Both the position numbers and the translations under genes were made by a program. A stretch of DNA of 64,000 nt from a virus (Duplodnaviria > Heunggongvirae > Uroviricota > Caudoviricetes). Below the pieces are notes generated by a model. That model saw only the letters and a list, made by a program, of their open reading frames with translations. It was not told where the DNA came from and did no database searches. Below, piece after piece: positions 1 through 64,000 of this stretch (positions are counted from its first letter, which is position 1; each line of letters begins with the position of its first letter). The stretch lies in IMG/VR virus record IMGVR_UViG_2654587728_000014, positions 1 to 64,000 of that record; one strand, 5' to 3'.

Positions 1-1110
1 TCACGCTGTTTCTGCTATCCATTCCGGGATTTTTGCCTCAAGCTCAAGCTGCGTGGTAAAGCCGCTGTTATCAATGGTGTGCTCGGCTTTTGCAATAATC
101 CAGTCCTGATTATCAATCTCGCTTTTAAATCCTGTTACCGTGCCATGCATTTCGGGGTAGAGTTCTGCACGTCCACGCGCCAGCGTGATGGAAAATGATG
201 CGGCTCCGCGTTGTAGCTGCTGCCACTTTGCCGCCGCTGCGCGTCTTGCTGCCTGCTCGTTCTGATAAGTCTTGCGTAACACAAACACATTGCCTTCCGC
301 GCCTTCCATATAATCACCTTCACGGCTGCTGCTTTTCTCCTTTTTGGGTTTTGGCGGTTTGCGGCGTTTCACGCTGACTTTTTTCTTTTTCCCGTAATTA
401 AGATCAAGCCAGTAAGCGCGTACCCCCGTATACGCCTCGCGGTCAGCAATGCGGAACTGATGGCGATCGCCGCTGCTGCGTGTGATGGCGAACGATGGCA
501 ACGGCTGGCCCTGTGCGTTCACGCCACCACCTGGCATGATGAATAACAGATTGCCGCTTTTTACCGTGGTGATTGCGCCCAGCATTTCCGCCATGCGCGT
601 AAGGAAGGACATATCGCTTTCTTCGGTCTGGTCGGCGTGGTCGATTTCGATATCCATCAGCATTTCGCTGATTTGCGGTTTCAGACCATACCGATGAGCG
701 ATGGCGGATACCACACGCTCAACGGTCACATCATGCCAGGACACCTCACGTTTAACGTTAAATTCATCCCGAAAATCTGCGCTTCTGGCTGAAACAGTCA
801 GCCTGTCCGGCGGTCCTTCGTGAGCGATTTCATCAACAATGTAAGTGCCTTTTTCTGTCAGCGGTTCTCCTTTCCAGCCAATGAGAACCGTCAGGCGCGC
901 GCCCCGTGGCGGTAGCTGCAACTGACCATCCGCATCATCCAGCGTGATGGTGAGCTGGTCCGCGTCAAATCCCCGGTTGTCGGTCAGTGACAGGCTCATC
1001 AGGCGCTCTGCCACGCCTGACAGCGTTTTACCCTCCGCGAGAATATCAAAATCCGGCATTTTCACGGGGTCTGTGCCCTGACTGAGCAATTGCATGGTGG
1101 TATCGGTCAT
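1..1110 (-). CDS. D: P2-like tail protein gpD (late control D family)
   Basis: ORF track 1..1242; likely start ATG 1108-1110 after GGAGGG RBS; MTDTTMQLLSQG... resembles gpD; window starts at its stop codon. Confidence 0.88.
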   Translation of the reverse strand: MTDTTMQLLSQGTDPVKMPDFDILAEGKTLSGVAERLMSLSLTDNRGFDADQLTITLDDADGQLQLPPRGARLTVLIGWKGEPLTEKGTYIVDEIAHEGPPDRLTVSARSADFRDEFNVKREVSWHDVTVERVVSAIAHRYGLKPQISEMLMDIEIDHADQTEESDMSFLTRMAEMLGAITTVKSGNLLFIMPGGGVNAQGQPLPSFAITRSSGDRHQFRIADREAYTGVRAYWLDLNYGKKKKVSVKRRKPPKPKKEKSSSREGDYMEGAEGNVFVLRKTYQNEQAARRAAAAKWQQLQRGAASFSITLARGRAELYPEMHGTVTGFKSEIDNQDWIIAKAEHTIDNSGFTTQLELEAKIPEWIAETA

Positions 1111-1267
1111 CTGTTCCCTCCCTGTGCGGCATGGTCGCATGTGCGTGCGGAGGGGGTTACTGCTTTTTGTTGTCGCCGGATCGGGAGAACGGCACAGGGG
1201 TGAGATTACGCGCGTGGTGGGTGATGATTGTTGCCGAATCATTTAACGGATACAAGGGGCTAAAGCT

Positions 1268-2452
1268 ATGAGTGAAACTCGTTTTCATGGTGCCCGTGTT
1301 ACGGAAAATACCGACCTGGTAACAGCGATTAACGATGTTGATTCCAGCGTTATCGGTATCGTGGCAACGGCGGATGATGCGGACGCGAAGCTGTTCCCGC
1401 TGAACAAGCCCACACTGCTGACCCGCGTCAATGACGTGCTGGGAAAATGCGGGACAACGGGGACGCTTTATCGTGCGCTTAAGGCCATCGCAGACCAGGT
1501 GAGCACAAAGGTGATCGTCGTTCGCGTGGCTGAACACAAAGAAGAAGACGGAAAGACGCAGGATCAACTGGTTATCGGTGGTTCTGAATCTGACGGCAGC
1601 TATACGGGGATGTATGCGCTGCTTGTTGCAGAGCAGGATGAAAGCATCGGATACCGTCCGCGTATTCTGGCCGCGCCGGAGCTGGACACGGAGGCGGTGA
1701 CAAAATCCCTGTGCGTGATTGCGGGTAAACTGCGCGCGTTTGTGTATGCCTCATGTCACGGCTGTAACACGATGGCTGAGGTGATTACCTACCGCCAGAA
1801 ATTCAACGAACGTGAGGTGATGCTCTTATGGCCGGACTTCATCGCCTACAACCCGAAAAGTGGCAAAAACGAAACGTTCCCCGCGCCTGCCTATGCGTGC
1901 GGCCTTCGTGCGTACATTGACCATGAGCAGGGATGGCACAAATCACTGTCCAACGTTCCGGTTAAAAATGTGCTGGGGATGTCCAGGCATGTGTTCTGGT
2001 CGTTGCAGGCCGAAGACAGCGATGCCAACAGCCTCAACAACAAAGAAATCACGACCATTATTCGTCGCAACGGGTTCCGCTTCTGGGGCAACCGCACACC
2101 GGAAACGAACGCCTACATCTTTGAGGTGTATACCCGAACCGCACAGGTGCTGGCTGATTCAATTGCGGAAGCGCAGTTTGAAACCATCGACAGTCCACTG
2201 ACGCCTGCGAACGTGAAAGATGTTATCAGTGCCATCAGGGCAAAACTGGATTCACTGGTTACTGCCGGGAAACTGATTGGGGCGTCGTGCTGGTATGACG
2301 TGGTGGATAACGGCACCACGAATTTACGTCAGGGGCGTGTGCGTATTCGCTACAAATATACGCCTGTTCCCCCGCTGGAAGACATGGAGCTTTACCAGTC
2401 GTTTACTGATGAATTCTTTGGTCCCGCATTTGCGGTGCTGGGAGGTGCCTGA
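1268..2452 (+). CDS. FI: P2-like contractile tail sheath protein
   Basis: 394 aa; conserved sheath blocks (FPLNKP, LRAF.Y, WPDF, GWHK.LSNV, RRNGFRFWGNRT, YTPVPPLE) as in P2 FI. Confidence 0.92.
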   Translation: MSETRFHGARVTENTDLVTAINDVDSSVIGIVATADDADAKLFPLNKPTLLTRVNDVLGKCGTTGTLYRALKAIADQVSTKVIVVRVAEHKEEDGKTQDQLVIGGSESDGSYTGMYALLVAEQDESIGYRPRILAAPELDTEAVTKSLCVIAGKLRAFVYASCHGCNTMAEVITYRQKFNEREVMLLWPDFIAYNPKSGKNETFPAPAYACGLRAYIDHEQGWHKSLSNVPVKNVLGMSRHVFWSLQAEDSDANSLNNKEITTIIRRNGFRFWGNRTPETNAYIFEVYTRTAQVLADSIAEAQFETIDSPLTPANVKDVISAIRAKLDSLVTAGKLIGASCWYDVVDNGTTNLRQGRVRIRYKYTPVPPLEDMELYQSFTDEFFGPAFAVLGGA

Positions 2453-2964
2453 TGGCTGTACCAAAACATCTTCGCTTTTTTACGCTGTTTGTGGATGGTG
2501 AAAACGAAGTGGGTAAGGTGACGTCCGTCACTCTGCCTAAGCTGACGCGCAAAACCGACAGCTACCGGGGTGGTGGCATGATGGGTGCGGTAAGTATTGA
2601 TCTCGGTCTGGACGACTCCGCGCTTGATGCGAGCTTTGTCATGGGGGGCGCAGTTCGTGAGCTGTTCCTTAAGTATGGCGGCACGATTGACGGCACGCTG
2701 CTGCGTTTTGCGGGTGAATACTACACCGATGCAGAAAGCGATCTGTATGAAATCGAGATGCGCGGACGTGTGACGGAAATTGATATGGGGGAAGCCAAAC
2801 AGGGCGAAGCCACATCACACACTTACGCCATTAAAAACACCTACTACAAGCTGAGTGTTAACGATCGCCCGTTGTGGGAGATTGACCTGCTGAACTTCAT
2901 TTACCGGAAGGACGGCAAGGACATTGTGCCCGATCGCATCCGTTCCGCGCTTGGGCTTGGCTGA
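2452..2964 (+). CDS. FII: P2-like tail tube protein
   Basis: 170 aa directly after sheath gene with ATGA overlap; tube-like sequence. Confidence 0.88.
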   Translation: MAVPKHLRFFTLFVDGENEVGKVTSVTLPKLTRKTDSYRGGGMMGAVSIDLGLDDSALDASFVMGGAVRELFLKYGGTIDGTLLRFAGEYYTDAESDLYEIEMRGRVTEIDMGEAKQGEATSHTYAIKNTYYKLSVNDRPLWEIDLLNFIYRKDGKDIVPDRIRSALGLG

Positions 2965-3018
2965 TAAGTAATATGCAGGCGGCGCAGTGCGCCGCCTCTG
3001 ACTGAAAGGAGTTTCCTG

Positions 3019-3384
3019 ATGAAAGAGACGAAAAACATCGATACCGAAAACACGGTAGTTGCTGACACTGTGAAAGAAACCAGTGAGCGTGGCGTAAAAC
3101 TTACCCAACCAATTGAGCGAGGCGGCGAAAAAATCACGTATGTGGAGATCACCGGGGCTATTGAGCAGGCTGGATCTCTGCGAGATTTGTCGCTGTCTGA
3201 TGTGCTGAATCTGAAAGCGGAATCCATGTTTACGCTGCTGTCACGCGTGACATCACCGCGACTGGATGAAGTGACGATCAAAAAAATGGCATCCCGTGAC
3301 TTTATTCAGTTATGTGTGGTTGCCGTAAATTTTTTGAGCGGTGCGGACTCTGGCGGGAAGAACGAACAGGCGACGGAAGCCTGA
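3019..3384 (+). CDS. E: tail assembly chaperone gpE
   Basis: 121 aa ORF between tube and tape-measure genes; ends ...NFLSGADSGGKNEQATEA. Confidence 0.8.
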   Translation: MKETKNIDTENTVVADTVKETSERGVKLTQPIERGGEKITYVEITGAIEQAGSLRDLSLSDVLNLKAESMFTLLSRVTSPRLDEVTIKKMASRDFIQLCVVAVNFLSGADSGGKNEQATEA

Positions 3385-3548
3385 TCACGGTTGTGTGCTT
3401 TGAGCACATAGAAGACTTTGTGGCAGATATTGCCGTTATTTTTAACTGGTCGCCCGCCGAAATCTTCATGATGACGCCCGGCGAAGTGGTTAGCTGGCGT
3501 GAGCGGGCGGCACTTCGCAGCGGGAATGCAGACAATGAAGACTCTTGA
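3019..3548 (+). CDS. E': gpE+E' extended chaperone made by programmed -1 frameshift at TTTTTTG (3330-3336)
   Basis: slippery heptamer TTTTTTG inside E; the -1 frame continues as ORF 3312..3548 (FFERCGLWREER...NEDS). Confidence 0.65.
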
Positions 3549-4905
3549 TATCCGGGTCGCTTTCAGCGCCGTTGACAGGCTGACCCGACCTGCAGAAAAC
3601 GCACGCCGCCTGATGGGGCAGTTTGGTGACTCCATCCAGCGAACGCAGGGGGCGATCAAAAATCTCGAGCGTCAGGCGCGTTCATTTGAGCGCGCCCGCG
3701 ACGCTGTCAGTAAAGCGGATGCGGGTATCGTGAAAGCACGACGCCAGCTTAACGCCCTTAATCAGTTACAACGCACGGGTACAGTGCTCAGCGAAAAACA
3801 ACAAAAGCTGATGCAGCAGTTAAGCACCCGGCTTGAACGCCTGAATGAATCGCGCACACGGGAGATTCAGAAAATGCGGGAGCTTGGCGGAGAGCTGAAA
3901 CGCCACGGCATTTCCCTGACAGGCAGCGATAACACCATCCAGCAGGCCATCAGACGCACCGAACAGTACAACAACCAGCTTGAACGCGAACGGCAGGCGC
4001 TTGCGCGTGTAACGCGGGCGCGTGAGCGGTATTCGCGCGCGCAGGAAACCGCGGGAAAACTGAAAACAGGTGGTGCACTGGCAACAGGTGCGGCAGCGGC
4101 GGGCGGCTATGCTGCCGGGCGTTTTTTGCAGCCCGCGATTGGGTTCGGGAAAGAGATGTCCCGCGTTCAGGCACTGACGCGAATCGACAAAAACAGCCCA
4201 CAGTTTAAGGCGCTGCGTGAGCAGGCGTTAAAACTTGGCTCTGAAACGCAGTTCACCGCTGGAGATGCCGCCAGTGGACAGGCATTTCTTGCAATGGCTG
4301 GTTTTACTCCGCAGGCCATTCAGGCTGCGTTTCCCGGCGTGCTGAGCATGGCAACGGCTGGCGGTATGGATCTCGGCGAGACGGCGGATATTGGCTCAAA
4401 TATCCTGACGCAGTTCGGCCTCTCTGCTGACCAGATGGACCGGGTTGGCGACACGCTTACAGCGGCGTTTACCCGTACCAACACTGACCTTCGCGCGCTG
4501 GGCGAAACCATGAAATATGCAGGTCCGGTGGCGGGTAAGCTGGGAATATCGCTGGAGCAGGCCGCTGCGATGGCGGGCGTGCTGGCGAATATGGGCATCA
4601 GAGGGAGTGATGCCGGGACGGCAATGCGTGCCAGCCTGGCTCGTCTGGCATCACCGCCAAAGGCGGCAGCAGAGGCGCTGAAAGAGCTGGGTGTGGCTGT
4701 CTCTGACGCGAACGGCAAAATGCGCCCGATGGAGGATGTACTGGCCGACCTTTATAAAGCCACCCGCAAATACGGGGAAGTTGACCGGGTATCGTTCTTT
4801 AAGGACATTGCCGGAGAAGAGGCTTTCACATCGTTTATGGCGCTCGTTGATGCAGCGGGTGACGTGATGCGCCGCGCGATAAATGCACTCTATCTTGTGC
4901 GATAA
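3526..4905 (+). pseudogene. T: P2-like tape measure protein gpT, N-terminal part; native sequence ends about 4864 where a Mu-like end begins
   Basis: ORF 3499..4905 with coiled-coil tape-measure character; last 13 codons (VMRRAINALYLVR) are read from the inserted element. Confidence 0.8.
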
Positions 4906-4940
4906 ATGGCATCCACGCGGCGTTTCATTATTTGAAAAAG
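4865..4940 (+). repeat. Mu-like right-end terminal repeat region (putative transposase-binding sites)
   Basis: TGAT-N9-GATAAATG terminal motif, repeated GCGATAAATG(C/G)CA, then GTTTCATTATTTGAAAAAG; same motif at 10682. Confidence 0.55.
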
Positions 4941-4942
4941 AA

Positions 4943-5515
4943 TTACATTTCAGGTTGCGTTATGACAGTCCCAACAGGGTGATAGCGGTAGATCGTTGAC
5001 AGTCCAATATCATAGATAATTGCCAGCCGCTTTCTGTCATACCCTTTCTGGAGCAATCTTGCGATCTGCTCATGCTGCTCCTTCGTCAGTTTCGGGCGAC
5101 GTCCTCCAACTCTTCCTTGTGCTCGCGCAGCAGCCAGTCCAGCCAGCGTGCGCTCAACTATCAGTTCACGCTCCATTTCTGCCAGTGCACCCATCATATG
5201 AAAAAAGAACCTTCCCATCGGAGTGCTGGTATCGATTGAATCCGTCAGACTGCGAAAATTGACACCTTTTGCGCGTAGCTCTTCTGTGAGAGCAATGAGG
5301 TGTTTCATTCTTCTACCCAACCGATCCAGCTTCCAGACCACCAATGTATCCCCTCTTTTAAGGCACTTTAAAGCGCGTTTCAGGCCTGGTCGTTCCGACT
5401 TGGTTCCGCTCATTTTGTCCTCAAAAATCTGTTCACATCCTGCGCACATTAATGCATTGCGTTGCAAATCTGTGTTTTGGTCATTTGTTGACACACGTAT
5501 GTAGCCAATCAGCAT
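4943..5515 (-). CDS. gin: Gin/Hin/Pin-family serine DNA invertase (invertase 1)
   Basis: 190 aa MLIGYIRVSTNDQNTDLQRNAL...; catalytic Ser motif and C-terminal HTH; AAGGGAG RBS; ORF track 4943..5644 has an upstream non-native extension. Confidence 0.93.
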   Translation of the reverse strand: MLIGYIRVSTNDQNTDLQRNALMCAGCEQIFEDKMSGTKSERPGLKRALKCLKRGDTLVVWKLDRLGRRMKHLIALTEELRAKGVNFRSLTDSIDTSTPMGRFFFHMMGALAEMERELIVERTLAGLAAARAQGRVGGRRPKLTKEQHEQIARLLQKGYDRKRLAIIYDIGLSTIYRYHPVGTVITQPEM

Positions 5516-5569
5516 TAAAAATACTCCCTTTTGAGTGGTTAAAGTACTGAGATAATGTGGGGAGGATTT

Positions 5570-5597
5570 GAGAGATAAACGTTGGTTTGGGAGAAGG
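5570..5597. other. gix-like crossover site A (GAGATAAACGTTGGTTTGGGAGAAGG)
   Basis: matches gix/hix/cix consensus core AAACC-NN-GGTTT; inverted relative to site B at 7984-8011. Confidence 0.6.
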
Positions 5598-6048
5598 TTC
5601 GGCATTACCCGTTGGTGTGCCTGTTCCGTGGCCTTCAGCCACACCGCCTACTGGCTGGCTGAAATGCAACGGTGCGGCTTTTTCTGCTGAAGAATACCCG
5701 GAACTGGCAAAGGTTTATCCGACAAATAAATTGCCGGATTTACGCGGTGAATTTATTCGTGGCTGGGATGACGGACGTGGTGTGGATGCCGGGCGACAAT
5801 TATTATCTTCACAGGGGGATGCAATAAGAAATATTGAGGGATTCGCAGATGGCGGGATCGGTATGTCTTTTGATGCAATCAGAGGGGCTTTTTATGATGC
5901 AGGAACACGATCTGCGAGAATGCCGAATAACACAACTGATATAGGCAAAACCGATGACCTTGGATTCGACGCCTCTCGTGTCGTGCCAACAGCTAATGAA
6001 AACCGTCCACGTAACATCGCCTTTAATTATATTGTGAGGGCTGCATAA
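5587..6048 (+). CDS. tail-fibre variable C-terminal cassette (Sv type), no constant N-terminal part attached in this isomer
   Basis: starts at crossover site with GEGSALPVGVPVPWPSATPPTGWLKCNG, ends ...AFNYIVRAA; homologous to C-termini of S (43887..45341) and H (45962..47611). Confidence 0.75.
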   Translation: MGEGSALPVGVPVPWPSATPPTGWLKCNGAAFSAEEYPELAKVYPTNKLPDLRGEFIRGWDDGRGVDAGRQLLSSQGDAIRNIEGFADGGIGMSFDAIRGAFYDAGTRSARMPNNTTDIGKTDDLGFDASRVVPTANENRPRNIAFNYIVRAA

Positions 6049-6641
6049 TGAAACCTGTTTTTGATGAAAATGGGCTGGCTACAGTGCCGGGTGATATGCG
6101 TTGTTATTATTATGATGCAGTAACGTCTGAATATACGGGCTGGTCTGATGAATATATTAATACTGGCGTAAGTATGCCCGTTTGTTCCACTGGTATTGAC
6201 CCGGGCGAATACATTCCGGGAAGAGTGGCAGTATTTACGGGTAAGGGATGGAGCCATGAAGAAGACCATCGCAATGAGACCGTTTACTCAACTGAAAATG
6301 GCGCAGCTGTTACAGTGGATTATATCGGTGCCATCAAAGACGGTTATGTCACGCTTTCACCGTTAACGCCATACGATAAATGGGATGGTGAGAAATGGGT
6401 GACGGATACCGAGGCACAGCATAGCGCCGCAGTAGAAGCTGCAGAAGCACAGCGCCAGTCGCTGATTGATGCTGCAATGGCTTCCATCAGTCTGATTCAA
6501 CTGAAATTACAGGCCGGGCGGAAGCTGACGCAGCCAGAAAACACCCGACTTAACGCTGTGCTGGATTATATTGACGCGGTGACGGCAACAGATACCAGCA
6601 CAGCGCCGGACGTCATCTGGCCTGAACTGCCGGAGGCGTAG
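6048..6641 (+). CDS. tail fibre assembly protein (Mu U / P2 G family)
   Basis: 197 aa directly after Sv cassette; same family as 45348..45962. Confidence 0.85.
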   Translation: MKPVFDENGLATVPGDMRCYYYDAVTSEYTGWSDEYINTGVSMPVCSTGIDPGEYIPGRVAVFTGKGWSHEEDHRNETVYSTENGAAVTVDYIGAIKDGYVTLSPLTPYDKWDGEKWVTDTEAQHSAAVEAAEAQRQSLIDAAMASISLIQLKLQAGRKLTQPENTRLNAVLDYIDAVTATDTSTAPDVIWPELPEA

Positions 6642-7056
6642 GCCATTCAATATCTGGCGCACCGGAAGTATCGACCAGTTCCAGTGCGTCCAGATAATCC
6701 AGCCACAAATTATATTGCGCCAGTTCCTCACCTTTCAGGCGACCAATCGCCGCTTTACCAGGCCATTGCTTACTGTATATGTATTCGTTGACCTGATTAA
6801 TCAATTGCTGCTTTTCCAGTTCGGCTGCAGCAATTTGTTCCTCATGAGTTGGCGGTGGAATTTCCCCCCAGGTGGGAAGGCCATCATCACCCGCGATGCG
6901 TACTTTCCCTTGCAACGTTCTGTCTTCAATAAATTCCAGGTAAGTGTCATATGTCACTTCGACAACATCAGCAAGTTCCCATCCGGCCTGTTCATATTTC
7001 GCCACATCATTTTTAGCGAAAAAACTATTTTTTGAGGCGCTATAAACCATTTCCAT
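6613..7056 (-). CDS. tail fibre assembly protein (U' type, opposite arm of cassette)
   Basis: 147 aa; conserved ...WPTPPAVQAR end typical of U/G chaperones. Confidence 0.8.
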   Translation of the reverse strand: MEMVYSASKNSFFAKNDVAKYEQAGWELADVVEVTYDTYLEFIEDRTLQGKVRIAGDDGLPTWGEIPPPTHEEQIAAAELEKQQLINQVNEYIYSKQWPGKAAIGRLKGEELAQYNLWLDYLDALELVDTSGAPDIEWPTPPAVQAR

Positions 7057-7057
7057 A

Positions 7058-7531
7058 TTAATACCCTACTGCAATATAAAAAACTGATTCACCAGCGTCC
7101 TGAGAACCTACCCCCGGAACGCCAGACCAGGTTTTGTTAATGAATGCAAAACTGGTATTACTCAGATCAGATGCTCTGTACATCGGGCTGAACATCCAGT
7201 AGTTGGCTCCATATGTTTGTCCGAAAACAATGCCATAGCACTGATTTGTAAATGGCGTAGAAAATAATTTTCCACCAGTACCAGCGATAGTCCCGAATCG
7301 CATCTGGAACCCATTCGGGAAATTAATTCCGCCTGCCGGTGAAGACCAGTAAGACATATCAGGTATTTGCCCAGCACTATTTCCCACGTTTTTTGTTGCA
7401 ACGGTTCCTAACCCAAGATTAGCTCTTGCGTCAGATTTATTTGTTAACTCATAAAGATTATTTGCCTTTTGAAGTGCTCCTATTATGCGTAAATCATCAC
7501 CAGCGGCAACGGTTCCGACTGTCGTGCCCAC
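7058..7531 (-). CDS. tail-fibre-associated protein (extra ORF in cassette)
   Basis: 157 aa, Gly/Asn/Ser-rich with NLGLG motif like fibre distal tips; sits between Sv' and U'. Confidence 0.5.
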   Translation of the reverse strand: MGTTVGTVAAGDDLRIIGALQKANNLYELTNKSDARANLGLGTVATKNVGNSAGQIPDMSYWSSPAGGINFPNGFQMRFGTIAGTGGKLFSTPFTNQCYGIVFGQTYGANYWMFSPMYRASDLSNTSFAFINKTWSGVPGVGSQDAGESVFYIAVGY

Positions 7532-7565
7532 ATCCCTTTTCGCCGCTTCTCCTAAACCAACGTTT

Positions 7566-8072
7566 CTATGCCGCCCTTACGATGTAATTAAACGCAATGT
7601 TACGGGGACGAATGGTCACATAATTAACCCCATCGCCTCGCGAAGGACCTGCAAATGAAAAACGGGAGAATCCAGGTTGGTTGTCAAGGATTTGGTCATA
7701 GTTATTGATTGAATGACCAGACCCAATGTCAAAATTACCTGCGTAATGAGAAAAACTTGTACCATCCTGCCGTGAAAGCAGATCGCGCCCTGTATCCACT
7801 TTTCGCCCGTCGTCCCATCCACGGATAAACTCACCGCGCAAATCGGGAAGACGGAGGGTCGGGTAGACTCTGGCCAGAACAGGATATTGTTCTTTTGTAA
7901 AGGCGCGCCCGTCGCACTTTAACCAGCCTGCTGGCGGTGTGGCAGTGGGCCACGGAACAGGTACACCAACGGGCAGCGCCGAGCCTTCCCCCAAACCAAC
8001 GTTTTCGTTTTTATCCCTACCTATACCAACTCTGTATTTTTCACGAAACAAAGAGGATGTTTTTTTATGCAA
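7566..8072 (-). CDS. tail-fibre variable C-terminal cassette (Sv' type), promoterless in this isomer
   Basis: LGEGSALPVGVPVPWPTATPPAGWLKCDGRAFTKEQYPVLARVYPTLRLPDLRGEFIRGWDDGRKVDTGR nearly identical to the H segment at 46275-46465. Confidence 0.8.
   Translation of the reverse strand: MHKKTSSLFREKYRVGIGRDKNENVGLGEGSALPVGVPVPWPTATPPAGWLKCDGRAFTKEQYPVLARVYPTLRLPDLRGEFIRGWDDGRKVDTGRDLLSRQDGTSFSHYAGNFDIGSGHSINNYDQILDNQPGFSRFSFAGPSRGDGVNYVTIRPRNIAFNYIVRAA
7984..8011. other. gix-like crossover site B (CCTTCCCCCAAACCAACGTTTTCGTT)
   Basis: about 21/26 identical to reverse complement of site A; lies just upstream of invertase 2. Confidence 0.6.
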
Positions 8073-8666
8073 ATTGGCTATATTCGTGTGTCAACAAATG
8101 ACCAGAACACGGATTTACAACGCAATGCACTGAACTGCGCAGGATGTGAACTGATTTTTGAAGATAAAATCAGCGGAACGAAATCAGCCAGACCGGGATT
8201 GAAAAAACTGCTCAGAACGCTATCAGAAGGAGATACGCTGGTTGTCTGGAAGCTGGACAGACTGGGCAGAAGTATGAAACACCTGATCACGCTTATTGAG
8301 GAATTGCGGGAAAAAGGTGTTAATTTCCGTAGTCTGACGGACAGCATTGACACATCAACACCCATGGGGCGTTTCTTTTTTCACGTCATGGGGGCTTTAG
8401 CCGAAATGGAACGTGAATTAATTGTAGAGCGTACACTGGCCGGGCTGGCAGCAGCACGCGCACAAGGACGCATTGGCGGACGTCGCCCGAAGTTGACAAA
8501 AGAACAACACGAGCAAATAGCGAGGCTGATTAAAAACGGTCATGACAGGAAACAACTGGCGATCATTTACGACATCGGCATATCGACGATTTATCGTTAT
8601 CACCCTGTAGGCGATATACAGGCTGAAGAAACAACCAGGCAGACTCAGGAAAATAAAAACCGCTAA
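8067..8666 (+). CDS. Gin/Hin/Pin-family serine DNA invertase (invertase 2)
   Basis: 199 aa MQIGYIRVSTNDQNTDLQRNAL...; paralog of invertase 1 in inverted orientation. Confidence 0.93.
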   Translation: MQIGYIRVSTNDQNTDLQRNALNCAGCELIFEDKISGTKSARPGLKKLLRTLSEGDTLVVWKLDRLGRSMKHLITLIEELREKGVNFRSLTDSIDTSTPMGRFFFHVMGALAEMERELIVERTLAGLAAARAQGRIGGRRPKLTKEQHEQIARLIKNGHDRKQLAIIYDIGISTIYRYHPVGDIQAEETTRQTQENKNR

Positions 8667-8686
8667 TCTGACCATTAGCGGTTTTG
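8659..8686 (+). terminator. rho-independent terminator of invertase 2
   Basis: hairpin ACCGCTAAT-CTGACC-ATTAGCGGT followed by TTTTG. Confidence 0.6.
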
Positions 8687-8692
8687 CGTTAA

Positions 8693-9187
8693 TCAAAACA
8701 GCCCTTTAACGGAGCTGGCCGCGCTGTTAAGGGATGATGTGACCTTATCTTTGAAGCCGGACAGCATATCACTGAACGATGAGGATTGCAGGCGCTCCCG
8801 CAAATCCTCATCACAGCGTTCAAGAGTCAGTGAAAATTCTATCTTTTTCGCCTTACCGTAGCGATCAAACTCGGAACGGGTCGTATTCGTTTCAGTCAGT
8901 ACATACATGCCGTAAATCTGCCCGACACCATCAATCAGAGGCCAGGGGCGTCCTGTATATGCCTGCGTGGTCAGCAACGAAAGCGACACTTCGCCACCTG
9001 TAATTTCAGGATAAAGCACGCCGGAAAGCACGATGCGATCATCACCTGCGCCGATATACTGCCAGCTTGCTGAACGGTTAACGCGTTCATTTTTCACATG
9101 CCGCCAGCTTTTGTTTTGCTGTAACTGCTGATGCGGCAATGTGCGCAGCTCAAAAACAAACATGCCGTAGATCATCATCATGGCCAT
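8693..9187 (-). CDS. U: P2-like tail protein gpU
   Basis: 164 aa MAMMMIYGMFVFELRTLP...; gpU family; D is not downstream as it would be in P2. Confidence 0.88.
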   Translation of the reverse strand: MAMMMIYGMFVFELRTLPHQQLQQNKSWRHVKNERVNRSASWQYIGAGDDRIVLSGVLYPEITGGEVSLSLLTTQAYTGRPWPLIDGVGQIYGMYVLTETNTTRSEFDRYGKAKKIEFSLTLERCDEDLRERLQSSSFSDMLSGFKDKVTSSLNSAASSVKGLF

Positions 9188-9193
9188 GACTCC

Positions 9194-10681
9194 TCAATCT
9201 TTATCGTAAAAACTGCCACGCCCGGCACGGGCGCGCCGTTCCATTTCTGCCCTGACCATTTCGCCAATCAGTTTCGCCAGTTCGCGGGGATTCTGTGTAA
9301 CAACGTTATGCAGATGAACATGAATTTCACCGCCAAATCCGGAGGCAACAGGCTCCCGGTTACGGGAAGTTGCAGGAACTGATGCCACTGGCGATCGTAT
9401 AGCCTCCGCCACCGGGCGGGAGCTGGCCGCAACAACAGGGACCAGCGCCGGAGGCAGCGGAGCCGGAACCACGGGTGTGATAGTAATTGCGGGGGCAGGC
9501 TTACTGACCTGCGCAATCTTCCGCTCCTGCCACTCCCCACGAACAGCAAGTGCGCGGGGCAGGTTCTTAAAGACAATATCGCCGGGGCCAATGCGTTTTT
9601 TCGTCTCATCAACCAGCTTACCTGTGTTATCAGCAATTTTGCTGAGTCTGCGTAGCGTACCGGTATTGTTGTCTGTGAGCGGTTTGTTGTCTCTGGGTTT
9701 ATCGCCTTTTTTGTCGTCGACCTTATCTGACGGGGCCGGGCCGGGAGTCCATGGTTTCTGAACCATTTTCTTGAGAACCGGATCCCATTCCCACATTACA
9801 GGAGCCTTTGAAGCGTTCTCTATTTTCTTTCTCGCCCGTTCCGCTTCATCCGGAAGCACTCCGAGCTTTTCAAGTATCCACGCCAGTGAATCCATCAATG
9901 CTTTTGTTGGCGTCAGGACAAGCTCTATCGCTCCACCGAGTACCCTGCCGAATACCTCGCCAGCACTGGTACATTTATCCAGCGTTTCCTTGCTGGACTC
10001 CATCGGTGACAGCAGCGATTTAAACCAGTTAAAGACCTGAATAATCCCATCGCGCACGACATCAAAAACTGGACCGAACCGTTCAAAGGTTTCGCGCAAC
10101 GGAGCCAGCCGTTCCATAATCCCACTGAACACCCCTGCATAAAACGCCTTGATGGGTTCCCAGTATTTCCAGATGAGAACCGCCGCAGCCACAAACGCAG
10201 CAGCAATCAATCCGACCGGGCTGAACAGCGCCCCGATAGCGCCCCCCAGTAACGAAACGGAACCCGTCACCATTCCCCATAGTGCTGGCAGGAGCCTGAC
10301 AGCATTCATTGATCCGGTCAGGAGGGAAAAGCCAAGACGCAGTTTTGCCAGCGGGCCAGCAAGCACACCAATAGCCAACGACAACGAGCCGACCGTTGCA
10401 GTCATCGCCAGCAATGCCCCACCTGCAATCAGTAGCTGGCGCGTCAGTGCCGGATGGGCCTGCGCCAGCGCCGTCACCTTTGATACCACCCGCGTGAGCC
10501 ACTGCGTGACAGAACGCAGCGGACCGTCAATCAGATCTGCAATGCGGATGCGCAACCCTTCCCATGCACTGCCGAGTGATTTCAGATCGCCGTCAAGGTT
10601 GTTGGCCATAACCTTTGCTGTGCGTTCAGCCTCACCGCGCGCGCCTTCAAGTTCTTTTCTCAGTTTGGGTAAGGAGCCGTC
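9194..10681 (-). pseudogene. T: P2-like tape measure protein gpT, C-terminal part (upstream boundary is the Mu-like end at about 10681)
   Basis: ORF 9194..10609 (471 aa) with Gly/Ala-rich hydrophobic tape-measure segment; frame open only to an in-frame stop at 10658-10660. Confidence 0.78.
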
Positions 10682-10845
<164 letters not shown>

Positions 10846-11235
10846 TTACTCTTTTTTCTCCGTATCTGCATCGGGTTCATCAGCAAATAGCTTGCCCTGC
10901 ATCCGATCCAGTTCTTCTTTTCTTACCCGCTTAACCACGCTGTAGACCCACTGAAGCGAAACACCAAATTTGCGGGCCAGTTCGTGGTGGTTGCGTCCGT
11001 TAAACTCCCTGAAGATTTCCCGGTCGCGCTGACTGACCTTCCATACCATGCCCATCGGGAAATAAACGTTTTGCCCGCCCCAGACCTGCATCATTCGGTT
11101 CGCGACGGCCTGACCAATCTGGTCGGCAACTTCGGGCTCAATATCAATAATCTCGCGAACGGTCTCAGAGGTATGCTGTGCCAGTTCCACCAGGAGTTCC
11201 GGCCCCTTACTTCGAAACTGATTCAGGTCGCTCAT
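10846..11235 (-). CDS. mor: Mor/C-family transcriptional activator
   Basis: 129 aa; C-terminal HTH ...ELARKFGVSLQWVYSVVKRVRK typical of Mor/C; directly downstream of gemA-like gene. Confidence 0.78.
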   Translation of the reverse strand: MSDLNQFRSKGPELLVELAQHTSETVREIIDIEPEVADQIGQAVANRMMQVWGGQNVYFPMGMVWKVSQRDREIFREFNGRNHHELARKFGVSLQWVYSVVKRVRKEELDRMQGKLFADEPDADTEKKE

Positions 11236-11656
11236 GTTTGACTCCCGCAGCTCTGCGCTGCCACTTCTTCAGTTTCTCAATAACACTGCTTGCCTGTTCA
11301 GTACTGAGCCAGCGCAGGGCGCTGATGCCCGTTTCCCGCTTGATCCACCTCGCTAATGCATTTTCTGAACGGTCACGAACAATGCCGGCAGCAGCCATTT
11401 CAAGCCATAGCGCACGAATTTTCCTGGACTGCGGATGGTTATCCAGCGGTAAACCGGAGCTGGCTTTTCTGGCTGGTTTAACGCGAAAGCCTTTCTTTTT
11501 CATGGATTCCAGCACGCAGTTTAGTTGTGTGGTATCCATTCCTTTGGTTGAGGCTTTACCGGTCAGCCCCTGTAACATCTGGCGGTAGGTGTCTTCATCC
11601 ATACCCAGTTCATTACGGGCAATATGGATAAGCTGTATCAGGCGTTTTTTCTGCAT
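11207..11656 (-). CDS. gemA: GemA-like protein (Mu gp16 family)
   Basis: 149 aa; synteny with mor; family call from memory. Confidence 0.65.
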   Translation of the reverse strand: MQKKRLIQLIHIARNELGMDEDTYRQMLQGLTGKASTKGMDTTQLNCVLESMKKKGFRVKPARKASSGLPLDNHPQSRKIRALWLEMAAAGIVRDRSENALARWIKRETGISALRWLSTEQASSVIEKLKKWQRRAAGVKHERPESVSK

Positions 11657-11657
11657 A

Positions 11658-11864
11658 TCATCTCCTTTTTTTCAGTCTGTCGGCAACAATGTCGGTTGCA
11701 GCTGGCAGGGTGACTGGCCAGAACAACATGACGGCGGTCATGTACAGGATGTAATGCGCGGTGTCGTAGTGCCTGCCATAGCCCAGGGAACGATGAAGTC
11801 TTGCGCTGCATGATCCTGCGTACATATACCAGAAAAGAAAACAGACAATGGTTTCAGTAGTCAT
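11658..11864 (-). CDS. small membrane protein
   Basis: 68 aa from ATG after GGGGAGG RBS; hydrophobic (FLFWYMYAG..., LYMTAVMLFWPVTL). Confidence 0.45.
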   Translation of the reverse strand: MTTETIVCFLFWYMYAGSCSARLHRSLGYGRHYDTAHYILYMTAVMLFWPVTLPAATDIVADRLKKRR

Positions 11865-12084
11865 TCTGAATACCTCCCCATTCGATATGAATATTACGGG
11901 CAGCAATGACAGGGTCGTTATTCCACCATGCACCTGACATGTATTTTTCAACCTGTTCGCGTCCGGCAATAACACCAATTGTGATCCCCGGCCTGACGTT
12001 CTTAAAAAAGGCGCGGGCAAAAAGGTATCTGGCAGATATTCGGCAGGCTTTTAATTTCCGGCTTTTACCTGATAGCGTAATCAT
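11854..12084 (-). CDS. hypothetical protein
   Basis: 76 aa; GGAGG RBS; start overlaps upstream stop (ATGA coupling). Confidence 0.5.
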   Translation of the reverse strand: MITLSGKSRKLKACRISARYLFARAFFKNVRPGITIGVIAGREQVEKYMSGAWWNNDPVIAARNIHIEWGGIQNDY

Positions 12085-12764
12085 CTGGCCTCCAGTTTCT
12101 GTTGTTCCTGCCCACTGACCGGGCGGTGCAGTCTGACGTTCTGCCCTTCACGAAACCCCGCATAGCGCGAGGCGTCGCCATTGCGGCTTCTTCCCGGTTT
12201 ACGCGCCCTGGTGGTTTGCGTCTGCGGGTATTTATGTTCCAGCCACTGCTGCATCAGTTCACGCTCATCATCGGTCAGGGCAAAGGACTGTATTTCACTG
12301 ATAACGGCCAGCACCCAGCCTTCGGCAAACTGGTCTCCACGGCTGGTGCGGGTGGCGGTTTTTATTCTTTTGTTCTGTGCACTGATATACTGCTGACGCG
12401 CCTTTTTCAGCTGACGGGCCAGCACTTCCCAGGTGTATGCAGCCAGTGCCGCACGTTCCCGGTTGCCGTAGAACCCCACAGACGGATGCGTGCCGGGGTG
12501 AATGATGGAGTTAACACCAAATACCTCGCGGATGATGTTCATCAGGCCCAGCATGTAGCGCGGTGGACGGAGACTGCCTGTCGGCCAGTAGTGACTGATG
12601 GTTTCATCAATATCACTCATAGCAATGTCGGAATGTGTGATGCCGTGAACATCCATCAGTTTACGGGCTCGGCACAGTGCCAGAGCGGCCTCGTGCGGGT
12701 TGCCGGATGCGGCCAGCGCCAGCAACTTTTTCAGTTTCTCAATGTGTTTATTCTGGTCTGTCAT
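12081..12764 (-). CDS. hypothetical phage protein (DUF2786-like N-terminus)
   Basis: about 227 aa from MTDQNKHIEKLKKLLALAASGNPHEAALAL...; domain call from memory. Confidence 0.5.
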   Translation of the reverse strand: MTDQNKHIEKLKKLLALAASGNPHEAALALCRARKLMDVHGITHSDIAMSDIDETISHYWPTGSLRPPRYMLGLMNIIREVFGVNSIIHPGTHPSVGFYGNRERAALAAYTWEVLARQLKKARQQYISAQNKRIKTATRTSRGDQFAEGWVLAVISEIQSFALTDDERELMQQWLEHKYPQTQTTRARKPGRSRNGDASRYAGFREGQNVRLHRPVSGQEQQKLEAR

Positions 12765-12976
12765 TGTTCTGTATCTCCGGTATTTTTCTGCCGTTTCCAT
12801 GCCCGGACAGCGTCGGACAGCTCTTTCAGGCTGTATGCTGCTTTAAGCTTTTCCCATAACCACTGTGTTGTTATGTGCATCAGCAGGGCAGCCAGGGCTG
12901 CCCCCGCACTGAGGCATGTCGCCAGGCCAGTAAGAATCAGTATCCATGCGGTGATTTCCCTGAGTATGTCAGCCAT
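12761..12976 (-). CDS. small membrane protein
   Basis: 71 aa with one hydrophobic helix (ITAWILILTGLATCLSAGAALAALLM). Confidence 0.45.
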   Translation of the reverse strand: MADILREITAWILILTGLATCLSAGAALAALLMHITTQWLWEKLKAAYSLKELSDAVRAWKRQKNTGDTEQ

Positions 12977-12990
12977 TGAATGCCTCCCGG

Positions 12991-13287
12991 TTACTCGTTC
13001 GTGTAAATCACGCCCAGTCGTGCAGCCAGACGTTCCAGTTTTTTCTGTTTGTGGAAGTCAATCAGCCGGTCCATCCCCTGAAGGCGCAATTGCTCTGTCA
13101 TGATTTCCACGTCTGCCAGCTCTGCCGCGAGGTCGCTTTCGCTGCCCTGTCCGTTCAGATTGCGGGCAGCACTGGCCGCCAGTTCAGCGGCCTCTTCTGT
13201 CAGTTTCAGGGCCTGTGCGTCCGGCCCGAAACGCTGCAGGGCCAGACGGTAGAGGGCGGTGCGGGTGAGTATGGTGTTCCGTGTCAT
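12991..13287 (-). CDS. MazG-like nucleoside triphosphate pyrophosphohydrolase (putative)
   Basis: 98 aa with EEAAELAASA...AAELADV acidic helical motifs typical of small MazG/all-alpha NTP-PPases. Confidence 0.5.
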   Translation of the reverse strand: MTRNTILTRTALYRLALQRFGPDAQALKLTEEAAELAASAARNLNGQGSESDLAAELADVEIMTEQLRLQGMDRLIDFHKQKKLERLAARLGVIYTNE

Positions 13288-13296
13288 GCCGCGCCC

Positions 13297-13569
13297 TCAG
13301 TGCTTCCGGCTGACGGTGATGTGCAGGCCGCCTTCTGCAGTGGTTTCCATCCGGTACGGCACCTCATGCGCTGCCGTGTGGGTTAGTGTGTTCACCAGTA
13401 CCTGCAGGGCAGCCGCCTTTCCGTTGGTCGCCACAATGGCTTGAGCGGTCATGCTGATTAGCGCCGTCAGGACGTGCTTCACATCGGTGAGGTCGCGGCA
13501 TTCACACTCGTTGACATAGTGTTCAACAAGGGTTCGGGTGCGCTGTCGTGCTTCCTGTGGGGTAATCAT
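13297..13569 (-). CDS. hypothetical protein
   Basis: 90 aa ORF in early operon, coupled to neighbours. Confidence 0.45.
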   Translation of the reverse strand: MITPQEARQRTRTLVEHYVNECECRDLTDVKHVLTALISMTAQAIVATNGKAAALQVLVNTLTHTAAHEVPYRMETTAEGGLHITVSRKH

Positions 13570-13760
13570 TGCGAGTCCTCCCTGTCAGGGCGGGAGAATT
13601 CCATGACGGGCACGTCTGCCGAAAAATGCTGGCTGCAGTACGGGCAGACCAGGGTGACGCGTACCGCAGGGATGTGGTATTTACCGGACATCACGGCGAT
13701 GGCGCTGTGAAAACGCAGGGCTGTTATATCCCTCTCGCACTGAATACATTTAAATATCAT
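13566..13760 (-). CDS. zinc-ribbon protein (Com-like CxxC...CxxC)
   Basis: 64 aa MIFKCIQCERDI...VCPYCSQHF resembling Mu Com zinc finger. Confidence 0.5.
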   Translation of the reverse strand: MIFKCIQCERDITALRFHSAIAVMSGKYHIPAVRVTLVCPYCSQHFSADVPVMEFSRPDREDSQ

Positions 13761-13857
13761 GATTTAATTCTCCTCTGTTTCCGGCGTGCAGAAGCCCGCG
13801 GCGCTGACGTCGGAATAAAAAAGAAAATGTTTTTATTAAATAATTAACGTGGTGTGT

Positions 13858-14388
13858 TTACTGCACATCCTGCTCAAAAGGAATTATTGAAAAATCCTCA
13901 ATGTCGCTTTTAATGGAAATACCGGGAATATTTTTCACGGCCTCTTTTTCATTCAGGATAGCGTCTTTATTTATTTCCTCTTTTACACGAATAAAGCGCT
14001 CAAGCCCCAGACGTCTCAGCAGTTCAATGACATTATCCGCCCCGCGAATGCTGACTGACGGCGGACGGTTTCGCCACTGCACCTCGCCGGTGGTGAGGTT
14101 AGCGAACTTCACCTTCCCGTTGCCGGTCAGTTCATCACGGTGCGCCTCACACCATGTCTGGATACCGGACTGCAGTTCGGCCATGCGTTTTTTCAGGCTC
14201 TCGGTGAGCGGGGCATAACGTGCAGTGATGTCGCCAATGGTGTCATTCATTTCTGTTTCAGCCCTGACCAGTTCACGTTGCGCGTCACCAAGCAGTCTGA
14301 TTCCCTCAATGACCTCTTCGCGTGTCCCCGGCACCCAGAGTGCTGCTGCGGCTTTGATACGTTTTGCCCCTTTTGTACTTTTTGCCAT
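13858..14388 (-). CDS. gam: Gam-like host-nuclease inhibitor
   Basis: 176 aa; Mu Gam family by sequence and position downstream of B. Confidence 0.82.
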   Translation of the reverse strand: MAKSTKGAKRIKAAAALWVPGTREEVIEGIRLLGDAQRELVRAETEMNDTIGDITARYAPLTESLKKRMAELQSGIQTWCEAHRDELTGNGKVKFANLTTGEVQWRNRPPSVSIRGADNVIELLRRLGLERFIRVKEEINKDAILNEKEAVKNIPGISIKSDIEDFSIIPFEQDVQ

Positions 14389-14415
14389 ATTTTATGACTC
14401 CTCCTGTTGTGCTGA

Positions 14416-14685
14416 TTACCACAAAGATTCCGGCCACACGACGCGACAGCCGTGCAGTTCGAAAACGCCCTGACGGAAATGTCCCCTGTGGTCATGACCG
14501 GTATACAGATAACAGGCCTTTCCCTGCTCAAGCATGCGCATGCAATGCGCACTCCGGGAAACGCGGATGACAGGTTTGTTACCCCTGATGGTGATGCTTT
14601 GTACATCCGTGTTCGTCGCCTTAAGCGCCATAATGGCTGACTGCACTTTGCTGATTTGCTGGTTGATACCTGTGGTGGATTTCAT
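14416..14685 (-). CDS. hypothetical protein (occupies Mu kil position)
   Basis: 89 aa ORF between B and gam. Confidence 0.4.
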   Translation of the reverse strand: MKSTTGINQQISKVQSAIMALKATNTDVQSITIRGNKPVIRVSRSAHCMRMLEQGKACYLYTGHDHRGHFRQGVFELHGCRVVWPESLW

Positions 14686-14687
14686 TA

Positions 14688-15854
14688 TTAAACCCCTTTG
14701 ACAACGTCAGCGTTGACCTGTGGAACCCCGATTTCAGCGGCCAGATTCATGGCGGCTATTACCAGGTTACTGACGGCCAGCGGATACAGCAGGCTGACCA
14801 TATTTTTACGATGACTTCCCGGATTGCTCAGGCGGGCACGTATGGCATCCACTGCGCTGGCGTCCATAATGTCCGTCAGTTGTTTACCGGCCCGTTGCAG
14901 TTTGAACGTCAGAAACTCTTCAAGGTTATTGTCCAGAGGCAGAAGTTCGACCACCTCACAGCGCTGAACGACTTCACGGACTTCCATATTGCGTTCAGAC
15001 AGTTTTGTCGCCAGTTCCGGCTGGCCAATCAGCACGATGGACAGCAGTTTTTTGAAACCGGACTCCAGCTCAAAAAAGCGTTTGAGGTGTTTCAGTGTCG
15101 GAATGGGCAGACTGTGGGCCTCCTCAATCACCAGAACGTGGCTGAACCCCGCCTGGCTGCTGTCTTTCAGGACGCGATGCAACTGGCGAAAGCGGGCGTC
15201 CTGACTGCGTCTGATGCTTTCCAGTGGTGCGATGGTACTGATAATGGCTTCGGCAATCGCTGCTGCCTTCAGGGTTTTCCCTTTCACATCGTTGTCTTCC
15301 ATAGCGATGATGTATGGCTCGATAACAATTACCGGCGCATTCTCGCGGTTGATACGTTCAGTCAGGTCGCGGCGCAGCGTGGATTTACCCGCACCGGACT
15401 CACCGATGACGGCCATAAACCCACCATGACGGGCTGTCTGGTACAACGCCTCACGCACGTAGCGAATATCCGGGGTGGTGAACACATCATCAGAACCCTG
15501 CATGGCTTCGTCGGCGAACGGGTCACGGAAAAGACCAAACGCTTTTTTGGTTGCTGGAAATAACACCTGTTTTTTGAGTAACATATTCTCTTCCTCACTG
15601 AGGCTCGTTTTATCTGTGGTACCCGCTGTACGGGGCGTGGCCGCGCCCTGTACAGCATCAAAACTCTTCGTTGTATCAATCCCCTGACTTTCCAGCCAGG
15701 ACGCAAGACGCCGGCGCACTTCTCCGGGGCTGGTGCGGGGCCACGCGTTATGATTCACAATCTGGGCCAGCGTGGCCTCAGAAACATCGACAGCTCTCGC
15801 CACCACCGCCTGTGGAATACGGGCCTCTTTCAGTTGCTGCTTCAGTACCAGCAT
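14688..15854 (-). CDS. Mu B-like transposition ATPase
   Basis: Walker A AVIGESGAGKST, N-terminal HTH; probable start MLVLKQ after GGAGGG RBS; ORF track 14688..15893. Confidence 0.8.
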   Translation of the reverse strand: MLVLKQQLKEARIPQAVVARAVDVSEATLAQIVNHNAWPRTSPGEVRRRLASWLESQGIDTTKSFDAVQGAATPRTAGTTDKTSLSEEENMLLKKQVLFPATKKAFGLFRDPFADEAMQGSDDVFTTPDIRYVREALYQTARHGGFMAVIGESGAGKSTLRRDLTERINRENAPVIVIEPYIIAMEDNDVKGKTLKAAAIAEAIISTIAPLESIRRSQDARFRQLHRVLKDSSQAGFSHVLVIEEAHSLPIPTLKHLKRFFELESGFKKLLSIVLIGQPELATKLSERNMEVREVVQRCEVVELLPLDNNLEEFLTFKLQRAGKQLTDIMDASAVDAIRARLSNPGSHRKNMVSLLYPLAVSNLVIAAMNLAAEIGVPQVNADVVKGV

Positions 15855-15864
15855 GTTTCCCTCC

Positions 15865-17634
15865 TCAGTTGCCGTTAACAATGCTGATAACACTGCTGCG
15901 GGCCGGTGTGGTCAGCGTGGCCATGACTTCATCCAGTGCGGCTTCCGGTACGCCGTCCGGGTACTGTGCCGTTAACTGGCGGTAATGTTCCGGCGTCCAG
16001 GTAAGGCCGTCGGCGCTGAACTTATCGCGCAGGGCTTTCGCGGCCTCCACATGAGTCATGGGACGTTGTTCAGTGCGCGGCCCGCGTACGTCAGAGGCCT
16101 GACCACGCTTCGGCATATAGGCCGGAAGTGTGGTGTCGTCGATATGTTTATACGGGTCAAGCCGCCCGCCGAACGGCAGCGCCTTCGCCTTGCGTGCGGC
16201 GGCTGCATCTGCGGCGTTGTCTGTACCGGTAACCAGCGCTTCGGTTTCTTTTGCCGCCATCTGTGCCGGGGTTTCCGGCAGGGCTTTGTAACTTTCGCCA
16301 AATACCGCCGCGCCTTCAGCAAAGCCAAACTCGTTCTTTCTGACCTCTTCGACCAGGAAGAACGTCTCGTGGCCGTCCTCACCGGTCAGAACCACCTGTG
16401 CCACATCGCTGCGCCATGGGTTACGGGTAATCATCAGTTTTTCACCAACCAGTACGCCCGGTACCGTTGATACGTCAAATTCAGTGCCCCGGAACGAGAC
16501 ACGAAGTTTTGGCGTGACTTTGCGGAGTTCTGGTGCCGCCACAGCCAGTTCACGACATACCTCAACGGAAGGCGCTTTTTTCAGCTGCTCAGCAGTAATC
16601 TTCAGCCAGATATCCGTGCGGGTTTTACCGTGGCGGCTGTGAACAGCCGTGGCGTTAAAGTGGCTGCGCCATTTCGCGGCCAGCGCGTTGAGTTCTTCCA
16701 GACTGTGAACCGGCCGGAACTTCAGACCCGGCTCCAGCTTGCGTTCGATAATGTCACGCGCCTTTTCCACCTGTCCGGTGGCGCGGGCGTTATGCGGCTT
16801 GTGCGCTATCAGGTCGATGCCCAGTGAGCGGCACATGTTTTTCGTCATACCCGCGGTGTTTGCCGAGCCGGGGTCGAGATAGAGTATTTTCGGCACGCCG
16901 TGCAGCACGTCTGCGCCGCCACGCTCCTGCATGGCGTTGATAAGCACAGAACACAGGTTCTCACCTGATTCCGCGCCCGTCACATACTCAACGTAAATCC
17001 AGCCGCTGGCATGGTCGGTAATCTCGTAACTCCACACGCGGTCACTGGCGATACGGGCAAGGTTAGCGGGCTTGTTCTTGTAGAACTTCGCGCTGTCCAT
17101 CACCTGCAGCCCTTTATGTCCATTGCTCAGGTAGTAAAGCGTGCAGAGTGAGGCGTCAATCTGCCAGACATGATTGGGATGCAGACTGGCCACTTCGGTA
17201 TGTGGTGCAGGGGCATCCAGTTGTTCCGGGTGCAGGCCATAGTTACGCAGAGCACGGCTGATGGCATCTTCAGACAACGGGAAAAACTCACTGGTGGTTT
17301 CATCTGTTCTGCCTGCGGTGATAAAGCCGTTAGCCCGCAGGGTTTCCACTGCATCTGCGATGGAATAGAGACGCTTACCGTTCTTGCGGGTGGCCTCACG
17401 CAGTGTGGCAGATATCAGCGCGGCTTCGTCGCGGGTCAGGGCGCTGCGCCCGGCATCGGCGCGTTTTTTGCGTTTATCAGTCACAGATACCTCCTTCAGC
17501 CTGCGCAGCAGAGTGGCGCGGGACATGCCAAGTTCAGCACAGGCAGCGTCGTATATTGCACCGCGTTTACCATGCCCCGCGTCACGTGCCGCGCGGGCTG
17601 TTTCAACCAGTTTTTCAGTCAGTGCCGGGGTCAT
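15865..17634 (-). CDS. Mu-like DDE transposase (MuA family)
   Basis: 589 aa; large transposase immediately upstream of B-like ATPase; MuA-like N-terminal DNA-binding and core regions. Confidence 0.88.
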   Translation of the reverse strand: MTPALTEKLVETARAARDAGHGKRGAIYDAACAELGMSRATLLRRLKEVSVTDKRKKRADAGRSALTRDEAALISATLREATRKNGKRLYSIADAVETLRANGFITAGRTDETTSEFFPLSEDAISRALRNYGLHPEQLDAPAPHTEVASLHPNHVWQIDASLCTLYYLSNGHKGLQVMDSAKFYKNKPANLARIASDRVWSYEITDHASGWIYVEYVTGAESGENLCSVLINAMQERGGADVLHGVPKILYLDPGSANTAGMTKNMCRSLGIDLIAHKPHNARATGQVEKARDIIERKLEPGLKFRPVHSLEELNALAAKWRSHFNATAVHSRHGKTRTDIWLKITAEQLKKAPSVEVCRELAVAAPELRKVTPKLRVSFRGTEFDVSTVPGVLVGEKLMITRNPWRSDVAQVVLTGEDGHETFFLVEEVRKNEFGFAEGAAVFGESYKALPETPAQMAAKETEALVTGTDNAADAAAARKAKALPFGGRLDPYKHIDDTTLPAYMPKRGQASDVRGPRTEQRPMTHVEAAKALRDKFSADGLTWTPEHYRQLTAQYPDGVPEAALDEVMATLTTPARSSVISIVNGN

Positions 17635-17649
17635 AGCTTGTCTTCCCTG

Positions 17650-17967
17650 TTATCCGATTCTGGCGGCAATTTTTCTGGCGAGGTCGCACAGTGTTTCGCC
17701 ATCGCAGGTTTTCACCACGGTATTTACCGGTTGCGGTGCAACTACCGGGCGTAATGCTGACTGATTCTGCAGACGTCTTATCTGCTGCATCAGCATCACC
17801 TCCATCGTCAGTACAAACGGGTGCGTCTCCTGTGCGGGTACGCAGATTTCACCGGAAGGGGTCACCACGCGGAAACCCTGCACCATCTCCGGCAGCAGAT
17901 TACACAGTGCGTGCCCCAGTGCCTCCGGGCTGTCCATCAGGGTATTTTGTGTGTTATTCGTATTCAT
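17650..17967 (-). CDS. hypothetical protein
   Basis: 105 aa ORF in early operon. Confidence 0.45.
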   Translation of the reverse strand: MNTNNTQNTLMDSPEALGHALCNLLPEMVQGFRVVTPSGEICVPAQETHPFVLTMEVMLMQQIRRLQNQSALRPVVAPQPVNTVVKTCDGETLCDLARKIAARIG

Positions 17968-18887
17968 TACTGCATATCCTCCGGTCGGTTGATTTCAGGT
18001 TCCGGTTCGGTCAGCCAGGCGGGGGCATCGTTACCCGATGGAGCGGCCTCAAGGTCAAACGTCTCACGTAATGCATGAACACTGCGTTCAATCTGGCAGA
18101 CCAGACCGGCCATGAAATCTCTGGGGGTATCGATCATGTTTTTGGTGCAGTATTCACACAGGGTCTCAAAAACACTGGACAGCCGGACGGCGATAGCCGA
18201 TTCGGCCTCAACCGCTAATGCCGTCACTTCCGCCCGCAATTTTTTCAGTTCTTCGTCTGGCGGCGGAGGTTGCAGGCGCGATTTCTTCTCCAGTTTTGTG
18301 GCCAGTTCGTTGATTTTTTCGTCCTTTCCGGCAAGCACCTGTTGCTGAGCTGCGTTGGTTTCGCGCGCTTCACGCAGGGCGGCCTTCAGTTCGCGGCTGG
18401 TCATGCGATCAATATCATCAAGCGTTGCACCGGCGACGGTTCCACCATCAGCTAATGCGTCGAGTTCTTCGTCATCCAGAACCATCAGTTCATATAACTT
18501 GGTTTTTCCCAAAACGCTCAGCGCTGAGCGTTTTGGCTGTTCATCTCCATTGCCGAGAAATTTCACGCTGGCCTGCATCATGCGACGAGCTACCTGTGGT
18601 GCTAATCCGAGGTCGTTTTCCAGAATATTTGTGAAATCACCATGCGGTTCATTTTCTTTTAAGATGATCAGCCGCTTACCCGCTTCCAACATAGATTCAG
18701 CACTCTGCGCCATATAAAAACGTGCTTCGTGAACGATGCGTTCACGTTCATAAGGCAGTCCATCACCAAACTGCTGCATGATCTCCATGCGATGCTGTGT
18801 CATGGCATTCAGGCTGACGTTGAGATCATCCGACAGCGGTACATCGGCGTTCAGTTCAGTGTTAATCGGTGATTTGGTACGTCCCAT
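17967..18887 (-). CDS. hypothetical protein (DUF3102-like)
   Basis: 306 aa, acidic and coiled-coil rich; domain call from memory. Confidence 0.45.
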   Translation of the reverse strand: MGRTKSPINTELNADVPLSDDLNVSLNAMTQHRMEIMQQFGDGLPYERERIVHEARFYMAQSAESMLEAGKRLIILKENEPHGDFTNILENDLGLAPQVARRMMQASVKFLGNGDEQPKRSALSVLGKTKLYELMVLDDEELDALADGGTVAGATLDDIDRMTSRELKAALREARETNAAQQQVLAGKDEKINELATKLEKKSRLQPPPPDEELKKLRAEVTALAVEAESAIAVRLSSVFETLCEYCTKNMIDTPRDFMAGLVCQIERSVHALRETFDLEAAPSGNDAPAWLTEPEPEINRPEDMQ

Positions 18888-18897
18888 TGATTACTCC

Positions 18898-19212
18898 TTA
18901 CAAACGACTACCTGAAATGACACGTTGGTTAATTTCGTTAATACGATCCTGTGCACGTGCCATCTCGTTACTGTGGGCCATGGCGATCTGCAGTAACTGG
19001 ATGCCCGGTGCAAAACGTCCGTTCTCCAGTTTCAGAGCCAGCCCTTCTTCAATGAGGGTGTTGAGTGCCCGGTTGATGTTTGCCGGTGACTCGTGCAGTG
19101 CTGTCGCCAGTTCACCGTTAGAAATACCGTTCAGGGCATGACCGCGCAGCGCTTTGAGTACCCGGAGGATGCGACTGCCGGAGCTTGAAACATTCGTCTT
19201 ACTCATCTGCAT
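18898..19212 (-). CDS. HTH DNA-binding protein
   Basis: 104 aa with winged-helix-like segment ISNGELATALHESPANINRALNTLIEEGLA. Confidence 0.5.
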   Translation of the reverse strand: MQMSKTNVSSSGSRILRVLKALRGHALNGISNGELATALHESPANINRALNTLIEEGLALKLENGRFAPGIQLLQIAMAHSNEMARAQDRINEINQRVISGSRL

Positions 19213-19258
19213 ACCTCTTTTGCGATATGTGATAACCTTTTACAAAGACTCAAAATAT

Positions 19259-19447
19259 TTAGGCCGCCTGAGCTGTTGATTTCAGTCCCAACTTCACGGC
19301 GATTTCATGGGATTTACCGTAACGGGCTTTGGTCTGCCCGTTGAGAACGCGGTATACCTCATTGCGGTTGTAGCCGTTTTCTTCTGCCCAGCGGGTGAAA
19401 GTGATCCCGCGCTGGCGGAAGAGAGCTTTGACTTGTTCTGCAGTCAT
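19259..19447 (-). CDS. ner: Ner-like DNA-binding regulator
   Basis: 62 aa; pattern FRQRGITFTRWAEENGYN...GKSHEIAVKLGL parallels the Ner/Nlp family; divergent from repressor gene. Confidence 0.65.
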   Translation of the reverse strand: MTAEQVKALFRQRGITFTRWAEENGYNRNEVYRVLNGQTKARYGKSHEIAVKLGLKSTAQAA

Positions 19448-19499
19448 CGTTGTCTCCTTTGTTGATGCAATGATGTTTGCCTTATATGTGTTAGATTAT

Positions 19500-19547
19500 T
19501 GCTCATAATTATGAGCATATCAAGATAGAGATTCACTTTTATGAGCA
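19500..19547. promoter_or_regulatory. operator region: perfect palindrome TGCTCATAATTATGAGCA plus extra TTATGAGCA half-site over the repressor start codon
   Basis: seen directly in the ner/repressor divergent intergenic region. Confidence 0.5.
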
Positions 19548-19897
19548 AAGATATAGGAGAGCGCGTTATTTCTGTGAGGAAGAAAGCAGGGTTGAACCAG
19601 AGAGAATTTGCAGCTCGTTTAGGTATTTCTAATGGTGGTATCAGTCAGATTGAAAATGGAAAGGCGATGCCTGGAGGGGAGTTTCTGTTAAAGATGCATC
19701 AAGAGTTTAATGTTGATGTAAATTGGTTGCTCACTGGAATGAGCACAGATGGTATGACTAGAAACCAGAATCAAATTTCCCCAGAAAAACAAAAACTAAT
19801 AGATACTTTTGACGACATGACACCAGACCAACAACGCTCATTTCTTGAGATTGGGCGATTCTATACTCAGCCAAAACCAGGAAAAATCGCAGGCTGA
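19541..19897 (+). CDS. XRE-family HTH repressor (Mu c-like)
   Basis: 118 aa; HTH QREFAARLGISNGGISQIENGK; divergent from ner-transposase operon. Confidence 0.8.
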   Translation: MSKDIGERVISVRKKAGLNQREFAARLGISNGGISQIENGKAMPGGEFLLKMHQEFNVDVNWLLTGMSTDGMTRNQNQISPEKQKLIDTFDDMTPDQQRSFLEIGRFYTQPKPGKIAG

Positions 19898-19983
19898 TAC
19901 TGACCCGGACACAAAGGACAGGTGGTTGATCTGGATGCTTTCAGAAAACATCGCCAGTGACATAGTGGAAGTTGTTTGGTTTA

Positions 19984-20014
19984 CCGGAAAGCATTGTGCT
20001 TTCCGGTTTTGTTT
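19984..20014 (+). terminator. rho-independent terminator after repressor gene
   Basis: hairpin CCGGAAAGCA-TTGT-GCTTTCCGG followed by TTTTGTTT. Confidence 0.6.
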
Positions 20015-20778
20015 CAGAAGTTGCAGATTAGCAGTTCACGGCGCGGCGTGGGTTTACCCGCCAGACTGTAGTTGATATTCACTGTCTGTATGTTCAGTCC
20101 AGTGAACACCTCGCGCATCTGCGGGATGTCGTTCACCGAAATTATCATTTTTCCTCTGATGCACCGGGCCAGCTCTGCCAGCCGCGAGTAGTTCCCTTCA
20201 GGAAAATCCACACCATAGCCTTCCGTACCCAGGTACGGTGGGTCGCAGTAGAACAGCGTGTGCGGACGATCATAACGCTCAATGCACTGTTGCCAGTCCA
20301 TGTGTTCTATGACTGTTCTGGAAAGCCGCAGGTGTGCCGCTGACAGTTCTTCTTCAATACGTAGCAGGTTGAAGCGTGGCGGGGATGTGGTGGAGGTACC
20401 GAAGCTGTGCTCTGCCACCTTGCCGCCAAACGCCTGCTTCTGAAGGTAGTAGAACCGTGCCGCACGCTGGATATCCGTCAGTGTTTCTTCCGGGGTGATC
20501 TGCAGCCATTTGTAGATCTGACGGCTGACCAGCGCCCATTTGAACTGGCGGACAAATTCTTCCAGGTGATGCTTTACCACCCGGTACAGATTCACCAGTT
20601 CACCGTTGATATCATTGATGACTTCGATCTTGCCGGGTGTCTTAAGAAAATAGAGCGCTGCTGCCCCACAAAACGGCTCCACATAACATTCATGCGCCGG
20701 AAACAGCGGCAGAATGTGTTTTGCAAGGCGGCGTTTGCCACCAATCCACGGCACGATGGGTAATGTCTGCATTTTCAT
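20014..20778 (-). CDS. dam: DNA adenine methyltransferase (Dam-like, orphan)
   Basis: about 254 aa; IVPWIGGKRRLAKHILPLFP... and DPPY motif (FYCDPPYLGTEGYG). Confidence 0.85.
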   Translation of the reverse strand: MKMQTLPIVPWIGGKRRLAKHILPLFPAHECYVEPFCGAAALYFLKTPGKIEVINDINGELVNLYRVVKHHLEEFVRQFKWALVSRQIYKWLQITPEETLTDIQRAARFYYLQKQAFGGKVAEHSFGTSTTSPPRFNLLRIEEELSAAHLRLSRTVIEHMDWQQCIERYDRPHTLFYCDPPYLGTEGYGVDFPEGNYSRLAELARCIRGKMIISVNDIPQMREVFTGLNIQTVNINYSLAGKPTPRRELLICNF

Positions 20779-20968
20779 AATCTGCAAGCCTTTTACAATT
20801 ATTAAAAAATATGGCAGTCTGGTCAGGTCTCGCGAGACTGACTGAACCTTGGTCGGCTCACAGCGCATTCCTGTGGGGCGATGACCAGCCCGGCTTTCGG
20901 GTGCCGGGCTGGTCGTTCTTTCATGATGCGGCAGGGATGGCGGGATTTCTGTTAATGTGGTTTAGGGA

Positions 20969-21184
20969 TTATCCGGGGCGATTTTCTGACCTTATCCGGT
21001 CCAGGGCATAAGTAATACCTTCTGCAAAAACAGAAGTATCAAACTGCTTTTGTATTCCCTGAAAATGAAAAGCGGCACGACAGACACTCAGTTCTCCGCG
21101 GTATAACCGGATAATATCTTCCAGAACATTGTTCACTGCTTCAGCACGGCGCTGATGTTCTGTTAACGTTAATCGGGGATTCAT
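20969..21184 (-). CDS. hypothetical protein
   Basis: 71 aa with strong AAGGAG RBS 6 nt upstream of ATG. Confidence 0.45.
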   Translation of the reverse strand: MNPRLTLTEHQRRAEAVNNVLEDIIRLYRGELSVCRAAFHFQGIQKQFDTSVFAEGITYALDRIRSENRPG

Positions 21185-21587
21185 GATGCACTCCTTAAAT
21201 GATGATTTTTATGTACTCACCGGCAAAATATTCTGCCGATTACTGAACACGCATCCGGCACCTCAGGTTTTGATTTATTCTGGTTTTTTCGATATCCCGG
21301 ACCAGGTTGATCACGACCAGAAAAAGTGCCGGTGTTTTATTGATACGCTGATATGGCTTCGGGATAACAGCTATATTCGTTACTCTCAGTTGCTGGCTGT
21401 GGGAGCGGCTGATGTCGTCCTCACGGAAAAAACGCTCTGTCTGCTCAATGCCATGCCGACCTTTCTGCAGCCCCGGCCCGTACCATTTAAAGAGTCACTT
21501 CTGGATGCAGTAAAAACCGGTGAAAATGCAGTCATCGCTGAATGCGTATCCCGGATTATGCGTTACGTGTTTAATGAACGTAAGTGA
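21183..21587 (+). CDS. hypothetical protein
   Basis: 134 aa; start codon overlaps the divergent 71-aa ORF start; weak GGGGA RBS. Confidence 0.35.
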   Translation: MMHSLNDDFYVLTGKIFCRLLNTHPAPQVLIYSGFFDIPDQVDHDQKKCRCFIDTLIWLRDNSYIRYSQLLAVGAADVVLTEKTLCLLNAMPTFLQPRPVPFKESLLDAVKTGENAVIAECVSRIMRYVFNERK

Positions 21588-22291
21588 GGTTTATCCGCTG
21601 TCTGCATAATCCCGATAGCCAGTGCGAGGGGAAGTAATTCCGGGGAAACTCTTTCAAACAGCGATGCCCATTCTCCTCTCGCCATCACTCTGTCCAGCCC
21701 GCCCTCCAGTTGCATTTCAGCAATCTTCCTGATTTCCCGGAACAACGCCGCTTTGATCTCTTCATGCTCAGCTTTATTTTCCGGTGTCAGAAGGTATTCG
21801 TCGAAGAACCGGGGAGGCTGGTTAATCGGGATGTGTTCCTGTTTGCCGTACTTCGGGGACGAACAACATTCTGTTGACTGACCAGTGAGTTTACGTAACT
21901 CCTTCATGAGCAGCTCCTGATCGTAAACTGTCATCAGTGCCGCAATGGTGGCATGCAGTGCATCGGGCAGTATCCAGGGTTGCCGGCCCGTGGGGCATAT
22001 AACATCCAGCAGCTCATTCGTCCGACAGATACGCTCCTCGCCGTATGACAACAGGCCCTGTCCCGTGTATTCCTCCAGCCTGATCACTGTGCCAGCCCGT
22101 GGTTTCTGCCATGTGCTCAGATCATCCCCACTCATACGGCGCTCACCGTCCACGTCTGCGGCGTCGACAATGACGCTGTTTCCGAATTCCTGTTTCACCA
22201 CTTCCTCTATTCGCGCCAGTACGTAACTTTTACCGCTGCCCACAGGACCGGACACGGTGACAGTGATGACCGGATTCAGTGTCTGCGTCAT
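21563..22291 (-). CDS. P-loop NTPase of unknown function
   Basis: 242 aa; N-terminal Walker A VSGPVGSGKSYVL; no recognisable second domain. Confidence 0.55.
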   Translation of the reverse strand: MTQTLNPVITVTVSGPVGSGKSYVLARIEEVVKQEFGNSVIVDAADVDGERRMSGDDLSTWQKPRAGTVIRLEEYTGQGLLSYGEERICRTNELLDVICPTGRQPWILPDALHATIAALMTVYDQELLMKELRKLTGQSTECCSSPKYGKQEHIPINQPPRFFDEYLLTPENKAEHEEIKAALFREIRKIAEMQLEGGLDRVMARGEWASLFERVSPELLPLALAIGIMQTADKPHLRSLNT

Positions 22292-22421
22292 ATCGTATTC
22301 TCCTCTGTGAATAATTCATCGTTTATCCTGCACATCCCGTATCCCCGGCTCTCTTAACGCGCTTTAAAATCCTTCGCGCCCTGTATTTGTGATGCTGTCT
22401 CCACCAGATAAGGAGACACAC

Positions 22422-22772
22422 ATGAAAAAACTGAAAAAATTCATTCCCCCTGTTAAAAAACCTCGCCTCAGCGGCTGGCTGCTGACCTCAGTGCTGTTGC
22501 TGGGCACCATCGCTCTGGTCTCACCACAGCAGCTGCCTGTTGTGATCTACAAGCTGGCACTCATCACGCTGGCAGCAGTGCTGGGTTACTGGCTTGACCG
22601 TTCGCTCTTCCCCAAAGCCCGTCCCGGTCAGTACCTGAAACATGACGACAGGCTGATGGCTGAAGGGCGTTTCCCGGTACAGACCGGCCTTCACCTGGTG
22701 TTTTCTGCTGCGTTAATCCGCCGTGCACTGATTGTTGCAGCGGTCTGCCTGGCTGTTGCGATGGGGCTTTAA
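22422..22772 (+). CDS. membrane protein at head of lysis cassette (possible holin)
   Basis: 116 aa from MKKLKKF after AAGGAG RBS; two hydrophobic segments. Confidence 0.45.
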   Translation: MKKLKKFIPPVKKPRLSGWLLTSVLLLGTIALVSPQQLPVVIYKLALITLAAVLGYWLDRSLFPKARPGQYLKHDDRLMAEGRFPVQTGLHLVFSAALIRRALIVAAVCLAVAMGL

Positions 22773-22774
22773 TC

Positions 22775-23515
22775 ATGAACTGGCCGCAGATCACCTGGAT
22801 TGTATGCATGTCCCTGAAACTGGCTTTCGAAGCCTTTCGGGTCTTCATCAGAACCGAACGCCTGTCAGTCCGCGCCGGGACCTTTCTGGTTCATATGGCA
22901 TGGGTATTCTTTGTCGCAATGTTGCTCTGGTGTGGCGGCTTTTTCAGCCAGGCATGCGCAGCACAACCTCCGCAGGCTGCGCTGCAGTATCGCGATGATG
23001 TGATCCGTAATGCCCGGCTTGAATGGGGACTGTCTGCGCCGGTGGCCGATTTCGCCGCGCAACTGCATCAGGAAAGCGGCTGGCGACCTGATGCGATCTC
23101 GCCGGCTGGCGCTCAGGGACTGGCGCAGTTCATGCCTGCCACTGCCGACTGGATAAGCCAGTTGATACCGATGCTGAGCAGTCGTGAGCCGTTTAATCCG
23201 GCATGGGCTATCCGGGCGCTGGTCAGCTATGACCGCTGGCTGTGGCAGCGTGTCAGCGCCGCCAGTGACTGCGAGCGTATGGCCATGACACTGTCGGGCT
23301 ATAACGGTGGTCTGGGCTGGGTACAACGGGACAGGCGGCTTGCATCACAGAAAGGTCTGGACAGCACCCGCTGGTTCGGACATGTCGCCACGGTGAATGC
23401 CGGACGCAATGCGGCCAGCTGGCGGGAGAACCGCCATTATCCGCAGCGCATCCTGCGCGAACTGGCACCGCGATATCTCACATGGGGAGGCAGCAGTTGT
23501 GTGGCATCTGGTTAA
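22775..23515 (+). CDS. lytic transglycosylase endolysin with N-terminal signal-anchor
   Basis: 246 aa; SLT motif ESGWRP...GAQGLAQFMP; hydrophobic N-terminus. Confidence 0.8.
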   Translation: MNWPQITWIVCMSLKLAFEAFRVFIRTERLSVRAGTFLVHMAWVFFVAMLLWCGGFFSQACAAQPPQAALQYRDDVIRNARLEWGLSAPVADFAAQLHQESGWRPDAISPAGAQGLAQFMPATADWISQLIPMLSSREPFNPAWAIRALVSYDRWLWQRVSAASDCERMAMTLSGYNGGLGWVQRDRRLASQKGLDSTRWFGHVATVNAGRNAASWRENRHYPQRILRELAPRYLTWGGSSCVASG

Positions 23516-24149
23516 AAAGCTGCCGTGGCGCGGCATTCTGCTGGCCATTCTTATCAATGCCTTTCTGGTCGGCCTGTATGCCATGGGATACAGAAGTGGT
23601 CATGACTCTGCAAAGCGTGACGGTGATACCGCGCTAAGTCAGTTGCAGTCAGCATTTGACGCGTACAAAACGGAGCAGGCAACGCTTGAGAATGCTGCGC
23701 TGCGGGCCTGGGCCAGACGGTATCAGGAGCAGGTGGCCGCCGGGCAGCGGGCTGAAGCCGGTTATCTTGAGCAGATTGCTCAACTGGAGAGCCGGAACAA
23801 ACAACTACAGGGGCAAATTAACGATGTCACACAGCGCTGGATTGATGAAAAAGGTAAGAGTCATCCCATTGAGTGCGTGTTTACTCGCGGTTTCGTGCGC
23901 CAGTACAACGCCGCACTCGGATATGACAACGCATCCGTCGACACCGGTCATTCAGACTCAGTTGCCGCCACTGGCACCCGCTCTGGCACAGCGACCGGGC
24001 AACCTGAAACCACTGACACCCGGTTACGCGATTCGGGTGTCTCCCAGCGTGACGTTCTCGCCAACATCATCGACAACGCATGGCAATGTCGTCGCTGGCG
24101 GAACCAGATAAACGCGCTGCTGGATGAACGGGAAGGATTACAGAAATGA
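23499..24149 (+). CDS. i-spanin (Rz-like)
   Basis: GTG start after GGAGG; N-terminal TM helix then coiled coil; ORF track 23397..24149. Confidence 0.6.
   Translation: MWHLVKKLPWRGILLAILINAFLVGLYAMGYRSGHDSAKRDGDTALSQLQSAFDAYKTEQATLENAALRAWARRYQEQVAAGQRAEAGYLEQIAQLESRNKQLQGQINDVTQRWIDEKGKSHPIECVFTRGFVRQYNAALGYDNASVDTGHSDSVAATGTRSGTATGQPETTDTRLRDSGVSQRDVLANIIDNAWQCRRWRNQINALLDEREGLQK
23845..24111 (+). CDS. o-spanin (Rz1-like lipoprotein) embedded in +1 frame of Rz
   Basis: MKKVRVIPLSACLLAVSC lipobox-like signal then proline-rich tail; ORF track 23656..24111. Confidence 0.55.
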   Translation: MKKVRVIPLSACLLAVSCASTTPHSDMTTHPSTPVIQTQLPPLAPALAQRPGNLKPLTPGYAIRVSPSVTFSPTSSTTHGNVVAGGTR

Positions 24150-24472
24150 CACTGCAGGTTGAATTCTGGACGGTGGTGAGTTTTCTGCTCACCTTCATGG
24201 GGTTTGTGGGAGGGCTCGCCAAATGGTTGTTCAGTAAAACAGAAGAACGCCAGGCGGCACGATTCGCCTCCCTTGAACAGGCCCTGCAACAATCCGCCTC
24301 CAACTGGGGCGAGCTGGAAAAAGAATTTATGCGATTTAAAGCGGATTTACCGCTGAATTATGTCCGTCGAGAGGATTATATCCGTGGCCAGACAGTCATT
24401 GAGGCCAAACTGGACGCGCTTTATAACAAACTGGAAGTGGTACAGCAGTACCGCAATACCGGAGGTCAATAA
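24146..24472 (+). CDS. small membrane protein (Mu gp25-like position)
   Basis: 108 aa with one TM helix, ATGA-coupled after spanin. Confidence 0.5.
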   Translation: MTLQVEFWTVVSFLLTFMGFVGGLAKWLFSKTEERQAARFASLEQALQQSASNWGELEKEFMRFKADLPLNYVRREDYIRGQTVIEAKLDALYNKLEVVQQYRNTGGQ

Positions 24473-24783
24473 TGGTCGATATTACCCGGGTACGCCGCGA
24501 ATCCCTGCGCTGGAGTCTGCTGGTTGCCCTGAACAAGACCCGCCCTTACACCGCCAGCGAGACGCTGCTGCTGGATGTGTCCCGTGCCATCTACCCGGAC
24601 ACCACACCGCTGGAACTGCGCCGCGAACTGGATTATCTGGCTGACCGTAAAATGGTTGAGCTGGAGAAAAAACCTTCTGGCGACTGGTTTGCTGACCTGA
24701 CCCGCCTCGGCGTAGACCTGGTGGAATACACCGTGGAATGTGGTCCGGGTATTGCCCGCCCGGAAAAGTACTGGAGTGAATAA
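24472..24783 (+). CDS. hypothetical protein (Mu gp26-like position)
   Basis: 103 aa ORF coupled between lysis and packaging genes. Confidence 0.45.
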   Translation: MVDITRVRRESLRWSLLVALNKTRPYTASETLLLDVSRAIYPDTTPLELRRELDYLADRKMVELEKKPSGDWFADLTRLGVDLVEYTVECGPGIARPEKYWSE

Positions 24784-25328
24784 TGGCCAGACGCAGCACA
24801 ATAGAAAAGCTGCCGGAAGACGTGCGCCGCTGGCTTGAACGGGCGCTGACTGAATCCGGCTTCAGCGGGTATAACGAGCTGGAGTCACTGTTGCGTGAGC
24901 GGGGGTACGTCATCAGCAAATCCGCTATCCATCGCTATGGACAGAAGATTGAGCGCCGCTATGGTGCTATCCGTGCGGCAACAGAAGCGGCCCGCATGCT
25001 GACCGAAGGCGCAGCAGACGATCAGGATGCGCGTTCGGAGGCTGTGATAGCCCTTATTCAGACCGAGCTGTTCGAGAGTATTGTCCAGTTGCAGGAGGCG
25101 GAAGAAGGCGAAGTCGATCCTAAAGAACGCGTGGCCCTGCTGTCGAAGGTGGCGAAGAATGTGGCTACGCTGTCCCGCGCGTCCGTCAACCTCAAAAAGT
25201 TCCAGTCTGAAGTACGGGCCAGAGCGCAGCAGGCAGCCAGCAACGCCGAGAAAATTGCCCGTAAGGGGGGACTGTCAAGCGACGCAGTACAGGCGCTTCG
25301 TCGCGAGATTCTGGGGATTGCCACATGA
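24783..25328 (+). CDS. Mu gp27-like protein (putative small terminase subunit)
   Basis: 181 aa immediately upstream of large terminase. Confidence 0.65.
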   Translation: MARRSTIEKLPEDVRRWLERALTESGFSGYNELESLLRERGYVISKSAIHRYGQKIERRYGAIRAATEAARMLTEGAADDQDARSEAVIALIQTELFESIVQLQEAEEGEVDPKERVALLSKVAKNVATLSRASVNLKKFQSEVRARAQQAASNAEKIARKGGLSSDAVQALRREILGIAT

Positions 25329-26920
25329 CAAAATCATCCGGAGTGATTTTAAACGCCGCTGGCGGCGGCCCCGAAGGGATGAGTCCCATGGACGGGAGGA
25401 ATAACCTTGCTCCCGTTTTGCCTGATACCTCGGCGCTGGATGCCCCTCCCGTTCTGTTGCCTTACCAGCAGCGCTGGGTGGCAGACACCTCTCCGCTTAA
25501 GGTGATAGAAAAGAGCCGTCGTACCGGTATTACATGGGCTGAGGCATCCGATAACGTACTGACCGCCGCCTCTTCTGCGCCAGCAGGCGGGATGAATGTG
25601 TATTACATCGCTTATAACCAGGACATGACCGTCGAATACATTCAGGCGTGTGCGATGTGGGCACGGGCATTCAACTATGCGGCCAGTGAAATTGAAGAAG
25701 GATTCTGGGAAGAGGACGACGACGACAAACACATCAGGACTTACACCATCAAATTTCCTGACTCCGGCTTTCGTATTGTTGCGCTCTCCAGCCGCCCGTC
25801 TAACCTGCGTGGCCGTCAGGGTATTATTGTTATCGACGAAGCGGCGTTCCATGAGCAACTGGACGAACTGCTGAAAGCGGCGCTGGCGATGCTTATCTGG
25901 GGGGGAAAGGTACGCGTTATCTCCACCCATGACGGTGACGACAATCCGTTCAATACGCTTATCGGGGATATCCGTGCCGGACGTCAGGGAGGCAGCATAC
26001 ATCGCATCACTTTCCGGGAAGCCGTATCTGAGGGGCTGTTCCGGCGCGTCTGTCTGCGCACCGGGAAGGAATGGTCGGAGGCATCCGAGCAGGCCTGGAT
26101 GGCATCGGTGTACAAATTCTACGGTGCCGGCGCATCCGAAGAGCTTGACTGTATTCCGGCCAACGGTGGCGGTGCCTGGCTGTCCCGTGCCCTGATAGAG
26201 TCCCGCATGTCCGCTGATACGCCGGTATTGCGTCTGACCTGCAAGGAAGGTTATGAACTGCTGTCTGATGAGGTTCGCTTCCGCGAGACGCAGGACTGGC
26301 TTGATGAGTATCTGAAACCATTGCTGGAGGCACTCCCCACTGATGCCCGCTCTTTCCTGGGGCGCGACTTTGGCCGTAGCGGTGATTTGTCGGTGGACTA
26401 TCCCCTGCTGCAGGAGAAGAACCTGGTACGACGCGTGCCATTCGTACTGGAGCTGCGTAACGTGCCGTTCAGACAGCAGGAGCAAATCACCTGGTATCTG
26501 ATGGATGGCCTGCCCGGTCTGCTGGGTGCAGCGTTTGATGCCCGTGGTAATGGTGCCTATCTGGCTGAATACGCCATGCAGCGCTACGGCTCCGGCCGGG
26601 TTCAGCAGGTGATGCCAACCGAAGGCTGGTACCGGGAGCATATGCCTCCGGTCAAAGCTGCACTGGAAGACGGCAACCTGGTGGACTTACCAAAGGATGA
26701 AGACACACTGGATGACCTGCGGGCCGTTCAGGTGGTGAACGGTGTCCCCCGCGTACCGGAGCAACGCTCAAAAGCAAAGGCTGACGGTGGTAAACGCCAC
26801 GGGGATTCAGCCATCGCACTGGCGCTGGCGTATTTCGCCAGCCGTGAAATTAACAAAGGGCCGGTGAAGGCAAGCTCACGCCGTCGTCGTCAGGCGGCCC
26901 GTATGCTGGAGGGATTCTGA
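25325..26920 (+). CDS. terminase large subunit (Mu gp28-like)
   Basis: 531 aa; position and size; acidic nuclease-type motifs. Confidence 0.82.
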   Translation: MTKSSGVILNAAGGGPEGMSPMDGRNNLAPVLPDTSALDAPPVLLPYQQRWVADTSPLKVIEKSRRTGITWAEASDNVLTAASSAPAGGMNVYYIAYNQDMTVEYIQACAMWARAFNYAASEIEEGFWEEDDDDKHIRTYTIKFPDSGFRIVALSSRPSNLRGRQGIIVIDEAAFHEQLDELLKAALAMLIWGGKVRVISTHDGDDNPFNTLIGDIRAGRQGGSIHRITFREAVSEGLFRRVCLRTGKEWSEASEQAWMASVYKFYGAGASEELDCIPANGGGAWLSRALIESRMSADTPVLRLTCKEGYELLSDEVRFRETQDWLDEYLKPLLEALPTDARSFLGRDFGRSGDLSVDYPLLQEKNLVRRVPFVLELRNVPFRQQEQITWYLMDGLPGLLGAAFDARGNGAYLAEYAMQRYGSGRVQQVMPTEGWYREHMPPVKAALEDGNLVDLPKDEDTLDDLRAVQVVNGVPRVPEQRSKAKADGGKRHGDSAIALALAYFASREINKGPVKASSRRRRQAARMLEGF

Positions 26921-28416
26921 TGGCGAGGGGTATCTGGGTTTCACCCGATGAATTTGTTGCTTTTTCTGAGCCTCAGAAATCACTGACCGCGCAGATTGCC
27001 TCCCGCAGCCGCGCGATCGACTTTTACGGACTGGGCATGTATCTGCCCAATCCTGATCCCATTCTCAAGGCTCAGGGACGGGATATCCGTATCTACCGCG
27101 AACTGCGCACCGACCCGCTGGTCGGGGGCTGTATCCGCAGACGTAAAGCAGCGCTTAAATCGCTGGAGCGTGGACTGGAGCGTGGTCACGCCTCTGCCCG
27201 GGTCTTCCGTTTCATCCGCGACATGCTCGACGATCTGGATCTGTCCCGCATCATCGGTGAAATGAGCGATGCCGTGCTCTACGGGTATCAGCCCTGTGAA
27301 ATCATGTGGGGCCGTTCGGTCAGGTCGTGGGCGGTGACGGATATTGTCGGCAAACCGCCTGAGTGGTTTCAGTTTGATACGGACAACTGCCTGCGCTTCC
27401 GGGCGCGTGATGCGGGTGTGGAGGGTGAGCTGCTGTCACCGTCAAAATTCGTGGTGCCGGCACAGGATGCCTCGTATGACAATCCTTACGGTTTCCCGGA
27501 CCTGTCCATGTGCTTCTGGCCGGTCGCCTTCAAGAAAGGCGGGATGAAATTCTGGCTCCGCTTTGCCGAAAAGTTTGGCTCCCCGTGGGTGATCGGTAAG
27601 CACCCGAGGGGTGCAAATGATGCAGAGATTGAAAAACTGCTGGACTCCATGGAGCAGATGGTGGAGGACGCGGTGGCCGCCATCCCCGATGACAGCAGCA
27701 TCGAACTCAAAGCCGCGGATGGTAAGGCGGACAGCAGCGAGGTATTCCGCGAGCTGATCACACTGTCACGCAGTGAGATCTCCATTGCATTACTCGGTCA
27801 GAATCAGACCACGGAAGCGAACAGTAACAAGGCCTCTGCACAGGCCGGGCTGGAGGTAACGGCTGATATCCGCGATGCGGATGCGGACATCATTCAGGCG
27901 GCAGTGAATCAGGTCATCAGAACGGTGGTCACCCTGAACTTCGGCGATGTGCCGTGTCCGGTCTGGGCCATGTGGGAACAGGAGGCCATTGATGACACCC
28001 GTGCCACCCGCGACGAAAAACTCACCCGGGCGGGTCTGCGTCTGACCCCGCAGTACTTCAAGCGTGAGTACCAACTGCAGGACGGCGATATTGACGAGAC
28101 ACCACCGTCGGAACGACAGAATAACATGCTGCCGCTGTCATTTGCCGAGGCGATTGATGCTGATATTCAGGCTCAGCAGCAGCTTGACGACGCGCTGGAC
28201 ATTCTGATGAACGGAGGCGCGTTAAATGGCACGCTGGAACCCGTCCTGGCACCTCTGTTCAGGCGGGTCGAAAATGGGGTTAACCCGTCTGAGCTGCTGG
28301 GCGAACTGGCGGAGCTCTACCCTCAGATGAACACGGACGATCTGCAGGAGCGGCTGGCCCGCATTCTCTTTGTGACAAATATCCGGGGGCGTCTGCATGA
28401 GCGTGACAACGGCTGA
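26920..28416 (+). CDS. portal protein (Mu gp29-like)
   Basis: 498 aa following terminase. Confidence 0.82.
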   Translation: MARGIWVSPDEFVAFSEPQKSLTAQIASRSRAIDFYGLGMYLPNPDPILKAQGRDIRIYRELRTDPLVGGCIRRRKAALKSLERGLERGHASARVFRFIRDMLDDLDLSRIIGEMSDAVLYGYQPCEIMWGRSVRSWAVTDIVGKPPEWFQFDTDNCLRFRARDAGVEGELLSPSKFVVPAQDASYDNPYGFPDLSMCFWPVAFKKGGMKFWLRFAEKFGSPWVIGKHPRGANDAEIEKLLDSMEQMVEDAVAAIPDDSSIELKAADGKADSSEVFRELITLSRSEISIALLGQNQTTEANSNKASAQAGLEVTADIRDADADIIQAAVNQVIRTVVTLNFGDVPCPVWAMWEQEAIDDTRATRDEKLTRAGLRLTPQYFKREYQLQDGDIDETPPSERQNNMLPLSFAEAIDADIQAQQQLDDALDILMNGGALNGTLEPVLAPLFRRVENGVNPSELLGELAELYPQMNTDDLQERLARILFVTNIRGRLHERDNG

Positions 28417-29218
28417 ACTGGCGTACTGCATGACGCTTCCCCCGAAGCGGGCAATCAACTACCTGAAGTCCAAAGGGTATCAGATTACCTGGGACTGGGA
28501 AGAAATGTGGCAGGAGGCCCATGCCCGCGCCTTTACCGTTGCTAAAGTGACCCGCCTGGATATCCTGGAAGATATTCGCGGGGCACTGCAGCAGGCTGTC
28601 GATGAAGGAAAAACCGATCGCTGGTTCCGGCAGGAGCTGGAGCCGGTGCTGAAGCGTAAGGGATGGTGGGGACCACGTGACACGACTGACCCGGTAACGG
28701 GTGAGCCAGTCACCATTCAGCAGGGCAGTCCGTGGCGGCTCGATACCATCTTTCGCACCAATATGTCCGTACTCTACAGCGCCGGTCGTTGGGCGGAACA
28801 GATGGAAAACGTCGACGACAGGCCGTACTGGATGTATACCGGCATCAACGACAGCCATACCCGCAGGAGCCATCTGGCGCTGCATGGTCTGGTGCTGCGC
28901 TGGGATGACCCGTTCTGGCAGGCATTTTACCCGCCGAACGGCTGGCGCTGCCGCTGTAGTGTGATTGCCCTGAGTGCGGCGGATGTACGTGCCCGTGGCC
29001 TGAAGGTTATCAGCTCCGGCTCTGCCATGGGCCAGGAACTGAAACTGGTCTCAGAGAAAACCGGCGAAATGCGGAACGTGGCCACCTTTAATACCGGCAC
29101 CACGAAGGTGATCACCGACGTCGGCTGGTCTTATGCACCGGGGGCAGCATACCGTCCCGACCTGGCCCGCTATCAGGGTACGCTTCAGCCACTGGCACAA
29201 CAGGAACTGAGAGGATAA
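28397..29218 (+). CDS. head morphogenesis protein (Mu F-like)
   Basis: 273 aa; Mu F family by position after portal. Confidence 0.75.
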   Translation: MSVTTAELAYCMTLPPKRAINYLKSKGYQITWDWEEMWQEAHARAFTVAKVTRLDILEDIRGALQQAVDEGKTDRWFRQELEPVLKRKGWWGPRDTTDPVTGEPVTIQQGSPWRLDTIFRTNMSVLYSAGRWAEQMENVDDRPYWMYTGINDSHTRRSHLALHGLVLRWDDPFWQAFYPPNGWRCRCSVIALSAADVRARGLKVISSGSAMGQELKLVSEKTGEMRNVATFNTGTTKVITDVGWSYAPGAAYRPDLARYQGTLQPLAQQELRG

Positions 29219-29220
29219 CA

Positions 29221-29679
29221 ATGGCTTCCGATAACCTGGTCAGTATCACCATTAACGATAAATCCCTGCGCCGGAGCCTCCGTGCGCTGGATCTTGCTGC
29301 CACAGACCTGGAGCCCGCGATGCGCAAAATTGCCGGAACCCTGCTGGCGGAAACACAGTTTAACTTTCTTGATGAGGGGCGTCCGGGGTGGATGCCCTCG
29401 CTGGCAGCGGAAGAGCGTGACGGGCAGACACTGCAGGATACCGGGCGTCTGATGGGGTCAGTATCAACCGACCATGACGACCGGCAGGCTGTTGTGGGGA
29501 CCAACGTTGTTTACGGTGCCATTCACCAGTTCGGGGGTAAAACGGGGCGTAATGAGTCTGTTGAACTTCCGGCCCGCCCGTTCCTGCCGGTGACGGGGGA
29601 TGGAGAACTACAGCCTGAAGTGGTAATCCCCATCCTCGATACCATTGTCCGCCATCTTGAATCAGCGGCCCGTCGCTGA
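29221..29679 (+). CDS. virion morphogenesis protein (Mu G-like)
   Basis: 152 aa after F-like gene. Confidence 0.65.
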   Translation: MASDNLVSITINDKSLRRSLRALDLAATDLEPAMRKIAGTLLAETQFNFLDEGRPGWMPSLAAEERDGQTLQDTGRLMGSVSTDHDDRQAVVGTNVVYGAIHQFGGKTGRNESVELPARPFLPVTGDGELQPEVVIPILDTIVRHLESAARR

Positions 29680-29724
29680 GTTTTCTCTCTTCAGGCGGGT
29701 GATTTATCATTGCCAGCGAATGAG

Positions 29725-29770
29725 GGGCTGTATTACCTTTATAAAGGCTTTACAGCCTCTGTTTTATAAC
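29725..29770 (+). terminator. hairpin/terminator before a 215-bp promoter gap upstream of protease gene
   Basis: GGCTGTA...TACAGCC dyad followed by TCTGTTTTAT; Mu has a late promoter before gene I. Confidence 0.4.
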
Positions 29771-29893
29771 CGCCTCCGGTTCACCGTATTGCTTTCCCTG
29801 TCCTTCTCCCCTGATGTTTTCTAAAGCAGATTAAAATCGCCGGGCCTGCATTTCTCACAAACTGTCTCCGACAACATAACGCGGGACAGCAAA

Positions 29894-31009
29894 ATGTCAG
29901 CCATTCACATTTTTAAAGCCGGTACTCATACCGATATGCACGGCAAAAAACTGCCGTTCACGCCAGACGATCTTGCCGCCTGCGTGAAAGCCTATGACCC
30001 GTCCGTCCATGAAGCACCACTCGTGATTGGTCATCCCAGAACGGAAGACCCGGCGTGGGGCTGGGTGAAAGCCCTGTCGCTCAGCGGCGTCGATCTGATG
30101 GCAGAGCCTGCCCAGCTGGACCCGCAGTTTGCTGAGATGGTCACCGACGGACGATTCAAAAAAGTGTCCGCCTCTTTCTACCTCCCGGATTCACCGTCCA
30201 ATCCGAAGCCCGGCGTGCTCTACCTGCGCCATGTGGGCTTTCTCGGGGCACAGCCACCTTCCGTCAAGGGGCTGAAACAGGTGTCCTTCAGTGAGCAGGA
30301 AGAAGGTGTGGTGGAGTTCGCCGACTGGCAGGCCATCACGAATGCCTCCCTGTGGGGAAAGCTGCGCGATTTTCTGATCGCCCGCTTCAGTCTGGACGAA
30401 GCAGAAAAAGTCCTGCCGGAATGGCAGCTCAACAATCTGCGCGAAGAGGCGTACCGCGACACACCGTCGCAGGATGCAGCAGGTGCGCAATTCAGTGAGA
30501 CAGGCCAGGTGCCGTCTTCCGCAAGTAACGAGGAATCATCGATGACAAAAGAAGAGATTGAAGCCCTTCAGGAGGAGAACCGCCGCCTGAAGCAGCAGGC
30601 TGCTGATCGCGATGCGCGTGATGCACAGGTCAGACAGGAGCAACTGCATAAGGACAATGTGGCCTTTGCAGAAAAACTGGTCGCAGAGGGCCGTCTGGCT
30701 CCCCGCGCCTCCTCCGTGGTGGTTGCCCTGCTGGATGCCGTCGCCGGTGGCGACAAGCCGGTGGAGTTTGCTGAGGGGGAAAGCCGCACACCGCTGGCCA
30801 CCGCCTTTCGTTCATTGCTCTCCGACGGGGAGCCGGTGATGAATTTCGCCGAACAGGCCACAAAAGAGCGTGTCGGCGACACGGTGAAGGTGGATGTGGC
30901 AGAGTTTGCGGAAGCCGATCCTGAGCGTCTGGCCCTGCATCAGAAAGCAGTGGCCCTGTCCAAAAAAGAAGGCATCAGCTATGAGGCTGCTGTCGCACGC
31001 TGCCTGTAA
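29894..31009 (+). CDS. prohead protease/scaffold (Mu I-like)
   Basis: 371 aa; MSAIHIFKAGTHTDMHGK... Mu I family. Confidence 0.8.
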   Translation: MSAIHIFKAGTHTDMHGKKLPFTPDDLAACVKAYDPSVHEAPLVIGHPRTEDPAWGWVKALSLSGVDLMAEPAQLDPQFAEMVTDGRFKKVSASFYLPDSPSNPKPGVLYLRHVGFLGAQPPSVKGLKQVSFSEQEEGVVEFADWQAITNASLWGKLRDFLIARFSLDEAEKVLPEWQLNNLREEAYRDTPSQDAAGAQFSETGQVPSSASNEESSMTKEEIEALQEENRRLKQQAADRDARDAQVRQEQLHKDNVAFAEKLVAEGRLAPRASSVVVALLDAVAGGDKPVEFAEGESRTPLATAFRSLLSDGEPVMNFAEQATKERVGDTVKVDVAEFAEADPERLALHQKAVALSKKEGISYEAAVARCL

Positions 31010-31023
31010 TTTAAGGAGAGAGC

Positions 31024-31977
31024 ATGTCTGATTACTTAAAAGGTAAACGTGTCGTTGATCCGGTACTGACCAGTATCGCCCGTGGCTATAAAAATGCCGC
31101 ATTCATCGGCGAACGTATTTTCCCCGTCGTGCTGACGGACAAGGAAGGCGTGCGTGTACCGACCTTCGGGAAAACCGCCTTTGTGGAATATGACACCGAG
31201 CGTGCCGTCGGGGCGGACAGCAATGTTCTGGTTCGTGAAAAAACAGGCACGCTGGACCTGGTGCTGGGTGAACACGATCTGGCTGCGCCGGTGGACTATC
31301 GCGAGCAGGCGGAGTCCATGTTTAACGAAGAGAGCAAGGCCATCCGTCGCGCCACGAATGGCGTGAACCTGCGCCGTGAACTTATCGCTGCCCGTCTGGC
31401 TCAGGATGAAAAGGTCTACCGTACCGGGCACGTCAAAAAACTGACAGCCAGTGATCGCTGGGTCGGTGGTAAGGGGGACCCCATCGGGGTGATTGAAGCC
31501 GGTATGGAAGCGGTCCGTACGGCCACGGGGCTGCGTCCTAACCTGATGACCATGGGGGCCGGCGTGATGGCGCTGCTGAAGTTCCACCCGGCGATTCAGG
31601 CCGCCATCGGAGCCAACGAACGCAAGCGCATCACCACAGAAATCCTGCAGGACCTCTTTCAGATCGAAGAGATCGTCATCGGTGCCCCAGTCTCCCTGCC
31701 GTCCATGAAAGCGGCAATGGATAAGAACAGCGTGCCGGCGGATATCTGGGGAGACAATCTGATGCTGCACTATGTCGGCAAACCGCAGCCGGGGGCGGAC
31801 AGCGCGGACGAGAACGAGCCGTCCTTCGGCTACACCCTGCGTCGTAAGGGGATGCCTGTTGCCGACAAATACGACGGAGCCGGTGGCAAGGTGAAGTACT
31901 GCCGTTATACCGATATCTACAAAGTCGCCGTGGTTGGTGGCGATGCCGGGTATCTCATTACCGGTATCAGTAAATAA
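31024..31977 (+). CDS. major capsid protein (Mu T-like)
   Basis: 317 aa after protease/scaffold. Confidence 0.82.
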   Translation: MSDYLKGKRVVDPVLTSIARGYKNAAFIGERIFPVVLTDKEGVRVPTFGKTAFVEYDTERAVGADSNVLVREKTGTLDLVLGEHDLAAPVDYREQAESMFNEESKAIRRATNGVNLRRELIAARLAQDEKVYRTGHVKKLTASDRWVGGKGDPIGVIEAGMEAVRTATGLRPNLMTMGAGVMALLKFHPAIQAAIGANERKRITTEILQDLFQIEEIVIGAPVSLPSMKAAMDKNSVPADIWGDNLMLHYVGKPQPGADSADENEPSFGYTLRRKGMPVADKYDGAGGKVKYCRYTDIYKVAVVGGDAGYLITGISK

Positions 31978-31986
31978 GGAGGCGTT

Positions 31987-32325
31987 ATGGGAACCACTCA
32001 GCAGGTCATTCTGATCACAACCGTAACGGCAGGGGCAGCACTGGCACAGCAGCGTTTTGTCGGGGCAGATAATACCCCCTGTAAAGCCGGTGCCGCAGCG
32101 CTCGGGGTTGCCGAAGTGGATGCTGTTACCGGCGACAGCACGCCGGTGAGCGTTCTGGGCATTATTGCTGTCGAGGCCGGGGCCGCTGTCAGCCGTGGTG
32201 TGGCTGTTCAGTCAGATGCTCAGGCCAGAGCCGTGCCGCAGTCCGGCGACGGTAAATCCTGTGGTATTGCACTTGATGAAGCCGGGGGTGAAGGCGACGT
32301 CATTCGTATCCTGCGCGGGGTGTGA
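31987..32325 (+). CDS. hypothetical head protein
   Basis: 112 aa Ala/Gly/Val-rich ORF after capsid gene. Confidence 0.45.
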   Translation: MGTTQQVILITTVTAGAALAQQRFVGADNTPCKAGAAALGVAEVDAVTGDSTPVSVLGIIAVEAGAAVSRGVAVQSDAQARAVPQSGDGKSCGIALDEAGGEGDVIRILRGV

Positions 32326-32326
32326 C

Positions 32327-32773
32327 ATGTACTGCACCCTGGAGGATTTGCTTGCGCAGGTGCCGGAGCGGACGCTTATCGAGCTCACCAGTGAAGAGAT
32401 GGACTTCGACTCGCCTGCAACAGTGAATACCCGTGTGGTGGACAGCTGTATCCGCTATGCCGACGAGCTGATTGATGCCCATCTGCGCGGACGCTATATC
32501 CTGCCACTGGCAGAGATACCGACTGTTCTGCGGGACATTGCCATCACGCTGGTCCGTTACCGGCTCTACGCCCGCCGCCCGGAAGGTGACCTCCCGGATA
32601 CGGTGAAGGATGACCACAAAGAAGCGCTGCGGCAACTCAGGGAGTTACGTGATAACAGGCTCACGCTGGGGCTGCCGTCCACTCAGAAAGATGTGCCTGA
32701 GCCTGGCGAGTTTCGTGTACGCAGTCGCCCGGCCACTTTCGGCGGTCGTGACGGTTTACTGGAGAAATACTGA
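32327..32773 (+). CDS. head-tail joining protein (Mu gp36-like)
   Basis: about 149 aa from MYCTLEDLL; ORF track 32165..32773. Confidence 0.55.
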   Translation: MYCTLEDLLAQVPERTLIELTSEEMDFDSPATVNTRVVDSCIRYADELIDAHLRGRYILPLAEIPTVLRDIAITLVRYRLYARRPEGDLPDTVKDDHKEALRQLRELRDNRLTLGLPSTQKDVPEPGEFRVRSRPATFGGRDGLLEKY

Positions 32774-33237
32774 TGAACGTTCTGCCCGTCCTTGATGCGG
32801 TACTGGCCCGGTTACGCGAGAAGCTGCCGCAACTGCAGGTGGAGTACTTCCCGGAGAAACCGGCTGAATATCGCCTGAACCATCCGGTTGGCGCGTTGCT
32901 GCTGAGCTATGCCGGTTCGCGCTTTGACAGGCCGGATGATACCGGTGCGGTGATCCAGTCTCAGACTATCCAGCTCTGCGTCACGGTGGTCTTCCGCCAG
33001 CTCAACGGTAAAAAAGGGGCGATTAATGTCCTGGATGCTGTCCGCCGCATTCTCGGTGGCCACACCCCGCCCGGCTGCCGCCGCCGTATCTGGCTGACCC
33101 GCGAGGTGTTTATCGGTGAAGTCAGGGGGCTGTGGCAATACGCCCTCGACTTCGCGACTGAAAGCATCTTTATCGAAGACAGCGATTTACCGTCCGGCCC
33201 GCTGTTAACCGAAGTGAACTATGAGGAAAGCGAGTGA
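32773..33237 (+). CDS. Mu gp37-like protein
   Basis: 154 aa, ATGA-coupled. Confidence 0.55.
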   Translation: MNVLPVLDAVLARLREKLPQLQVEYFPEKPAEYRLNHPVGALLLSYAGSRFDRPDDTGAVIQSQTIQLCVTVVFRQLNGKKGAINVLDAVRRILGGHTPPGCRRRIWLTREVFIGEVRGLWQYALDFATESIFIEDSDLPSGPLLTEVNYEESE

Positions 33238-33488
33238 TGAAAGCATACCGCTATTCCGGCCCGGCCAGCGGCGTCACGCTGTCGGACGGAACCGAAATCC
33301 TGCTCTGGCCGGGGAAGGCGGTTTCCCTGCCGGAGGAGCATGACTACGTGAAGGTACTGGTGGCGCTGAAGCATCTGACGCCGGTACCAGAAGATACTAA
33401 ACCCGCCGTCACACCGGCTGTGCAGTCACCAAAGCGCAGAAGCAGCAGTGACAGCGAAGTGAAAACGGAGGACGCCCATGGCAGCTAA
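33234..33488 (+). CDS. Mu gp38-like protein
   Basis: 84 aa, coupled upstream of sheath. Confidence 0.45.
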   Translation: MMKAYRYSGPASGVTLSDGTEILLWPGKAVSLPEEHDYVKVLVALKHLTPVPEDTKPAVTPAVQSPKRRSSSDSEVKTEDAHGS

Positions 33489-34905
33489 CTATCTGCATGG
33501 TCCCGAAACCATTGAGGTGGAAAACGGAGCCCGCCCGGTTAAAACGGTGAAATCTGCCGTTATTGGCCTGATTGGTACCGCCCCGATGGGGGATGTCAAT
33601 ACGCTGGTACAGTGCCTGTCTGAGAAAGACGCAGCGGCATTTGGCAGCCAGTTCACCGGCTTTACCATTCCGCAGGCGCTGGATGCGATTTATGACCATG
33701 GTGCAGGCACCGTTCTGGTCATTAACGTCCTCGACCCGGCGAAACATAAAACGGCGATCGAGGATGAGGTGGTTACCTTTGACAAATCGACAGGGCAGGC
33801 CAGACTGGCGCATCCGGTTGTCGCTAATGTGGTGGTGAAAAACAGTGAAGGCAGCACCACCCACACGGCGAACACGGACTACCGTGTTGATGCGCAGGCG
33901 GGTGTGCTCACGAACCTGGGCAAGGCTATTGAGGCCGGTGGCAGCGTGAAGGTGAGCTATGAGTACGCGGACCCGTCGAAGGTGACTGCGGCGGACATCA
34001 TCGGCGGGGTGAACAGCGCCGGAAACCGAACCGGCATGAAGCTGCTTAACGACAGCTTCAACCTGTACGGCTATTTCGCCAAAATTCTGATTGCGCCGGT
34101 GTTCTGCACCCAGAAGAGTGTCGCAGTTGAGCTTATCGCCATGGCAGAGAAGCTGGGCGCGGTAACCTACATTGATGCGCCTGTCGGTACCACCTTTGCA
34201 CAGGCTCTGGCAGGTCGTGGCCCGGAAGGCACCATCAACTTCAATACCAGCTCCGACCGCGTCCGTCTGTGCTATCCGCATGTGAAGGTATATGACCCGG
34301 TGACAAACACAGAGCGTCTGGAGCCGCTCAGCCAGCGTGCAGCAGGTCTGCGTGCCAGAGTCGATCTGGACAAGGGCTACTGGTGGTCATCCTCCAATCA
34401 GGAGATTCTGGGGATCACCGGCGTGGAGCGCCAGCTGTCCGCGATGATTGATGACCCGCAGAGTGAGGTAAACCTGCTTAACGAACAGGGGATCACCACG
34501 GTATTCAGCAGTTACGGCAGCGGCCTTCGTCTGTGGGGTAACCGGACGGCAGCATGGCCAACGGTCACCCATATGCGTAACTTTGAGAACGTTCGCCGCA
34601 CCGGTGATGTGATCAACGAGTCCATTCGTTATTTCAGCCAGCAGTACATCGACATGCCGATTACTCAGGCGCTGATTGATGCACTGACGGAGTCGGTCAA
34701 CGCCTACGGTCGCAAAATGACTGGTGATGGTGCGGTACTGGGCTTCCGTTGCTGGTTTGATCCGGCCCGCAATCCGGAGACGGAGCTGGCCGCCGGGCAC
34801 CTGTTGCTGAGCTACAAATATACGCCACCACCGCCGCTGGAGCGACTGACGTTTGAGACTGAGATCACCTCGGAATACCTGTTAACCCTGAAAGGGGGCA
34901 ACTGA
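33478..34905 (+). CDS. contractile tail sheath protein (Mu L-like)
   Basis: 475 aa; sheath family; ends ...YKYTPPPPLE like the FI-type terminus. Confidence 0.9.
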   Translation: MAANYLHGPETIEVENGARPVKTVKSAVIGLIGTAPMGDVNTLVQCLSEKDAAAFGSQFTGFTIPQALDAIYDHGAGTVLVINVLDPAKHKTAIEDEVVTFDKSTGQARLAHPVVANVVVKNSEGSTTHTANTDYRVDAQAGVLTNLGKAIEAGGSVKVSYEYADPSKVTAADIIGGVNSAGNRTGMKLLNDSFNLYGYFAKILIAPVFCTQKSVAVELIAMAEKLGAVTYIDAPVGTTFAQALAGRGPEGTINFNTSSDRVRLCYPHVKVYDPVTNTERLEPLSQRAAGLRARVDLDKGYWWSSSNQEILGITGVERQLSAMIDDPQSEVNLLNEQGITTVFSSYGSGLRLWGNRTAAWPTVTHMRNFENVRRTGDVINESIRYFSQQYIDMPITQALIDALTESVNAYGRKMTGDGAVLGFRCWFDPARNPETELAAGHLLLSYKYTPPPPLERLTFETEITSEYLLTLKGGN

Positions 34906-35426
34906 TGTCAAAGATTGAGATAAACCGCATCACGAATGCCAACATCTATCTGGATGGTACTAACCTGCTGGGACGGGCTGAGGAAGTTAAACTCCCCGAT
35001 GTCTCCATGATTATGCAGGAACACAAGGCGCTGGGGATGGTGGGTAAGGTGGAACTCCCGGCTGGTTTTGACAAACTGGAAGGCGAAATCAAATGGAACA
35101 GCTTTTACCGCGATGCGATGCTGTCTGCCGCTAACCCGTACAGGTCGCTGGCACTGCAGTGTCGTTCCAGCGTCCAGCGCTACAGCTCGCAGGGGCTGAT
35201 TGACGAAATCCCGCTGGTCACCTTCCTGACGATTATGTTCAAGAAGAACCCTCTGGGGACGTTCAAACAGCACGAGAACGCCGAGTTCTCCAGTAGCTTC
35301 ACCTGCACGTATATCAGACAGGTACTGGATGGTGAAGAGCTGCTGCAACTGGACTATCTGGCCAACATCTTCCGGGTCGGCGGTGTTGATCAACTGACTG
35401 ACTACCGTATCAATATCGGGGGCTGA
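34905..35426 (+). CDS. tail tube protein (Mu M-like)
   Basis: 173 aa immediately after sheath. Confidence 0.85.
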   Translation: MSKIEINRITNANIYLDGTNLLGRAEEVKLPDVSMIMQEHKALGMVGKVELPAGFDKLEGEIKWNSFYRDAMLSAANPYRSLALQCRSSVQRYSSQGLIDEIPLVTFLTIMFKKNPLGTFKQHENAEFSSSFTCTYIRQVLDGEELLQLDYLANIFRVGGVDQLTDYRINIGG

Positions 35427-35717
35427 CGATGAGTGTTGAACTGACGGATAAAGGAAGACGATGTGCGGCACTGGGCATGTCAAATGGTACGTGGTTAACC
35501 CTCCTTGATATTCCGGGGGGTGGAAACCCTTTTTAATACCCGTAAAACCAATGACCCGATTGACTGCACACGTTCAAAGGCCCGCAAACTGGCGGATTTG
35601 ATTGAAGCATGGGAGCCTCCCGACCACTGGTTCTCCGGCACCGGCAAATCTGAGGGAAAGACGCTTCTCATCGCTTTCCTGCGTAACTGCAAGGGGTTTC
35701 GCACTTGCTGACATCAC

Positions 35718-35745
35718 AGGGGCTCCGGCCCCTTCTTCTTAATCT
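35718..35745 (+). terminator. hairpin terminator GGGGCTCCGGCCCC plus T-rich tail
   Basis: seen between tube gene and chaperone gene. Confidence 0.4.
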
Positions 35746-35808
35746 CCTTTAATATCCGTCACGCGCTTCTCCCGACATACTGCCCTGAACTTACACAGGA
35801 GCACAATC

Positions 35809-36081
35809 ATGTCACAGACCCCATCCGATACTTTTAAATTGTCTTATCCCTTCACCACTGCTGCAGGCACCAGAATTGAGCAGGTTGAACTGAAACGCCT
35901 GACGGTAAAAGACCTGAAGCAGGTGCGCAAAATCAGCAAAAACCCGGCAGACTGGGACGAACCGCTGATTGCCCGCAGTACTGGTCTTCTCCCGGAAGAT
36001 CTCGACAATATGGATCTGGCTGATTACCTGCAGTTACAGAAACGATTTCAGCTCATCACGGGGATGGGTGAGAGCAACTAG
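35809..36081 (+). CDS. tail assembly chaperone (Mu gp41-like)
   Basis: 90 aa before tape-measure gene; overlapping +1-frame ORF 35969..36226 suggests a frameshift extension. Confidence 0.55.
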   Translation: MSQTPSDTFKLSYPFTTAAGTRIEQVELKRLTVKDLKQVRKISKNPADWDEPLIARSTGLLPEDLDNMDLADYLQLQKRFQLITGMGESN

Positions 36082-36301
36082 GGCGCTGACGCAGGCGCAG
36101 GGGCTGCTGGCGAGATGGTTCCGGTTTCAGCCGGGGGAGATTGATGCCCTCGATACTGACGATCTGGAGATGTGGCTGGAGCAGGCTGAAGAGCAAATAA
36201 AAAGCGAGTACGGCGACAAATCATAGTACAGACAGCCGCCAGTAGCGGCTGTTCTGCGTTATCCCCTCACGTCTTCTCACCTTCCCCGGAGGTTAACCAC
36301 T

Positions 36302-38992
36302 ATGTCGGGACAGTTTTCAGTCGGCGTTGTTATCGGCGGGATGATTGGTAGCACATTCCGTTCTGCAATGAGCGGTACCCGCCGTGCGCTTGATTCCCTG
36401 AGCGATACCTCACGCCGCCTGCAGGAACGTCAGAACGCTTTAACCCGTGCAACAGAACGTTATGGTCAACTGGGTTCTTCCCGGATGCAGCATCTCAACA
36501 GCGAGCTGCTGCGGGTAAGCCGCACCATGGAGCAAATTGAGCGCCAGCAGCGCCGTCTGTCAGCGGCATCCGCTACCAGTGATGCGCTGAAAGCTAACCG
36601 CATGGCGCTGTATGGTCAGGGGATTGAAGCGTATGGCATGGCACAGACTGTTTATCATACGGTTTCCCCTGCCGTTCAGCAGTCCATGTCTTTTCAGGAC
36701 AAAATGATTGATATGTCGATCACCGCAAAATATGACAATAAAACGCGGGATGGACTTGCCGGACAGATAAAAGGCTGGGCGCTTAAATACAATCAGTATC
36801 AGGATGAGCTGCAGGAGGCGGTGGGTTCACTCATCAGCGACAATATTGATAATGTGTCAGATATCGGTTTTCTGATGCCGGATATTGCCCGCGCGGCAAC
36901 GGCAACACGCACGTCTGCTCAGGACTGGGCAAAAGTGGCCGCAGTCTGGCAAAACTCCCTGAAAGGTGCGGCCAGAGATTTTGGTGCCGTTCAGAATATT
37001 ATGGCTTATGCCGGTGACCAGGGGTCATTTGAAATCCCGGATCAGGTCAAGTGGATGCAGTCCCTGGCCCCAATGATGGCGGGTATTGCCAGTGGAAAAG
37101 AGGCTGTTGCTGAAATCGGGGCCAGTCTCCAGATAGCAAAAATCGGTGCAGGTTCCACCGACGAAGCAGCCAATAATTTTAAAAACTTTCTTACCAAAAT
37201 TTTTGCCCGCGATACTCAGAAACAGTTTGCTGATCTGGGTATTGATTTGCAGGGATCTATTGCGAGTTATAAAGCTGCGGGGATCTCTCCGATTGAAGGG
37301 ATGTTGAGTGTTATAGAACGTTACCTCAATGCCAAAAGCCCCGAAGCGCTGGCCGGCTTCAAATCAGCCATGAAAATAAAGAATGATACGGCAAGAGATG
37401 AGGCACTTCAGGCTCTGGCGAAAAACTTTGGTCTGGGCGATATGTTCGCGGATATGCAGGTCATGGCATTTATCCGCCCGATGCTGGCCAACATGGACAG
37501 ATATCGAGAGATCCGTGCCGGTGCTCTCAGGGCTGCGGATAACGATTTGCTTGCCAGTGCTTATGATCAGCGGCTGAAATCTCCCCTTGAAGCCACTAAA
37601 ACACTTATGGTCAGCAGTCGCGATCTGGCAATTACGCTGGGCGATCAATTAGCTCCATCTTTTATTTCTTTGACTCAGGAACTGCTTCCACTCATTCAGG
37701 GGGCAAAACACTGGGTAGCGACTCACCCGCAATTTGTCAGTGGGGCTTTTAAGCTCATCAGTGCGCTCCTTGCGATTAAGATAGCGACTGTTGGTCTCAA
37801 ACTGGGGCTGAATCTCCTTATTTCCCCCTTTGTAAGTGTCTGGAAAAATGCTGTTTTACTTCGGGCCAACTGGCTTCGTCTGTCGCTCGCACTGGGGCAA
37901 GGCGGTAAGCTCCGCTGGCTGGTGACCGGATTTAGCGCCGTCGCCAGAGGAGCCAGAACACTGAGTGGCGTGCTCTCCGGGGGGCTGGTTCGCGGAATTA
38001 TGCTCGCCGGACGTGCTGTTCTCTGGATTGGACGTGCGCTGATGATGAATCCCATCGGTCTCGTTATCACCGCTGTCGCGGCAGCAGCTTACCTTATCTA
38101 CCGCAACTGGGGGGCAGTCAGTGGCTGGTTTAAACAGCGCTGGGCAGACATTCAGGAAGCCTTTAACGGCGGCATTGTGGGAATTGGTAAGTTACTGATT
38201 AACTGGTCGCCGGCAGGCCTGCTCTATAAAGCCTTTGCAGCTGCGCTGAAATATCTTGGTGTTGATCTGCCGGCAAAGTTTACCGACTTCGGTGGCCATC
38301 TTGTCGATGGTCTGATTAACGGTATCAAAAACAAATGGGAGTCGCTCAAATCCAGTGTAACCGGAATGGGTGACAGCATCAGTGGCTGGTTCAGCGAAAA
38401 GCTGGGCATTCATTCGCCGAGCCGCGTGTTTATGGGCTTTGGTGACAATATCGCGCAGGGGGCCGCCATTGGCCTGCAGCGGACCACTCCGCTTGCAGCT
38501 CTGGCCGGGCAGCGAATGGCCAGTGAACTGCTCCCCAGAATGCCCGTGAGCATCCAGGGGCCAGAAATACGGGATAACACTTCAGGTGTTCGCTTCAGTA
38601 TGCCGTTGCCCGATATCAATGGGTTTATGTCGTCTGCTAAAAATGCGATCGGAGCCGTAATCAATAGTTTGTCTTCCATGCCCGCTATTCCGCTCTCCAC
38701 CCGGGCATCGATTTTACCAGGGCAACGTCTGGCAAATGAGATGACACCGGATGTTCCCCGTATCCCCTCGCCTGAAATCCTGGCTGCCGGATATTCAGGC
38801 CGTGGTGCAGCTGCAACCGGCGGTGGAACGTCTGGTGGTATCCAGGTCAGCTTTAATCCTCAGTTTTTCCTCAATGGCAGGGAAACCACAGCGCCTGCAG
38901 GACTGACTGGTGCCCTGAATATGAGTCTGCATGAGCTGGAAAAAATGCTGGAGCGTCTGCTGGCTCAGAAACAACGTAAGGAGTACCGCTGA
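36302..38992 (+). CDS. tape measure protein (Mu-like element)
   Basis: 896 aa, coiled-coil N-terminus and Gly/Ala-rich hydrophobic centre. Confidence 0.85.
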   Translation: MSGQFSVGVVIGGMIGSTFRSAMSGTRRALDSLSDTSRRLQERQNALTRATERYGQLGSSRMQHLNSELLRVSRTMEQIERQQRRLSAASATSDALKANRMALYGQGIEAYGMAQTVYHTVSPAVQQSMSFQDKMIDMSITAKYDNKTRDGLAGQIKGWALKYNQYQDELQEAVGSLISDNIDNVSDIGFLMPDIARAATATRTSAQDWAKVAAVWQNSLKGAARDFGAVQNIMAYAGDQGSFEIPDQVKWMQSLAPMMAGIASGKEAVAEIGASLQIAKIGAGSTDEAANNFKNFLTKIFARDTQKQFADLGIDLQGSIASYKAAGISPIEGMLSVIERYLNAKSPEALAGFKSAMKIKNDTARDEALQALAKNFGLGDMFADMQVMAFIRPMLANMDRYREIRAGALRAADNDLLASAYDQRLKSPLEATKTLMVSSRDLAITLGDQLAPSFISLTQELLPLIQGAKHWVATHPQFVSGAFKLISALLAIKIATVGLKLGLNLLISPFVSVWKNAVLLRANWLRLSLALGQGGKLRWLVTGFSAVARGARTLSGVLSGGLVRGIMLAGRAVLWIGRALMMNPIGLVITAVAAAAYLIYRNWGAVSGWFKQRWADIQEAFNGGIVGIGKLLINWSPAGLLYKAFAAALKYLGVDLPAKFTDFGGHLVDGLINGIKNKWESLKSSVTGMGDSISGWFSEKLGIHSPSRVFMGFGDNIAQGAAIGLQRTTPLAALAGQRMASELLPRMPVSIQGPEIRDNTSGVRFSMPLPDINGFMSSAKNAIGAVINSLSSMPAIPLSTRASILPGQRLANEMTPDVPRIPSPEILAAGYSGRGAAATGGGTSGGIQVSFNPQFFLNGRETTAPAGLTGALNMSLHELEKMLERLLAQKQRKEYR

Positions 38993-39876
38993 TGTTTGCC
39001 GTACTGGGTGATATTGAGTTTGAGCTGATTACCTACTGGGACGGCTTCGAGGCCACGTTCGGCGTCGATTATGCGGAGCATGCCCGCATCGGGGGTAAGC
39101 CTGGCCTGCAGTTCGTCGGCGACAGGCTGGACGAAATCCAGATAACTCTGGTTTTCCATCAGCATTATTGTGTACCCGATGTGGAGCTGGCGAGACTGCG
39201 AACAGCCATGAAAGCCCATCAGGCACTGGCGCTGGTCTTCGGCAACGGTGACTATCGCGGCTGGTTCGTGATTACCGATGTGACTGCAACCAGCGAGCAG
39301 ACTGACAGTACCGGCAACGTGCTGGCTGTCAGTGCCACCGTGTCTCTCCGGGAATACACCGGTGACCCGAAAAATCCTCTGCAACCACCGGCAATACGCA
39401 CGAAGCTCCCGGGTGTCGGGGCGGTCTCCGGTGCCATACCTTCACCTTCAGGGGTGGCGCAGTTCATCCGCAACGGCGTCAACTATGCGAAACAGGCGCA
39501 GTCTGTACTCCAGACCACTATCAGCGCCGTTCGGGTGACACAGAAAATGAAGGATAACCCCGTTGTCGCACTGACCCGTGTGCCGGGGCTGATGAGCGGA
39601 CTGGGTAATATCTCCGGGGCTCTGGGGAAAAGTGTTCCGGCGTTTAACGCACTCTCTGAATCCATGCCCGATGCCATCAGTCTGGCCAGAACAGCCAGCG
39701 AAGCAGCCACGTATGTACAGCAGGCACAGTCTGCGCTGAGTGGTGTGGACAAAAGAAATATTGCAGGTGCTCTGGATACCGTTTCCGGGCAGCTTAACGC
39801 CGCCGGCACAGCATTCAACCGCATGTCTCCGGAATTAAGTGCAATGGCCGCCAGAATACTGACGAGGAGTGTGTGA
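38992..39876 (+). CDS. DNA circularisation protein N-like tail protein (gpU-related N-terminus)
   Basis: 294 aa after tape measure. Confidence 0.65.
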   Translation: MFAVLGDIEFELITYWDGFEATFGVDYAEHARIGGKPGLQFVGDRLDEIQITLVFHQHYCVPDVELARLRTAMKAHQALALVFGNGDYRGWFVITDVTATSEQTDSTGNVLAVSATVSLREYTGDPKNPLQPPAIRTKLPGVGAVSGAIPSPSGVAQFIRNGVNYAKQAQSVLQTTISAVRVTQKMKDNPVVALTRVPGLMSGLGNISGALGKSVPAFNALSESMPDAISLARTASEAATYVQQAQSALSGVDKRNIAGALDTVSGQLNAAGTAFNRMSPELSAMAARILTRSV

Positions 39877-40088
39877 TGTTTCTTGAACATGTTACCCGTG
39901 ACGGAGAGCGCTGGGATTCGCTGGCATGGCAGTACTACGGTGACCCGCTGGGCTATCCCCGGATTATTGCCGCCAATCCGCACGTGGCCATCACGCCGGT
40001 GCTGCCCTCCGGGCTGTTGTTACTGATCCCGGTGATTGAGGCTGAAGAAGCCCGTACAGAAGAGGATATTGCCCCATGGCTGAGATAA
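39873..40088 (+). CDS. tail protein X-like (LysM-like)
   Basis: 71 aa; ERWDSLAWQYYGDP...NP motif like P2 gpX and the X at 52386..52586. Confidence 0.65.
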   Translation: MMFLEHVTRDGERWDSLAWQYYGDPLGYPRIIAANPHVAITPVLPSGLLLLIPVIEAEEARTEEDIAPWLR

Positions 40089-41230
40089 ACAGCACTGCGC
40101 AAGTCACATCAGCGTTAACCGGCGTCAGCGATGTGCTGACACCGGTGTTCACTTTGTGGTATCTGCAGAAAAACATCACCTCTGATATCGCGCCTTATGT
40201 CACCCGTGTGACCTGGAGCGATAACATCAAAAATGAGTCCGATACCATTGAGGTGGAGCTGGACGACACCGATGGCCGCTGGCTGGATAAATGGTATCCG
40301 GGCAAGGGTGACACGCTGACGCTGAAAATGGGCTATCAGGGCGAGAAGCTGCTGTCCTGCGGTACGTTCTCTATAGACGAGATCGAAGTGAGTTCGCCCG
40401 CTTCCGTTGTTTCTATCCGTGGGGTGGCCACCTCGGTTAACAGTGCCCTGCGGACTAAAACCAGTCGTGGTTTTGAGAACACCACGCTGGCAGCTGTTGC
40501 GGGGCGGATTGCCAGAAAGCACCGACTGAAACTGGTGGGCAGCATTGAGTCCATCAGAATCGACCGGGTGACCCAGTATGCTGAAACCGACGTGGGTTTT
40601 CTGCGCCGGCTGGCCAGCGAGTATGGTTATGCAGTGAAAGTGGTCAGTGACCAGCTGATTTTTTCTCATCTGGCCACACTGCGCAGTCAGGAGCCGGTCA
40701 GGCAGTTAAAACCGCAGGATGTGGCCCGCTTTTCCCTGCGTGACACCATCAACCGGGTCTATAAATCTGCAAAGGTAAAACACCAGAAAAGCAGCAGTAA
40801 AAAACTGATCGTCTACGAAGCTGATGGTGGTACCCGTGAAAGCGACAAAAAGCTCAAAGGTGGTAAGGTTACCAGCGCTGACTCACTTAAAGTTAACAGC
40901 CGCGTCAGCGACCCGGACAGTGCCCGGATTAAAGCGGATTCAGCACTGGCCAGACATAACGAATACCAGCAGAACGGCTCCCTGACGCTGACGGGAACAC
41001 CTCAACTGACAGCAGGCAACAAAATTGAACTGGTGGGTTTTGGGCAGTTATCCGGGCCATGGCTCATAACCACTGCCCGCCATGCGTTTGACCGTAACAG
41101 CGGCTACACCACAGAGCTGGAAGTGGCACGGGGGCCAGTCACAAGAGGGAAAAAACAAAAAACTCAGAAACTCACGGTTTATCACCCGGATGGCAGTACA
41201 TCGACGGTGATTAAGGAGAAGAAAAAATGA
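40076..41230 (+). CDS. baseplate hub protein (gpD family, Mu P-like)
   Basis: 384 aa; distant paralog of P2 D at 1..1110. Confidence 0.82.
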   Translation: MAEINSTAQVTSALTGVSDVLTPVFTLWYLQKNITSDIAPYVTRVTWSDNIKNESDTIEVELDDTDGRWLDKWYPGKGDTLTLKMGYQGEKLLSCGTFSIDEIEVSSPASVVSIRGVATSVNSALRTKTSRGFENTTLAAVAGRIARKHRLKLVGSIESIRIDRVTQYAETDVGFLRRLASEYGYAVKVVSDQLIFSHLATLRSQEPVRQLKPQDVARFSLRDTINRVYKSAKVKHQKSSSKKLIVYEADGGTRESDKKLKGGKVTSADSLKVNSRVSDPDSARIKADSALARHNEYQQNGSLTLTGTPQLTAGNKIELVGFGQLSGPWLITTARHAFDRNSGYTTELEVARGPVTRGKKQKTQKLTVYHPDGSTSTVIKEKKK

Positions 41231-41823
41231 CTGGTGTCACTCGTCAGGTCGGTACGGTCAGTGCCGTTGATGCCGACAGGGTTCAGGCCCGCGTTCGTCT
41301 GCCTGAATGCGATAACCTGCGCACAAACTGGCTTAACGTGCTGCAGCGCAATACCCAGGATAACAAAGATTACTGGCTCCCTGACGTGGGGGAGCAGGTT
41401 GAGGTGCTGCTCGATGCCAACGGCGAGGATGGTGTTATTCTGGGCGCGGTGTATTCAGACGTCGATAAACCACCGTTCAGTGACAAAAATATCCGGGGAA
41501 CCCGGTTTGCTGATGGTGCAGAGTACAGCTACAACCGGAAGACGCACACTCTGACCATCCGGGGCGGCATTGAGCATATTGTCATTGAGTGTGGTGCTGA
41601 TGTGGTATTGAAAACACAGAAAGCCACGATTGACGCACCGGAAACCGAACTTACCGGAGATCTGCGTGTCAGGGGTAAGCTGATTTACGAAGGAGGCATG
41701 GCGGGTTCTGGTGGTGAAGGTGTTACCGCGACCATCCATGGCAATATCGAGATTAAAGGGAATGCCCATGCCACGGGCAGTATGTTGTCTGATGGCGAAA
41801 ACTCCAGCCACCACTCCCACTGA
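41227..41823 (+). CDS. baseplate spike protein (gpV family)
   Basis: 198 aa; paralog of P2 V at 49456..50037. Confidence 0.8.
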   Translation: MTGVTRQVGTVSAVDADRVQARVRLPECDNLRTNWLNVLQRNTQDNKDYWLPDVGEQVEVLLDANGEDGVILGAVYSDVDKPPFSDKNIRGTRFADGAEYSYNRKTHTLTIRGGIEHIVIECGADVVLKTQKATIDAPETELTGDLRVRGKLIYEGGMAGSGGEGVTATIHGNIEIKGNAHATGSMLSDGENSSHHSH

Positions 41824-41877
41824 GCTTTTTAAACGCCTTTAATATCAGCGTTCCCGCACGGGGGCAATACTGCCCCC

Positions 41878-42225
41878 ATGAAAACAACCTCAGTATTCTG
41901 GCAACCGACCCTGCAGGCTCCCGGCGAAATTGTCCGGGGGCTGGATGATATCCGGCAGGCGATTCAAATTATCCTGCGGACTCCCCGCGGCAGCGACCCG
42001 CATCGCCCGGAGTTCGGCAGCAATCTGCATCTTTATATCGACTGGCCTGTAGACCGGGCCATTCCGCATGTGGTGCGCGAATCCGTCGATGCCATCCGGC
42101 GCTGGGAGCCCCGCTGCCAGCTTATGTCAGTTAAACCCGCCGTCGACGGCGAACATCTTACGCTCCGGGTGAGCTGGAAAGGCTCAGACGGACAGACCCG
42201 GACTCAGGAGCTGCTATGGCGCTGA
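41878..42225 (+). CDS. baseplate wedge protein (gpW/GP25 family)
   Basis: 115 aa; paralog of P2 W at 49109..49459. Confidence 0.8.
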   Translation: MKTTSVFWQPTLQAPGEIVRGLDDIRQAIQIILRTPRGSDPHRPEFGSNLHLYIDWPVDRAIPHVVRESVDAIRRWEPRCQLMSVKPAVDGEHLTLRVSWKGSDGQTRTQELLWR

Positions 42226-43319
42226 CAGAACCCGATTTTATTGAACGCGATGCCGACAAAATCACGGCAGAAATGATTGCGAAGTATGAAGCGGATACCG
42301 GCAAAACGCTGTACCCGGCACAGGCAGAACGTCTGCTGATTGATCTGTGGGCCTATCGCGAAATGCTGGTCAGGGTTGCGGTACAGGAGGCAGCAAAGCA
42401 GAATCTGGTCGCCTTTGCCCGTGAGCCGATGATTGATTACCTCGGTGAACTGGTCGGTGTATACCGTCTTGCCGCGCAGCCTGCCACTACCACGCTCCAG
42501 TTCTCCGTAGATGAGGCACTGGCCATTGATGTGCTGATCCCGGCAGGCACCCGCGTCAGCGCTTCCGACAGCGTTATTTTTGCCACCGATACAGATGTGG
42601 TACTGAAGGCCGGATTGCTGCTGGTCAATGTCACGTCCACCTGTACCGAACCCGGTACCGCTGGTAACGGCTGGCAACCTGCGCAGGTCAGTCAGTTACT
42701 CGATGAGATTGATAACGTCGACCTGCTGGTGAGCAATCTGACGGCCAGTTCCGGCGGTTCAGAACAGGAAGACGATGACAGGCTCCGGGAGCGTATCAGG
42801 CTGGCCCCGGAGTCATTCACCAATGCCGGAAGCCGTGGCGCATACCGCTTTCATGCCATGCAGGCCCATCCCAACATTGTCGATGTTGCTGTGCTTTCCC
42901 CGGTTCCCGGGACCGTAGATCTGTATCCGCTGCTCAGTACCGGTCTGCCGGACGGCGGTGTTCTCACGCTGGTAGAGAGTTTCTGCTCTGATGAGAAAGT
43001 CAGGCCACTCACTGATACAGTGCGGGCTAAAACACCAGTGAAGGTGGATTACACCATTGAAGCCAAGATTACGATCTATCGTGATCAGGATGCCAGGTCT
43101 GTAAAAGATGCCGCTAACAGCGCCATACAGAACTGGGTGGCATCACGTGCCGCCACGCTGGGGCGCGATATTGTCCCCAGCCAGATTATCAGTGCATTGT
43201 CCGTTTCCGGGGTGTACCAGGTTGAACTGGTGACACCGGCACTGCGGGTGGTGGCAGAAAACGAATGGGCAAACTGTACGGCAATCACTCTTAACATGAC
43301 TGGAGTGTCTGATGACTGA
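42216..43319 (+). CDS. baseplate protein J family
   Basis: 367 aa after W-like gene. Confidence 0.85.
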   Translation: MALTEPDFIERDADKITAEMIAKYEADTGKTLYPAQAERLLIDLWAYREMLVRVAVQEAAKQNLVAFAREPMIDYLGELVGVYRLAAQPATTTLQFSVDEALAIDVLIPAGTRVSASDSVIFATDTDVVLKAGLLLVNVTSTCTEPGTAGNGWQPAQVSQLLDEIDNVDLLVSNLTASSGGSEQEDDDRLRERIRLAPESFTNAGSRGAYRFHAMQAHPNIVDVAVLSPVPGTVDLYPLLSTGLPDGGVLTLVESFCSDEKVRPLTDTVRAKTPVKVDYTIEAKITIYRDQDARSVKDAANSAIQNWVASRAATLGRDIVPSQIISALSVSGVYQVELVTPALRVVAENEWANCTAITLNMTGVSDD

Positions 43320-43890
43320 GCCATTACAACTCCCGCCACCGCTTGAGGGTGATATCAGTCTCAGGACGCTGGGAAGACTGGCAGGACGGCTGGATAACAT
43401 CGACCTGAGCGTACTGATGGTCTTTCTCGTCGATATCGTCGACAGTTCCGCGCTGCCATGGCTGGGCGAGCAGTTCTCACTGTCTGGCGATGGCTGGGAG
43501 CTGGCGGAATCGGACGATGTTCGCCGCATGCTTATAAAAGCAGCCATCGAACTGCACCGGTATAAAGGGACGCCGTGGTCAATCCGGGAAGTTATCCGCC
43601 GTTTTGGCTTTGGTGAAGTGGATCTGATTGAAGGCACAGGTCGTCTCAGTTACGACGGCAATCGCAGCTATAACGGACTGTTTGTTCATGGAGATGCAGC
43701 CGCCTGGGCAGTTTATCGCGTTATTCTGAAACAGCCCATTACTAACGATCAGGCCGCGATGCTGCGTCAGACGCTCGCTGCATTTGCACCGGCCCGCTGC
43801 CATCTGGCCAGCCTGGAGTATCAGTCTGTGGCCATTCGCTATAACAATACCGCCATCCATGATGGCAGTTATAACCACGGGAGCAGTTGA
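43312..43890 (+). CDS. tail protein I family
   Basis: 192 aa before tail-fibre gene. Confidence 0.78.
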   Translation: MTEPLQLPPPLEGDISLRTLGRLAGRLDNIDLSVLMVFLVDIVDSSALPWLGEQFSLSGDGWELAESDDVRRMLIKAAIELHRYKGTPWSIREVIRRFGFGEVDLIEGTGRLSYDGNRSYNGLFVHGDAAAWAVYRVILKQPITNDQAAMLRQTLAAFAPARCHLASLEYQSVAIRYNNTAIHDGSYNHGSS

Positions 43891-45341
43891 TTATGGGAAA
43901 CCTGAATGAAACAGAAAAGTGGGAAGAAAATATCTATCAACTGGAGACATCAGATCCGGTTCTGGGTGGTGCAGACGGGATATCAAATCGAGCCCCCCGG
44001 CAACTGGCAAACAGGACGAAATGGCTGAAGAAAAAAACGGAGGAAGCCGCACAGTCACTGGCTGAACACGTACGTTCCCGTAACCACCCGGACGCGACAC
44101 TGACAGCTAAGGGGTTCACCCAACTGAGCAGTGCCACCAACAGCACCTCTGAAACGCTGGCCGCCACACCAAAGGCCGTCAAGGCTGCATATGACCTGGC
44201 TGCCGGCAAGGCCCCCGTCAGCCATACTCACCCGTGGAGTCAGATAACGGGAGTGCCTGCTGCCTCGCTGACGGCAAAAGGCACCGTACAACTGAGCAGC
44301 GCCACGGACAGTCAATCAGAAACTGAGGCTGCCACGCCGAAGGCGGTCAAGGCTGCATACGACCTTGCAGCCGGCAAGGCGCCCGTCAGCCACACTCACC
44401 CGTGGAGTCAGATAACGGGAGTGCCTGCTGCCTCGCTGACGGCAAAAGGCACCGTACAACTGAGCAGCGCCACGGACAGTCAATCAGAAACTGAGGCTGC
44501 CACGCCGAAGGCGGTCAAGGCTGCATACGACCTTGCAGCCGGCAAGGCGCCCGTCAGCCACACTCACCCGTGGAGTCAGATAACGGGAGTGCCTGCTGCC
44601 TCGCTGACGGCAAAAGGCACCGTACAATTGAGCAGTGCCATCAACAGCACGTCTGAAATACTGGCCGCCACACCGAAAGCGGTCAAGGCTGCATACGATC
44701 TGGCAAACGGAAAACAACCGGCAGATGCCACGCTCACTGCTCTGGCAGGACTTGCCACTGCAGCAGATCGGTTGCCTTATTTTACCGGAGCAGACCGCGC
44801 AGAGCTGGCAACCCTTACAGCTATTGGTCGCGCTATTATCGCTAAGGGCAGTATAAAAGATGTCCTCAATTACCTTGGTTTGGGGGAAGGCTCTGCATTG
44901 CCTGTTGGTGTACCGGTTCCATGGCCCACCGCCACACCGCCAGCAGGCTGGTTACAGTGCAACGGAGCTACGTTCACCAAAGAACAATATCCTGTTCTGG
45001 CCAGAGTCTACCCGACCCTCCGTCTTCCCGATTTGCGCGGTGAGTTTATCCGTGGATGGGACGGTGGTCGCAAGGTTGATACCGGGCGTGCGCTACTTTC
45101 ATTTCAGGAAGGGACTATCGTATCCGGTTTTGATGATAATGATACCGGAGATATCAGTTCGCTCGGCTCTACACAATACGGATTTGGTGACGCTTTAACC
45201 TCTAATCAACTGGGGGTCTTAAATGGCAAAAAGTGGATATTTGATGCATCCTCTAAAGGTGCACAAAGATATGACTGGTGGGCTTATGTATCAGCTCGCC
45301 CCCGCAATATCGCATTTAACTATATCGTGAGGGCGGCGTGA
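43887..45341 (+). CDS. tail fibre protein S of Mu-like element (constant part up to site C, then variable part)
   Basis: 484 aa; tandem shaft repeats; C-terminus LGLGEGSALPVGVPVPWP...NYIVRAA shared with H and the cassette ORFs. Confidence 0.9.
   Translation: MIMGNLNETEKWEENIYQLETSDPVLGGADGISNRAPRQLANRTKWLKKKTEEAAQSLAEHVRSRNHPDATLTAKGFTQLSSATNSTSETLAATPKAVKAAYDLAAGKAPVSHTHPWSQITGVPAASLTAKGTVQLSSATDSQSETEAATPKAVKAAYDLAAGKAPVSHTHPWSQITGVPAASLTAKGTVQLSSATDSQSETEAATPKAVKAAYDLAAGKAPVSHTHPWSQITGVPAASLTAKGTVQLSSAINSTSEILAATPKAVKAAYDLANGKQPADATLTALAGLATAADRLPYFTGADRAELATLTAIGRAIIAKGSIKDVLNYLGLGEGSALPVGVPVPWPTATPPAGWLQCNGATFTKEQYPVLARVYPTLRLPDLRGEFIRGWDGGRKVDTGRALLSFQEGTIVSGFDDNDTGDISSLGSTQYGFGDALTSNQLGVLNGKKWIFDASSKGAQRYDWWAYVSARPRNIAFNYIVRAA
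44099..44700 (+). repeat. tandem 168-bp coding repeats (about 3.5 copies; two perfect copies at 44267-44434 and 44435-44602)
   Basis: exact 168-nt periodicity encoding LTAKGTVQLSSATDSQSETEAATPKAVKAAYDLAAGKAPVSHTHPWSQITGVPAAS. Confidence 0.85.
44865..44891. other. gix-like crossover site C (CTCAATTACCTTGGTTTGGGGGAAGG)
   Basis: consensus core; same orientation as site A; at the constant/variable junction of S. Confidence 0.6.
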
Positions 45342-45347
45342 TACCGT

Positions 45348-45962
45348 TCAGCCGGCAAGCGCCAGTGGCGCTTCCGGCCAGCTGATTTCAGGTGCCTTGC
45401 TGATATCCAGTGCGTTCAGCTCGTCGATATAATCCAGCACGGCGTTCAGTTTTGCCGTTTCTTCTGGTTTCAGACTGCGACCAGCACGCAGTTTGAGGTT
45501 GATAAGATCGACGGACGCCATCGCCTGTTTCACCCGTTGCTGGCGTTGCTGTCTGGCAACCTCCAGTTCTGCGGCTCGCTGCCGTTCAGTATCGGTTACC
45601 CACGCCTCACCGTTCCAGGTATCCCATGGCGTGGCTGGCTGTTTTGTGGTGGTGTCCGCCGGGTAATCACCCGGTTGGGTAATCAGAACGGGGTTACCGT
45701 TCTCCGTGCTGTATACCGTCTCGCCGCGGTGATCAGGCACATGCTCCCACCCGTTCAGCGTGGCAGTCCGGCAAACCACGTAACCCGAAATTGCTTCCGG
45801 CGGTGCATCGGCGCACGAATGTGCCGGAGTACCCACCCCAAGGGCGAGATACTCCACAGAGGATGAGGTGTATTCCCGGGTTTCCTCGTCATAGTGATAT
45901 ACAGTGATATCGCCCGCTACAGTGGCGATACCGTTTTCATCCAGAACTGCAGTGTTACTCAT
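45348..45962 (-). CDS. G: tail fibre assembly protein (P2 G / Mu U family)
   Basis: 204 aa directly downstream of H; stop is 6 bp from the stop of S on the other strand. Confidence 0.85.
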   Translation of the reverse strand: MSNTAVLDENGIATVAGDITVYHYDEETREYTSSSVEYLALGVGTPAHSCADAPPEAISGYVVCRTATLNGWEHVPDHRGETVYSTENGNPVLITQPGDYPADTTTKQPATPWDTWNGEAWVTDTERQRAAELEVARQQRQQRVKQAMASVDLINLKLRAGRSLKPEETAKLNAVLDYIDELNALDISKAPEISWPEAPLALAG

Positions 45963-47611
45963 TAAACTGCCCTCACAATGTAATTAAGTGCAATGCTACG
46001 GGGTCTGACAGTGATACCCTTCGCATACCCGCTTCTGATAGAGGTCAGAATAGTAGCCTGCATACCATTGTCTGACATTGCCACGACAGGATCGCTGAAT
46101 GTTGTCCCGTCCGGCATTTTAAAGCTGCCCTCACGAAGGTCTGTAATGGAATCTTCATTGTTGAATCCCATGCCGACTATCCCCGAGGTTCCCGTAGTGT
46201 CCTGGTTATAATAATCCAGCATTGCTGTTCTTAACAGCGTTGCCCCTTGTGCGGACAGCAACTTACGTCCTGTATCAACTTTGCGCCCGTCGTCCCATCC
46301 ACGGATAAACTCACCGCGTAAATCGGGAAGACGGAGGGTCGGGTAGACTCTGGCCAGAACAGGATATTGTTCTTTTGTAAAGGCGCGCCCGTCGCACTTT
46401 AACCAGCCTGCTGGCGGTGTGGCGGTGGGCCACGGAACAGGCACACCAACGGGTAGCGCCGAGCCTTCTCCTAAACCAAGGTAATCAAGAACTCCCTGAG
46501 TGCTGGTTTTACCAAGAATGGCACGTCCAACACTTGTCAACGCGGTTAACGCGGCACGATCTGCCCCTGTAAAATATGGGAGTTTATCTGCTGATGTAGC
46601 AAGCTCCGCCAGCGCCGTCAGGGTGGCATCCTTCGGTTGCTTACCCGCAAGCGCGTTAGTCATGGTGGTCGCAAAATTCGGGTCATTGCCCAGCGCTGCA
46701 GCCAGTTCGTTCAGCGTGTTCAGTGCATCAGGTGACGAATCTACAAGTGCGGCAATCGCAGCCATAACGAAAGCCGTGCTTGCGATCTGGGCACTATTAG
46801 TCCCCTGTGGCGCTGTTGGTGTTGTTGGCGTTCCGGTCAGTGCCGGGCTGTTTAATGGTGCTTTCTTGTTCGTTTCATCCATTACCGCCTTAACAGCTTT
46901 TGGTGTCGCTGCCAGCGTTTCAGACGTGCTGTTCGTGGCGCTACTGAGCTGAACAATCCCTTTTTGTGTAGTGGTGGCGTTCTGGGCGGTATATTTCCCG
47001 TTAGCCAGGTCATATGCAGCCTTAACCGCTTTCGGTGTTGCGGCCAGTGTTTCTGATTCACTGTTAATTGCACTGCTTAACTGAGTAAAACCTTTTACGG
47101 TCAGCGAGGCGTCCGGGTGACGTCGTGACTGTTCGTGCTCTGATATTTTATCATCCACATATTTGCGGGTTGCCAGAACCACAGACGGGTCGATTTTCAG
47201 CGTGATGGCTTCGGTGTTCGTGACAACCAGAATCATGCGGATAGTCTGGGTGCGTCCACTGCCTTCCTGCAACTGCGGTTTGTACGTTTCCGGGCAGTTT
47301 GCCACCGCAATGAGTGCACCTTCATCATCATAAAGACCAATCTCACGGATCCAGAATCCTCCCTCGTTTTCAGGGATGATTTGCTCCGCAATAATCTGGC
47401 TCTGATTGTTAGGGTCAACACTCAGAAGATTCAGCGGTGCAATGCGTTTCTGGTTAATCAGTTTTGTTTGTGCAGGGTCTGGTGTTGGTAACACACCATT
47501 TGCATCACCAACGGCCATTTGCGTCAGATTCAGCTTACTGCCGAGCATCGTCGCGTTAGCCAGTCGTGCTGCGCCCTGATTAGTCAGAATGGCGTAGTAT
47601 TTCACTGTCAT
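45962..47611 (-). CDS. H: P2-like tail fibre protein
   Basis: 549 aa; N-terminus MTVKYYAILTNQGAARLANA...IAVANCPETYKPQLQEGSGR matches P2 H; C-terminal part after site D matches Mu-type Sv. Confidence 0.9.
   Translation of the reverse strand: MTVKYYAILTNQGAARLANATMLGSKLNLTQMAVGDANGVLPTPDPAQTKLINQKRIAPLNLLSVDPNNQSQIIAEQIIPENEGGFWIREIGLYDDEGALIAVANCPETYKPQLQEGSGRTQTIRMILVVTNTEAITLKIDPSVVLATRKYVDDKISEHEQSRRHPDASLTVKGFTQLSSAINSESETLAATPKAVKAAYDLANGKYTAQNATTTQKGIVQLSSATNSTSETLAATPKAVKAVMDETNKKAPLNSPALTGTPTTPTAPQGTNSAQIASTAFVMAAIAALVDSSPDALNTLNELAAALGNDPNFATTMTNALAGKQPKDATLTALAELATSADKLPYFTGADRAALTALTSVGRAILGKTSTQGVLDYLGLGEGSALPVGVPVPWPTATPPAGWLKCDGRAFTKEQYPVLARVYPTLRLPDLRGEFIRGWDDGRKVDTGRKLLSAQGATLLRTAMLDYYNQDTTGTSGIVGMGFNNEDSITDLREGSFKMPDGTTFSDPVVAMSDNGMQATILTSIRSGYAKGITVRPRSIALNYIVRAV
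46464..46491. other. gix-like crossover site D (CCTTCTCCTAAACCAAGGTAATCAAGAA)
   Basis: very good match to hix/gix consensus; same orientation as site B. Confidence 0.6.
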
Positions 47612-48249
47612 GCGTTTACTCTCAGATTATCAATTAAATGAATGGCCGGGGCAGGGAAATAATCCCCTTCGACAATAATGGACTCCGGGGTGTAGGGATA
47701 AACCGTCAGGGCATCGCCGTGATAGCATCCCGTACCAACGAAAATCTTTCCGTTCACACTCAGGCTGATCGCCAGCCCCGTCAGATGGCGACTTACTGGT
47801 TTTGCATCCGCAATAAGGCGCTCAAGTTCCTGATACATTTCATCGGTGATGCCCTGATCAAGTACTCCGACAACAATGCGAAATGTTCCTGGCTCCTCGT
47901 TGAGTTGCCACCACTCCTTTACTTCAATCAGGTAGCCGAGAGGCTCCACGGCTCTTCGCAGTGCGCTGATGGTCCCTTTGTGTCGGTGTATCAGCCATGC
48001 ATCACGAATTACCTGTCGCTTTGTCTCTTCCGGCCAGTTGCGATCCCAGCGGTCAACGGAAAACGCCCAGGCGAGATAAGGCAGCAGATGCACCGGGCAG
48101 GTGTCCGGCGACCACAGCGTGTTGAGGTCTACCGGAATGTCTGTAATGCGTGTTCCGACGGCTTCGGCACAACGCATGAAATTGCTGGCTGATGGTGGTA
48201 ACAGTGAATTACTCATTGCGTCCACCTTCGCTGATGGTGAATGACTCAC
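47608..48249 (-). CDS. I: P2-like tail protein gpI
   Basis: 213 aa; LLPYLAWAFSVDRWD and ERLIADAKPVSRHL blocks as in P2 I. Confidence 0.88.
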   Translation of the reverse strand: MSHSPSAKVDAMSNSLLPPSASNFMRCAEAVGTRITDIPVDLNTLWSPDTCPVHLLPYLAWAFSVDRWDRNWPEETKRQVIRDAWLIHRHKGTISALRRAVEPLGYLIEVKEWWQLNEEPGTFRIVVGVLDQGITDEMYQELERLIADAKPVSRHLTGLAISLSVNGKIFVGTGCYHGDALTVYPYTPESIIVEGDYFPAPAIHLIDNLRVNA

Positions 48250-49105
48250 AGCGCGCCGCCTGTATGTCGCTGATGGTCATATTCTGTGTGGGTTCGATTA
48301 TCTCCACGCGTTGCACACCGTGCACATGCAGTGCGGCAGCAATGGCGGACAACGCCACGTCCTGACCGATAAGCCCCTGCTCAGCCAGCCACTTCCTGAA
48401 CGACGATTCAGCCGCGGCCAGAATAGGTTCGGATTCCGGGCCGGGGTAAAAGTACAGTTTTGCATTCAGCCGCCATGTCACGATTCTGGCGCTCTGTACG
48501 GTCAGGCGGTCGGCCACCGGGCGGGTATCCTCTGCATTCAGAACGGCGCGAACGGTATTAAGCAACGCCTCCGTTGCTGTGCCGTCGCCTTCAGTGGACA
48601 GGATGGAAACCGTCACATTTGCCGGAGACGGACTGATAGCCCGCGCATCACGCACCAGACCGCTGGCGCTGCGGGCAAAATACTCGTATGCACCTGACGG
48701 GCCAGCAACACTCAGGCCATCGTACGCCCGCTGTGCCCGCAGTCTCAGCGAGGTGTCACTTTCCATCACTGCGTCGGTGGTATCCGTTGCCGGAGTGATG
48801 GTCAGGCGCTTTGTGTTCATATTGCCCGCGAGGTTGTCCAGGTCTGTCCCGGCGCTGTGGCTTAACATGCAGGCGTGTGCCCCCTCATTGACCCGCTGGC
48901 GTAACAGCATTTCACGAAACGCTGTTGTCTGGGCGATAACGTTCAGGGGTTCCGATTCCAGCTCCAGCGCGGCGGAGACGGCTTCACGCTGTTCGGCGGG
49001 ATAAGCCGCAATCATCATGGCCTTTGTGTCAGCCAGAATTGCCTCAAAGTCAGGCTCCGCGATGATGGCGGGTTCCGGTAACTGGGAAAGGTCAACGGCG
49101 GGCAT
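48209..49105 (-). CDS. J: P2-like baseplate assembly protein gpJ
   Basis: 298 aa; synteny. Confidence 0.88.
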   Translation of the reverse strand: MPAVDLSQLPEPAIIAEPDFEAILADTKAMMIAAYPAEQREAVSAALELESEPLNVIAQTTAFREMLLRQRVNEGAHACMLSHSAGTDLDNLAGNMNTKRLTITPATDTTDAVMESDTSLRLRAQRAYDGLSVAGPSGAYEYFARSASGLVRDARAISPSPANVTVSILSTEGDGTATEALLNTVRAVLNAEDTRPVADRLTVQSARIVTWRLNAKLYFYPGPESEPILAAAESSFRKWLAEQGLIGQDVALSAIAAALHVHGVQRVEIIEPTQNMTISDIQAARCESFTISEGGRNE

Positions 49106-49108
49106 GAT

Positions 49109-49459
49109 TTACTCCTTCAGCGTGATGGTTAACTCAACATTCTGCATGGTCTGCATGACAGTGCCCGACAGCGTCACCCCGGCGCGGCCTCCCGCTTTCC
49201 AGACAACGTCGATGGCGTCCAGGGCAATGCGGGGTTCCCATCGTGTCAGCGCAATCACGGCAGCACTCATGCATTGCAGACGAGTTGTGTTATTCATGGG
49301 TTCGTCAATCAAATCAGGCACAAGGCTGCCATATTCCCGTCGCATAACCCGGCTTGCCAGCGGGGTGATCAGGATGTCCCTGACTGACTGTTTCAGGTGC
49401 TCCATATCGTTCAGGTTTCCCGTCCCGTCCGGATTCATTCCTGTGTAGCGGGTTGTCAC
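49109..49459 (-). CDS. W: P2-like baseplate protein gpW
   Basis: 116 aa; synteny. Confidence 0.85.
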   Translation of the reverse strand: MTTRYTGMNPDGTGNLNDMEHLKQSVRDILITPLASRVMRREYGSLVPDLIDEPMNNTTRLQCMSAAVIALTRWEPRIALDAIDVVWKAGGRAGVTLSGTVMQTMQNVELTITLKE

Positions 49460-50037
49460 TGCGGGCCTCCTGTCGAATCGCTGCCACCTTTAACGCCACC
49501 GTGCTTATGCGTATGCACTGTGATGCCGTTTGAGGTGAAATCGCCGCCGCTGTGCGTGATATTGCCGCTCATCTTTCCCCCTTTTGTGACGTCAAGCGTC
49601 GCTGTTCTCAGAAGGTCTGTGCATTCCACGACGGGCGTATCCAGTGTCACGCTGACGGATGCCTGCAGGGTGGCTGTTTTCATGCCGCTGGCGCTCAGTG
49701 CGCCTGCGTCCGTGTCGTAGCGGAACACCGCGCCATCCGGCGCGCTGATCACGATTTCTTTCAGGCTTTTGCCGGGGGCCGGACTGGCATCACTCCACAG
49801 GCTGCCAATTATCATGGCGGTTTCCGGGTTGCCGCCAATGCAGGCAATTACCACCTGTTCGCCTGGTGATGGCGGCAGCCACACATTGAAGGCTCCCGCG
49901 CGCGTGGTGTTCCAGCGCAGCCAGCCTGTTTCCAGTTCGCCGCTGCGAACGCGCACGCACCAGGATTCCTCATCAACTTCAGAGATGATCCCGGTACGGA
50001 TGATGTTGCTCAGCAGTCGCATGAGTTCTGCGCTCAC
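49456..50037 (-). CDS. V: P2-like baseplate spike gpV
   Basis: 193 aa; synteny. Confidence 0.85.
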   Translation of the reverse strand: MSAELMRLLSNIIRTGIISEVDEESWCVRVRSGELETGWLRWNTTRAGAFNVWLPPSPGEQVVIACIGGNPETAMIIGSLWSDASPAPGKSLKEIVISAPDGAVFRYDTDAGALSASGMKTATLQASVSVTLDTPVVECTDLLRTATLDVTKGGKMSGNITHSGGDFTSNGITVHTHKHGGVKGGSDSTGGPQ

Positions 50038-50678
50038 CGTACAGCCTCCGCAATCCGGCCCAGCACCGTGTTATAAATCAGGCGCTCATCTGCCTGGCTG
50101 ATACCCAGCAGCTCACGTACCGGGTAATCGGTGAAAATGCCCGGCGCAACCTGATCGCGCTCACCGAACTGATGAACGCGTGCAATACGTGCGGCCACGC
50201 CGCTGTAACCCACCGTCACACCGGAAGCATCTGCACGGGCTTTCAGGTAGCGGGCGGTGCGCAGTTTTACGAACATGGGGACGCGCTTTGTGCTGTCCTG
50301 GTTGATGCGCCGGGTGCGTATTTCCAGAAAACGGTCGATGTCATCCCGGTAAAACGTGCGGATATTGTTTTTATCCTCATCCCACCCGGTAATGGTTCGC
50401 CCGTATTTCCCCGTGTCGTGATGCCAGTTTTTCAGCGTGCGTGCTTCGTTATTCCAGATAAAGCGAATGCGCTCCTGTATCCGGGTTACGCGGCGTCTGC
50501 GTGGTGTCCATGCGGTCCCGTCCGGCGCTTTCTGTGACCGGATGCGCGCCTGCTGGGCGCGGCGTAAATCCTGTGCCAGCTTTCTGGCGATGTTATTGAT
50601 GGCCTGCTGATTCAGGCTGTCGCGGATGGCCTCAAAGGTTTCATCCACACGGGTGAATGCCTTATCCATCGCTTTCAC
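50034..50678 (-). CDS. S: P2-like tail completion protein gpS
   Basis: 214 aa; synteny. Confidence 0.8.
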   Translation of the reverse strand: MKAMDKAFTRVDETFEAIRDSLNQQAINNIARKLAQDLRRAQQARIRSQKAPDGTAWTPRRRRVTRIQERIRFIWNNEARTLKNWHHDTGKYGRTITGWDEDKNNIRTFYRDDIDRFLEIRTRRINQDSTKRVPMFVKLRTARYLKARADASGVTVGYSGVAARIARVHQFGERDQVAPGIFTDYPVRELLGISQADERLIYNTVLGRIAEAVR

Positions 50679-51129
50679 CCCACGTCACATCCTGGAATAT
50701 ATGCGACCAGTCGCCTTCGGAAGATGGCAGACGGGGTTTTGGCTCCGGCAGGTGCTCTGCCTGCGGTGTCCCCTGACTGCTGCGCGTAATGCGAACGCGT
50801 TCCCGCAGGGGGAGCGTAAACAGGAGATCGGCGCTGTCATCGTCATTGATAACGGCGGAGAATTTGATGTCCTGATTACGCTCCGGATTGAGCAACAACT
50901 GTGGCTGATTTTCGGATAACCACGCCAGTAGCGGCAGCGTGAGGTCGTCCAGCTCCCCGGCGTAATCCATGACAAACATCACCATCTGATAGCGGTAAAC
51001 AAACGAGGGCGTTTCTCCGGTCGTTTCAATGTTGCCGCTCTCCACGAAAATGGTGAATTTTTCCGGGTTGGCCTGACACCATCGGCATGAACGGGTCATG
51101 GCTTCACGCAGGGAATCAGTTTTCAGCAT
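50662..51129 (-). CDS. R: P2-like tail completion protein gpR
   Basis: 155 aa MLKTDSLREAM... resembles P2 R. Confidence 0.82.
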   Translation of the reverse strand: MLKTDSLREAMTRSCRWCQANPEKFTIFVESGNIETTGETPSFVYRYQMVMFVMDYAGELDDLTLPLLAWLSENQPQLLLNPERNQDIKFSAVINDDDSADLLFTLPLRERVRITRSSQGTPQAEHLPEPKPRLPSSEGDWSHIFQDVTWGESDG

Positions 51130-51436
51130 GGTTGTTGTCCTCGTTGTTCAGTCGTTGCAGTCTGCGCTGTTCCAGTAATTCAATGGCCCGTTTATCCGCG
51201 TTACAGGTTTCCAGTGCATCCAGAAGGCGGTCGCCCCATATACCGAGATTTCCCCATGTGGGAGTGTCAGGGAAGGGGGGAGGCGTTACCGGTATGGTCA
51301 GCGTCTGCGGTATAAGCCGGACTGACGGCGCTGGCCGTGGCGCGTTCTGCGTGCCTGCGCAACCTGTCAGTAAAACGAGCATCAGACAAAGCGTGGGCGC
51401 ATTCATCTTTTGCAATATCGTTGCGTAGCTGTTCAC
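51116..51436 (-). CDS. lysC: o-spanin lipoprotein (LysC/Rz1 type), overlapping lysB
   Basis: 106 aa; signal with LLTGC lipobox, proline-rich. Confidence 0.6.
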   Translation of the reverse strand: MNSYATILQKMNAPTLCLMLVLLTGCAGTQNAPRPAPSVRLIPQTLTIPVTPPPFPDTPTWGNLGIWGDRLLDALETCNADKRAIELLEQRRLQRLNNEDNNHAEN

Positions 51437-51674
51437 GTCTGGCTTCTCCGTCCTGATTGCGTTGCTGATTTTCCACGCGGAGTTGCGCCAGCACCTGCTG
51501 CATATCCTGTACCCCGGTGCTGATGATATTCAGGGTGTCGACGGTACTTTTCAGGGTGCTGGCCTGCGCTTCGTTTCTGGCGTTCTCCCGGCCCAGCGAC
51601 CACGACAGACGTATGGATGTTCCCCATGCGGCAATCAGAAGGAAAGCGACACCCAGCGTGGGCCAGAGCTTCAT
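51267..51674 (-). CDS. lysB: i-spanin (LysB/Rz type)
   Basis: about 136 aa from MKLWPTLGVAFLLIAAWG (TM) then coiled coil; ORF track 51267..51818. Confidence 0.65.
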   Translation of the reverse strand: MKLWPTLGVAFLLIAAWGTSIRLSWSLGRENARNEAQASTLKSTVDTLNIISTGVQDMQQVLAQLRVENQQRNQDGEARREQLRNDIAKDECAHALSDARFTDRLRRHAERATASAVSPAYTADADHTGNASPLP

Positions 51675-52063
51675 GCCGGATAGGCTCCGTGTGGTAACTG
51701 AAAATGCGGTCCGTCTTTCAGGGTCTTCCAGTCGCCGCCCCATTCCACCGGAATATTCAGTTCCCGGCTGGCCTGTCTGAATGCTGCTGCGATTTTTTCG
51801 TACAGCGACCATTCCCATGACACCTGGCTGCCGATATAAGCCACAACATCCACGGCATGCCCCGTAAGGTGGCGGCTGTTCATGGTCTGGCTCTTACCCG
51901 TGGCCACCAGTTGCTTCTGGCGGTAACGGCTGCGCAACCCTTCGGTGATACCAAAATCCACTTCCGAGATTTCCAGTGCCCGTCGGGTCACTTTCACCAG
52001 ATCAGGATTTACGCCCTGCAAATTCTTTTCGCTCCGGCTGCTGAATTTAAATGTGTTGCTCAT
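51671..52063 (-). CDS. endolysin, peptidase M15-like (putative L-Ala-D-Glu peptidase)
   Basis: 130 aa with SRHLTGHAVDV metal-binding-like motif; replaces the lysozyme K of P2. Confidence 0.65.
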   Translation of the reverse strand: MSNTFKFSSRSEKNLQGVNPDLVKVTRRALEISEVDFGITEGLRSRYRQKQLVATGKSQTMNSRHLTGHAVDVVAYIGSQVSWEWSLYEKIAAAFRQASRELNIPVEWGGDWKTLKDGPHFQLPHGAYPA

Positions 52064-52383
52064 TCGTCCTTCTCCTTCACCCTGCGATTAAAGGCCGCAA
52101 TAACCTTGTCGCGTGCTTTCTCTGCCCCCATAAAACCGATTGATGCGCCGATAAACGTCACGGCATCTTCAGGAAAACCGAAGAAGCGCAACGACCCGGC
52201 CACGGCCATGGCAAGAACGCCGCACGCCAGCGATCCCGTTACGGTCTGAACCAGTGTTCGTCCGTCATAAAGACTCATCAGCGCGGAAATGCTGACCGCC
52301 GCGCCTACTGCATACACCGTTGGCAGGTGGTCAAAGAGCCATGCAATAACCTGCTCTGTGATCCCTGTTTGAATGGTGCTCAC
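52060..52383 (-). CDS. holin (putative)
   Basis: about 107 aa from GTG after GGGGGGAG RBS; hydrophobic helices; ORF track 52060..52602 over-extended. Confidence 0.55.
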   Translation of the reverse strand: MSTIQTGITEQVIAWLFDHLPTVYAVGAAVSISALMSLYDGRTLVQTVTGSLACGVLAMAVAGSLRFFGFPEDAVTFIGASIGFMGAEKARDKVIAAFNRRVKEKDE

Positions 52384-52385
52384 TG

Positions 52386-52586
52386 CTACTCCCCCCACAA
52401 CGGAATCATTTCTCGTTTCTTCTTCTCCGGCTCCGGCATCTCCACTTCCTGCCCGGCGTCCAGAAATACCTGCTGACAGAGTCCGGGGTTGGCATCCAGC
52501 ACCTTTTCGGTGACGCCCTGCGTCGTGCCGTAGTACCGGAAACAGAGCGAATCCACGGTGTCGCCTTCCAGTGCCTTTACTTTCAT
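52386..52586 (-). CDS. X: P2-like tail protein gpX
   Basis: MKVKALEGDTVDSLCFRYYG... LysM-like, as P2 X. Confidence 0.8.
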   Translation of the reverse strand: MKVKALEGDTVDSLCFRYYGTTQGVTEKVLDANPGLCQQVFLDAGQEVEMPEPEKKKREMIPLWGE

Positions 52587-53089
52587 CAGCACAACTCCGC
52601 AAAGATTCGCGGACGGCACAGAATGTCAGAGATGGCCCAGCTCACATCACGCCACAAATCCGATGTCTGTATATCCAGTGCGTCCGCCCGGCGGTCGCCC
52701 TTGTCCGTTGTGTCCGCATCGCGGTAACGCTCCAGAATCAGGGCGCGTGTGGCGGTGTAAACCGCATTGCGCCAGTGCCAGAGATTGACACTTTCTCCGT
52801 TAATTACGGGTGCCGGAACATCGGCCAGCGTCTGATGGCCAGCCGCCTGCTGTTCCTGCTGCCATGCTTCCAGCTCGCGGGTAACATGTGCCACAGCCCC
52901 GGTGGCGGTATGCAGCAGACGGGAGGTGGTCACACGGCCCGGCAGTCGTACCGCCAGACGCAGCTCACGCAGCACAATATCCGGCCAGAATGCACCCGCT
53001 GAAATACGGGTATCACCATCATCGGTATCGGTGATGTCGTCCTCTGCGGGGCCGGGGTTGGTTCTGGCAACCATACTCATGGGGTTCAC
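52586..53089 (-). CDS. L: P2-like head completion protein gpL
   Basis: 167 aa; synteny. Confidence 0.78.
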   Translation of the reverse strand: MNPMSMVARTNPGPAEDDITDTDDGDTRISAGAFWPDIVLRELRLAVRLPGRVTTSRLLHTATGAVAHVTRELEAWQQEQQAAGHQTLADVPAPVINGESVNLWHWRNAVYTATRALILERYRDADTTDKGDRRADALDIQTSDLWRDVSWAISDILCRPRIFAELC

Positions 53090-53182
53090 TCCTGAAAAAA
53101 ATCGGGCGGTGGGTGCGCGGTGTAAACGGTCACGGAGTCAAACCGGAACACCGCGCACGCCGCCCGCTGACGGGGTCAGTCG

Positions 53183-53983
53183 TTAACCGCGCTTCGCCTT
53201 CTGCGTCGCGGTGGTTTTTCGTGTTGCAGGCTTCCGCGTTGTCTTTTTACTTTTGCTGCTTTCGTCCTGCGCCTGCTGTGCGCTGGCGTCTTCTGGTTCG
53301 GCTGCGGAATCGGCTTTTTTCAGGGCGCGGGAAAGGGTTGCAATCTCGCGTTTCACACCTGCATTCGGGTTCAGGTGCATTGCTTCGCGCAGCAGCTTCA
53401 GTGACAGGGCCATGCTGTCCGCATCACTCAGGCCACGACGGGCAAAGGCGCACGCCTTGCATAATTTGGCGCGCACTTCGTCCGGCATGTCCTGGTCGGT
53501 GACAATCTCCCGGAGGGTATCCAGTGGTTCGATAAAGGCGGACAAATCCGCGTCGGCATCCGTCCCGGCCTGCGTCAGTACCGGGTTGCAGATTTCTTCG
53601 GTCAGCACTGTGGCAGCAGTACGGCCAAAGTTATCCGGCATAATGAGGTTATGACGGACCACATACGCACCAATACGCAACGCCAGCGGAAGATCGCCGC
53701 AGTCAATCGCCCACACCATCAGCGTGGCAATCACTTCATCCTGCTGCCCGCCGTCAGCCTCCAGCGTTCCCTCAATCCAGCCGGAAAAGTCCGGCAACAA
53801 CTCTTTTTTGATGGCGGCTTTCGCGCTTCTGGCCTGTACGCCCTTAAGCCGGGCCTGTGCCAGACGCAGACGATACAGCACCTCTTCATGCGCGGTACGC
53901 GCGGCGTGGTCCACGCCTTCGTTCGCCCGGCCTGCGCGCTGTGCCATCACGTTCTGCCAGTGTTGCTGTGCAGGAGTAATCAT
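53183..53983 (-). CDS. M: P2-like terminase small (endonuclease) subunit gpM
   Basis: 266 aa; synteny between N and L. Confidence 0.78.
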   Translation of the reverse strand: MITPAQQHWQNVMAQRAGRANEGVDHAARTAHEEVLYRLRLAQARLKGVQARSAKAAIKKELLPDFSGWIEGTLEADGGQQDEVIATLMVWAIDCGDLPLALRIGAYVVRHNLIMPDNFGRTAATVLTEEICNPVLTQAGTDADADLSAFIEPLDTLREIVTDQDMPDEVRAKLCKACAFARRGLSDADSMALSLKLLREAMHLNPNAGVKREIATLSRALKKADSAAEPEDASAQQAQDESSKSKKTTRKPATRKTTATQKAKRG

Positions 53984-54028
53984 TTTTTCTCTCCGTTACA
54001 GGCGGGCATGATGCCCGCTGTGAGTTGA

Positions 54029-55081
54029 TTAGCTGTCGGCGAACTTCAGGCCAGTGACCATCGCGCACTTGCCATAGTCTTCAACGACATAAGCGTCATT
54101 GATGGACTGGTAGGTGGCGATGCGGTTGTATTCCGGTTCGTCTTTCATCAGACGACGCATTGAACCTTTCTGCCAGTAAATCGACAGGTTGTTGAACGAG
54201 GTGATCAGCATCGTTGCATCCGGGAAGAACGGCGCAAGGAACACACCCAGCCCGCCAATGGTGCGCGATGACAGGATGAGCTGTCCGGCGAGTAATTCCG
54301 CATTGGGATTCTGGCCGCTGATGCTGTTCAGCACGGGCAGACGCAGCGAGTTAAACAGGTTGCGCCCCATAATCACCACGAGGTCGTCAGCTTCCTTGTG
54401 CCATTCATCCAGCAGGGATGAGCGTGCGTCCTGAACCAGTGCATCAGCGTTCGCATACTCACCCGCGTGCGCCACGGTGTTGTCCATGTTGCGGGAGGTC
54501 AGCGTCACGTCATTCATTACGCGCGCGCTGGCATTGGTTCTGATGTGCTCCAGCCACCCCACGTTAACGTCCTGAAGCAGCTTGTTGGTGCTGAAGTTGG
54601 ATTTTTCCGCGTGTGACGTGCCGTTAAAGCCGATCATGATGCGGTCAAGCGCCACCTGTCGGGCAATCTGTGCGCTGATGCGGGTCTGGAAGTCATTGTG
54701 CGCCGCCCAGGCATCAAGCTGCGGATACGAAATAAACGTGTCGTAGTTCACCTGCTCACACTGGTACTGACGGGACTTCAGGTCGACAGCGTTAATCGGG
54801 TTGCGGCGATCTGTGCCGTCATAACTGGTATTTGTGCGCGCAATCGGCCCGGTGGTGTCCATGAGGACTTTTTCGCCTTTCTGGTCGGTCACACCGATCA
54901 CGTTAATTTTTTTTGTAAGTTCGGTGCTATCCTTTGAGGCGTTTTCAAAACGCTGCTGCACCGAGGGTTCCACGGTAAATCGCGATACCAGCCCAGAAAC
55001 CGGGATATTGTTAATCGACGCCTGTCGCGTCATGTAGCAGCCCAGCTTGTTACGGGCATTATCTGACATCACCAGATTCAT
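54029..55081 (-). CDS. N: P2-like major capsid protein gpN
   Basis: 350 aa; FTVEPSV and VVEDY blocks as in P2 N. Confidence 0.9.
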   Translation of the reverse strand: MNLVMSDNARNKLGCYMTRQASINNIPVSGLVSRFTVEPSVQQRFENASKDSTELTKKINVIGVTDQKGEKVLMDTTGPIARTNTSYDGTDRRNPINAVDLKSRQYQCEQVNYDTFISYPQLDAWAAHNDFQTRISAQIARQVALDRIMIGFNGTSHAEKSNFSTNKLLQDVNVGWLEHIRTNASARVMNDVTLTSRNMDNTVAHAGEYANADALVQDARSSLLDEWHKEADDLVVIMGRNLFNSLRLPVLNSISGQNPNAELLAGQLILSSRTIGGLGVFLAPFFPDATMLITSFNNLSIYWQKGSMRRLMKDEPEYNRIATYQSINDAYVVEDYGKCAMVTGLKFADS

Positions 55082-55104
55082 AAAAAATTTGCTCCTTTGT
55101 CTTA

Positions 55105-55974
55105 TCAGAAGTCAGCCAGCTGGTCGGAGGCTGCGCCCGTTGCGGTGAACCGGTTCTGCGGATCGCCGTCCTGCGTGCGCAGCTTTTCCTTCAGTGCTGT
55201 CAGCTCTGTGGTCAGCGAAGTGATTTTCTGGCTGTCCTGCTGATGGCGGGTTTCCAGTGCATTAAAGCGGTCGATAATATCGGCCTGTGACGTTGCGACA
55301 CCTTCCACCGCTTCCTGAATACGGGAGAAACTGGCGTCATCCGCTTTGCGGCCACGGCCAATAATCCCCATAACGCGGTTAAACCACTGGGTGCCTTCTT
55401 CCTGACGTTGTTCGGTGAGTTCGATAAGTTCTGACTCCATAGCGGCGGTGAACATCGCCACGTCTCCCTGCTGACAGTTGAATGTCATCAGTTGCATACG
55501 TTGTTGTGCCGCAAAGGCCAGACGTTCCGTGCCCAGGCTGGCGGGGGTGTCGGTCATTGCCAGCCCGCGCAGGTAAGGGCCTCCCGTGATGGTTGACTGT
55601 GGTTCCAGCTCAATACTGGAGTAAATTTTTTTACCATCGTTAAGCAGGGACATCATGCGAGCGGTCGGCTCAATTTCGGCATACAGTGCCGTGCGGCCTG
55701 CCAGCGGGCCATCGGTTATGTCTTCGGTGCTCAACCCCACAACATCGCCCATAGCGGAAAACTCGCTACCGGGGAGTGGTGACAGGATGTGCTCAATATT
55801 CACACGTGCACCATAAACGGACGGGTTATAACTGGTGGCGGCAGCTTTCAGCATGTCGCCGTTGATTTCGCGCCCGTCTGCCGTCACACCGGAGACAGCC
55901 ACGCGAAACTTTTTGCGGGATGTCTTTTTTTCATTAGTCATAGTTTTTGCCCCTCTGACTGGTTCTTCAGTCAT
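55105..55974 (-). CDS. O: P2-like capsid scaffold protein gpO
   Basis: 289 aa; divergent from P-Q. Confidence 0.85.
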   Translation of the reverse strand: MTEEPVRGAKTMTNEKKTSRKKFRVAVSGVTADGREINGDMLKAAATSYNPSVYGARVNIEHILSPLPGSEFSAMGDVVGLSTEDITDGPLAGRTALYAEIEPTARMMSLLNDGKKIYSSIELEPQSTITGGPYLRGLAMTDTPASLGTERLAFAAQQRMQLMTFNCQQGDVAMFTAAMESELIELTEQRQEEGTQWFNRVMGIIGRGRKADDASFSRIQEAVEGVATSQADIIDRFNALETRHQQDSQKITSLTTELTALKEKLRTQDGDPQNRFTATGAASDQLADF

Positions 55975-56095
55975 GATGGCAAAGCGTAACAGGCTGATAC
56001 AAAGGGCTTTTGTTGTAAGAAAACAGTCAGAACAGGGGGTTAAGGAGAACGGTTTCGCGCGCGGGTAATCTTCCTGTAATTACTCAGGGGGAGCA

Positions 56096-57847
56096 ATGAT
56101 TCAGGACGCTTTTGTGCGCCAGCGTGCGCGGCAACTTTACTGGCAGGGTTATCCGCCCGCAGAAATATCACGTCTGATGGGAATAAACCCGAACACGATT
56201 TATGCGTGGAAAAAACGCGACCAGTGGGATGAAACGCCACCCGTGCAGCGTGTCACGCAGTCCATCGATGCGCGCCTCATCCAGCTTACTGAAAAACAGA
56301 ATAAAACAGGTGGTGACTTCAAGGAAATAGACCTGCTGACCCGGCAGCTTAAAAAGCTGCATGATGGCCAGCCGGATGTGATGGCCGCAGGAAAGAAAGG
56401 CCGGGCGAAAAAACTCAAAAATCATTTCACGCCGGAACAGATTGCCGCACTGCGGGAAAAAATCATCAGCAGGCTGGAGTGGCATCAGCGGGGCTGGTTT
56501 GACTCCCTGACCCTTTGCAGGGAAGCCGGGATACGTAACAGGATGGTCCTGAAATCCCGACAGATTGGGGCGACCTGGTATTTTGCTCAGGAAGCACTGC
56601 TGATGGCGCTGCGTGACGATGTGGCGCAACCTTACCAGCGTAACCAGATTTTTTTGTCTGCGTCGCGTCGTCAGGCGTTCCAGTTTAAAAGCATTATTCA
56701 GGAGGCTGCATCTGAAGTTGATGTGGAGCTGAAAGGGGGCGATAAAATCATCCTCTCCAACGGCGCAGAGCTGCATTTTCTTGGTACTTCTGCTGCGACG
56801 GCACAGTCCTACACGGGCAATTTTTATTTTGATGAATTTTTCTGGGTCAGTCGCTTTGCTGAACTGCGCAAGGTGGCTGGCGCTATGGCAACCCTCAGCG
56901 GACTGCGGCGCACCTACTTCTCCACGCCATCCACCGAAACGCACGAGGCATACGCCTACTGGAACGGCGACCGCTGGAACGAGAAAAAGGCCTCGCATAA
57001 ACGCCAGCGTTTTTCTGTGGACTGGAAAACGCTGCATAACGGGCTTATCTGCCCTGACCGGACGTGGCGGCAAATTGTCACGCTGGAAGATGTGGTTAAT
57101 CACGGCTGGAAACACACCGATATTGATGAAATTCGTGATGAAAACACCGAAGACGAGTTCCTCAATCTCTATATGTGTGAGTTTGTCCGCGAAGGGGAAT
57201 CGGCATTTAACCTGAATATCCTGATTGGCTGTGGTGTTGACGGATACGACGACTGGAAAGACTGGAAACCTTTTGCTCCCCGCCCGATGGGGAATCGTCC
57301 GGTATGGATTGGGTATGACGCAAACGGCAGCAGTGGAAACGGCGACAGCGGCGCTGTGTCCGTGGTGGTTCCTCCGGCTGTTCCTGGCGGCCGTTTTCGA
57401 ACGGTGGAGACGCGACGCGTTCAGGGGCTGGAGTTTGAAGAACAGGCCAGAGTCATTGAAGAGTTCACGTGTCGCTACAACGTGGAACACATCGGCATTG
57501 ATGTGACAGGCGGGAACGGGGAGGCTGTTTATCAGATAGTGAAACGGTTTTTCCCTGCTGCTATTCCGTACACCTTCACGCTGTCATCAAAACGGTCGCT
57601 GGTACTGAAAATGCTGCAAATAATGCGTGCCGGGCGGTGGGAATACGATCGCGCCGAACGCGAGCTGGTCGCAGCCTTTAACGCCGTGCGTAAGGTGAAA
57701 ACACCGGGCGGCTTTATCACTTACGAAACGGACCGCGCGAGGGGGATCAGCCACGGCGACCTTGCGTGGGCAACCATGCTTGCTGTCATTAACGAACCAA
57801 TTGGCGGCGAAGGAGAAAACGAGCGTTTCACGGTTATGGAGTTCTGA
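56096..57847 (+). CDS. P: P2-like terminase large (ATPase) subunit gpP
   Basis: 583 aa; synteny. Confidence 0.9.
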   Translation: MIQDAFVRQRARQLYWQGYPPAEISRLMGINPNTIYAWKKRDQWDETPPVQRVTQSIDARLIQLTEKQNKTGGDFKEIDLLTRQLKKLHDGQPDVMAAGKKGRAKKLKNHFTPEQIAALREKIISRLEWHQRGWFDSLTLCREAGIRNRMVLKSRQIGATWYFAQEALLMALRDDVAQPYQRNQIFLSASRRQAFQFKSIIQEAASEVDVELKGGDKIILSNGAELHFLGTSAATAQSYTGNFYFDEFFWVSRFAELRKVAGAMATLSGLRRTYFSTPSTETHEAYAYWNGDRWNEKKASHKRQRFSVDWKTLHNGLICPDRTWRQIVTLEDVVNHGWKHTDIDEIRDENTEDEFLNLYMCEFVREGESAFNLNILIGCGVDGYDDWKDWKPFAPRPMGNRPVWIGYDANGSSGNGDSGAVSVVVPPAVPGGRFRTVETRRVQGLEFEEQARVIEEFTCRYNVEHIGIDVTGGNGEAVYQIVKRFFPAAIPYTFTLSSKRSLVLKMLQIMRAGRWEYDRAERELVAAFNAVRKVKTPGGFITYETDRARGISHGDLAWATMLAVINEPIGGEGENERFTVMEF

Positions 57848-58893
57848 TGAGCAGAAAAAATAAAAAAGTGCGCATGAGTTCACGCATTGATCTCGCTGAT
57901 GCGCTCAGGAAAGAATCATCGCTCAGTGCATTCACATTTGATGGTCCTTATCGCCTGACCGGGCATGACCTGCTGGACAATATGTACTGTGCTGATAACG
58001 GGCGGTGGTATGAAACCCCGGTGGACTGGTACGGTCTGGCAAGAGCAGCCCGGCAAACGTCCTGGCATCAGTCTGCGCTTTACTTTAAGCGCAATGTATT
58101 ACTCGGTTGCTACATCCCGCACCCGCTGCTTTCCCGGCAGGATTTCTCGGCGCTGGCGCTGGACTGGTTTGTGTTCGGTAACGCATTCCTTGAGCTTCGA
58201 AGCAATATGCTCGGCGAACCGCTTAAATTACGGCACGCCCTGGCGAAATACATGCGACGCGGAAGCGATCTTGAATCATGGTGGTATGTGCAGGATGGCA
58301 AGGACGCGTTTCAGTTTCGTCCTGGCAAAGTGTGCCACCTGATGAATCCGGATATTAACCAGGAAATCTACGGCATGCCGGAATATCTTGGCGCATTACT
58401 CTCGGCCAGCCTTTCTCATTCGGCGGACATGTTCAGAAAACTGTACTACGACAACGGATCCCACGCCGGGTGCATCATCTACATCGGTGCAGCGCAGGTA
58501 AACCGCGAAAGCATGGACTCCCTGAAAGAAACGCTACAGGGGGCACGTGGTGGTGGTGCGTTTAAAAACGTGCTCATTCATGCGCCCAACGGGGGCAAAG
58601 AGGGGGTGCAAATTTTGCCGTTCCAGCAGATCACCGCAAAAGATGAATTCATGAATGTTAAGGCGGCATCCCGTGATGATGTGCTGGCTGCGCACCGCGT
58701 TCCGCCGCAACTGATGGGGGCGATGCCGGGCGAAAAAAGTGCGTTTGGCGATGTGGAGAAGGCAGCGCGGGTTTACGCAATTAACGAGCTGATGCCCGTC
58801 ATGGAGGCTATGAAGCACATCAATGACTGGCTTGGCGAAGAGGTGATCCGTTTTAACTCTTATGCTCTTCTTGATGAAAAAACAGCCCCGTGA
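57847..58893 (+). CDS. Q: P2-like portal protein gpQ
   Basis: 348 aa; ATGA-coupled to P. Confidence 0.9.
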   Translation: MSRKNKKVRMSSRIDLADALRKESSLSAFTFDGPYRLTGHDLLDNMYCADNGRWYETPVDWYGLARAARQTSWHQSALYFKRNVLLGCYIPHPLLSRQDFSALALDWFVFGNAFLELRSNMLGEPLKLRHALAKYMRRGSDLESWWYVQDGKDAFQFRPGKVCHLMNPDINQEIYGMPEYLGALLSASLSHSADMFRKLYYDNGSHAGCIIYIGAAQVNRESMDSLKETLQGARGGGAFKNVLIHAPNGGKEGVQILPFQQITAKDEFMNVKAASRDDVLAAHRVPPQLMGAMPGEKSAFGDVEKAARVYAINELMPVMEAMKHINDWLGEEVIRFNSYALLDEKTAP

Positions 58894-58910
58894 TGGGGCT
58901 GTCCTTTTTA
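58883..58910. terminator. bidirectional hairpin terminator between Q and the first cargo gene
   Basis: CAGCCCCG-TGA-TGGGGCTG with T-runs on both strands. Confidence 0.6.
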
Positions 58911-59432
58911 CCAGAGTTGAACCATTTTCTGGGTGCCGTCAGGCTTGAGATTATCAATTTCAGAGAGAACGTAATATTGAATGGCTTCACAAACGGTGGT
59001 GTAGGGTGAATTACCTTCTTTAAGTGGCACGATATTATTATTAACGCGAACCTGTATTTCATCGTTATACATTGCGATCGAAACAGGCGTGTGCACGAAC
59101 GCGACTTCGCCAGGTGTGTCGTCAACCACCGTTTCAATACTAAAAGTCAGTTTTCGCTCATCATTGCTGCCCCGTGCTTTGGGGGTAGCGGCAGGGATCT
59201 GGGATAAAGGCATTCTGCGAAATCCTTCGGCTGCTTCCAGTCCGCATGAAACGTAATGCTGGCGATTACCGTCGCTATCTGTCCAGGTCTGTGATGGCAG
59301 CTCCAGCGAGATTTCATAAGCATCAACAATGCCCTGGGCAAGGCGTACAAGCGGGGTCAGATCTTCATTGCGGCGAAAGCTCTCCTTTACCTGCTCCCGT
59401 TTTTCTCTTAACTGCTTGTAATTAATGACCAT
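58908..59432 (-). CDS. hypothetical protein, hotspot cargo (174 aa)
   Basis: ATG after GGAGG RBS; no family recognised; ORF track 58908..59471. Confidence 0.5.
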   Translation of the reverse strand: MVINYKQLREKREQVKESFRRNEDLTPLVRLAQGIVDAYEISLELPSQTWTDSDGNRQHYVSCGLEAAEGFRRMPLSQIPAATPKARGSNDERKLTFSIETVVDDTPGEVAFVHTPVSIAMYNDEIQVRVNNNIVPLKEGNSPYTTVCEAIQYYVLSEIDNLKPDGTQKMVQLW

Positions 59433-59954
59433 AAGACAGCCTCCATTGATTTCTTTGCTCGTATTTTGCACTTATGAAGTATGGTCGGCAAGGTGCCGTA
59501 TCGCTGACGCGCTTCGCTTGTCTGCTGCTTCGCCGGGGCATAAAAAATTTATGCCCCGGCTCTCCAGCTCCTGTATCAATCAGATAATTTCACGACGCCT
59601 TCCAGTTTATCGCCACCATCGACGGTCAGACTCTTACGCAATTCCACCGCGTTGACTGTATGTTCTCGCTGCCTCAGTGCGATTTTGACGGCCTTACCTT
59701 TCACCCCATCAAATCAAAAGCCCTCACGCCTTTTTCATGCTCAGCGTGAGAAATATGGCCATTCTGTTGTGTCTCTGCGACATCGTTCAGGGAATGCTAT
59801 TTACCCCCTGAAACGCGGGCTGTTCCCCCGTCACCTGCGCGCAGAAAAAACGCGTTTTTTTGTGCACGTACGGATCCTTGACGGATCCAGCCACCACGCG
59901 GGCCGGAAGTACAAAAAGTCGTTCAAAAAAATTGTGCAAACTTGTGCACTATCG

Positions 59955-59986
59955 TGCAAACAAAAAAAGCGCCTTATCGGCGCTTC
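59955..59986 (-). terminator. rho-independent terminator of 89-aa cargo gene
   Basis: on minus strand AAGCGCCGATAAGGCGCTT followed by TTTTTTTGTTTG. Confidence 0.6.
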
Positions 59987-59993
59987 AAAAGTA

Positions 59994-60263
59994 TCAATTG
60001 TTGCTGTTTATTAATCGCCAACCACGAACATATGCTTCATAGGCATCTCTGTGCCTTACAGTTCCAGCCTGGCTAAACGGAATGTTAGCTAAAACTAAAT
60101 CATTCTGAGCCATAGCGCGTCCTTCAAGCGCATCTTTTATGCCTAGCTCAAAAGCACAGGCAGCGCATTTGTGCCGACCTTCTTGTCCTTGATATTCAGG
60201 GAGAGACAGAAATGTTGGATTATAACGATGAGGGTTCTTGCAAATACCTGTTTTAGCCCGCAC
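59994..60263 (-). CDS. hypothetical small protein, hotspot cargo (89 aa, Cys-containing)
   Basis: GTG start with GAGG RBS; own strong terminator; no family recognised. Confidence 0.45.
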   Translation of the reverse strand: MRAKTGICKNPHRYNPTFLSLPEYQGQEGRHKCAACAFELGIKDALEGRAMAQNDLVLANIPFSQAGTVRHRDAYEAYVRGWRLINSNN

Positions 60264-60393
60264 TTTATTTACCTCATAGGAAAAATATGCGTGCCTTTAC
60301 AGAGGTGCGTGTAAGCAATAAAATATACGACGCACATTTTGATTTACTTCGGAAGGCACGCATATCAGGTTAAGTGAGCCCGACCGAGTTTTA

Positions 60394-60427
60394 CGCCCCA
60401 ATAGTTGCTGCTATTGGGGCGTTTTGC
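60394..60427 (+). terminator. plus-strand hairpin terminator with no upstream plus-strand CDS (possible small RNA 3' end)
   Basis: CGCCCCAATAG-TTGCTG-CTATTGGGGCG followed by TTTTG; long-range inverted repeat TATGCGTGCCTT...AAGGCACGCATA upstream. Confidence 0.4.
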
Positions 60428-60627
60428 ATGGACAATGCCGCGCAATTATCTTGTCGCTCACAATGCGAACGATCTTACAAAAAGGCACATTACTGTCAAG
60501 ATAATTGATCGTTTTAATCGATAGATAATAGACAATCTATTTGTTTAACAGATCGATTATTGAAGTAAGTGTGCCAAATGGAATGATACTGTCTCTATAA
60601 ACGTGAGCATTTTTCGCGCAGATGCTT

Positions 60628-60939
60628 TTACTCAGGAAATAACGCCCGGATATTCCCAGCCATCTGGCTGGTTATCTTAGCCACTGGTGCAGACTGTGCT
60701 TCAAACTTTTTTGAGCTGATTTGTGTCACAGGTAACATCTCATCATCAGCCCATGCGGCCAGTCGGTAAGCCTCTGCCGGATTCGTCTTCAGAAGTGCCA
60801 GCCCGGCCAGAAAAGCCACGCGTTGGCCGCTTTTGCGGGCTTCTGGTGTAAGGCTGTCCAGCCAGGCGCATGCTTCTCCTTCGTTCTTGACGGCGGCGGG
60901 CTTCAGATAGAAACTTATCCGTCTGGTTGGTGTCGTCAT
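60628..60939 (-). CDS. parR: ParR-like centromere-binding protein
   Basis: 104 aa from MTTPTRRISFYLKP (compare R1 ParR RRTIAFKLNPD); AAGGAG RBS; 4 nt after parM stop. Confidence 0.6.
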   Translation of the reverse strand: MTTPTRRISFYLKPAAVKNEGEACAWLDSLTPEARKSGQRVAFLAGLALLKTNPAEAYRLAAWADDEMLPVTQISSKKFEAQSAPVAKITSQMAGNIRALFPE

Positions 60940-60943
60940 TGGT

Positions 60944-61903
60944 TTACTCCTTGTCCATTGCGTACAGCCCATTAACCAGAGCAAACTGTGGCACCCCGTC
61001 CGCGATGAAAGTCGCATTAACTCCGCAGGCTTCGCGGATAGCGGGTGCCACAATCTCCGCCCCGCCACCGACAACCATCACCCGCCCGTAACCCGAAAAA
61101 ACCGCCAGCGCGCGGATCACGCGTTGTTTCAGTGTTTCTTCCTTTTCACGAATAACCGCCATCAGGCTGGCGTAATGCGCGTCATTGTGGATGTGCTGGC
61201 GCAGCCAGGCTTCATTATGGCGATGTTCGATAATGGTATTGGCGATGTGGTGACTGGTGCGCATACCGTTAGTGGCCATCACCGACAGTACGGCATCGGC
61301 CATAAGAGAAACGCCTACGTGTGGATCGCAAAACACCTGGCTGATACCTGCCAGTTGCCCCTGAACCTTTGCCACATCCAGCGTGGTTCCGCCCAAATCC
61401 ACAATCAGCAGGGATTCAAACGGACTCATGTCAGCCAGTGCTTTAAAGCCAGCCGGAATGGATTCAGGCATAACCCGTACGTTACGGATAGTGAATGCTT
61501 CGCCGTTCTGGTACTCCACCGGGCGCATGACGTTCGCTTTTTTGCGGTTGATGTTGGCCATGTCCGGCTGTGCGTTTGTGTCGAAATATTCGCTCAGTGG
61601 CAGGGTAACAACCACATCCACTTCCTGTGGCGTGATGTCTGATTTGACCAGCGCGTGATGAATGGCAATGACATTCACATCGCTGTACTGGTATTGCGTG
61701 TCGGTCGTCTGGACAAAGCGATCGCTGACCGGATCAAAACCATAGCGCACGCCATCAAGCATGTAGTTAGCAGGCTGCGAGCCACCGAACGGCGCAGACC
61801 ATTCCGACTTGAAGCTGTTCGGGCTGATGGCGTTGCGGCGTTCGCCGTTCTCAGTCCATGCCAGCTTGATGTTGGTGGAGCCGTCGTCGATGTAAATTTT
61901 CAT
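60944..61903 (-). CDS. parM: ParM/StbA-like actin-family segregation ATPase
   Basis: 319 aa; blocks IDDGSTNIKL, SPNSFK, YSDVNVIAIHHAL, VMPESIPAG, LIVDLGGTTLDV, MVVGGGAE shared with R1 ParM. Confidence 0.85.
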   Translation of the reverse strand: MKIYIDDGSTNIKLAWTENGERRNAISPNSFKSEWSAPFGGSQPANYMLDGVRYGFDPVSDRFVQTTDTQYQYSDVNVIAIHHALVKSDITPQEVDVVVTLPLSEYFDTNAQPDMANINRKKANVMRPVEYQNGEAFTIRNVRVMPESIPAGFKALADMSPFESLLIVDLGGTTLDVAKVQGQLAGISQVFCDPHVGVSLMADAVLSVMATNGMRTSHHIANTIIEHRHNEAWLRQHIHNDAHYASLMAVIREKEETLKQRVIRALAVFSGYGRVMVVGGGAEIVAPAIREACGVNATFIADGVPQFALVNGLYAMDKE

Positions 61904-61932
61904 GTCGGTTTTCCTTATGTTGATTAATTAAT

Positions 61933-62046
61933 CGTTTACGGGATTCTGAAATCCCGTTTTTGCCTGTTTTGTGCGCGCCTCATATATCGCTGCGCGTTTT
62001 TTGCTCATTTACGGGATTCGTGAGTCCCGTTTCTGTCTGTTTTTTG
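61933..62046 (+). repeat. two 41-bp direct repeats, each containing a dyad (ACGGGATTC..GAATCCCGT) and T-rich tail
   Basis: 61933-61973 and 62006-62046, about 80% identical; one in the last codons of A, one between A and parM. Confidence 0.5.
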
Positions 62047-64000
62047 TTTCCACTGGTCAGGCCACCCCGCAGCAGGTCTGCTTTGCGGCTGGCGCGTTCA
62101 GTGGTTTCACTGATTCTCTGTGCGTGCTCTGCGTCGCGGATGGCGCGCAGCATGTCAGAAAGCACGGTAACGGGTGTTTTCATGGTGTTCTGGTCCTGCT
62201 GAAGTGTGGATGCCAGGCGTGCGGCGGCTTCAGGGTCTGATGCCCCCAGCTGTGCCAGATAGCTGGCGACCGGGTTATGGCGGATCTCCGTGCTGCTTAC
62301 GCCATGATTACGGCTCAGACGCTGCCAGAGCTGCGTGATTCGGCTGTCCGGGCGGGTATCCGGTTTGCGTACAATTTCAAATCCCTGCGGTGCAATGATG
62401 CTGCCGTCAACGTACAGACTGCCGCCCCGTAACAGGTGCTGCATCTGTTGTTCACCGATATGCAGGCCGAGAGATTCAGCAGACTCCCGCCATTCTTTAG
62501 CGAGTAACTCGTGGTTATCAGGCAAAGGCCGCTGCTGTTTGCGGCTCTGTGTCCAGTTCTGCATTTCATCGCTGCTGTTTTTTGCCTGTTTGTCACGAAG
62601 CGAACGCATCAGCGCCCGGCGTTCGTGCCGTTTCAGTGAGCGCATCCATTCATTTACTTCAACGCCGTCAGGAAGCTGCGGCCACGGTGCTGGCCGTTCT
62701 TCCGGCTGTTCTGTCCCGTTGTTGCCTGTTTCCTGTACACGGGGACAGTTATTGCCACGAGTCCAAGGGGCGGCAGGGCCGCCCTGAAGGTCAAAACCAT
62801 TTTCGCGGGCGCTGTCTTCCGCTTCCGGTTTGCGTCTTACCAGCTTCCAGTTATCCGGATGCGTGCATACGCGGGAAGACTCCCCAATGAGCGGCGACCA
62901 GATCCCGTAAATCTGTACGCTCTGTTCACCGTAATCGTTCAGCTCATCTGCGAGGTCGTAGGCGGTGCGAATCAGGTAGTCTTTGCGTGGAACAAGTACG
63001 CCACCCTGTTTCTCAATGTAGGTGGCAAAACATCCGGCATCAGCGGCAGCGAGTACCGCGTCCATTGCGTCATCCTTCAGCCGTTGCGGGCCTTCCGGAT
63101 TGCGTGCCATCTGGCTGGCAAGGCGGCGCAGTTCACGCCACACCTGACGGGAGGGGATGCCAAAGAACTGGAACTGACGGACCCGGTGAAGGCGCGCCCA
63201 GCCGATGGCGCGCTCCACGCTCTCGGCCATTGATTTACCTGTTTCGTGGTCAACGCGTGGCTTGCCCGTTTTCGGGTCGATGCCATCCACGGCGCGGCTG
63301 TCCAGGTTCTTTCCGATGTAGGTGGCGATGTAGCTGGTTGGCGTGCCTTTTGAGCCGTCGACGTACTCCGCCTTAAAACGCGGAGTTATGTCATCGCCCA
63401 GCTCGTGGCGGTCTTCCTGAATGGCAATATCGCAGACGTGGGACACGATGGTTTCAATCTCGTCCGGATGTGCAAAGACCATCATATGCCAGTGCACAGT
63501 GCCGTCATGGTGAGGCTCCACCGTGCGGATGCCATACCAGCGCAGGCCGTCGCGGTTCAGTTTTTTGCGGACCGCCGCAAAAAACGTGTTAACCAGGTAA
63601 TCGCTGGAGTCGCGCATTGTGGCCCCGTTCCATTTGGGATTCGGATGACCGTTCTCCGTTGTTGCGTGGTATTTTGACGGGCAGGTGACAGTCAGAAACA
63701 CCGCTCTGTCGCCACGGGCTTCGGCCAGAAGTTCCAGCCCCTTCATGGTGGCCATCATTTCTGCCTTACGGTGAACCGGGTTACTTACTCCCGCGTAATA
63801 CACCGTCTCGAGATCAATCGTGAACCCGTCTTCATTTTCCAGCATGAAACTTTTCAGGAAATCGCGTGTTTTCTCGCGCTGTGCGCGAAACTCGCTTAAC
63901 GCGTCCTGGCTCAGATAGGGTGATGTTTTTCTGGAAACCAGACAGGCGGCGCGGAGTTGTTCTTCCCGCCACTCGCAACGTAACAGCCACAGTTTGCGTT
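61980..64000 (-). CDS. A: P2-like replication initiation protein gpA, C-terminal part (gene continues beyond window end)
   Basis: ORF 61980..63845 open to window edge; rolling-circle initiator with histidine pair HWHMMVF. Confidence 0.85.
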   Translation of the reverse strand, partial: RKLWLLRCEWREEQLRAACLVSRKTSPYLSQDALSEFRAQREKTRDFLKSFMLENEDGFTIDLETVYYAGVSNPVHRKAEMMATMKGLELLAEARGDRAVFLTVTCPSKYHATTENGHPNPKWNGATMRDSSDYLVNTFFAAVRKKLNRDGLRWYGIRTVEPHHDGTVHWHMMVFAHPDEIETIVSHVCDIAIQEDRHELGDDITPRFKAEYVDGSKGTPTSYIATYIGKNLDSRAVDGIDPKTGKPRVDHETGKSMAESVERAIGWARLHRVRQFQFFGIPSRQVWRELRRLASQMARNPEGPQRLKDDAMDAVLAAADAGCFATYIEKQGGVLVPRKDYLIRTAYDLADELNDYGEQSVQIYGIWSPLIGESSRVCTHPDNWKLVRRKPEAEDSARENGFDLQGGPAAPWTRGNNCPRVQETGNNGTEQPEERPAPWPQLPDGVEVNEWMRSLKRHERRALMRSLRDKQAKNSSDEMQNWTQSRKQQRPLPDNHELLAKEWRESAESLGLHIGEQQMQHLLRGGSLYVDGSIIAPQGFEIVRKPDTRPDSRITQLWQRLSRNHGVSSTEIRHNPVASYLAQLGASDPEAAARLASTLQQDQNTMKTPVTVLSDMLRAIRDAEHAQRISETTERASRKADLLRGGLTSGNKKQTETGLTNPVNEQKTRSDI

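Follow-up and report, generated by a model that had tools for sequence, protein, structure and literature searches.

The window analyzed here, a stretch of 64,000 nucleotides, corresponds to the E. coli draft contig JHRJ01000008.1 and contains a P2-like prophage with a second, transposable prophage inside it. As judged by Pfam and by the annotation of collinear relatives, the outer element carries the P2 gene set (Q P O N M L X, lysis, R S V W J I H, FI FII E E' T U D, and ogr), which identifies it as a P2-like prophage of the Peduovirinae type. Throughout this P2-like subfamily, and unlike in canonical P2, the FI-U block lies on the strand opposite to D and H-I-J. The 36.5-kb inner element, a BcepMu-type transposable ("Mu-like") prophage, sits within the P2-like tape-measure gene T. 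The 5' half of this gene, T-N (3535-4864, + strand; Pfam PhageMin_Tail), aligns collinearly, at 97.6%, with the uninterrupted T of relative GF31 (L001 12001-16864 = window 1-4864). The other half, T-C (9194-10683, - strand), forms a block with U (8693-9187, - strand; Pfam Phage_P2_GpU) over 8693-10683, and U and T-C are collinear with the same relative in reverse (L001 16859-19469 = window 10683 to 8067). T-N ends at 4864 and T-C starts at 10683, and this split coincides with both ends of the transposable prophage and with a target duplication, GTGACG, whose copies lie at 4859-4864, as the last 6 bp of T-N, and, reverse-complemented, at 10678-10683. An earlier, sequence-only reading had taken the two pieces for halves of one T flanking the element, which these coordinates bear out.

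The right end of the transposable prophage (TGATGCGCCGCGCGATAAATG..., 4865-4942) was placed by homology boundary, collinearity, and end repeats, while the left end (TGATTAGACTTGAGATAAATG...) and the body extend over 10684-44862 (+ strand), up to the constant part of the tail-fibre gene S. Homology to other copies of this prophage, found at many chromosomal sites in ~1,200 E. coli genomes, starts at window 4861-4865, and once the inversion described below is reversed in silico, relative L006 is collinear as far as exactly 4865. The prophage ends (TGATGCGCC... and TGATTAGAC...) are TG-initiated, and GATAAATG repeats are common to the right and left ends. The - strand of the body encodes Mor, GemA, Gam, a MuB-like ATPase, an rve transposase, and the repressor region, and the + strand encodes lysis, head, and P2-type tail genes, ending with the S constant part (Pfam content: rve, AAA_22, Phage_Mu_Gam, Mor, GemA). 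Insertions of its relatives lie in ompF, gcd, fdrA, and elsewhere, and at 99.6% identity the element matches Escherichia phage PhiKM, a member of Bcepmuvirus. The inner element is thus a transposable prophage of the genus Bcepmuvirus, a refinement of the "Mu-like" label first given to it. The genus Muvirus was rejected because the early genes run on the strand opposite to the late ones and the tail module is of the P2 type.

Both prophages contribute an invertase gene. Invertase 1 (4943-5515, - strand, 190 aa), the gin homologue of the transposable prophage, matches the Mu Gin structures 4m6f and 3uj3 over residues 1-181 (E = 2e-93), and the gin flank of L006 agrees with its own at 70/70 positions. 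Invertase 2 (8067-8666, + strand, 199 aa) is the P2-like prophage's own and is 97.2% identical to the recombinase of the P2-like relatives L001 and L007. Both contain Pfam Resolvase and HTH_7 domains and are full length with the catalytic motif GYIRVSTNDQ, sequence features by which we assign both genes as intact Gin-family serine invertases. No NCBIfam equivalog scored over its cut-off for these invertases, and the hits from that library included no specific Gin/Pin model. Two invertases flanking the cassette had been recognized from the start; their similarity, then put at 80%, is 86% at the amino-acid level and ~73-80% at the DNA level.

Five 26-bp crossover sites (12+2+12) lie in register in the window, all with the core dinucleotide TT. 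Sites A (5570-5595; GAGAGATAAACG TT GGTTTGGGAGAA, core 5582-5583) and C (44863-44888; TCCTCAATTACC TT GGTTTGGGGGAA, core 44875-44876) are on the + strand, and sites A' (7547-7572; GGCATAGAAACG TT GGTTTAGGAGAA), B (7986-8011; AAAACGAAAACG TT GGTTTGGGGGAA, core 7998-7999), and D (46466-46491; TTCTTGATTACC TT GGTTTAGGAGAA, core 46478-46479) are on the - strand. The 15-mer TTGGTTTRGGRGAAG occurs five times in the window against 0.00 expected in 100 shuffles; the loose core AAACCNNGGTTT alone is non-significant (3 matches with 1 mismatch vs 1.93 expected). All sites are placed at tail-fibre constant/variable junctions or beside invertase genes, and a conserved inner half-site, GGTTTRGGRGAA, is common to the sites of both phages. 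Religation in the recombinant configuration needs an identical core dinucleotide in both recombining sites (PMC4513852), and TT is present in 5/5. The site sequences fit the Sandmeier consensus as quoted in PMC4134206 (Table 3) and are of the cix/pix type with core TT; the Mu gix type was rejected, as the Mu gix core is TC. Core-to-core distances are 2,416 bp (A-B), 1,977 bp (A-A'), and 1,603 bp (C-D) for the small segments, and 40,896 bp (A-D) and 36,876 bp (B-C) for the large ones.

Much of this network had been anticipated by the sequence-only reading, including the segment sizes (2.4, 1.6, and 37-41 kb) and the coordinates and orientations of four of the sites, although A' was missed. The AAACC-NN-GGTTT core attributed to all of them is exact in none, the half-site cores being AAACG-TT-GGTTT in A, A', and B and TTACC-TT-GGTTT in C and D. 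The ~190 bp of near-identical sequence reported beside the sites is real and spans ~190-230 bp, with 93% identity between 7774-8002 and 46254-46482 and 86% complementarity between 7759-8002 and 44872-45115.

The P2-like invertible cassette (5584-7558; Pfam Collar and Caudo_TAP) includes reading frames for Sv1 (to 6048, + strand), an assembly chaperone (6048-6641, + strand), another chaperone (6613-7056, - strand), and Sv2 (7058-7558, - strand), and is 96.7% collinear with the P2-like relative L008 over 5579-6864. Next to it lies Sv3 (7566-7997, - strand), a third alternative tail-fibre C-terminus that reads in frame from GLGEGSALPVGVPVPWP... to IAFNYIVRAA and a stop codon, directly 3' of which is the internal site A'. 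Sv3 is without a chaperone gene of its own. Site A' and its flank are also present in the P2-like relative L012, in which Sv3 is contiguous with site B and invertase 2 and the block A'-Sv3-B-invertase 2-U-T is unbroken. Site B, beside the P2-like prophage's own invertase, is a parental P2-like site, matching L012 at 64/70 outer, 12/12 core, and 110/110 inner positions. Among P2-like relatives, the cassette is oriented oppositely in L005 and L007, and the native P2-like layout is present in L007.

At the other end of the network, the transposable phage's tail-fibre gene S (43893-45341, + strand) is collinear with relatives of that phage and fused to the variable segment Sv_x (44877-45341) as an intact 482-aa ORF. 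Site C, the S-proximal site, is likewise parental in character, matching L006 at 70/70 outer and 12/12 core positions. The rest of the cassette (45348-46477, - strand) comprises a chaperone (45348-45962) and Sv_y (45962-46477). This C-D cassette shows no mismatches to L006 over 45002-46479 and is 99.2% collinear with transposable-phage relatives, which identifies it as the transposable phage's own. The mosaicism of tail-fibre modules among P1-, P2-, and Mu-like phages means that such cassette-to-phage assignments rest on close relatives and not on intrinsic markers. Across site D, Sv_y continues into the constant part of the P2-like H gene (47611-46480, 99.6% identical to P2-like relatives), giving a chimeric tail-fibre gene (45962-47611, - strand) with an intact 549-aa ORF; the exact chimeric H/Sv_y protein was found in the source assembly only. 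Across the C-D cassette, the transposable phage's S and the P2-like H face each other.

Sites A and D combine sequences of both phages. At junction A, the outer flank (70/70) and half-site AAACG (5/5) are those of the Mu-like gin-proximal site of L006, and the inner flank (110/110) is that of the P2-like H-proximal cassette of L008. At junction D, the outer flank (70/70) and half-site TTACC (5/5) are those of the P2-like H-proximal site of L007, and the inner flank (110/110) is that of the Mu-like gin-proximal cassette of L006. By these matches, A and D are reciprocal hybrids of Mu-like and P2-like sites. The parental switch is confined in both to a common 7 bp, TTGGTTT, and since this stretch includes the cleavage dinucleotide, it indicates conservative serine-invertase recombination. 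The junctions are reciprocal, with the exchange at the core and no gain, loss, or mosaicism in the flanks.

The position of the crossover also bears on a RecA-dependent exchange between the ~200-230-bp 5' parts of the variable segments, by which the 41-kb inversion would have arisen without the invertases. The repeats in question are inverted copies with 86-93% identity, inverted repeats of 145-244 nt (76-86% complementary) connect both regions, and a short mismatch patch by site C (44894-44921) suggests that some homologous conversion takes place among these segments. However, a homologous crossover would be expected within the repeat, leaving a mosaic inner flank, whereas the observed one lies at the very edge of homology, in the 7 bp with the invertase cleavage dinucleotide. 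The inner flanks are wholly parental (110/110) starting at the first discriminating base, and the outer flanks show no relationship (13/70 matches). With the crossover confined to these 7 bp at the site core, RecA, which the sequence-only reading had offered as an alternative, is disfavoured for the recorded event, and we consider this route very improbable.

Even less credible is that contigs were mis-joined over the tail-fibre repeats, or that the assembly follows a path through a mixed population, so that the true layout is un-inverted. The assembly used is a draft, assemblers are known to be misled by invertible tail-fibre regions (PMC4134206), and the Logan contigs of a second data set end ~80-120 bp inside the repeats. 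The hybrid junctions, however, share only 7 bp with the alternatives, below the k-mer length for a mis-join, and on both sides unique sequence, 100% parental, continues as far as the core. Junction A is reproduced base for base (100% identity) in the independent Logan assembly SRR21136863, made from another read set, and the other four site junctions each fit one reciprocal event. Neither hybrid junction was present in any of 5,426 complete E. coli genomes, for which the best full-length matches were 93.2% and 95.8%.

In-silico reversal of A × D yields a 36,513-bp element with T-N and T-C on one strand either side of it. The reversed sequence gives a single collinear alignment to L006 (99.07%), stopping exactly at the right end, and a single collinear alignment to L007 across the restored junction. 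Undoing one large inversion thus restores both canonical layouts, in line with the earlier proposal; of the two site pairs that it had named, A × D holds for the recorded event and B × C does not, as shown by the transposable phage's own cassette between C and D and by the contiguous block in L012.

Taken together, these observations would be explained by the insertion of one phage into the other followed by an invertase-made A × D inversion, a reading to which we assign a probability of about 0.85. Each phage has a Gin-type invertible tail-fibre region in the order constant fibre part, site, cassette, site, and invertase, and the 36.5-kb BcepMu-type phage would first have inserted into T of a resident P2-like prophage. 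The inner phage's gin-proximal site and the outer phage's H-proximal site, 40.9 kb apart in inverted orientation, would then have recombined, a single conservative cut and rejoining at the TT core flipping the whole intervening stretch. Either of the two invertases may have been the acting enzyme. As a result, the three variable segments of the outer phage lie silent between both invertase genes, and the P2-like H carries the other phage's variable tip, because the inner cassette is now between S and H. The transposable prophage is split, with its right end and gin apart from the other 35.8 kb, and its ends, previously inverted, are now direct. The event may have depended on Fis and a putative enhancer. 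The 5' region of the gene is homologous to Mu gin (~80% DNA identity), and Mu gixR-gin aligns with both invertase genes in the site-to-start-codon spacing and over their first 200 bp (mean column identity 81%). By our own reading, the Mu stretch holds two G-N13-C 15-mers 48 bp apart, candidate Fis sites of which invertase 1 keeps one, the other being without its terminal C. For Fis/enhancer-dependent invertases, 41 kb far exceeds the distances usually studied, so the A × D event may be very rare.

The sites and invertases may still be switching today. With five sites and both invertases intact, small (A × A', A × B, C × D) and large (A × D, B × C, A' × C) flips should remain possible, and a simple model of the five sites gives 64 isomers and 20 S/H combinations. 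How far this extends to the large segments depends on whether the inversion was a frozen one-off, after which 37-41 kb exchanges effectively never recur and only local cassettes flip, with no network as such; we regard this as a real possibility, if somewhat short of even odds. A single isomer was seen across both available assemblies, junction A being identical in the two data sets, and, with T interrupted, no isomer yields a viable P2-like phage. In addition, the invertasome forms at a plectonemic branch of supercoiled DNA with the enhancer nearby (PMC4513852), which should disfavour very distant partners. On the other hand, the TT core and conserved half-sites are kept in 5/5 sites, both invertase genes are intact, the large event happened at least once, and nothing in the sequence blocks its reversal. 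A 41-kb inversion reversible in growing cells, acting as a switch with two linked outputs, is in our view a tentative and rather unlikely extension of the A × D event. If true, the transposable prophage would be broken or restored through the orientation of its ends and its detached gin and right end, and the five receptor-binding tips of two unrelated phages would be pooled, with S or H able to carry any of them. This would offer invertases a natural route for moving host-range modules between phage families.

Gin-type invertases flip a 2-3-kb cassette inside one phage, and it has long been suggested, on the basis of sequence mosaicism, that they might also swap tail-fibre modules between phages. 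Here, both reciprocal products of an inter-phage exchange are kept in one chromosome, at base-pair resolution, with both parental site types alongside. This suggests that the recombining set is bounded by compatibility of a 2-bp core rather than by phage identity, and that chromosomal rearrangements of tens of kilobases lie within an invertase's reach. The outcome can disable a transposable prophage while moving its receptor-binding tip to another phage's fibre, which is relevant to prophage grounding, to the evolution of phage host range, and to how "inversions" are read in polylysogenic genomes. Inverton-detection pipelines usually seek only short inverted repeats close together.

Among the closest known systems is the invertible G-like segment of prophage Phi2 in E. 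coli ST131 EC958, for which cassette flipping was seen directly in PacBio reads (PMC4134206). Phi2 is of the same BcepMu type and shares the layout S, site, cassette, site, invertase, and right end, and ST131-type relatives match the cassette described here at 99.2% identity. The Phi2 sites have the same constant outer halves and TT core as A (GAGAGATAAACG TT) and C (TCCTCAATTACC TT), and the variable inner halves of A and C occur among the GGTTTGGGRGAA forms (PMC4134206, Table 3). Site C combines the outer half and core of the Phi2 5' site with an inner half, GGTTTGGGGGAA, listed for the Phi2 3' site (same table). Whereas the Phi2 sites recombine only mutually and flip 2.1 kb, here the invertase-proximal site would have recombined with a site of another prophage 41 kb off. 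The sites of the P2-like Phi1 in EC958 have a TC core, incompatible with the TT core of Phi2 (PMC4134206, Table 3). Gin/gix of Mu, Cin/cix of P1, and Pin/pix of e14 resemble the present system in their ~190-aa invertases, their 26-bp sites at the fibre constant/variable junction, and their alternative fibre C-termini with cognate assembly chaperones; as in Mu, a site lies ~65 bp upstream of the invertase start codon. Unlike the AAACC-TC-GGTTT of Mu, the core here is TT with AAACG or TTACC half-sites, and in contrast to all three systems, two invertase genes and five sites of two phage genomes form one recombining set, in which one "invertible segment" is 37 kb long and includes most of a prophage. 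More than two sites yield more than two fibre C-termini in Min of p15B and in the three-repeat P2-like cassette of EPEC E2348/69 (PMC4272514), and A - A' - B, found in the same arrangement in L012, is a three-site cassette of this kind; those systems, however, are confined to a single element with 1-3 kb segments, whereas the set described here spans two nested prophages. Finally, invertase action in trans across prophages is documented (PMC12529663, PMC4134206): PinQ of Qin inverts the e14 P segment (PMC12529663), and EC958 Phi4 has a truncated invertase. In these trans-acting cases both sites come from the same prophage, whereas here one site of each prophage appears to have been joined and the intervening chromosome rearranged.

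The window aligned at 100% with bases 432-64431 of contig JHRJ01000008.1 in the draft E. coli assembly GCA_001267345.1, and the P2-like prophage spans it entirely: D lies at the left edge (minus strand), followed to the right by FI, FII, E, E' and T (plus), and further right by H, I, J, W, V, S, R, lysis, X, L, M, N and O (minus); P and Q are on the plus strand. Intact P2-like relatives were taken from GF31 (L001), O157:H7 BB24-1 (L005), EA2 (L007), Ceylon31 (L008) and strain 1434 (L012), and all five share the native order FI FII E E' T U (plus), invertase (minus), crossover site, cassette, crossover site, and H I J... (minus). The gene order of canonical P2 is H G FI FII E T U D. Throughout this particular P2-like subfamily, the FI-FII-E-E'-T-U block lies on the strand opposite to D on one side and to invertase-H-I-J on the other, as compared over window 1-4905 and 8693-10683 and the five relatives. 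The U/invertase junction contains only a hairpin (8641-8690), which looks like a bidirectional terminator. The D gene (late control/VgrG-like, 1-1242) is long, with 413 codons in the ORF listing and called as 369 aa; annotated D is shorter (801 bp) in GF31 (L001 12001-12801) and O157:H7 BB24-1 (L005 552-1352), both of which have about 550 bp extra from the end of the window-like D sequence to FI. At 60944-63845, the P2-like part carries ParM-like partition genes and a replication endonuclease gene, named after the relatives' annotation.

In GF31, the stretch collinear with window 1-4864 is L001 12001-16864, and window 10683 down to 8067 corresponds, reversed and collinear, to L001 16859-19469. 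The tape-measure gene T is therefore broken at a single point, with its 5' half (T-N) on the plus strand and its 3' half (T-C), U and the P2-like invertase on the minus. The 6-bp target-site duplication GTGACG is found at both breaks (4859-4864 and 10678-10683), just inside of which lie TGATGCGCCGCGCGATAAATG... (from 4865) and TGATTAGACTTGAGATAAATG... (from 10684). The sequence from 4861-4865 onward is at least 99% identical to a prophage that other E. coli carry at many places in the chromosome, with ompF, gcd, fdrA and a position beside aroA among them. On the minus strand, the body of this transposable prophage (10684-44862) has the genes for Mor, GemA, Gam, a MuB-like ATPase and an rve transposase; its plus strand holds those for lysis, head, and a P2-type tail. 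The name "Mu-like" given to it in the sequence-only reading is apt for its lifestyle but not for its type, which is BcepMu: the element shares 99.6% identity with Escherichia phage PhiKM (genus Bcepmuvirus), and is of the same type as the Phi2 prophage of ST131 strain EC958. It also bears a DNA adenine methylase gene (20014-20868; relatives' annotation). The constant part of its tail-fibre gene S (44100-44713) holds three tandem 168-bp (56-codon) Phage_fiber_2 repeats, 82-90% identical, with a copy number that varies among relatives (e.g., the MLI114 match is longer by 167 bp).

A register search identified five crossover sites in register, each having a variable segment on its inner side and a "constant" flank on its outer side. 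Written as 12 bases, core, and 12 bases, these are A (5570-5595, plus; GAGAGATAAACG TT GGTTTGGGAGAA), A' (7547-7572, minus; GGCATAGAAACG TT GGTTTAGGAGAA), B (7986-8011, minus; AAAACGAAAACG TT GGTTTGGGGGAA), C (44863-44888, plus; TCCTCAATTACC TT GGTTTGGGGGAA), and D (46466-46491, minus; TTCTTGATTACC TT GGTTTAGGAGAA). The four sites recognized from the sequence alone do exist, but A' had been missed, and the core thought to be common to all sites, AAACCNNGGTTT, has an exact match at none of the five; used as a site marker, this loose motif is not significant alone (3 matches vs 1.93 expected). The conserved inner half-site, a shared 15-mer, occurs 5 times in the window vs 0 in 100 shuffles. A' lies directly 3' of the Sv3 stop codon and gives the P2-like cassette three sites, an A-A'-B arrangement also found in the P2-like relative L012 and of the same kind as the three-repeat cassette reported for the P2-like prophage of EPEC E2348/69 (PMC4272514). 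The outer halves and cores of A (GAGAGATAAACG TT) and C (TCCTCAATTACC TT) equal those of the published 26-bp sites of EC958 Phi2 (PMC4134206, Table 3), a segment seen in both orientations among PacBio reads (PMC4134206), and the inner half-site differs according to the attached segment (GGTTTRGGRGAA). The core is TC in Mu gix sites and TT here, which makes these sites of the cix/pix type. All are in frame within the tail-fibre reading frame (...Y/N-L/V-G-L-G-E-G-S-A-L-P-V-G-V-P-V-P-W-P...), and are followed by five alternative C-terminal segments: Sv1, Sv2, Sv3, Sv_x, and Sv_y. An assembly-chaperone gene adjoins three of the five (Sv1, Sv2, Sv_y), while Sv_x (now on S) and Sv3 have none; Mu-like relatives (L006) natively show this pattern too.

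The presence of two Gin-family invertase genes beside sites A and B was likewise borne out. Invertase 1 (4943-5515, minus, 190 aa), beside A, and invertase 2 (8067-8666, plus, 199 aa), beside B, both comprise Resolvase and HTH_7 domains and the GYIRVSTNDQ active-site motif, and share 86% identity; invertase 1 matched Mu Gin crystal-structure sequences with E = 2e-93, and neither scored above any family cut-off in NCBIfam. An alignment to Mu gixR-gin that takes in the site-to-start spacing and the 5' coding region has 81% mean column identity. Judged by sequence identity, invertase 1 and its flank belong to the transposable phage itself (flank 70/70 vs L006) and invertase 2 to the P2-like phage itself (97% identity to both L001 and L007).

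To assign the cassettes, we used L006 as the Mu-like reference; the first-fetched L002, whose cassette is degenerate and palindromic, was set aside. In L006, S, site, cassette, site, gin, and right end are contiguous, as in transposable-phage relatives, and window 44327-46479 matches it at 99.2% identity, without a single mismatch over 45002-46479, hence the C-D cassette is native to the transposable phage. Conversely, the A'-Sv3-B-invertase 2-U-T block is contiguous in the P2-like L012 (92.4%), and window 5579-6864 is collinear (96.7%) with the cassette of the P2-like L008, so that the A-B cassette is native to the P2-like phage. Given these origins, B and C must be the parental sites, and A and D the recombinant ones. 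Sv3 is 97.7% identical to an L002 variable segment over 217 bp, which prompted the idea that Sv3 and site B had been imported from the transposable phage; this was rejected on the contiguity in L012.

At junction A, the outside matches the Mu-like gin-proximal site (outer flank 70/70, AAACG 5/5), and the inner flank matches the P2-like H-proximal cassette at 110/110 positions vs 84/110 for the Mu-like inner flank. At junction D, the outside is the P2-like H flank (70/70, TTACC 5/5), and the inner flank is Mu-like gin-proximal (110/110, vs 86/110 for the P2-like inner flank). These base-by-base matches place the exchange point within 7 shared bases, TTGGTTT (5582-5588 and 46473-46479), which include the core dinucleotide at which serine invertases cleave and religate (PMC4513852). 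Read from these flanks, the exchange between A and D is both reciprocal and conservative. When the A-D interval was reversed in silico, T-N and T-C came to lie on the same strand around a 36,513-bp element, L006 was collinear (99.07%) through S, cassette, and gin to the exact right end at 4865, and L007 was collinear over the restored H junction. The earlier proposal that undoing one large inversion, either A x D or B x C, restores a canonical Mu layout thus stands for A x D, whereas B x C, had it been the historical event, would have left the invertases with the Mu-like cassette between them, contrary to the observed order. One inversion between A and D, 40,896 bp long, accounts for the entire arrangement.

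The same reading had also offered RecA-dependent exchange through near-identical sequence next to the sites. These repeats are real (93% direct, 76-86% inverted), but a crossover inside the homology and a mosaic inner flank would then be expected, whereas both inner flanks are wholly parental, starting at the first base that discriminates, and the outer flanks show no relation to each other (13/70), making it very improbable that RecA produced the recorded event. Beside site C, 44894-44921 displays 6 mismatches in 28 bp against L006, in a region elsewhere 99-100% identical. The sequence of this patch is similar to a P2-like variable segment's inner flank (L005), possibly owing to a short tract of gene conversion, and it hints that short homologous conversions occur among variable segments. 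As for an assembly artefact, this is unlikely: only 7 bp are common to the alternative joins at the switch point, and an independent Logan assembly of public reads (run SRR21136863) matches window 1-5706 without mismatch, including junction A and 118 bp beyond, while a second contig of that run extends from site B through T-C, past the left end, and on into the body of the phage. The Logan contigs of this run stop ~80-120 bp inside the repeats; the readable junctions are A and B only, each with its outer flank and ~100 bp, and junction D was not recovered from them. Nor do the hybrid junctions represent a widespread native arrangement, as full-length matches to the 211 bp around D and around A, each centred on its site, reached at most 93.2% and 95.8%, respectively, across 5,426 complete E. 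coli genomes, and neither the same genome nor the T::prophage junction was present in these. The only exact-protein matches were in the source draft contig and in a single Logan assembly.

As the DNA is now arranged, S (482 aa) bears Sv_x, and the P2-like tail-fibre gene H (549 aa) is chimeric, its P2-like constant part being joined to the Mu-like Sv_y and followed by the Mu-like chaperone gene; Sv1, Sv2, and Sv3 sit between the invertase genes without a constant part to join. The transposable prophage is in two pieces of 0.7 kb (right end and gin) and 35.8 kb, with 5.1 kb of P2-like DNA between them, and its ends are in direct orientation. Mu transposition requires inverted orientation of the ends and, if this requirement extends to the present genus, the transposable prophage is probably immobilised in this isomer. 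The P2-like phage is without an intact T in all isomers.

Both invertase genes are intact, and the TT core and conserved inner half-site are kept at 5/5 sites. Six inversions could in principle start from this configuration (A x A', A x B, C x D, A x D, B x C, and A' x C). In a breadth-first model allowing inversions only between oppositely oriented sites, 64 isomers would be reachable, the large segment would be re-inverted in half of these, and any of the five variable segments could be joined to S or H. Invertases that depend on Fis and an enhancer form their complex at a plectonemic branch close to that enhancer (PMC4513852), so that partners 37-41 kb apart should be rare. Junction A is alike in both data sets, i.e., the source assembly and SRR21136863. 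We consider it doubtful, with a probability of roughly 0.3, that the large inversion is a reversible switch with a biological effect; that it is instead a frozen relic is a tentative reading, possible but short of even odds.

Overall, the initial observations are confirmed and their general interpretation is supported, with refinements as to the number of sites (five), the pair recombined (A x D), the 7-bp exchange interval, the assignment to Bcepmuvirus, and the disfavoured role of RecA. Invertible tail-fibre cassettes, multi-site cassettes, and trans-acting prophage invertases are already established, with trans action described for PinQ of Qin on e14 (PMC12529663) and for EC958 Phi4, whose invertase is truncated (PMC4134206). 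P1-, P2-, and Mu-type phages share these modules mosaically, here too. The P1-like plasmid prophage L009 (pF719-4, 3999-6279) and the P2-like L012 (1057-1068) have outer flanks identical to the BcepMu-type S-proximal/gin-proximal ones, which implies that the whole module (constant end, sites, invertase) moves between phage families. In the literature, we found no described case of an invertase joining sites from two prophages with inversion of the intervening chromosome; what comes closest is a preprint on ST131 isolates (bioRxiv 10.1101/2022.05.07.487787), which mentions, but does not explain, a "translocation" of fibre sequence among their P88-like and phiE255-like prophages. In EC958, the sites of the P2-like Phi1 have core TC and those of Phi2 core TT (PMC4134206, Table 3), a difference that would hold the two systems apart. 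In contrast, both phages in the genome analyzed here use TT, and this common core is the enabling feature.

Follow-up and report, generated by a model that had tools for sequence, protein, structure and literature searches.

The window analysed here is a 64,000-nucleotide stretch of viral DNA (IMGVR_UViG_2654587728_000014:1-64000), and positions 4943-8666 of it are bracketed by two intact Gin/Hin-type invertase genes transcribed outwards, hin1 on the left (4943..5515, minus strand; listed ORF 4943-5644) and hin2 on the right (8067..8666, plus strand). Three fibre-tip modules lie between them, Sv1+U, X+U' and Sv', and a fibre constant region is absent there. Sv1 (module 5584..6048, listed ORF 5587-6048, plus strand), of P88-like origin, carries a tail Collar domain identified with Pfam and is followed by U (6048..6641, plus strand; Caudo_TAP, E 4e-27), its partnering assembly protein. 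The minus strand holds U' (6613..7056; Caudo_TAP, E 4e-30), the assembly protein partnering X, then X itself (7058..7558; listed ORF 7058-7531), a gp53-like fibre tip module with a weak Pfam match to the gp53-like C-terminal family that fails Pfam's cutoff (E 0.007), and finally Sv' (7566..7997), a fibre tip module of the Mu-like phage with a Collar domain. The frame of X is open as far as an internal crossover site (site I, described below), and the GTG listed at 7531 as its start is an ORF-listing artefact; the start at 8072 of the listed Sv' ORF (7566-8072) is likewise spurious. No frameshifts were found in any cassette module or in either invertase gene. The original prediction of a silent cassette between two outward-facing invertase genes was confirmed, with every ORF recovered where it had been placed and the identities backed by Pfam.

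On the left flank of the cassette lie a truncated tape-measure gene and the end of a transposable phage, and on its right flank lie hin2, the tail gene gpU and the second half of the tape-measure gene. A search of both flanks of the segment between the outer crossover sites, A and B, found a fibre constant region in neither, in agreement with what had been predicted. The frame 5' of Sv1 is shut by a TGA at 5569-5571, the stop codon of Sv' immediately precedes site I, and a promoter search for the cassette, proposed as a check at the outset, gave nothing exceeding chance. Because of these three features, the cassette, including Sv1, cannot be expressed as a fibre in the isomer present in the window, as had also been claimed.

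Both invertases (190 amino acids for hin1, 199 for hin2) match the Pfam families Resolvase (E about 1e-51) and HTH_7 (E about 1e-12) and contain the motif YIRVSTNDQ with Ser10. They are small serine recombinases with an N-terminal resolvase catalytic domain and a C-terminal helix-turn-helix, adjoining invertible DNA, as in the Din family. The hin1 product, a Gin-type invertase, aligns over residues 1-181 with the Mu Gin structures 3UJ3 and 4M6F (E about 1e-93). While the two are 75% identical to one another, hin1 is identical at 573/573 positions to a gene of strain 81009 and hin2 at 598/600 positions to the invertase of the P88-like prophage of DETEC-S589. Judged by these identities, hin1 is the invertase of a Mu-like prophage and hin2 that of a P88-like prophage, the one nested in the tape-measure gene of the other. 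In Hin/Gin systems, a Fis-dependent recombinational enhancer acts in cis from inside the invertase gene, and homology of the invertase genes suggests that hin1 and hin2 would contain one as well.

The nesting can be read at the two ends of the inserted phage. T-N (3535..4864, plus strand), the N-terminal part that the insertion cut off the P88-like tape-measure gene T, is 443 codons long, and its ORF reads through into the phage end to a stop at 4905. T-C (9194..10683, minus strand), the C-terminal half, lies in the opposite orientation next to gpU (8693..9187, minus strand; Phage_P2_GpU), in keeping with the P88 gene order hin, U, T. A 6-bp target-site duplication, GTGACG, is present at 4859..4864 (plus strand) and again at 10678-10683. 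When the T halves were joined minus one 6-bp copy, an uninterrupted 937-aa ORF resulted, with 92.6% identity to P88 T and no break in collinearity at the junction; removing 5 bp instead of 6 did not restore the frame. Homology to P88 T ends at 4864 and 10683, and homology to PhiKM and the 81009 prophage begins at 4865 and 10684. Both phage termini start with TGAT and are bordered by GTGACG: the right end (4865..4942, plus strand) begins TGATGCG and contains two GCGATAAATG motifs, and the left end begins TGATTAG and opens the Bcepmuvirus-like prophage body (10684..44862), which is 99.0-99.6% identical to phage PhiKM. The body runs from the left end through Mor, GemA, Gam, B and transposase genes (minus strand) and lysis, head and tail genes (plus strand) to the fibre constant region ScM, and the transposase has an rve domain. 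In complete E. coli genomes, matches to the phage end begin at about 4861-4865 with a different host gene adjoining each, so that termini, target duplication, a DDE transposase with its B-type AAA ATPase, and unrelated insertion loci together mark a transposable prophage.

The host element is P88-like. Window positions 1-4864 are 97.7% identical to P88, and 1-4864, 8073-10683 and 47773-64000 align to it at 87-98%, and do so in P88 order when the insertion and the inversions are reversed. That order is H, G, inverted cassette, invertase, opposite-strand U-T-E-FII-FI, then D. Sequence comparison shows that a Bcepmuvirus-like transposable phage entered gene T of a P88-like (Xuanwuvirus, P2-family) prophage with a 6-bp target duplication.

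Five crossover sites were located in the window, all of the form ...AAACG/TTACC-TT-GGTTTRGGRGAAG and with polarities +,-,-,+,-. Within the cassette the crossover motif AAACGTTGGTTTGGGAGAAG occurs three times (5577 +, 7546 -, 7985 -) against 0 expected by chance, with none in 100 shuffles, and the copy at 7546 marks the internal third site. The sites are 26-bp, imperfectly palindromic and inverted in orientation, with a conserved half-site and a central dinucleotide, as is typical of the Din family; they presumably resemble hixL/gix (TTCNNNNAAACCAAGGTTT...). At site A (5570..5595, plus; central TT 5582-5583), a left half from the hin side of the Mu-like phage meets a right half from the Sc side of the P88-like phage. 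At site I (7547..7572, minus; centre 7559-7560), P88-like sequence on the X side abuts the 3' end of the Mu-like Sv', and at site B (7986..8011, minus; centre 7998-7999), Mu-like sequence on the Sv' side abuts P88-like sequence on the hin side. Sites C (44863..44888, plus; central TT 44875-44876) and D (46466..46491, minus; centre 46478-46479) bound a second segment, which, unlike segment A-B, has a constant region on either side. All five are recombinant, with the sequence left of the central TT from one parental site and that from GGTTT onward from another, the exchange point falling within about 15 bp of the central TT each time. Three parental sites come from the Mu-like phage and two from the P88-like phage, each phage having its own invertase.

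Parentage of the intervening modules follows the same boundaries. The right end and hin1 (4865-5583) are identical to strain 81009 at 719/719 positions, Sv' at 422/424 (99.3% to PhiKM), and the segment 44891-46463 (Sv_a-tfa_b-Sv_b) at 1572/1573; in 81009 the native Mu-like order is hin, site, Sv', site, Sv_a, tfa_b, Sv_b, site, ScM. The Sv1-U half (5598-6864) is 96.8% identical to the P88-like cassette of Ceylon31, and the closest match of the U'-X half, at 98.9%, lies in a different prophage type in strain ML775. Positions 5584-7558 were assigned to the P88-like phage, the Sv1-U half on identity and the U'-X half on position alone, while 7561-7997 come from the Mu-like phage, divided from the former by the third crossover site. 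The modules predicted to form a full Mu G-segment-like cassette are therefore real, but in place of a single G segment there is a composite of P88-like and Mu-like parts.

Both live fibre genes lie at the far segment. The first (43887..45341, plus strand) fuses the Mu-like constant region ScM to tip Sv_a. It is followed by tfa_b (45348..45962, minus strand), the sole assembly-protein gene of the Mu-like cassette, and by the second live fibre gene (45962..47611, minus strand), in which a P88-like constant region, the gpH N-terminus, is fused to the Mu-like tip Sv_b, making it an inter-phage chimera. The tips on both live constant regions in the window isomer are thus of Mu-like origin. Relatives differ in these joins: ScM carries Sv_b in 81009, Sv' in PhiKM and Sv_a in the window, and the P88-like constant region carries Sv1 in Ceylon31 and an X-type module in DETEC-S589, so that alternative orientations do occur in nature.

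We consider it very probable that the cassette is the leftover of site-specific recombination between the tail-fibre switches of two nested prophages. Each phage would have supplied a serine invertase of the Gin/Hin family along with 26-bp sites placed where the constant part of the fibre gene meets the variable part, and with the common half-site GGTTTRGGRGAAG and central TT, either invertase could pair any two sites of opposite polarity. Recombination between these compatible switches would have swapped receptor-binding modules between unrelated phages. The exchange between phages is seen as an outcome, and the enzyme responsible is one that we infer. At least two inversions between sites of different phages would be required, one of about 37-41 kb that turned round the Mu-like body and, with it, hin2, gpU and the C-terminal half of T, and the other a 2.4-kb flip of segment A-B; the opposed orientation of the T halves would be due to the span of the first. 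The three "dead-end" site halves, namely the two invertase-side halves and the half after the Sv' stop, are now occupied by Sv1+U, X+U' and Sv', which together make up the silent block between hin1 and hin2, leaving the live constant regions opposed across the remaining Mu-like segment, ScM-Sv_a against P88-like gpH-Sv_b with tfa_b. The need for Fis and an enhancer, and the efficiency with which 37-41 kb would be inverted, are presumed to follow Hin/Gin systems in general.

An assembly artefact, in which a mixture of isomers or repeats made the contig join never-coexisting paths at crossover sites, appears highly improbable. The source is a draft WGS contig (GCA_001267345.1, JHRJ01000008.1), invertible regions are classic spots for assembly errors, and the contigs of a Logan assembly, SRR21136863, end 85-123 bp beyond sites A and B and leave the cassette unspanned. 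However, that assembly, a second data set and a second assembler (separate data, but possibly the same strain re-sequenced), contains junctions A and B and both junctions of T with the phage ends at 100% identity. The exact site repeats are also short (about 26 bp) with flanks merely 72-96% alike, all five junctions follow the head-to-tail rule of legitimate recombination, and the hin1-side half-Sv1 and hin2-side half-Sv' joins need inter-phage exchange under any global path.

RecA-dependent homologous recombination via the 5' parts of the Sv modules or the invertase genes, without invertase action, is similarly very unlikely. The Sv modules do have 70-130 bp of 72-96% similar sequence just past the sites, the similarity of hin1 to hin2 offers a further substrate, and a 70-bp repeat was described at such switch points in an ST131 preprint (bioRxiv 10.1101/2022.05.07.487787). 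Yet all five parentage switches sit at the extreme edge of the shared sequence, close to the central TT, with non-homologous sequence directly beyond each, whereas homologous exchange needs two-sided similarity and should scatter; moreover, the hin genes are non-recombinant, each matching its own parent from end to end at 99.7-100% identity.

Only the assembly of this strain and a single further read set were found to contain the arrangement. The junction of T with the Mu-like end was not found in 5,426 complete E. coli genomes or 100,044 species-representative genomes, and three junction-dependent products that were looked up (gpH-Sv_b, the hin2-side Sv' ORF and ScM-Sv_a) occurred only in this contig. 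That the two-invertase-flanked cassette is a conserved, selected store of spare host-range modules has hardly any probability left, for although the block is intact and one inversion suffices for re-attachment, this distribution, the price of a disrupted tape-measure gene, and the 99.5-100% identity of the components to separate prophages elsewhere, which makes the arrangement recent, all speak against it. The arrangement is an accident of nesting, with no sign of dedicated design found. As for the cassette being a reservoir, the effect stands, and there is no indication of an evolved purpose.

Recombination between nested switches sets the locus beside several known systems. The Mu G segment with Gin, the P1 C segment with Cin and the e14 P segment with Pin likewise have a serine invertase of ~190 aa adjoining the segment, crossover sites at the fibre constant/variable boundary, and tip and chaperone modules on opposite strands with the invertase-side half always silent. 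These switches, however, each rely on a single invertase, two sites and a single constant region, in contrast to the two invertases, five sites and two phages of the window, where one whole segment is without any constant region. The R64 shufflon (Rci) also shuffles multiple C-terminal segments behind one constant region by inversion at many sites, but its recombinase is of the tyrosine type, its target is pilV and not a phage fibre, and its sites are unrelated; the window locus is not a member. The Min multiple-inversion system of plasmid p15B reportedly has six crossover sites (Iida, Sandmeier and Arber, 1990-92). A P2-like prophage in EPEC carries a three-repeat, four-variant switch (PMC4272514). 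In both, as in the window, more than two compatible sites give nested inversions, many isomers and several fibre C-termini, and the Mu-like phage by itself is a three-site system of this kind. The p15B and EPEC switches belong to one element with one constant region, whereas the window pools the sites of two unrelated phages, and a 34-kb phage body lies within its inversions, which also turn round half of the other phage's tape-measure gene.

That an invertase can be compatible with the sites of another prophage in the same cell has precedent: PinQ of Qin inverts the e14 P segment (PMC12529663), and in ST131 wound isolates fibre segments move among P88-like and phiE255/BcepMu-like prophages, which are also the two types nested here (bioRxiv 10.1101/2022.05.07.487787). 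With PinQ, the enzyme alone acts in trans and the sites of the two prophages are not recombined together, as they are in the window. The ST131 preprint describes "translocation" without sites or mechanism, whereas here the prophages are nested and the parents, five hybrid sites and a minimal inversion path are resolved.

As in Min-type multiple inversion, the window has at least three mutually compatible sites with nested and overlapping inversions. A breadth-first search from the five sites reached 64 isomers and all 20 constant-region/tip pairings (2 x 5), and placed the window isomer two inversions from the native-type isomer and one from restored collinearity. An inversion between B and C (36.9 kb) or between I and C (37.3 kb) would fuse ScM to Sv' or to X+U', respectively, and would return the Mu-like ends to inverted orientation, restoring the Mu-like prophage. 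The predicted exchange with the S/H locus has already happened, as the five recombinant junctions record, and either inversion would attach the cassette to ScM. The captured P88-like modules would then lie in the invertible segment of the restored prophage, and the whole Mu-like prophage would carry P88-derived Sv1+U, accompanied by X+U' after the B-C inversion and alone after the I-C inversion.

Judged by ORF lengths and the 99.0-99.6% identity to PhiKM rather than gene by gene, the Mu-like prophage looks otherwise intact, and could for that reason package the captured modules, which would then leave the cell in infectious phage of new receptor specificities. We tentatively suggest, as a possibility we hold to be rather less than even, that such a nested pair may serve as a natural device that moves host-range modules between phage families and exports them as infectious phage. 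If true, site-specific and not homologous recombination would move receptor-binding modules between Peduoviridae and Bcepmuvirus.

The open reading frames claimed in the original prediction were all recovered at their coordinates in an ORF listing of the window. Both flanking invertase genes, hin1 of the Mu-like (Bcepmuvirus-like) prophage (4943-5515, minus strand) and hin2 of the P88-like prophage (8067-8666, plus strand), encode full-length serine invertases (Pfam Resolvase and HTH_7, E about 1e-51), and solved Mu Gin structures match hin1 at E about 1e-93. Between them, Pfam places Collar domains in the fibre tips Sv1 (5587-6048) and Sv' (7566-8072), recognizes the tail-fibre assembly proteins U (6048-6641) and U' (6613-7056), and gives a weak gp53-like C-terminal match for the tip X (7058-7531). 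The crossover motif AAACGTTGGTTTGGGAGAAG occurs in the cassette at 5577 (+), 7546 (-) and 7985 (-), with 0 copies expected by chance; therefore, the stretch between sites A and B, with its predicted ORFs in place, holds three crossover sites and not two. As had also been claimed, neither flank carries a fibre constant region and the cassette is silent in the present isomer, as a TGA at 5569-5571 shuts the reading frame upstream of Sv1, and a consensus scan of 4850-8750 for promoters and terminators, in itself weak evidence, returned promoter-like matches not above chance (5 versus 5.8 expected in shuffled sequence), none of them upstream of Sv1 or Sv'. The scan lends no support to the cassette being expressed independently.

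The surroundings of the cassette belong to two prophages, one nested in the other. To the left of hin1 lie D (minus strand), FI, FII, E and the opening 443 codons of the tape-measure gene T, all P88-like (Xuanwuvirus, P2-family), with the window up to 4864 being 97.7% identical to P88. To the right of hin2 lie gpU and the remainder of T on the opposite strand, and similarity to P88 stops at 10683. From 10684 to about 45007, the sequence matches the Bcepmuvirus Escherichia phage PhiKM at 99.0-99.6% identity; the minus strand there encodes, in order, Mor, GemA, Gam, B and transposase, after which the genes for lysis, head and tail follow on the plus strand. The other end of this phage is found beside hin1, where 4865-5583 is identical at 719/719 positions to the prophage right end and invertase next to aroA in ST131 strain 81009. 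Of 5,426 complete E. coli genomes, about 600, including many of ST131, carry this end (4865-5600) at ≥99% identity; matches begin at about 4861-4865, and the adjacent host gene differs each time, the loci including gcd, ompF, ascB, ecpC and a position beside aroA, which is the pattern of a transposable phage. Judged from these genomes, the Bcepmuvirus-like phage is a very successful and recently active one.

Both Mu-like termini start with TGAT and are flanked by GTGACG, a 6-bp target-site duplication at 4859-4864 and 10678-10683. With one 6-bp copy removed, 3535-4864 followed by the reverse complement of 9194-10677 restores an unbroken 937-aa T ORF, which has 92.6% identity to P88 T and does not differ from it where the two halves meet. 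The duplication in Mu is 5 bp; here, removal of 5 bp breaks the T frame, and only the 6-bp reading restores it. These termini, their flanks and the restored ORF therefore place the Mu-like phage as having transposed into T. An arrangement of two P88-like prophages with the C-terminal half of T and gpU deleted is rejected, given the 6-bp duplication and a T ORF that is restored exactly. As both termini read on the plus strand while the two halves of T face each other, the insertion was followed by an inversion with one breakpoint inside the Mu-like phage and the other beyond the C-terminal half of T.

Two features of the parent phages can be noted alongside. The FI-FII-E-T-U tail block of P88-type phages is encoded on the strand opposite the other late genes, between the invertase gene and D, giving the order H, G, cassette, hin, reversed U-T-E-FII-FI, D (window 1-10683 versus P88 26977-34433); in P2, H, G, FI-FII-E-T-U and D all run in one direction. 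That the block directly adjoins the invertase gene points to an ancient inversion, carried out by the invertase at a secondary site and since fixed in the genus. The Mu-like fibre constant region contains a tandem repeat (44121-44705; 168 bp, 3.5 copies, 91% identity) encoding Phage_fiber_2 repeats, and overlapping alignments to PhiKM suggest that its copy number differs between the two phages.

The fibre modules could be traced to both parents. Relative to 81009, Sv' is identical at 422/424 positions and the block Sv_a-tfa_b-Sv_b, comprising two further tips and an assembly-protein gene, at 1572/1573. On the P88-like side, hin2 is identical at 598/600 positions to the invertase of the DETEC-S589 prophage and Sv1-U is 96.8% identical to Ceylon31; hin1 and hin2 share 75% identity with each other. 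The assignment of U'-X to the P88-like phage is positional only, because its best match (98.9%) sits in a different prophage type in E. coli O103 strain ML775, and the alleles in Ceylon31, DETEC-S589 and FAM21845 are about 67% alike or unmatched. The ML775 relative (4641-7100) resides in a prophage with a Mu-like baseplate (ymfQ, gp46, gp47), where the cassette adjoins a truncated invertase pseudogene. This match illustrates the wide travel of such tip and chaperone modules between prophage families. The native Mu-like invertible region has three tips (Sv', Sv_a, Sv_b) and one assembly-protein gene (window 44863-46491 and 7566-7997; L007 8700-10780), with tfa_b co-oriented with Sv_b and no co-oriented chaperone gene for Sv' or Sv_a; these three tips and Sv1 all terminate in a ...RPRNIAFNYIVRAA motif.

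To compare crossover sites with those of native relatives, each site was oriented from constant region to tip. The native Mu-like prophage of 81009 has three, joining the hin1 side to Sv', the Sv' 3' end to Sv_a, and the Mu-like constant region ScM to Sv_b, then tfa_b. The native P88-like prophage has two, which in Ceylon31 join the P88-like constant region gpH to Sv1 and the hin side to X, and in DETEC-S589 occur in the alternative pairing. In the window, the hin1 side meets Sv1 at site A (5570-5595), the Sv' 3' end meets X at site I (7547-7572), the hin2 side meets Sv' at site B (7986-8011), ScM meets Sv_a at site C (44863-44888), and gpH meets Sv_b at site D (46466-46491). All five junctions are recombinant, bearing out the predicted exchangeability of the cassette with the S/H locus, and in each of them the change of parentage is confined to about 15 bp around the central TT. 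Because the partners have no similarity upstream of the switch point, this argues for conservative site-specific exchange and not homologous recombination. The recombinant state of all five junctions also rules out a single large inversion (hin-side × hin-side or Sc-side × Sc-side).

In order to enumerate the accessible arrangements, an isomer model was searched breadth-first, in which a segment end counts as a "head" if it is a constant region or dead end and as a "tail" if it is a tip, and inversion is permitted only between sites of opposite polarity. The model reaches 64 isomers and 20/20 pairings of the two constant regions with the five tips. The window lies at least two inversions from the nearest native-type isomer and four from the 81009/DETEC-type isomer; the route from the native type would consist of an inversion of about 41 kb followed by a 2.4-kb A-B flip. 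Based on known properties of Gin/Hin enzymes, we infer that an invertase made the rearrangement and that inversions of such length would be efficient. Starting from the window isomer, the block stays silent after A×I or A×B, C×D exchanges tips between the two live fibres, and I×C (37.3 kb), B×C (36.9 kb) and A×D (40.9 kb) each return the Mu-like ends to inverted orientation. B×C would yield a contiguous Mu-like prophage that had captured both P88-like modules, with an invertible segment of Sv' (expressed), X+U' and Sv1+U. The "reservoir" of the original prediction holds in being silent and exchangeable; no evidence of a dedicated reservoir design was found, and the probable cause is the accident of prophage nesting together with invertase cross-compatibility.

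The window corresponds to positions 432-64431 of contig JHRJ01000008.1 (GCA_001267345.1), an accession for which no literature was found. Independently assembled contigs of SRR21136863 contain, at 100% identity, the junction of the N-terminal half of T with the phage right end together with junction A, and that of the C-terminal half with the left end together with hin2 and junction B. The T/phage-end junction was found only in these two sources, with 0 occurrences in the 5,426 complete E. coli genomes and none in GTDB species representatives, and three junction products (gpH-Sv_b, the Sv' ORF from the hin2 side and ScM-Sv_a) only in the source contig. The best full-length match to junction A in E. 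coli genomes was 93.7%, a level explained by the conservation of Sv 5' regions between alleles. The short-read SRR21136863 contigs continue for 123 bp beyond site A and for 85 bp beyond site B before they break off, and one of 36,342 bp is almost exactly the segment between sites B and C; such breaks could be a cheap signature of entangled inversion systems in short-read assemblies. In the PhiKM record (PQ738613.1, 20098-20740), the fibre gene passes a crossover site into Sv' and then into 343 bp unmatched in the window, which overlap an ORF (20200-20544) annotated "Fe2+ ABC transporter permease" and lead directly into the phage left end. The record appears circularly permuted and seems to lack the invertase and right end; its assembly probably broke at the invertible region, hence the missing parts.

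Taken singly, the components are unexceptional Din-family fibre switches (Mu G/Gin, P1 C/Cin, e14 P/Pin), and the classical multi-site analogue is Min of p15B. By itself, the Mu-like phage forms a three-site system comparable to the switch of an EPEC P2-like prophage that was shown to yield four variants (PMC4272514), and the invertase of one prophage can act in trans on a segment of another (PMC12529663). In ST131 wound isolates, fibre-segment inversion and "translocation" among P88-like and phiE255/BcepMu-like prophages were described with the mechanism left unresolved (bioRxiv 10.1101/2022.05.07.487787), whereas the composite is resolved here. What is new is this resolved composite of two invertases and five sites from nested prophages with every site hybrid, a P2-type fibre with a Mu-like tip, and a whole segment stripped of any constant region.

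Tail-fibre tips determine which bacteria a phage or tailocin attacks, and they are mosaic across unrelated phages, with module movement mostly inferred by sequence comparison. At this locus the two parents can be recognized at 99.5-100% identity, and the exchange points all fall in the core of an invertase crossover site; therefore, the locus shows, caught in the act, a Mu-like and a P2-like phage exchanging modules, probably by invertase action, with the P2-type fibre bearing the tip and chaperone of the Mu-like phage. For annotators, the locus is a warning that an "orphan" fibre cassette, a split tape-measure gene or a pair of invertases can be an isomer of entangled prophages and not a product of decay. 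For the phages, it reveals a cost of polylysogeny: where switches are compatible, both prophages become scrambled, with about 37-41 kb inverted.

Follow-up and report, generated by a model that had tools for sequence, protein, structure and literature searches.

The window analyzed here is a 64,000-nt stretch of viral DNA (IMG/VR record IMGVR_UViG_2654587728_000014, positions 1 to 64,000), and on its minus strand nine open reading frames occupy positions 11658–14685, between gene B (14688–15893) and the genes gemA (11207–11656) and mor (10846–11235). The nine are numbered g1 to g9 in transcription order, from B towards gemA. The host element is a transposable, BcepMu-like prophage whose left end lies at position 10684, as mapped against strain EcPF7. 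It is carried by 629 of 5,426 complete E. coli genomes, is matched at 100% identity in several E. coli chromosomes, and is 98.6% identical to PhiKM (genus Bcepmuvirus). The RefSeq annotation of identical DNA has the same nine genes, every one of them matches a PHROG family (E 1e-36 to 1e-77), and comparison with diverged orthologues indicates purifying selection on each, with a dN/dS of ~0.1–0.2 for most.

The genes are tightly packed. Read off the ORF and RefSeq coordinates in transcription order, from B through g1 to g9 and on to gemA, the gaps (+) and overlaps (−) are +2, +27, +97, −4, +9, +14, −4, −4, −11, and +1 nt. An earlier note on this DNA had described nine tightly coupled small genes, and both the number and the packing agree with RefSeq; the word small does not suit the 176-aa and 227-aa products of g2 and g7, and the note overlooked that these two encode Gam and a DUF2786/DUF7168 protein. 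Its placement of the locus in the early region of a Mu-type phage, the “semi-essential” region, is supported.

The sole strong promoter-like site lies at 19523–19495 on the minus strand, and matches to internal promoters or terminators within the early operon do not rise above chance. The operon would be read leftward from this Pe-like promoter near 19.5 kb, through regulators, transposase genes A and B, and the nine genes, to gemA (PF06252, E 8.3e-41) and mor, which together (10846–11656, minus strand) form its end. From the layout of a single early operon, we would expect all nine products to appear at the same time, within minutes of induction or infection. In viral contigs and genomes alike, the order Kil-like, Gam/DUF3164, zinc-ribbon, MazG-like, DUF2786, gemA, mor is kept, and that of the Kil-like, zinc-ribbon, MazG-like, and DUF2786 genes persists in relatives down to ~30–60% protein identity. 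Such synteny inside one Pe-driven operon does not fit the label of cargo, in the sense of morons, that the region had been given; g1–g9 are lineage-conserved and syntenic, not variable cargo. We are largely confident that 11658–14685, with the gene roles set out below, makes up the accessory half, distal to the promoter, of the one early operon in a BcepMu-like E. coli prophage. These are ordinary accessory genes of a common Mu-like E. coli prophage, already catalogued. Among the assignments made here, Gam is the firmest, followed by a pyrophosphohydrolase for g5, a Kil-type protein for g1, and, last, an mRNA role for a hairpin after gam. Six of the nine, namely the zinc-ribbon gene g3, g4, and g6–g9, are real genes under selection without assignable function.

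Kil-Like and Gam Proteins

The first gene downstream of B, g1 (14416–14685, minus strand), encodes an 89-aa protein that matches phrog_2041 (E 1e-36) and is annotated in RefSeq as an HI_1482 family protein. It starts 2 nt past the B stop codon, and in phage Mu kil follows B after 18 nt. Weak, full-length similarity connects g1 to Kil PHROGs (phrog_6381, E 0.023 over residues 7–87; phrog_2743, which holds Mu Kil, E 0.21), and the relation is reciprocal, with Mu Kil matching phrog_2041 and 7 of 11 g1-family members matching phrog_6381. Among 672 sequences searched with an HMM of the g1 family, the best non-self match was Mu Kil (E 0.046), colinear but weak. The weak homology (E-values of 0.02–0.2 for the Kil link) and the matching position suggest that g1 is probably a distant Kil homologue, and as a diverged Kil-type protein it would stop host cell division.

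Family membership leaves the identity of g2 (13858–14388, minus strand; 176 aa) certain: it is Gam, the DNA-end-binding inhibitor of host nucleases. The protein matches PF07352 (E 1.9e-40) over profile positions 1–148 of 149 and phrog_491 (E 6.7e-73), and is 61% identical to Mu Gam over 169 aligned residues. Gam would bind linear DNA ends and shield them from host exonucleases. In some relatives a DUF3164 gene holds the slot instead. With Gam assigned and a Kil-like protein likely on homology, the earlier suggestion that the region holds host-takeover functions is plausible.

A Conserved Hairpin Downstream of gam

Part of the 97-nt gap between gam and g3 is filled by a conserved intergenic element (13773–13828, minus strand) consisting of a U-rich tract, an imperfect hairpin of ~15 bp, and the sequence AAACAG. 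Twelve nucleotides separate it from the start codon of g3, and its 3′ end overlaps the AGAGGAG Shine-Dalgarno sequence of g3. The fold has a z-score of −2.75, and RNAalifold predicts it too, with two basal pairs showing compensatory changes. At least 78 Mu-like viral contigs each have a single copy of the element; this set was gathered by a search pattern that itself partly imposes the invariance of the hairpin core seen there. With a covariance model it is also recovered from distant Mu-like loci and from the gam–gp11 gap of phage Mu, and a search of positions 10500–20000 against Rfam returned no match for it at E ≤ 1. The post-gam hairpin is new here: unannotated, conserved, present also in phage Mu, and without an Rfam family. 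Along the operon it stands between the transposition/Kil/Gam block, which is conserved, and downstream genes that vary more.

The hairpin most likely works at the mRNA level, where it would guide processing, affect stability, or bind a protein. Its orientation and its distance to the next start codon (20–26 nt) are fixed and each genome has exactly one copy, which fits an mRNA element, and the stems vary between lineages with pairing retained. These same observations count against the alternative that the element works as DNA, or is a functionless remnant repeat. That alternative draws on a core that is unusually invariant and a conserved CGUCAGG loop motif, as would suit a sequence-specific DNA-binding site, and on an A–C mismatch in the window's copy that becomes a G–U wobble on the opposite strand only; other copies, however, carry G–U wobbles that are allowed on the sense strand only. 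A further point on the side of the DNA reading is that the covariance model also gives the reverse strand a weak score, because the element is a palindrome. We judge a DNA site or remnant unlikely. If the mRNA reading is true, the hairpin, with its covarying stems and CGUCAGG loop, would be a cis-acting RNA element not described before and shared by Mu-like phages, Mu among them. It would divide the transposition/Kil/Gam block from the accessory genes in expression or mRNA stability, or else serve as an operator for a phage or host RNA-binding protein.

The Zinc-Ribbon Protein and the Com Question

Directly after the hairpin, g3 (13566–13760, minus strand) encodes a 64-aa CxxC...CxxC zinc-ribbon protein (phrog_3401, E 1.6e-40) whose four cysteines, C5, C8, C39, and C42, are all kept in relatives at 30–100% identity. 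In all relatives with a MazG-like protein of 52% identity or more, g3 immediately precedes the gene for that protein, with g4 present or absent. The earlier note had called the protein a Com-like zinc ribbon. The zinc ribbon stands, and membership of the Com family was rejected by sequence, cysteine spacing, and gene context.

Mu Com resembles g3 in its small size (62 aa), its four zinc-binding cysteines, and its occurrence in a Mu-type phage. In Com, a compact CCCC finger at the N terminus precedes a disordered tail (PMC6483171). The Com cysteines are C6, C9, C26, and C29, which places the CxxC pairs 16 residues apart compared to 30 in g3, so that the g3 finger covers most of the protein, unlike the compact finger of Com. 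Mu Com belongs to phrog_13819/6417, and the com gene sits upstream of mom and overlaps it at the right genome end, whereas g3 lies in the early operon, ahead of g4 and the MazG-like gene. Searched against Pfam at E ≤ 0.1, g3 gave no Com family and only generic, sub-threshold zinc-finger matches.

A Com-like role could still be proposed without family membership, in which g3 would bind RNA and activate translation by opening a structure in the early message, for example to turn on g4 or the MazG-like gene. The shared size and cysteine number would suit such a role, as would the overlap of the g3 stop codon with the g4 start codon, the constant adjacency to the MazG-like gene in close relatives, and the conserved hairpin just upstream. 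In addition, Mu Com was the best non-self match of the g3-family HMM among 672 sequences (E 0.018). However, this match comprises two short, isolated CxxC knuckles that are not colinear, the PHROG and the cysteine spacing differ, and the RefSeq annotation of the identical region lists no mom after g3. The hairpin, for its part, is retained where another kind of gene comes next, and in phages that have no zinc ribbon there, such as Mu. We regard a Com-like activator as very improbable.

The Remaining Small Genes

The start codon of g4 (13297–13569, minus strand; 90 aa; phrog_3691, E 7.4e-55) overlaps the g3 stop codon (ATGA). The gene is present in some relatives and absent from others, its product has no family in Pfam or NCBIfam, and its dN/dS ranges from 0.13 to 0.65, with the minimum of 0.13 against the most diverged orthologue. 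Similarly, g8 (11854–12084, minus strand; 76 aa; phrog_3681, E 6.5e-55) is a variable gene found in part of the relatives only; its dN/dS is 0.10–0.17 at 68–80% identity, and 0.8–1.2 in the two closest pairs, which are nearly without substitutions. Between them, g7 (12081–12764, minus strand) encodes a 227-aa protein with DUF7168 (PF23771, 90.3 bits; gathering cut-off 25.5) and DUF2786 (PF10979, 39.3 bits; cut-off 23.9) domains, and a search with its structure model found no informative structural neighbor.

Two single-helix membrane peptides had also been claimed, and this holds for one of them. The predicted single-pass membrane protein g6 (12761–12976, minus strand; 71 aa; phrog_3958, E 1.7e-41) has one clear hydrophobic helix (residues 7–37, hydropathy by hand). 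It is variable, occurring in the E. coli group only and missing in some copies (L019, L021, and L026), while in L018 and L020 a 70% identical copy lies at a shifted position; its dN/dS is 0.3–0.4. The second, g9 (11658–11864, minus strand; 68 aa; phrog_6436, E 1.2e-44), is a predicted membrane protein with perhaps two segments, a clear one at residues 39–61 and a weaker, aromatic-rich one near residues 4–20 (again by hand). A 120-aa ORF with a TTG start was considered for g9 and rejected; the RefSeq start gives 68 aa, and the phrog_6436 match spans residues 53–120 of the long ORF, which supports that start. Alleles of g9 in E. coli prophages are either 100% or ~40% identical, and thus two diverged alleles circulate.

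The MazG-Like Enzyme

The 98-aa product of g5 (12991–13287, minus strand) had been called MazG-like, and its match to phrog_2245 (“NTP pyrophosphohydrolase,” E 2.8e-34) and its intact metal-binding motif confirm a MazG/HisE-type, all-alpha NTP pyrophosphohydrolase family protein. It has the all-alpha helical-bundle fold in common with solved MazG and HisE structures, and the EExxE...ExxD motif (E31-E32-x-x-E35, E56-x-x-D59) aligns with that of 5ie9. Among 22 close relatives E31, E32, E56, and D59 are invariant and E35 nearly so; a more diverse set of 73 keeps E31 and D59 without exception, with conservation of 90% or more at E32, E35, and E56. By itself g5 falls below Pfam and NCBIfam thresholds (PRA-PH, E 0.047; hisI, E 0.035); of the 73 family members, 18 match PF03819 (best 2.2e-5), four PRA-PH, and three MazG-like. 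The AlphaFold model, of moderate confidence (pLDDT 78), merges helices 3 and 4 into a single long one, and Foldseek E-values were >0.1 throughout. The nearest structural neighbors of g5 are archaeal MazG, HisE, and integron iMazG, enzymes whose substrates are NTP, dNTP, or PR-ATP. The family of small proteins is large (10,760 cluster representatives at E ≤ 1e-3), and where closer members turn up in viral contigs, they sit in early regions of the Mu-like type. A tblastn search of 50,697 phage records (E ≤ 1e-3) matched four Mu-like phages only, so g5 has no close tie to a characterized anti-defense MazG.

From this fold and motif we infer activity and substrate: g5 would be a small, oligomeric, Mg2+-dependent, all-alpha NTP pyrophosphohydrolase that should cut the α–β phosphoanhydride of a (d)NTP or a (p)ppGpp-type nucleotide. 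Substrates of the (p)ppGpp or NTP type are possible, and in the role that we prefer g5 would tune or clean up the pool of nucleotides or alarmones while the phage transposes replicatively, a role that we rank above the destruction of cyclic signals. Direct cleavage of cyclic nucleotides is chemically unlikely. MazG enzymes cut the α–β phosphoanhydride of NTP-like substrates, and cyclic oligonucleotides and gcADPR lack it.

This chemistry weighs against the proposal that g5 is an anti-defense enzyme that destroys CBASS- or Thoeris-type nucleotide messengers, with its neighbors as exchangeable counter-defense cargo. The proposal has a precedent in Atd1 of Pectobacterium phage PcCB7V, the only anti-defense MazG of a phage characterized so far, which like g5 is a phage-encoded, single catalytic MazG domain, and which guards against TIR-STING and retron-TIR toxicity. 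Moreover, g5 is a small enzyme, predicted to be early, in a region known for host-takeover genes, NTP-type immune messengers that are chemically suitable MazG substrates exist (dITP, in the Kongming system), and g6, g8, g9, and the Gam/DUF3164 slot differ between copies. Yet Atd1 hydrolyzes ppGpp (Km ~50 μM), reducing cellular alarmone levels, and does not hydrolyze c-di-GMP or rNTPs. It was discovered beside a phage nucleotidyltransferase, a genomic context that differs from that of g5, and in the tblastn search at E ≤ 1e-3 g5 matched no phage record outside the four Mu-like ones. In addition, g5 is syntenic and lineage-conserved, not variable. None of eight proteins scanned with PADLOC matched, a result of little weight since PADLOC covers defense systems and not anti-defense genes. 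We regard messenger destruction as decidedly improbable.

Somewhat less improbable, though still doubtful, is that g5 is specifically a (p)ppGpp hydrolase that blocks the stringent response and alarmone-triggered toxins during replicative transposition, by an Atd1-like mechanism without being a close relative. Atd1 is a precedent for MazG counter-defense through (p)ppGpp hydrolysis, g5 shares with it the minimal single-domain architecture and the catalytic motif, and g5 expression would be early. Against this, g5 has no relation to other phage MazG genes detectable by tblastn (E ≤ 1e-3), its structural neighbors act on NTP, dNTP, or PR-ATP, and substrate specificity in the MazG superfamily is not readable from sequence. 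If a counter-defense reading were true, the conserved zinc-ribbon and MazG-like pair would be a module that removes an NTP-type alarm nucleotide, for example (p)ppGpp, dITP, or a chain-terminating NTP. We consider it possible, if on balance somewhat doubtful, that at least one of two proposals, this module or the hairpin as an undescribed Mu-like RNA element, is both true and new.

Comparison With Known Systems

Single-domain MazG-like enzymes (Sulfolobus SSO3215/1vmg, iMazG 2q5z/2q73, B. subtilis YpjD, HisE, and DCTPP1) are, like g5, all-alpha proteins of ~90–110 aa with the EExxE...ExxD motif. They differ in being only ~19–28% identical to g5 over the aligned parts, and g5, sub-threshold in Pfam, belongs to its own large family.

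The semi-essential early region of Mu (kil, gam, E-genes, gemA, and mor) likewise lies between B and gemA/mor in a single early operon, with a Kil-like gene directly after B, a Gam of 61% identity, and a ~97-nt, hairpin-bearing gap after gam. Unlike this conserved frame, the Mu early proteins gp6–gp9 and gp11–gp14 match none of the nine genes, the links being Gam, the weak Kil similarity, GemA, and Mor, and no Mu early protein matched g5 or the DUF2786 protein. The host element also differs in having the BcepMu layout, in which the early operon diverges from the late genes.

Burkholderia phage BcepMu (gp01–gp08) shares B (59% identical), Mor (gp01, 54%), and GemA (44%), and its gp07 is a weak relative of g1 (phrog_2041, E 0.008). 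Its DUF3164 protein occupies the slot that, in close relatives of the E. coli prophage, is likewise taken by DUF3164 and not by Gam, while HU-like and SSB-like genes replace g3, g4, and g6–g9. Its early region also contains a MazG-type “pyrophosphatase,” gp06, but this protein is 145 aa long, belongs to PHROG 5658, lies upstream of DUF3164, and has only the ExxD motif in common with g5 (hhalign E 0.35, not significant). Because gp06 is a different MazG-type protein, NTP-pyrophosphatase activity appears to be recurrent in Mu-like early regions.

The Early Accessory Region and Its Prophage

The stretch at 11658–14685 (−) is an ordinary and already annotated early accessory region of a Mu-like prophage, and its DNA, its gene calls and the name 'NTP pyrophosphohydrolase' are already present in RefSeq and PHROGs. 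What can be added is modest: a likely Kil homology of the first gene, the adjacency of zinc-ribbon and MazG-like genes, a recurrent recruitment of MazG in Mu-like phages, and a post-gam hairpin in common with phage Mu. The stretch shows 100% identity to several Escherichia coli chromosomes (EcPF7, TUM1857, and others) and 98.6% to Escherichia phage PhiKM, a member of the genus Bcepmuvirus. Among 5,426 complete E. coli genomes, 619 contain at least 80% of it and 629 have some match. For seven of the nine accessory genes of the early region no role is known, although roughly every ninth complete E. coli genome carries the prophage, O25:H4 and urinary-tract isolates among them.

On identical DNA, the RefSeq gene order along the minus strand is helix-turn-helix regulators, DUF3102, DDE transposase (A), ExeA-type B, the nine genes of the region (g1 to g9, in order of transcription), gp16/GemA, and Mor. 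Because the left end of the prophage lies at window position 10684, just past mor, the region falls in the part of the early operon distal to the promoter. The sole strong sigma-70-like site between 10.5 and 19.7 kb is at 19523–19495 (−), adjoining a divergent repressor gene, and promoter-like or terminator-like matches within the region show no excess over the shuffled expectation. Between the immunity region and the lysis genes lies a DNA adenine methylase gene (20014–20868, −), so named by RefSeq on the identical EcPF7 DNA, which is a candidate conventional anti-restriction gene.

The earlier note described nine tightly packed ORFs between transposition gene B (14688–15893) and gemA/mor, and these are present as described. 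All are on the minus strand, four of their junctions are stop/start overlaps, and the others are gaps of 1–27 nt, except for 97 nt between g2 and g3. For every one of the nine, the match to a PHROG family has an E-value of 1e-36 or lower. Ratios of dN/dS, calculated by the Nei-Gojobori method against diverged orthologues in related viral contigs, are about 0.1–0.2 for g1, g3, g5, g7, and g9, and 0.3–0.4 for g6 (12761–12976, 71 aa). For g8 (11854–12084, 76 aa) the ratio is 0.10–0.17 at 68–80% identity and 0.8–1.2 in the two closest pairs, which are nearly without substitutions; for g4 (13297–13569, 90 aa) it is 0.13 at 73% identity and up to 0.4–0.65 between close copies. The nine are real genes. 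The earlier description of the region is correct overall but incomplete, since its "nine small genes" left unrecognised both Gam (g2) and the 227-aa two-domain protein g7 (12081–12764). The GenBank record of PhiKM calls a plus-strand ORF (21969–22190) where RefSeq, PHROGs, and conservation favor a minus-strand zinc-ribbon gene; the plus-strand ORF is probably a mis-call.

The prophage is inserted within the tape-measure gene of a P2-like prophage, unlike in EcPF7 and TUM1857, where it occupies the araH-otsB site. The N-terminal part of the tape-measure gene (3499–4864, +) abuts the right end of the Mu-like prophage (4865–5774) at 4865, while the C-terminal part, on the opposite strand (9194–10683, −), abuts the left end at 10684. 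The 6-bp target is duplicated (CGTCAC/GTGACG), and the reading frame of the tape-measure gene runs on across the junctions. Invertase genes are found at 4943–5644 (−) and 8067–8666 (+). Both prophage ends read as the junction followed by TGAT... in one direction, and the right end with its invertase lies about 40 kb from its own tail-fibre segment (about 5774 to 46479). These end orientations and the distant right end imply an inversion of about 40 kb between the two prophages' tail-fibre inversion regions, an inversion which may be biological or an assembly artefact.

A Probable Kil-Like Gene, Gam, and the Small Flanking Genes

The first gene past B, g1 (14416–14685, 89 aa), occupies the same place as kil in Mu. 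Its matches to Kil are weak but full-length, reciprocal, and colinear: g1 matches phrog_6381 (Kil) at E 0.023 over residues 7–87 and phrog_2743 at E 0.21, Mu Kil matches g1's own phrog_2041, phrog_6381 is matched by 7 of 11 g1-family members, and the best non-self match of the g1-family HMM among 672 sequences is Mu Kil (E 0.046). Common columns of the alignment include RP-x-I and L-x-x-C-x-[IV]-x-W, among others. On these sequence comparisons, we lean toward a Kil-like role for g1. Although g1 (HI_1482 family) is a candidate cell-division inhibitor, no database names it so. Another weak relative is gp07 of BcepMu.

The neighboring g2 (13858–14388, 176 aa) is Gam (PF07352, E 1.9e-40), with 61% identity to Mu Gam. 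Two single-helix membrane peptides had also been claimed for the region. That description holds for g6, which has one hydrophobic helix (residues 7–37), but fits g9 (11658–11864, 68 aa) less well, as by hand calculation one clear hydrophobic segment (residues 39–61) is joined by a weaker, aromatic-rich one near residues 4–20. No family apart from PHROGs was found for g4 or g8, and a PADLOC scan of eight of the proteins (all but Gam) returned no match.

The Zinc Ribbon and the Post-gam Hairpin

The protein encoded by g3 (13566–13760, 64 aa) had been read as a Com-like zinc ribbon. The CxxC...CxxC cysteines of that reading are conserved (C5xxC8 and C39xxC42 are kept in relatives down to 30% identity), but g3 does not belong to the Com family. 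PHROGs places g3 in phrog_3401 and Mu Com in phrog_13819/6417, a Pfam search of g3 gives no Com model among its matches, and the g3-family HMM contacts Com through two separate CxxC knuckles only. The cysteine pairs are spaced 30 residues apart in g3 and 16 in Com, as judged from the Com sequence and a published description of its finger (PMC6483171), and no mom gene follows g3. Sequence, cysteine spacing, and gene context thus all speak against the Com-like assignment, which was rejected. Kinship with the Mu gp6 or gp13 zinc-ribbon proteins was likewise rejected, with only a CPxCS knuckle in common.

In all close relatives the MazG-like gene comes right after g3, or is separated from it by g4 alone. 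It is possible that g3 acts as a regulator or partner of the MazG-like protein. An apparent 'zinc ribbon-MazG fusion' (P0036) was not accepted as physical partnership. Because it derives from uncorrected long-read assemblies in which adjacent phage genes are fragmented, it was counted only as g3/g5 adjacency where the phage has no g4.

The 97-nt gap that follows gam has a better fold than shuffled sequence does (z = −2.75) and contains a conserved element (13773–13828, −) composed of a U-tract and a hairpin directly after gam or DUF3164. In all close relatives the hairpin lies upstream of g3, with either Gam or DUF3164 as the preceding gene. By pattern scan it has one copy in the window and one in each of 80 Mu-like viral contigs; orientation could be assigned in 78, which hold 43 distinct variants. 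The next start codon is always 20–26 nt downstream and belongs in most variants to the zinc ribbon, otherwise to a 61-aa lipoprotein-like gene or an unrelated 69-aa gene. That the core is invariant in this set carries no weight, since the search pattern imposed it. RNAalifold independently predicts the hairpin, and compensatory UA<->AU and UA<->CG changes are seen in its basal pairs, positions that the pattern did not cover.

A covariance model built from the pattern-scan sequences finds the hairpin in more distant Mu-like contigs (E 7e-7 to 0.4), between DUF3164/Gam and the MazG-like gene, and matches phage Mu once, at 6351–6407, the gap between gam and gp11 (22 bits, E about 0.05). The copies found by this model have differing stems (GGCGU/ACGCC, GGCGC/GCGCC, GGCGCGA/UCGCGCC), yet all fold (−14.5 to −22.3 kcal/mol) and all carry a CGUCAGG-like loop motif. 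No Rfam family matches the hairpin, and a literature search on a Mu post-gam stem-loop returned nothing relevant. An intrinsic terminator was rejected because no U-tract follows the hairpin on either strand, and an operator tied to the zinc ribbon is unlikely because the hairpin persists with a different downstream gene. Our best guess is that the hairpin would serve as an mRNA processing or stability element, or be bound by a protein, where the conserved part of the early operon gives way to the variable part. It offers a cheap and well-defined target for asking how transposable phages grade expression along a long early transcript.

The MazG-Like Protein

The 98-aa product of g5 (12991–13287) had been called MazG-like, and family-level comparisons bear this out. 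As a single sequence, g5 matches curated models only below threshold (Pfam PRA-PH, E 0.047; NCBIfam hisI, E 0.035), and in the PDB no relative is found by phmmer with the single sequence and no meaningful one with a close-relative profile. Its match to phrog_2245, 'nucleoside triphosphate pyrophosphohydrolase', is strong (E 2.8e-34), and newer RefSeq records name the identical protein 'nucleoside triphosphate pyrophosphohydrolase family protein'. An exhaustive profile search places 10,760 cluster representatives in the family at E ≤ 1e-3, mostly of 90–110 aa. Across 73 diverse members, the EExxE...ExxD signature is retained, with E31 and D59 invariant and E32, E35, and E56 at least 90% conserved; 18 of the 73 match Pfam MazG (PF03819), and some others match PRA-PH or MazG-like models. 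A profile of these sequences gives weak matches, with the motif in register, to the solved MazG proteins 5ie9, 2q73/2q5z, 2gta, and 1vmg. We accept g5 as a member of the MazG superfamily with a competent metal site, and infer its enzymatic activity and substrate. A literature search on MazG in Mu-like phages found nothing relevant.

Because MazG catalysis requires an alpha-beta phosphoanhydride, direct cleavage of the cyclic CBASS, Thoeris, or Pycsar messengers by g5 is unlikely. The enzyme could feasibly act on (p)ppGpp and on dITP-like or other non-canonical NTPs. We tentatively place a nucleotide-pool or house-cleaning role first. Hydrolysis of (p)ppGpp has a parallel in Atd1, the single relevant case found in the literature and a MazG-like protein of Pectobacterium phage PcCB7V that hydrolyzes ppGpp and not rNTPs or c-di-GMP (bioRxiv 10.1101/2022.06.09.495361); a tblastn search of phage records with g5 (E ≤ 1e-3) found no similarity except in four Mu-like phages, and we regard this activity as doubtful for g5. 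A direct anti-signal role appears improbable. Atd1 does relieve TIR-STING and retron-TIR toxicity (bioRxiv 10.1101/2022.06.09.495361), and the immune messenger of the Kongming system is dITP, of the NTP type, but the known phage counter to it is a dNMP phosphatase rather than a MazG (bioRxiv 10.1101/2024.12.20.629578). What remains of our ranking goes to an inactive g5 or one with another role. The anti-defence reading of the earlier note is unsupported here and is possible for NTP-type signals.

Gene Order and Comparison With Other Mu-Like Phages

The MazG-like gene had been taken for cargo, a view that gene order in its relatives contradicts. Among 80 viral contigs recovered with the g5-family profile, all copies with at least 41% identity lie upstream of gemA, and nearly all also upstream of mor, in a Mu-like early region; copies at or below 41% occur in other contexts, where gemA/mor neighbors were not detected. 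Relatives with at least 52% identity keep the order B, g1, Gam or DUF3164, zinc ribbon, g4 (optional), MazG-like gene, DUF2786/DUF7168, small genes, GemA, and Mor. The variable parts are the Gam/DUF3164 slot, g4, g6, g8, and g9: g6 is missing or displaced in some E. coli copies and gives way in some relatives to a 169-aa MazG with a C-terminal extension, and g9 has two alleles of about 40% identity. In related prophages (L006–L008, L025, and L028–L035), a 203-aa DUF3164 protein replaces Gam after the Kil-like gene, with the flanking genes and the downstream hairpin kept, which suggests that Gam and DUF3164 are interchangeable modules.

The early region of BcepMu also encodes a MazG-type 'pyrophosphatase', the 145-aa gp06 (2668–3105 of the BcepMu record). 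Unlike g5, gp06 belongs to phrog_5658 and lies on the opposite side of DUF3164, and the two have only the ExxD motif in common. Orthology was rejected on the hhalign result (E 0.35), the different PHROGs, and the different gene positions. Because gp06 and g5 differ in PHROG, position, and sequence, it seems that Mu-like early operons have taken up MazG-type enzymes on more than one occasion, and the pair looks like independent recruitment of one enzyme class. Such recurrence in g5 and BcepMu gp06 points to a real need, during replicative transposition, to alter nucleotide pools or alarmones.
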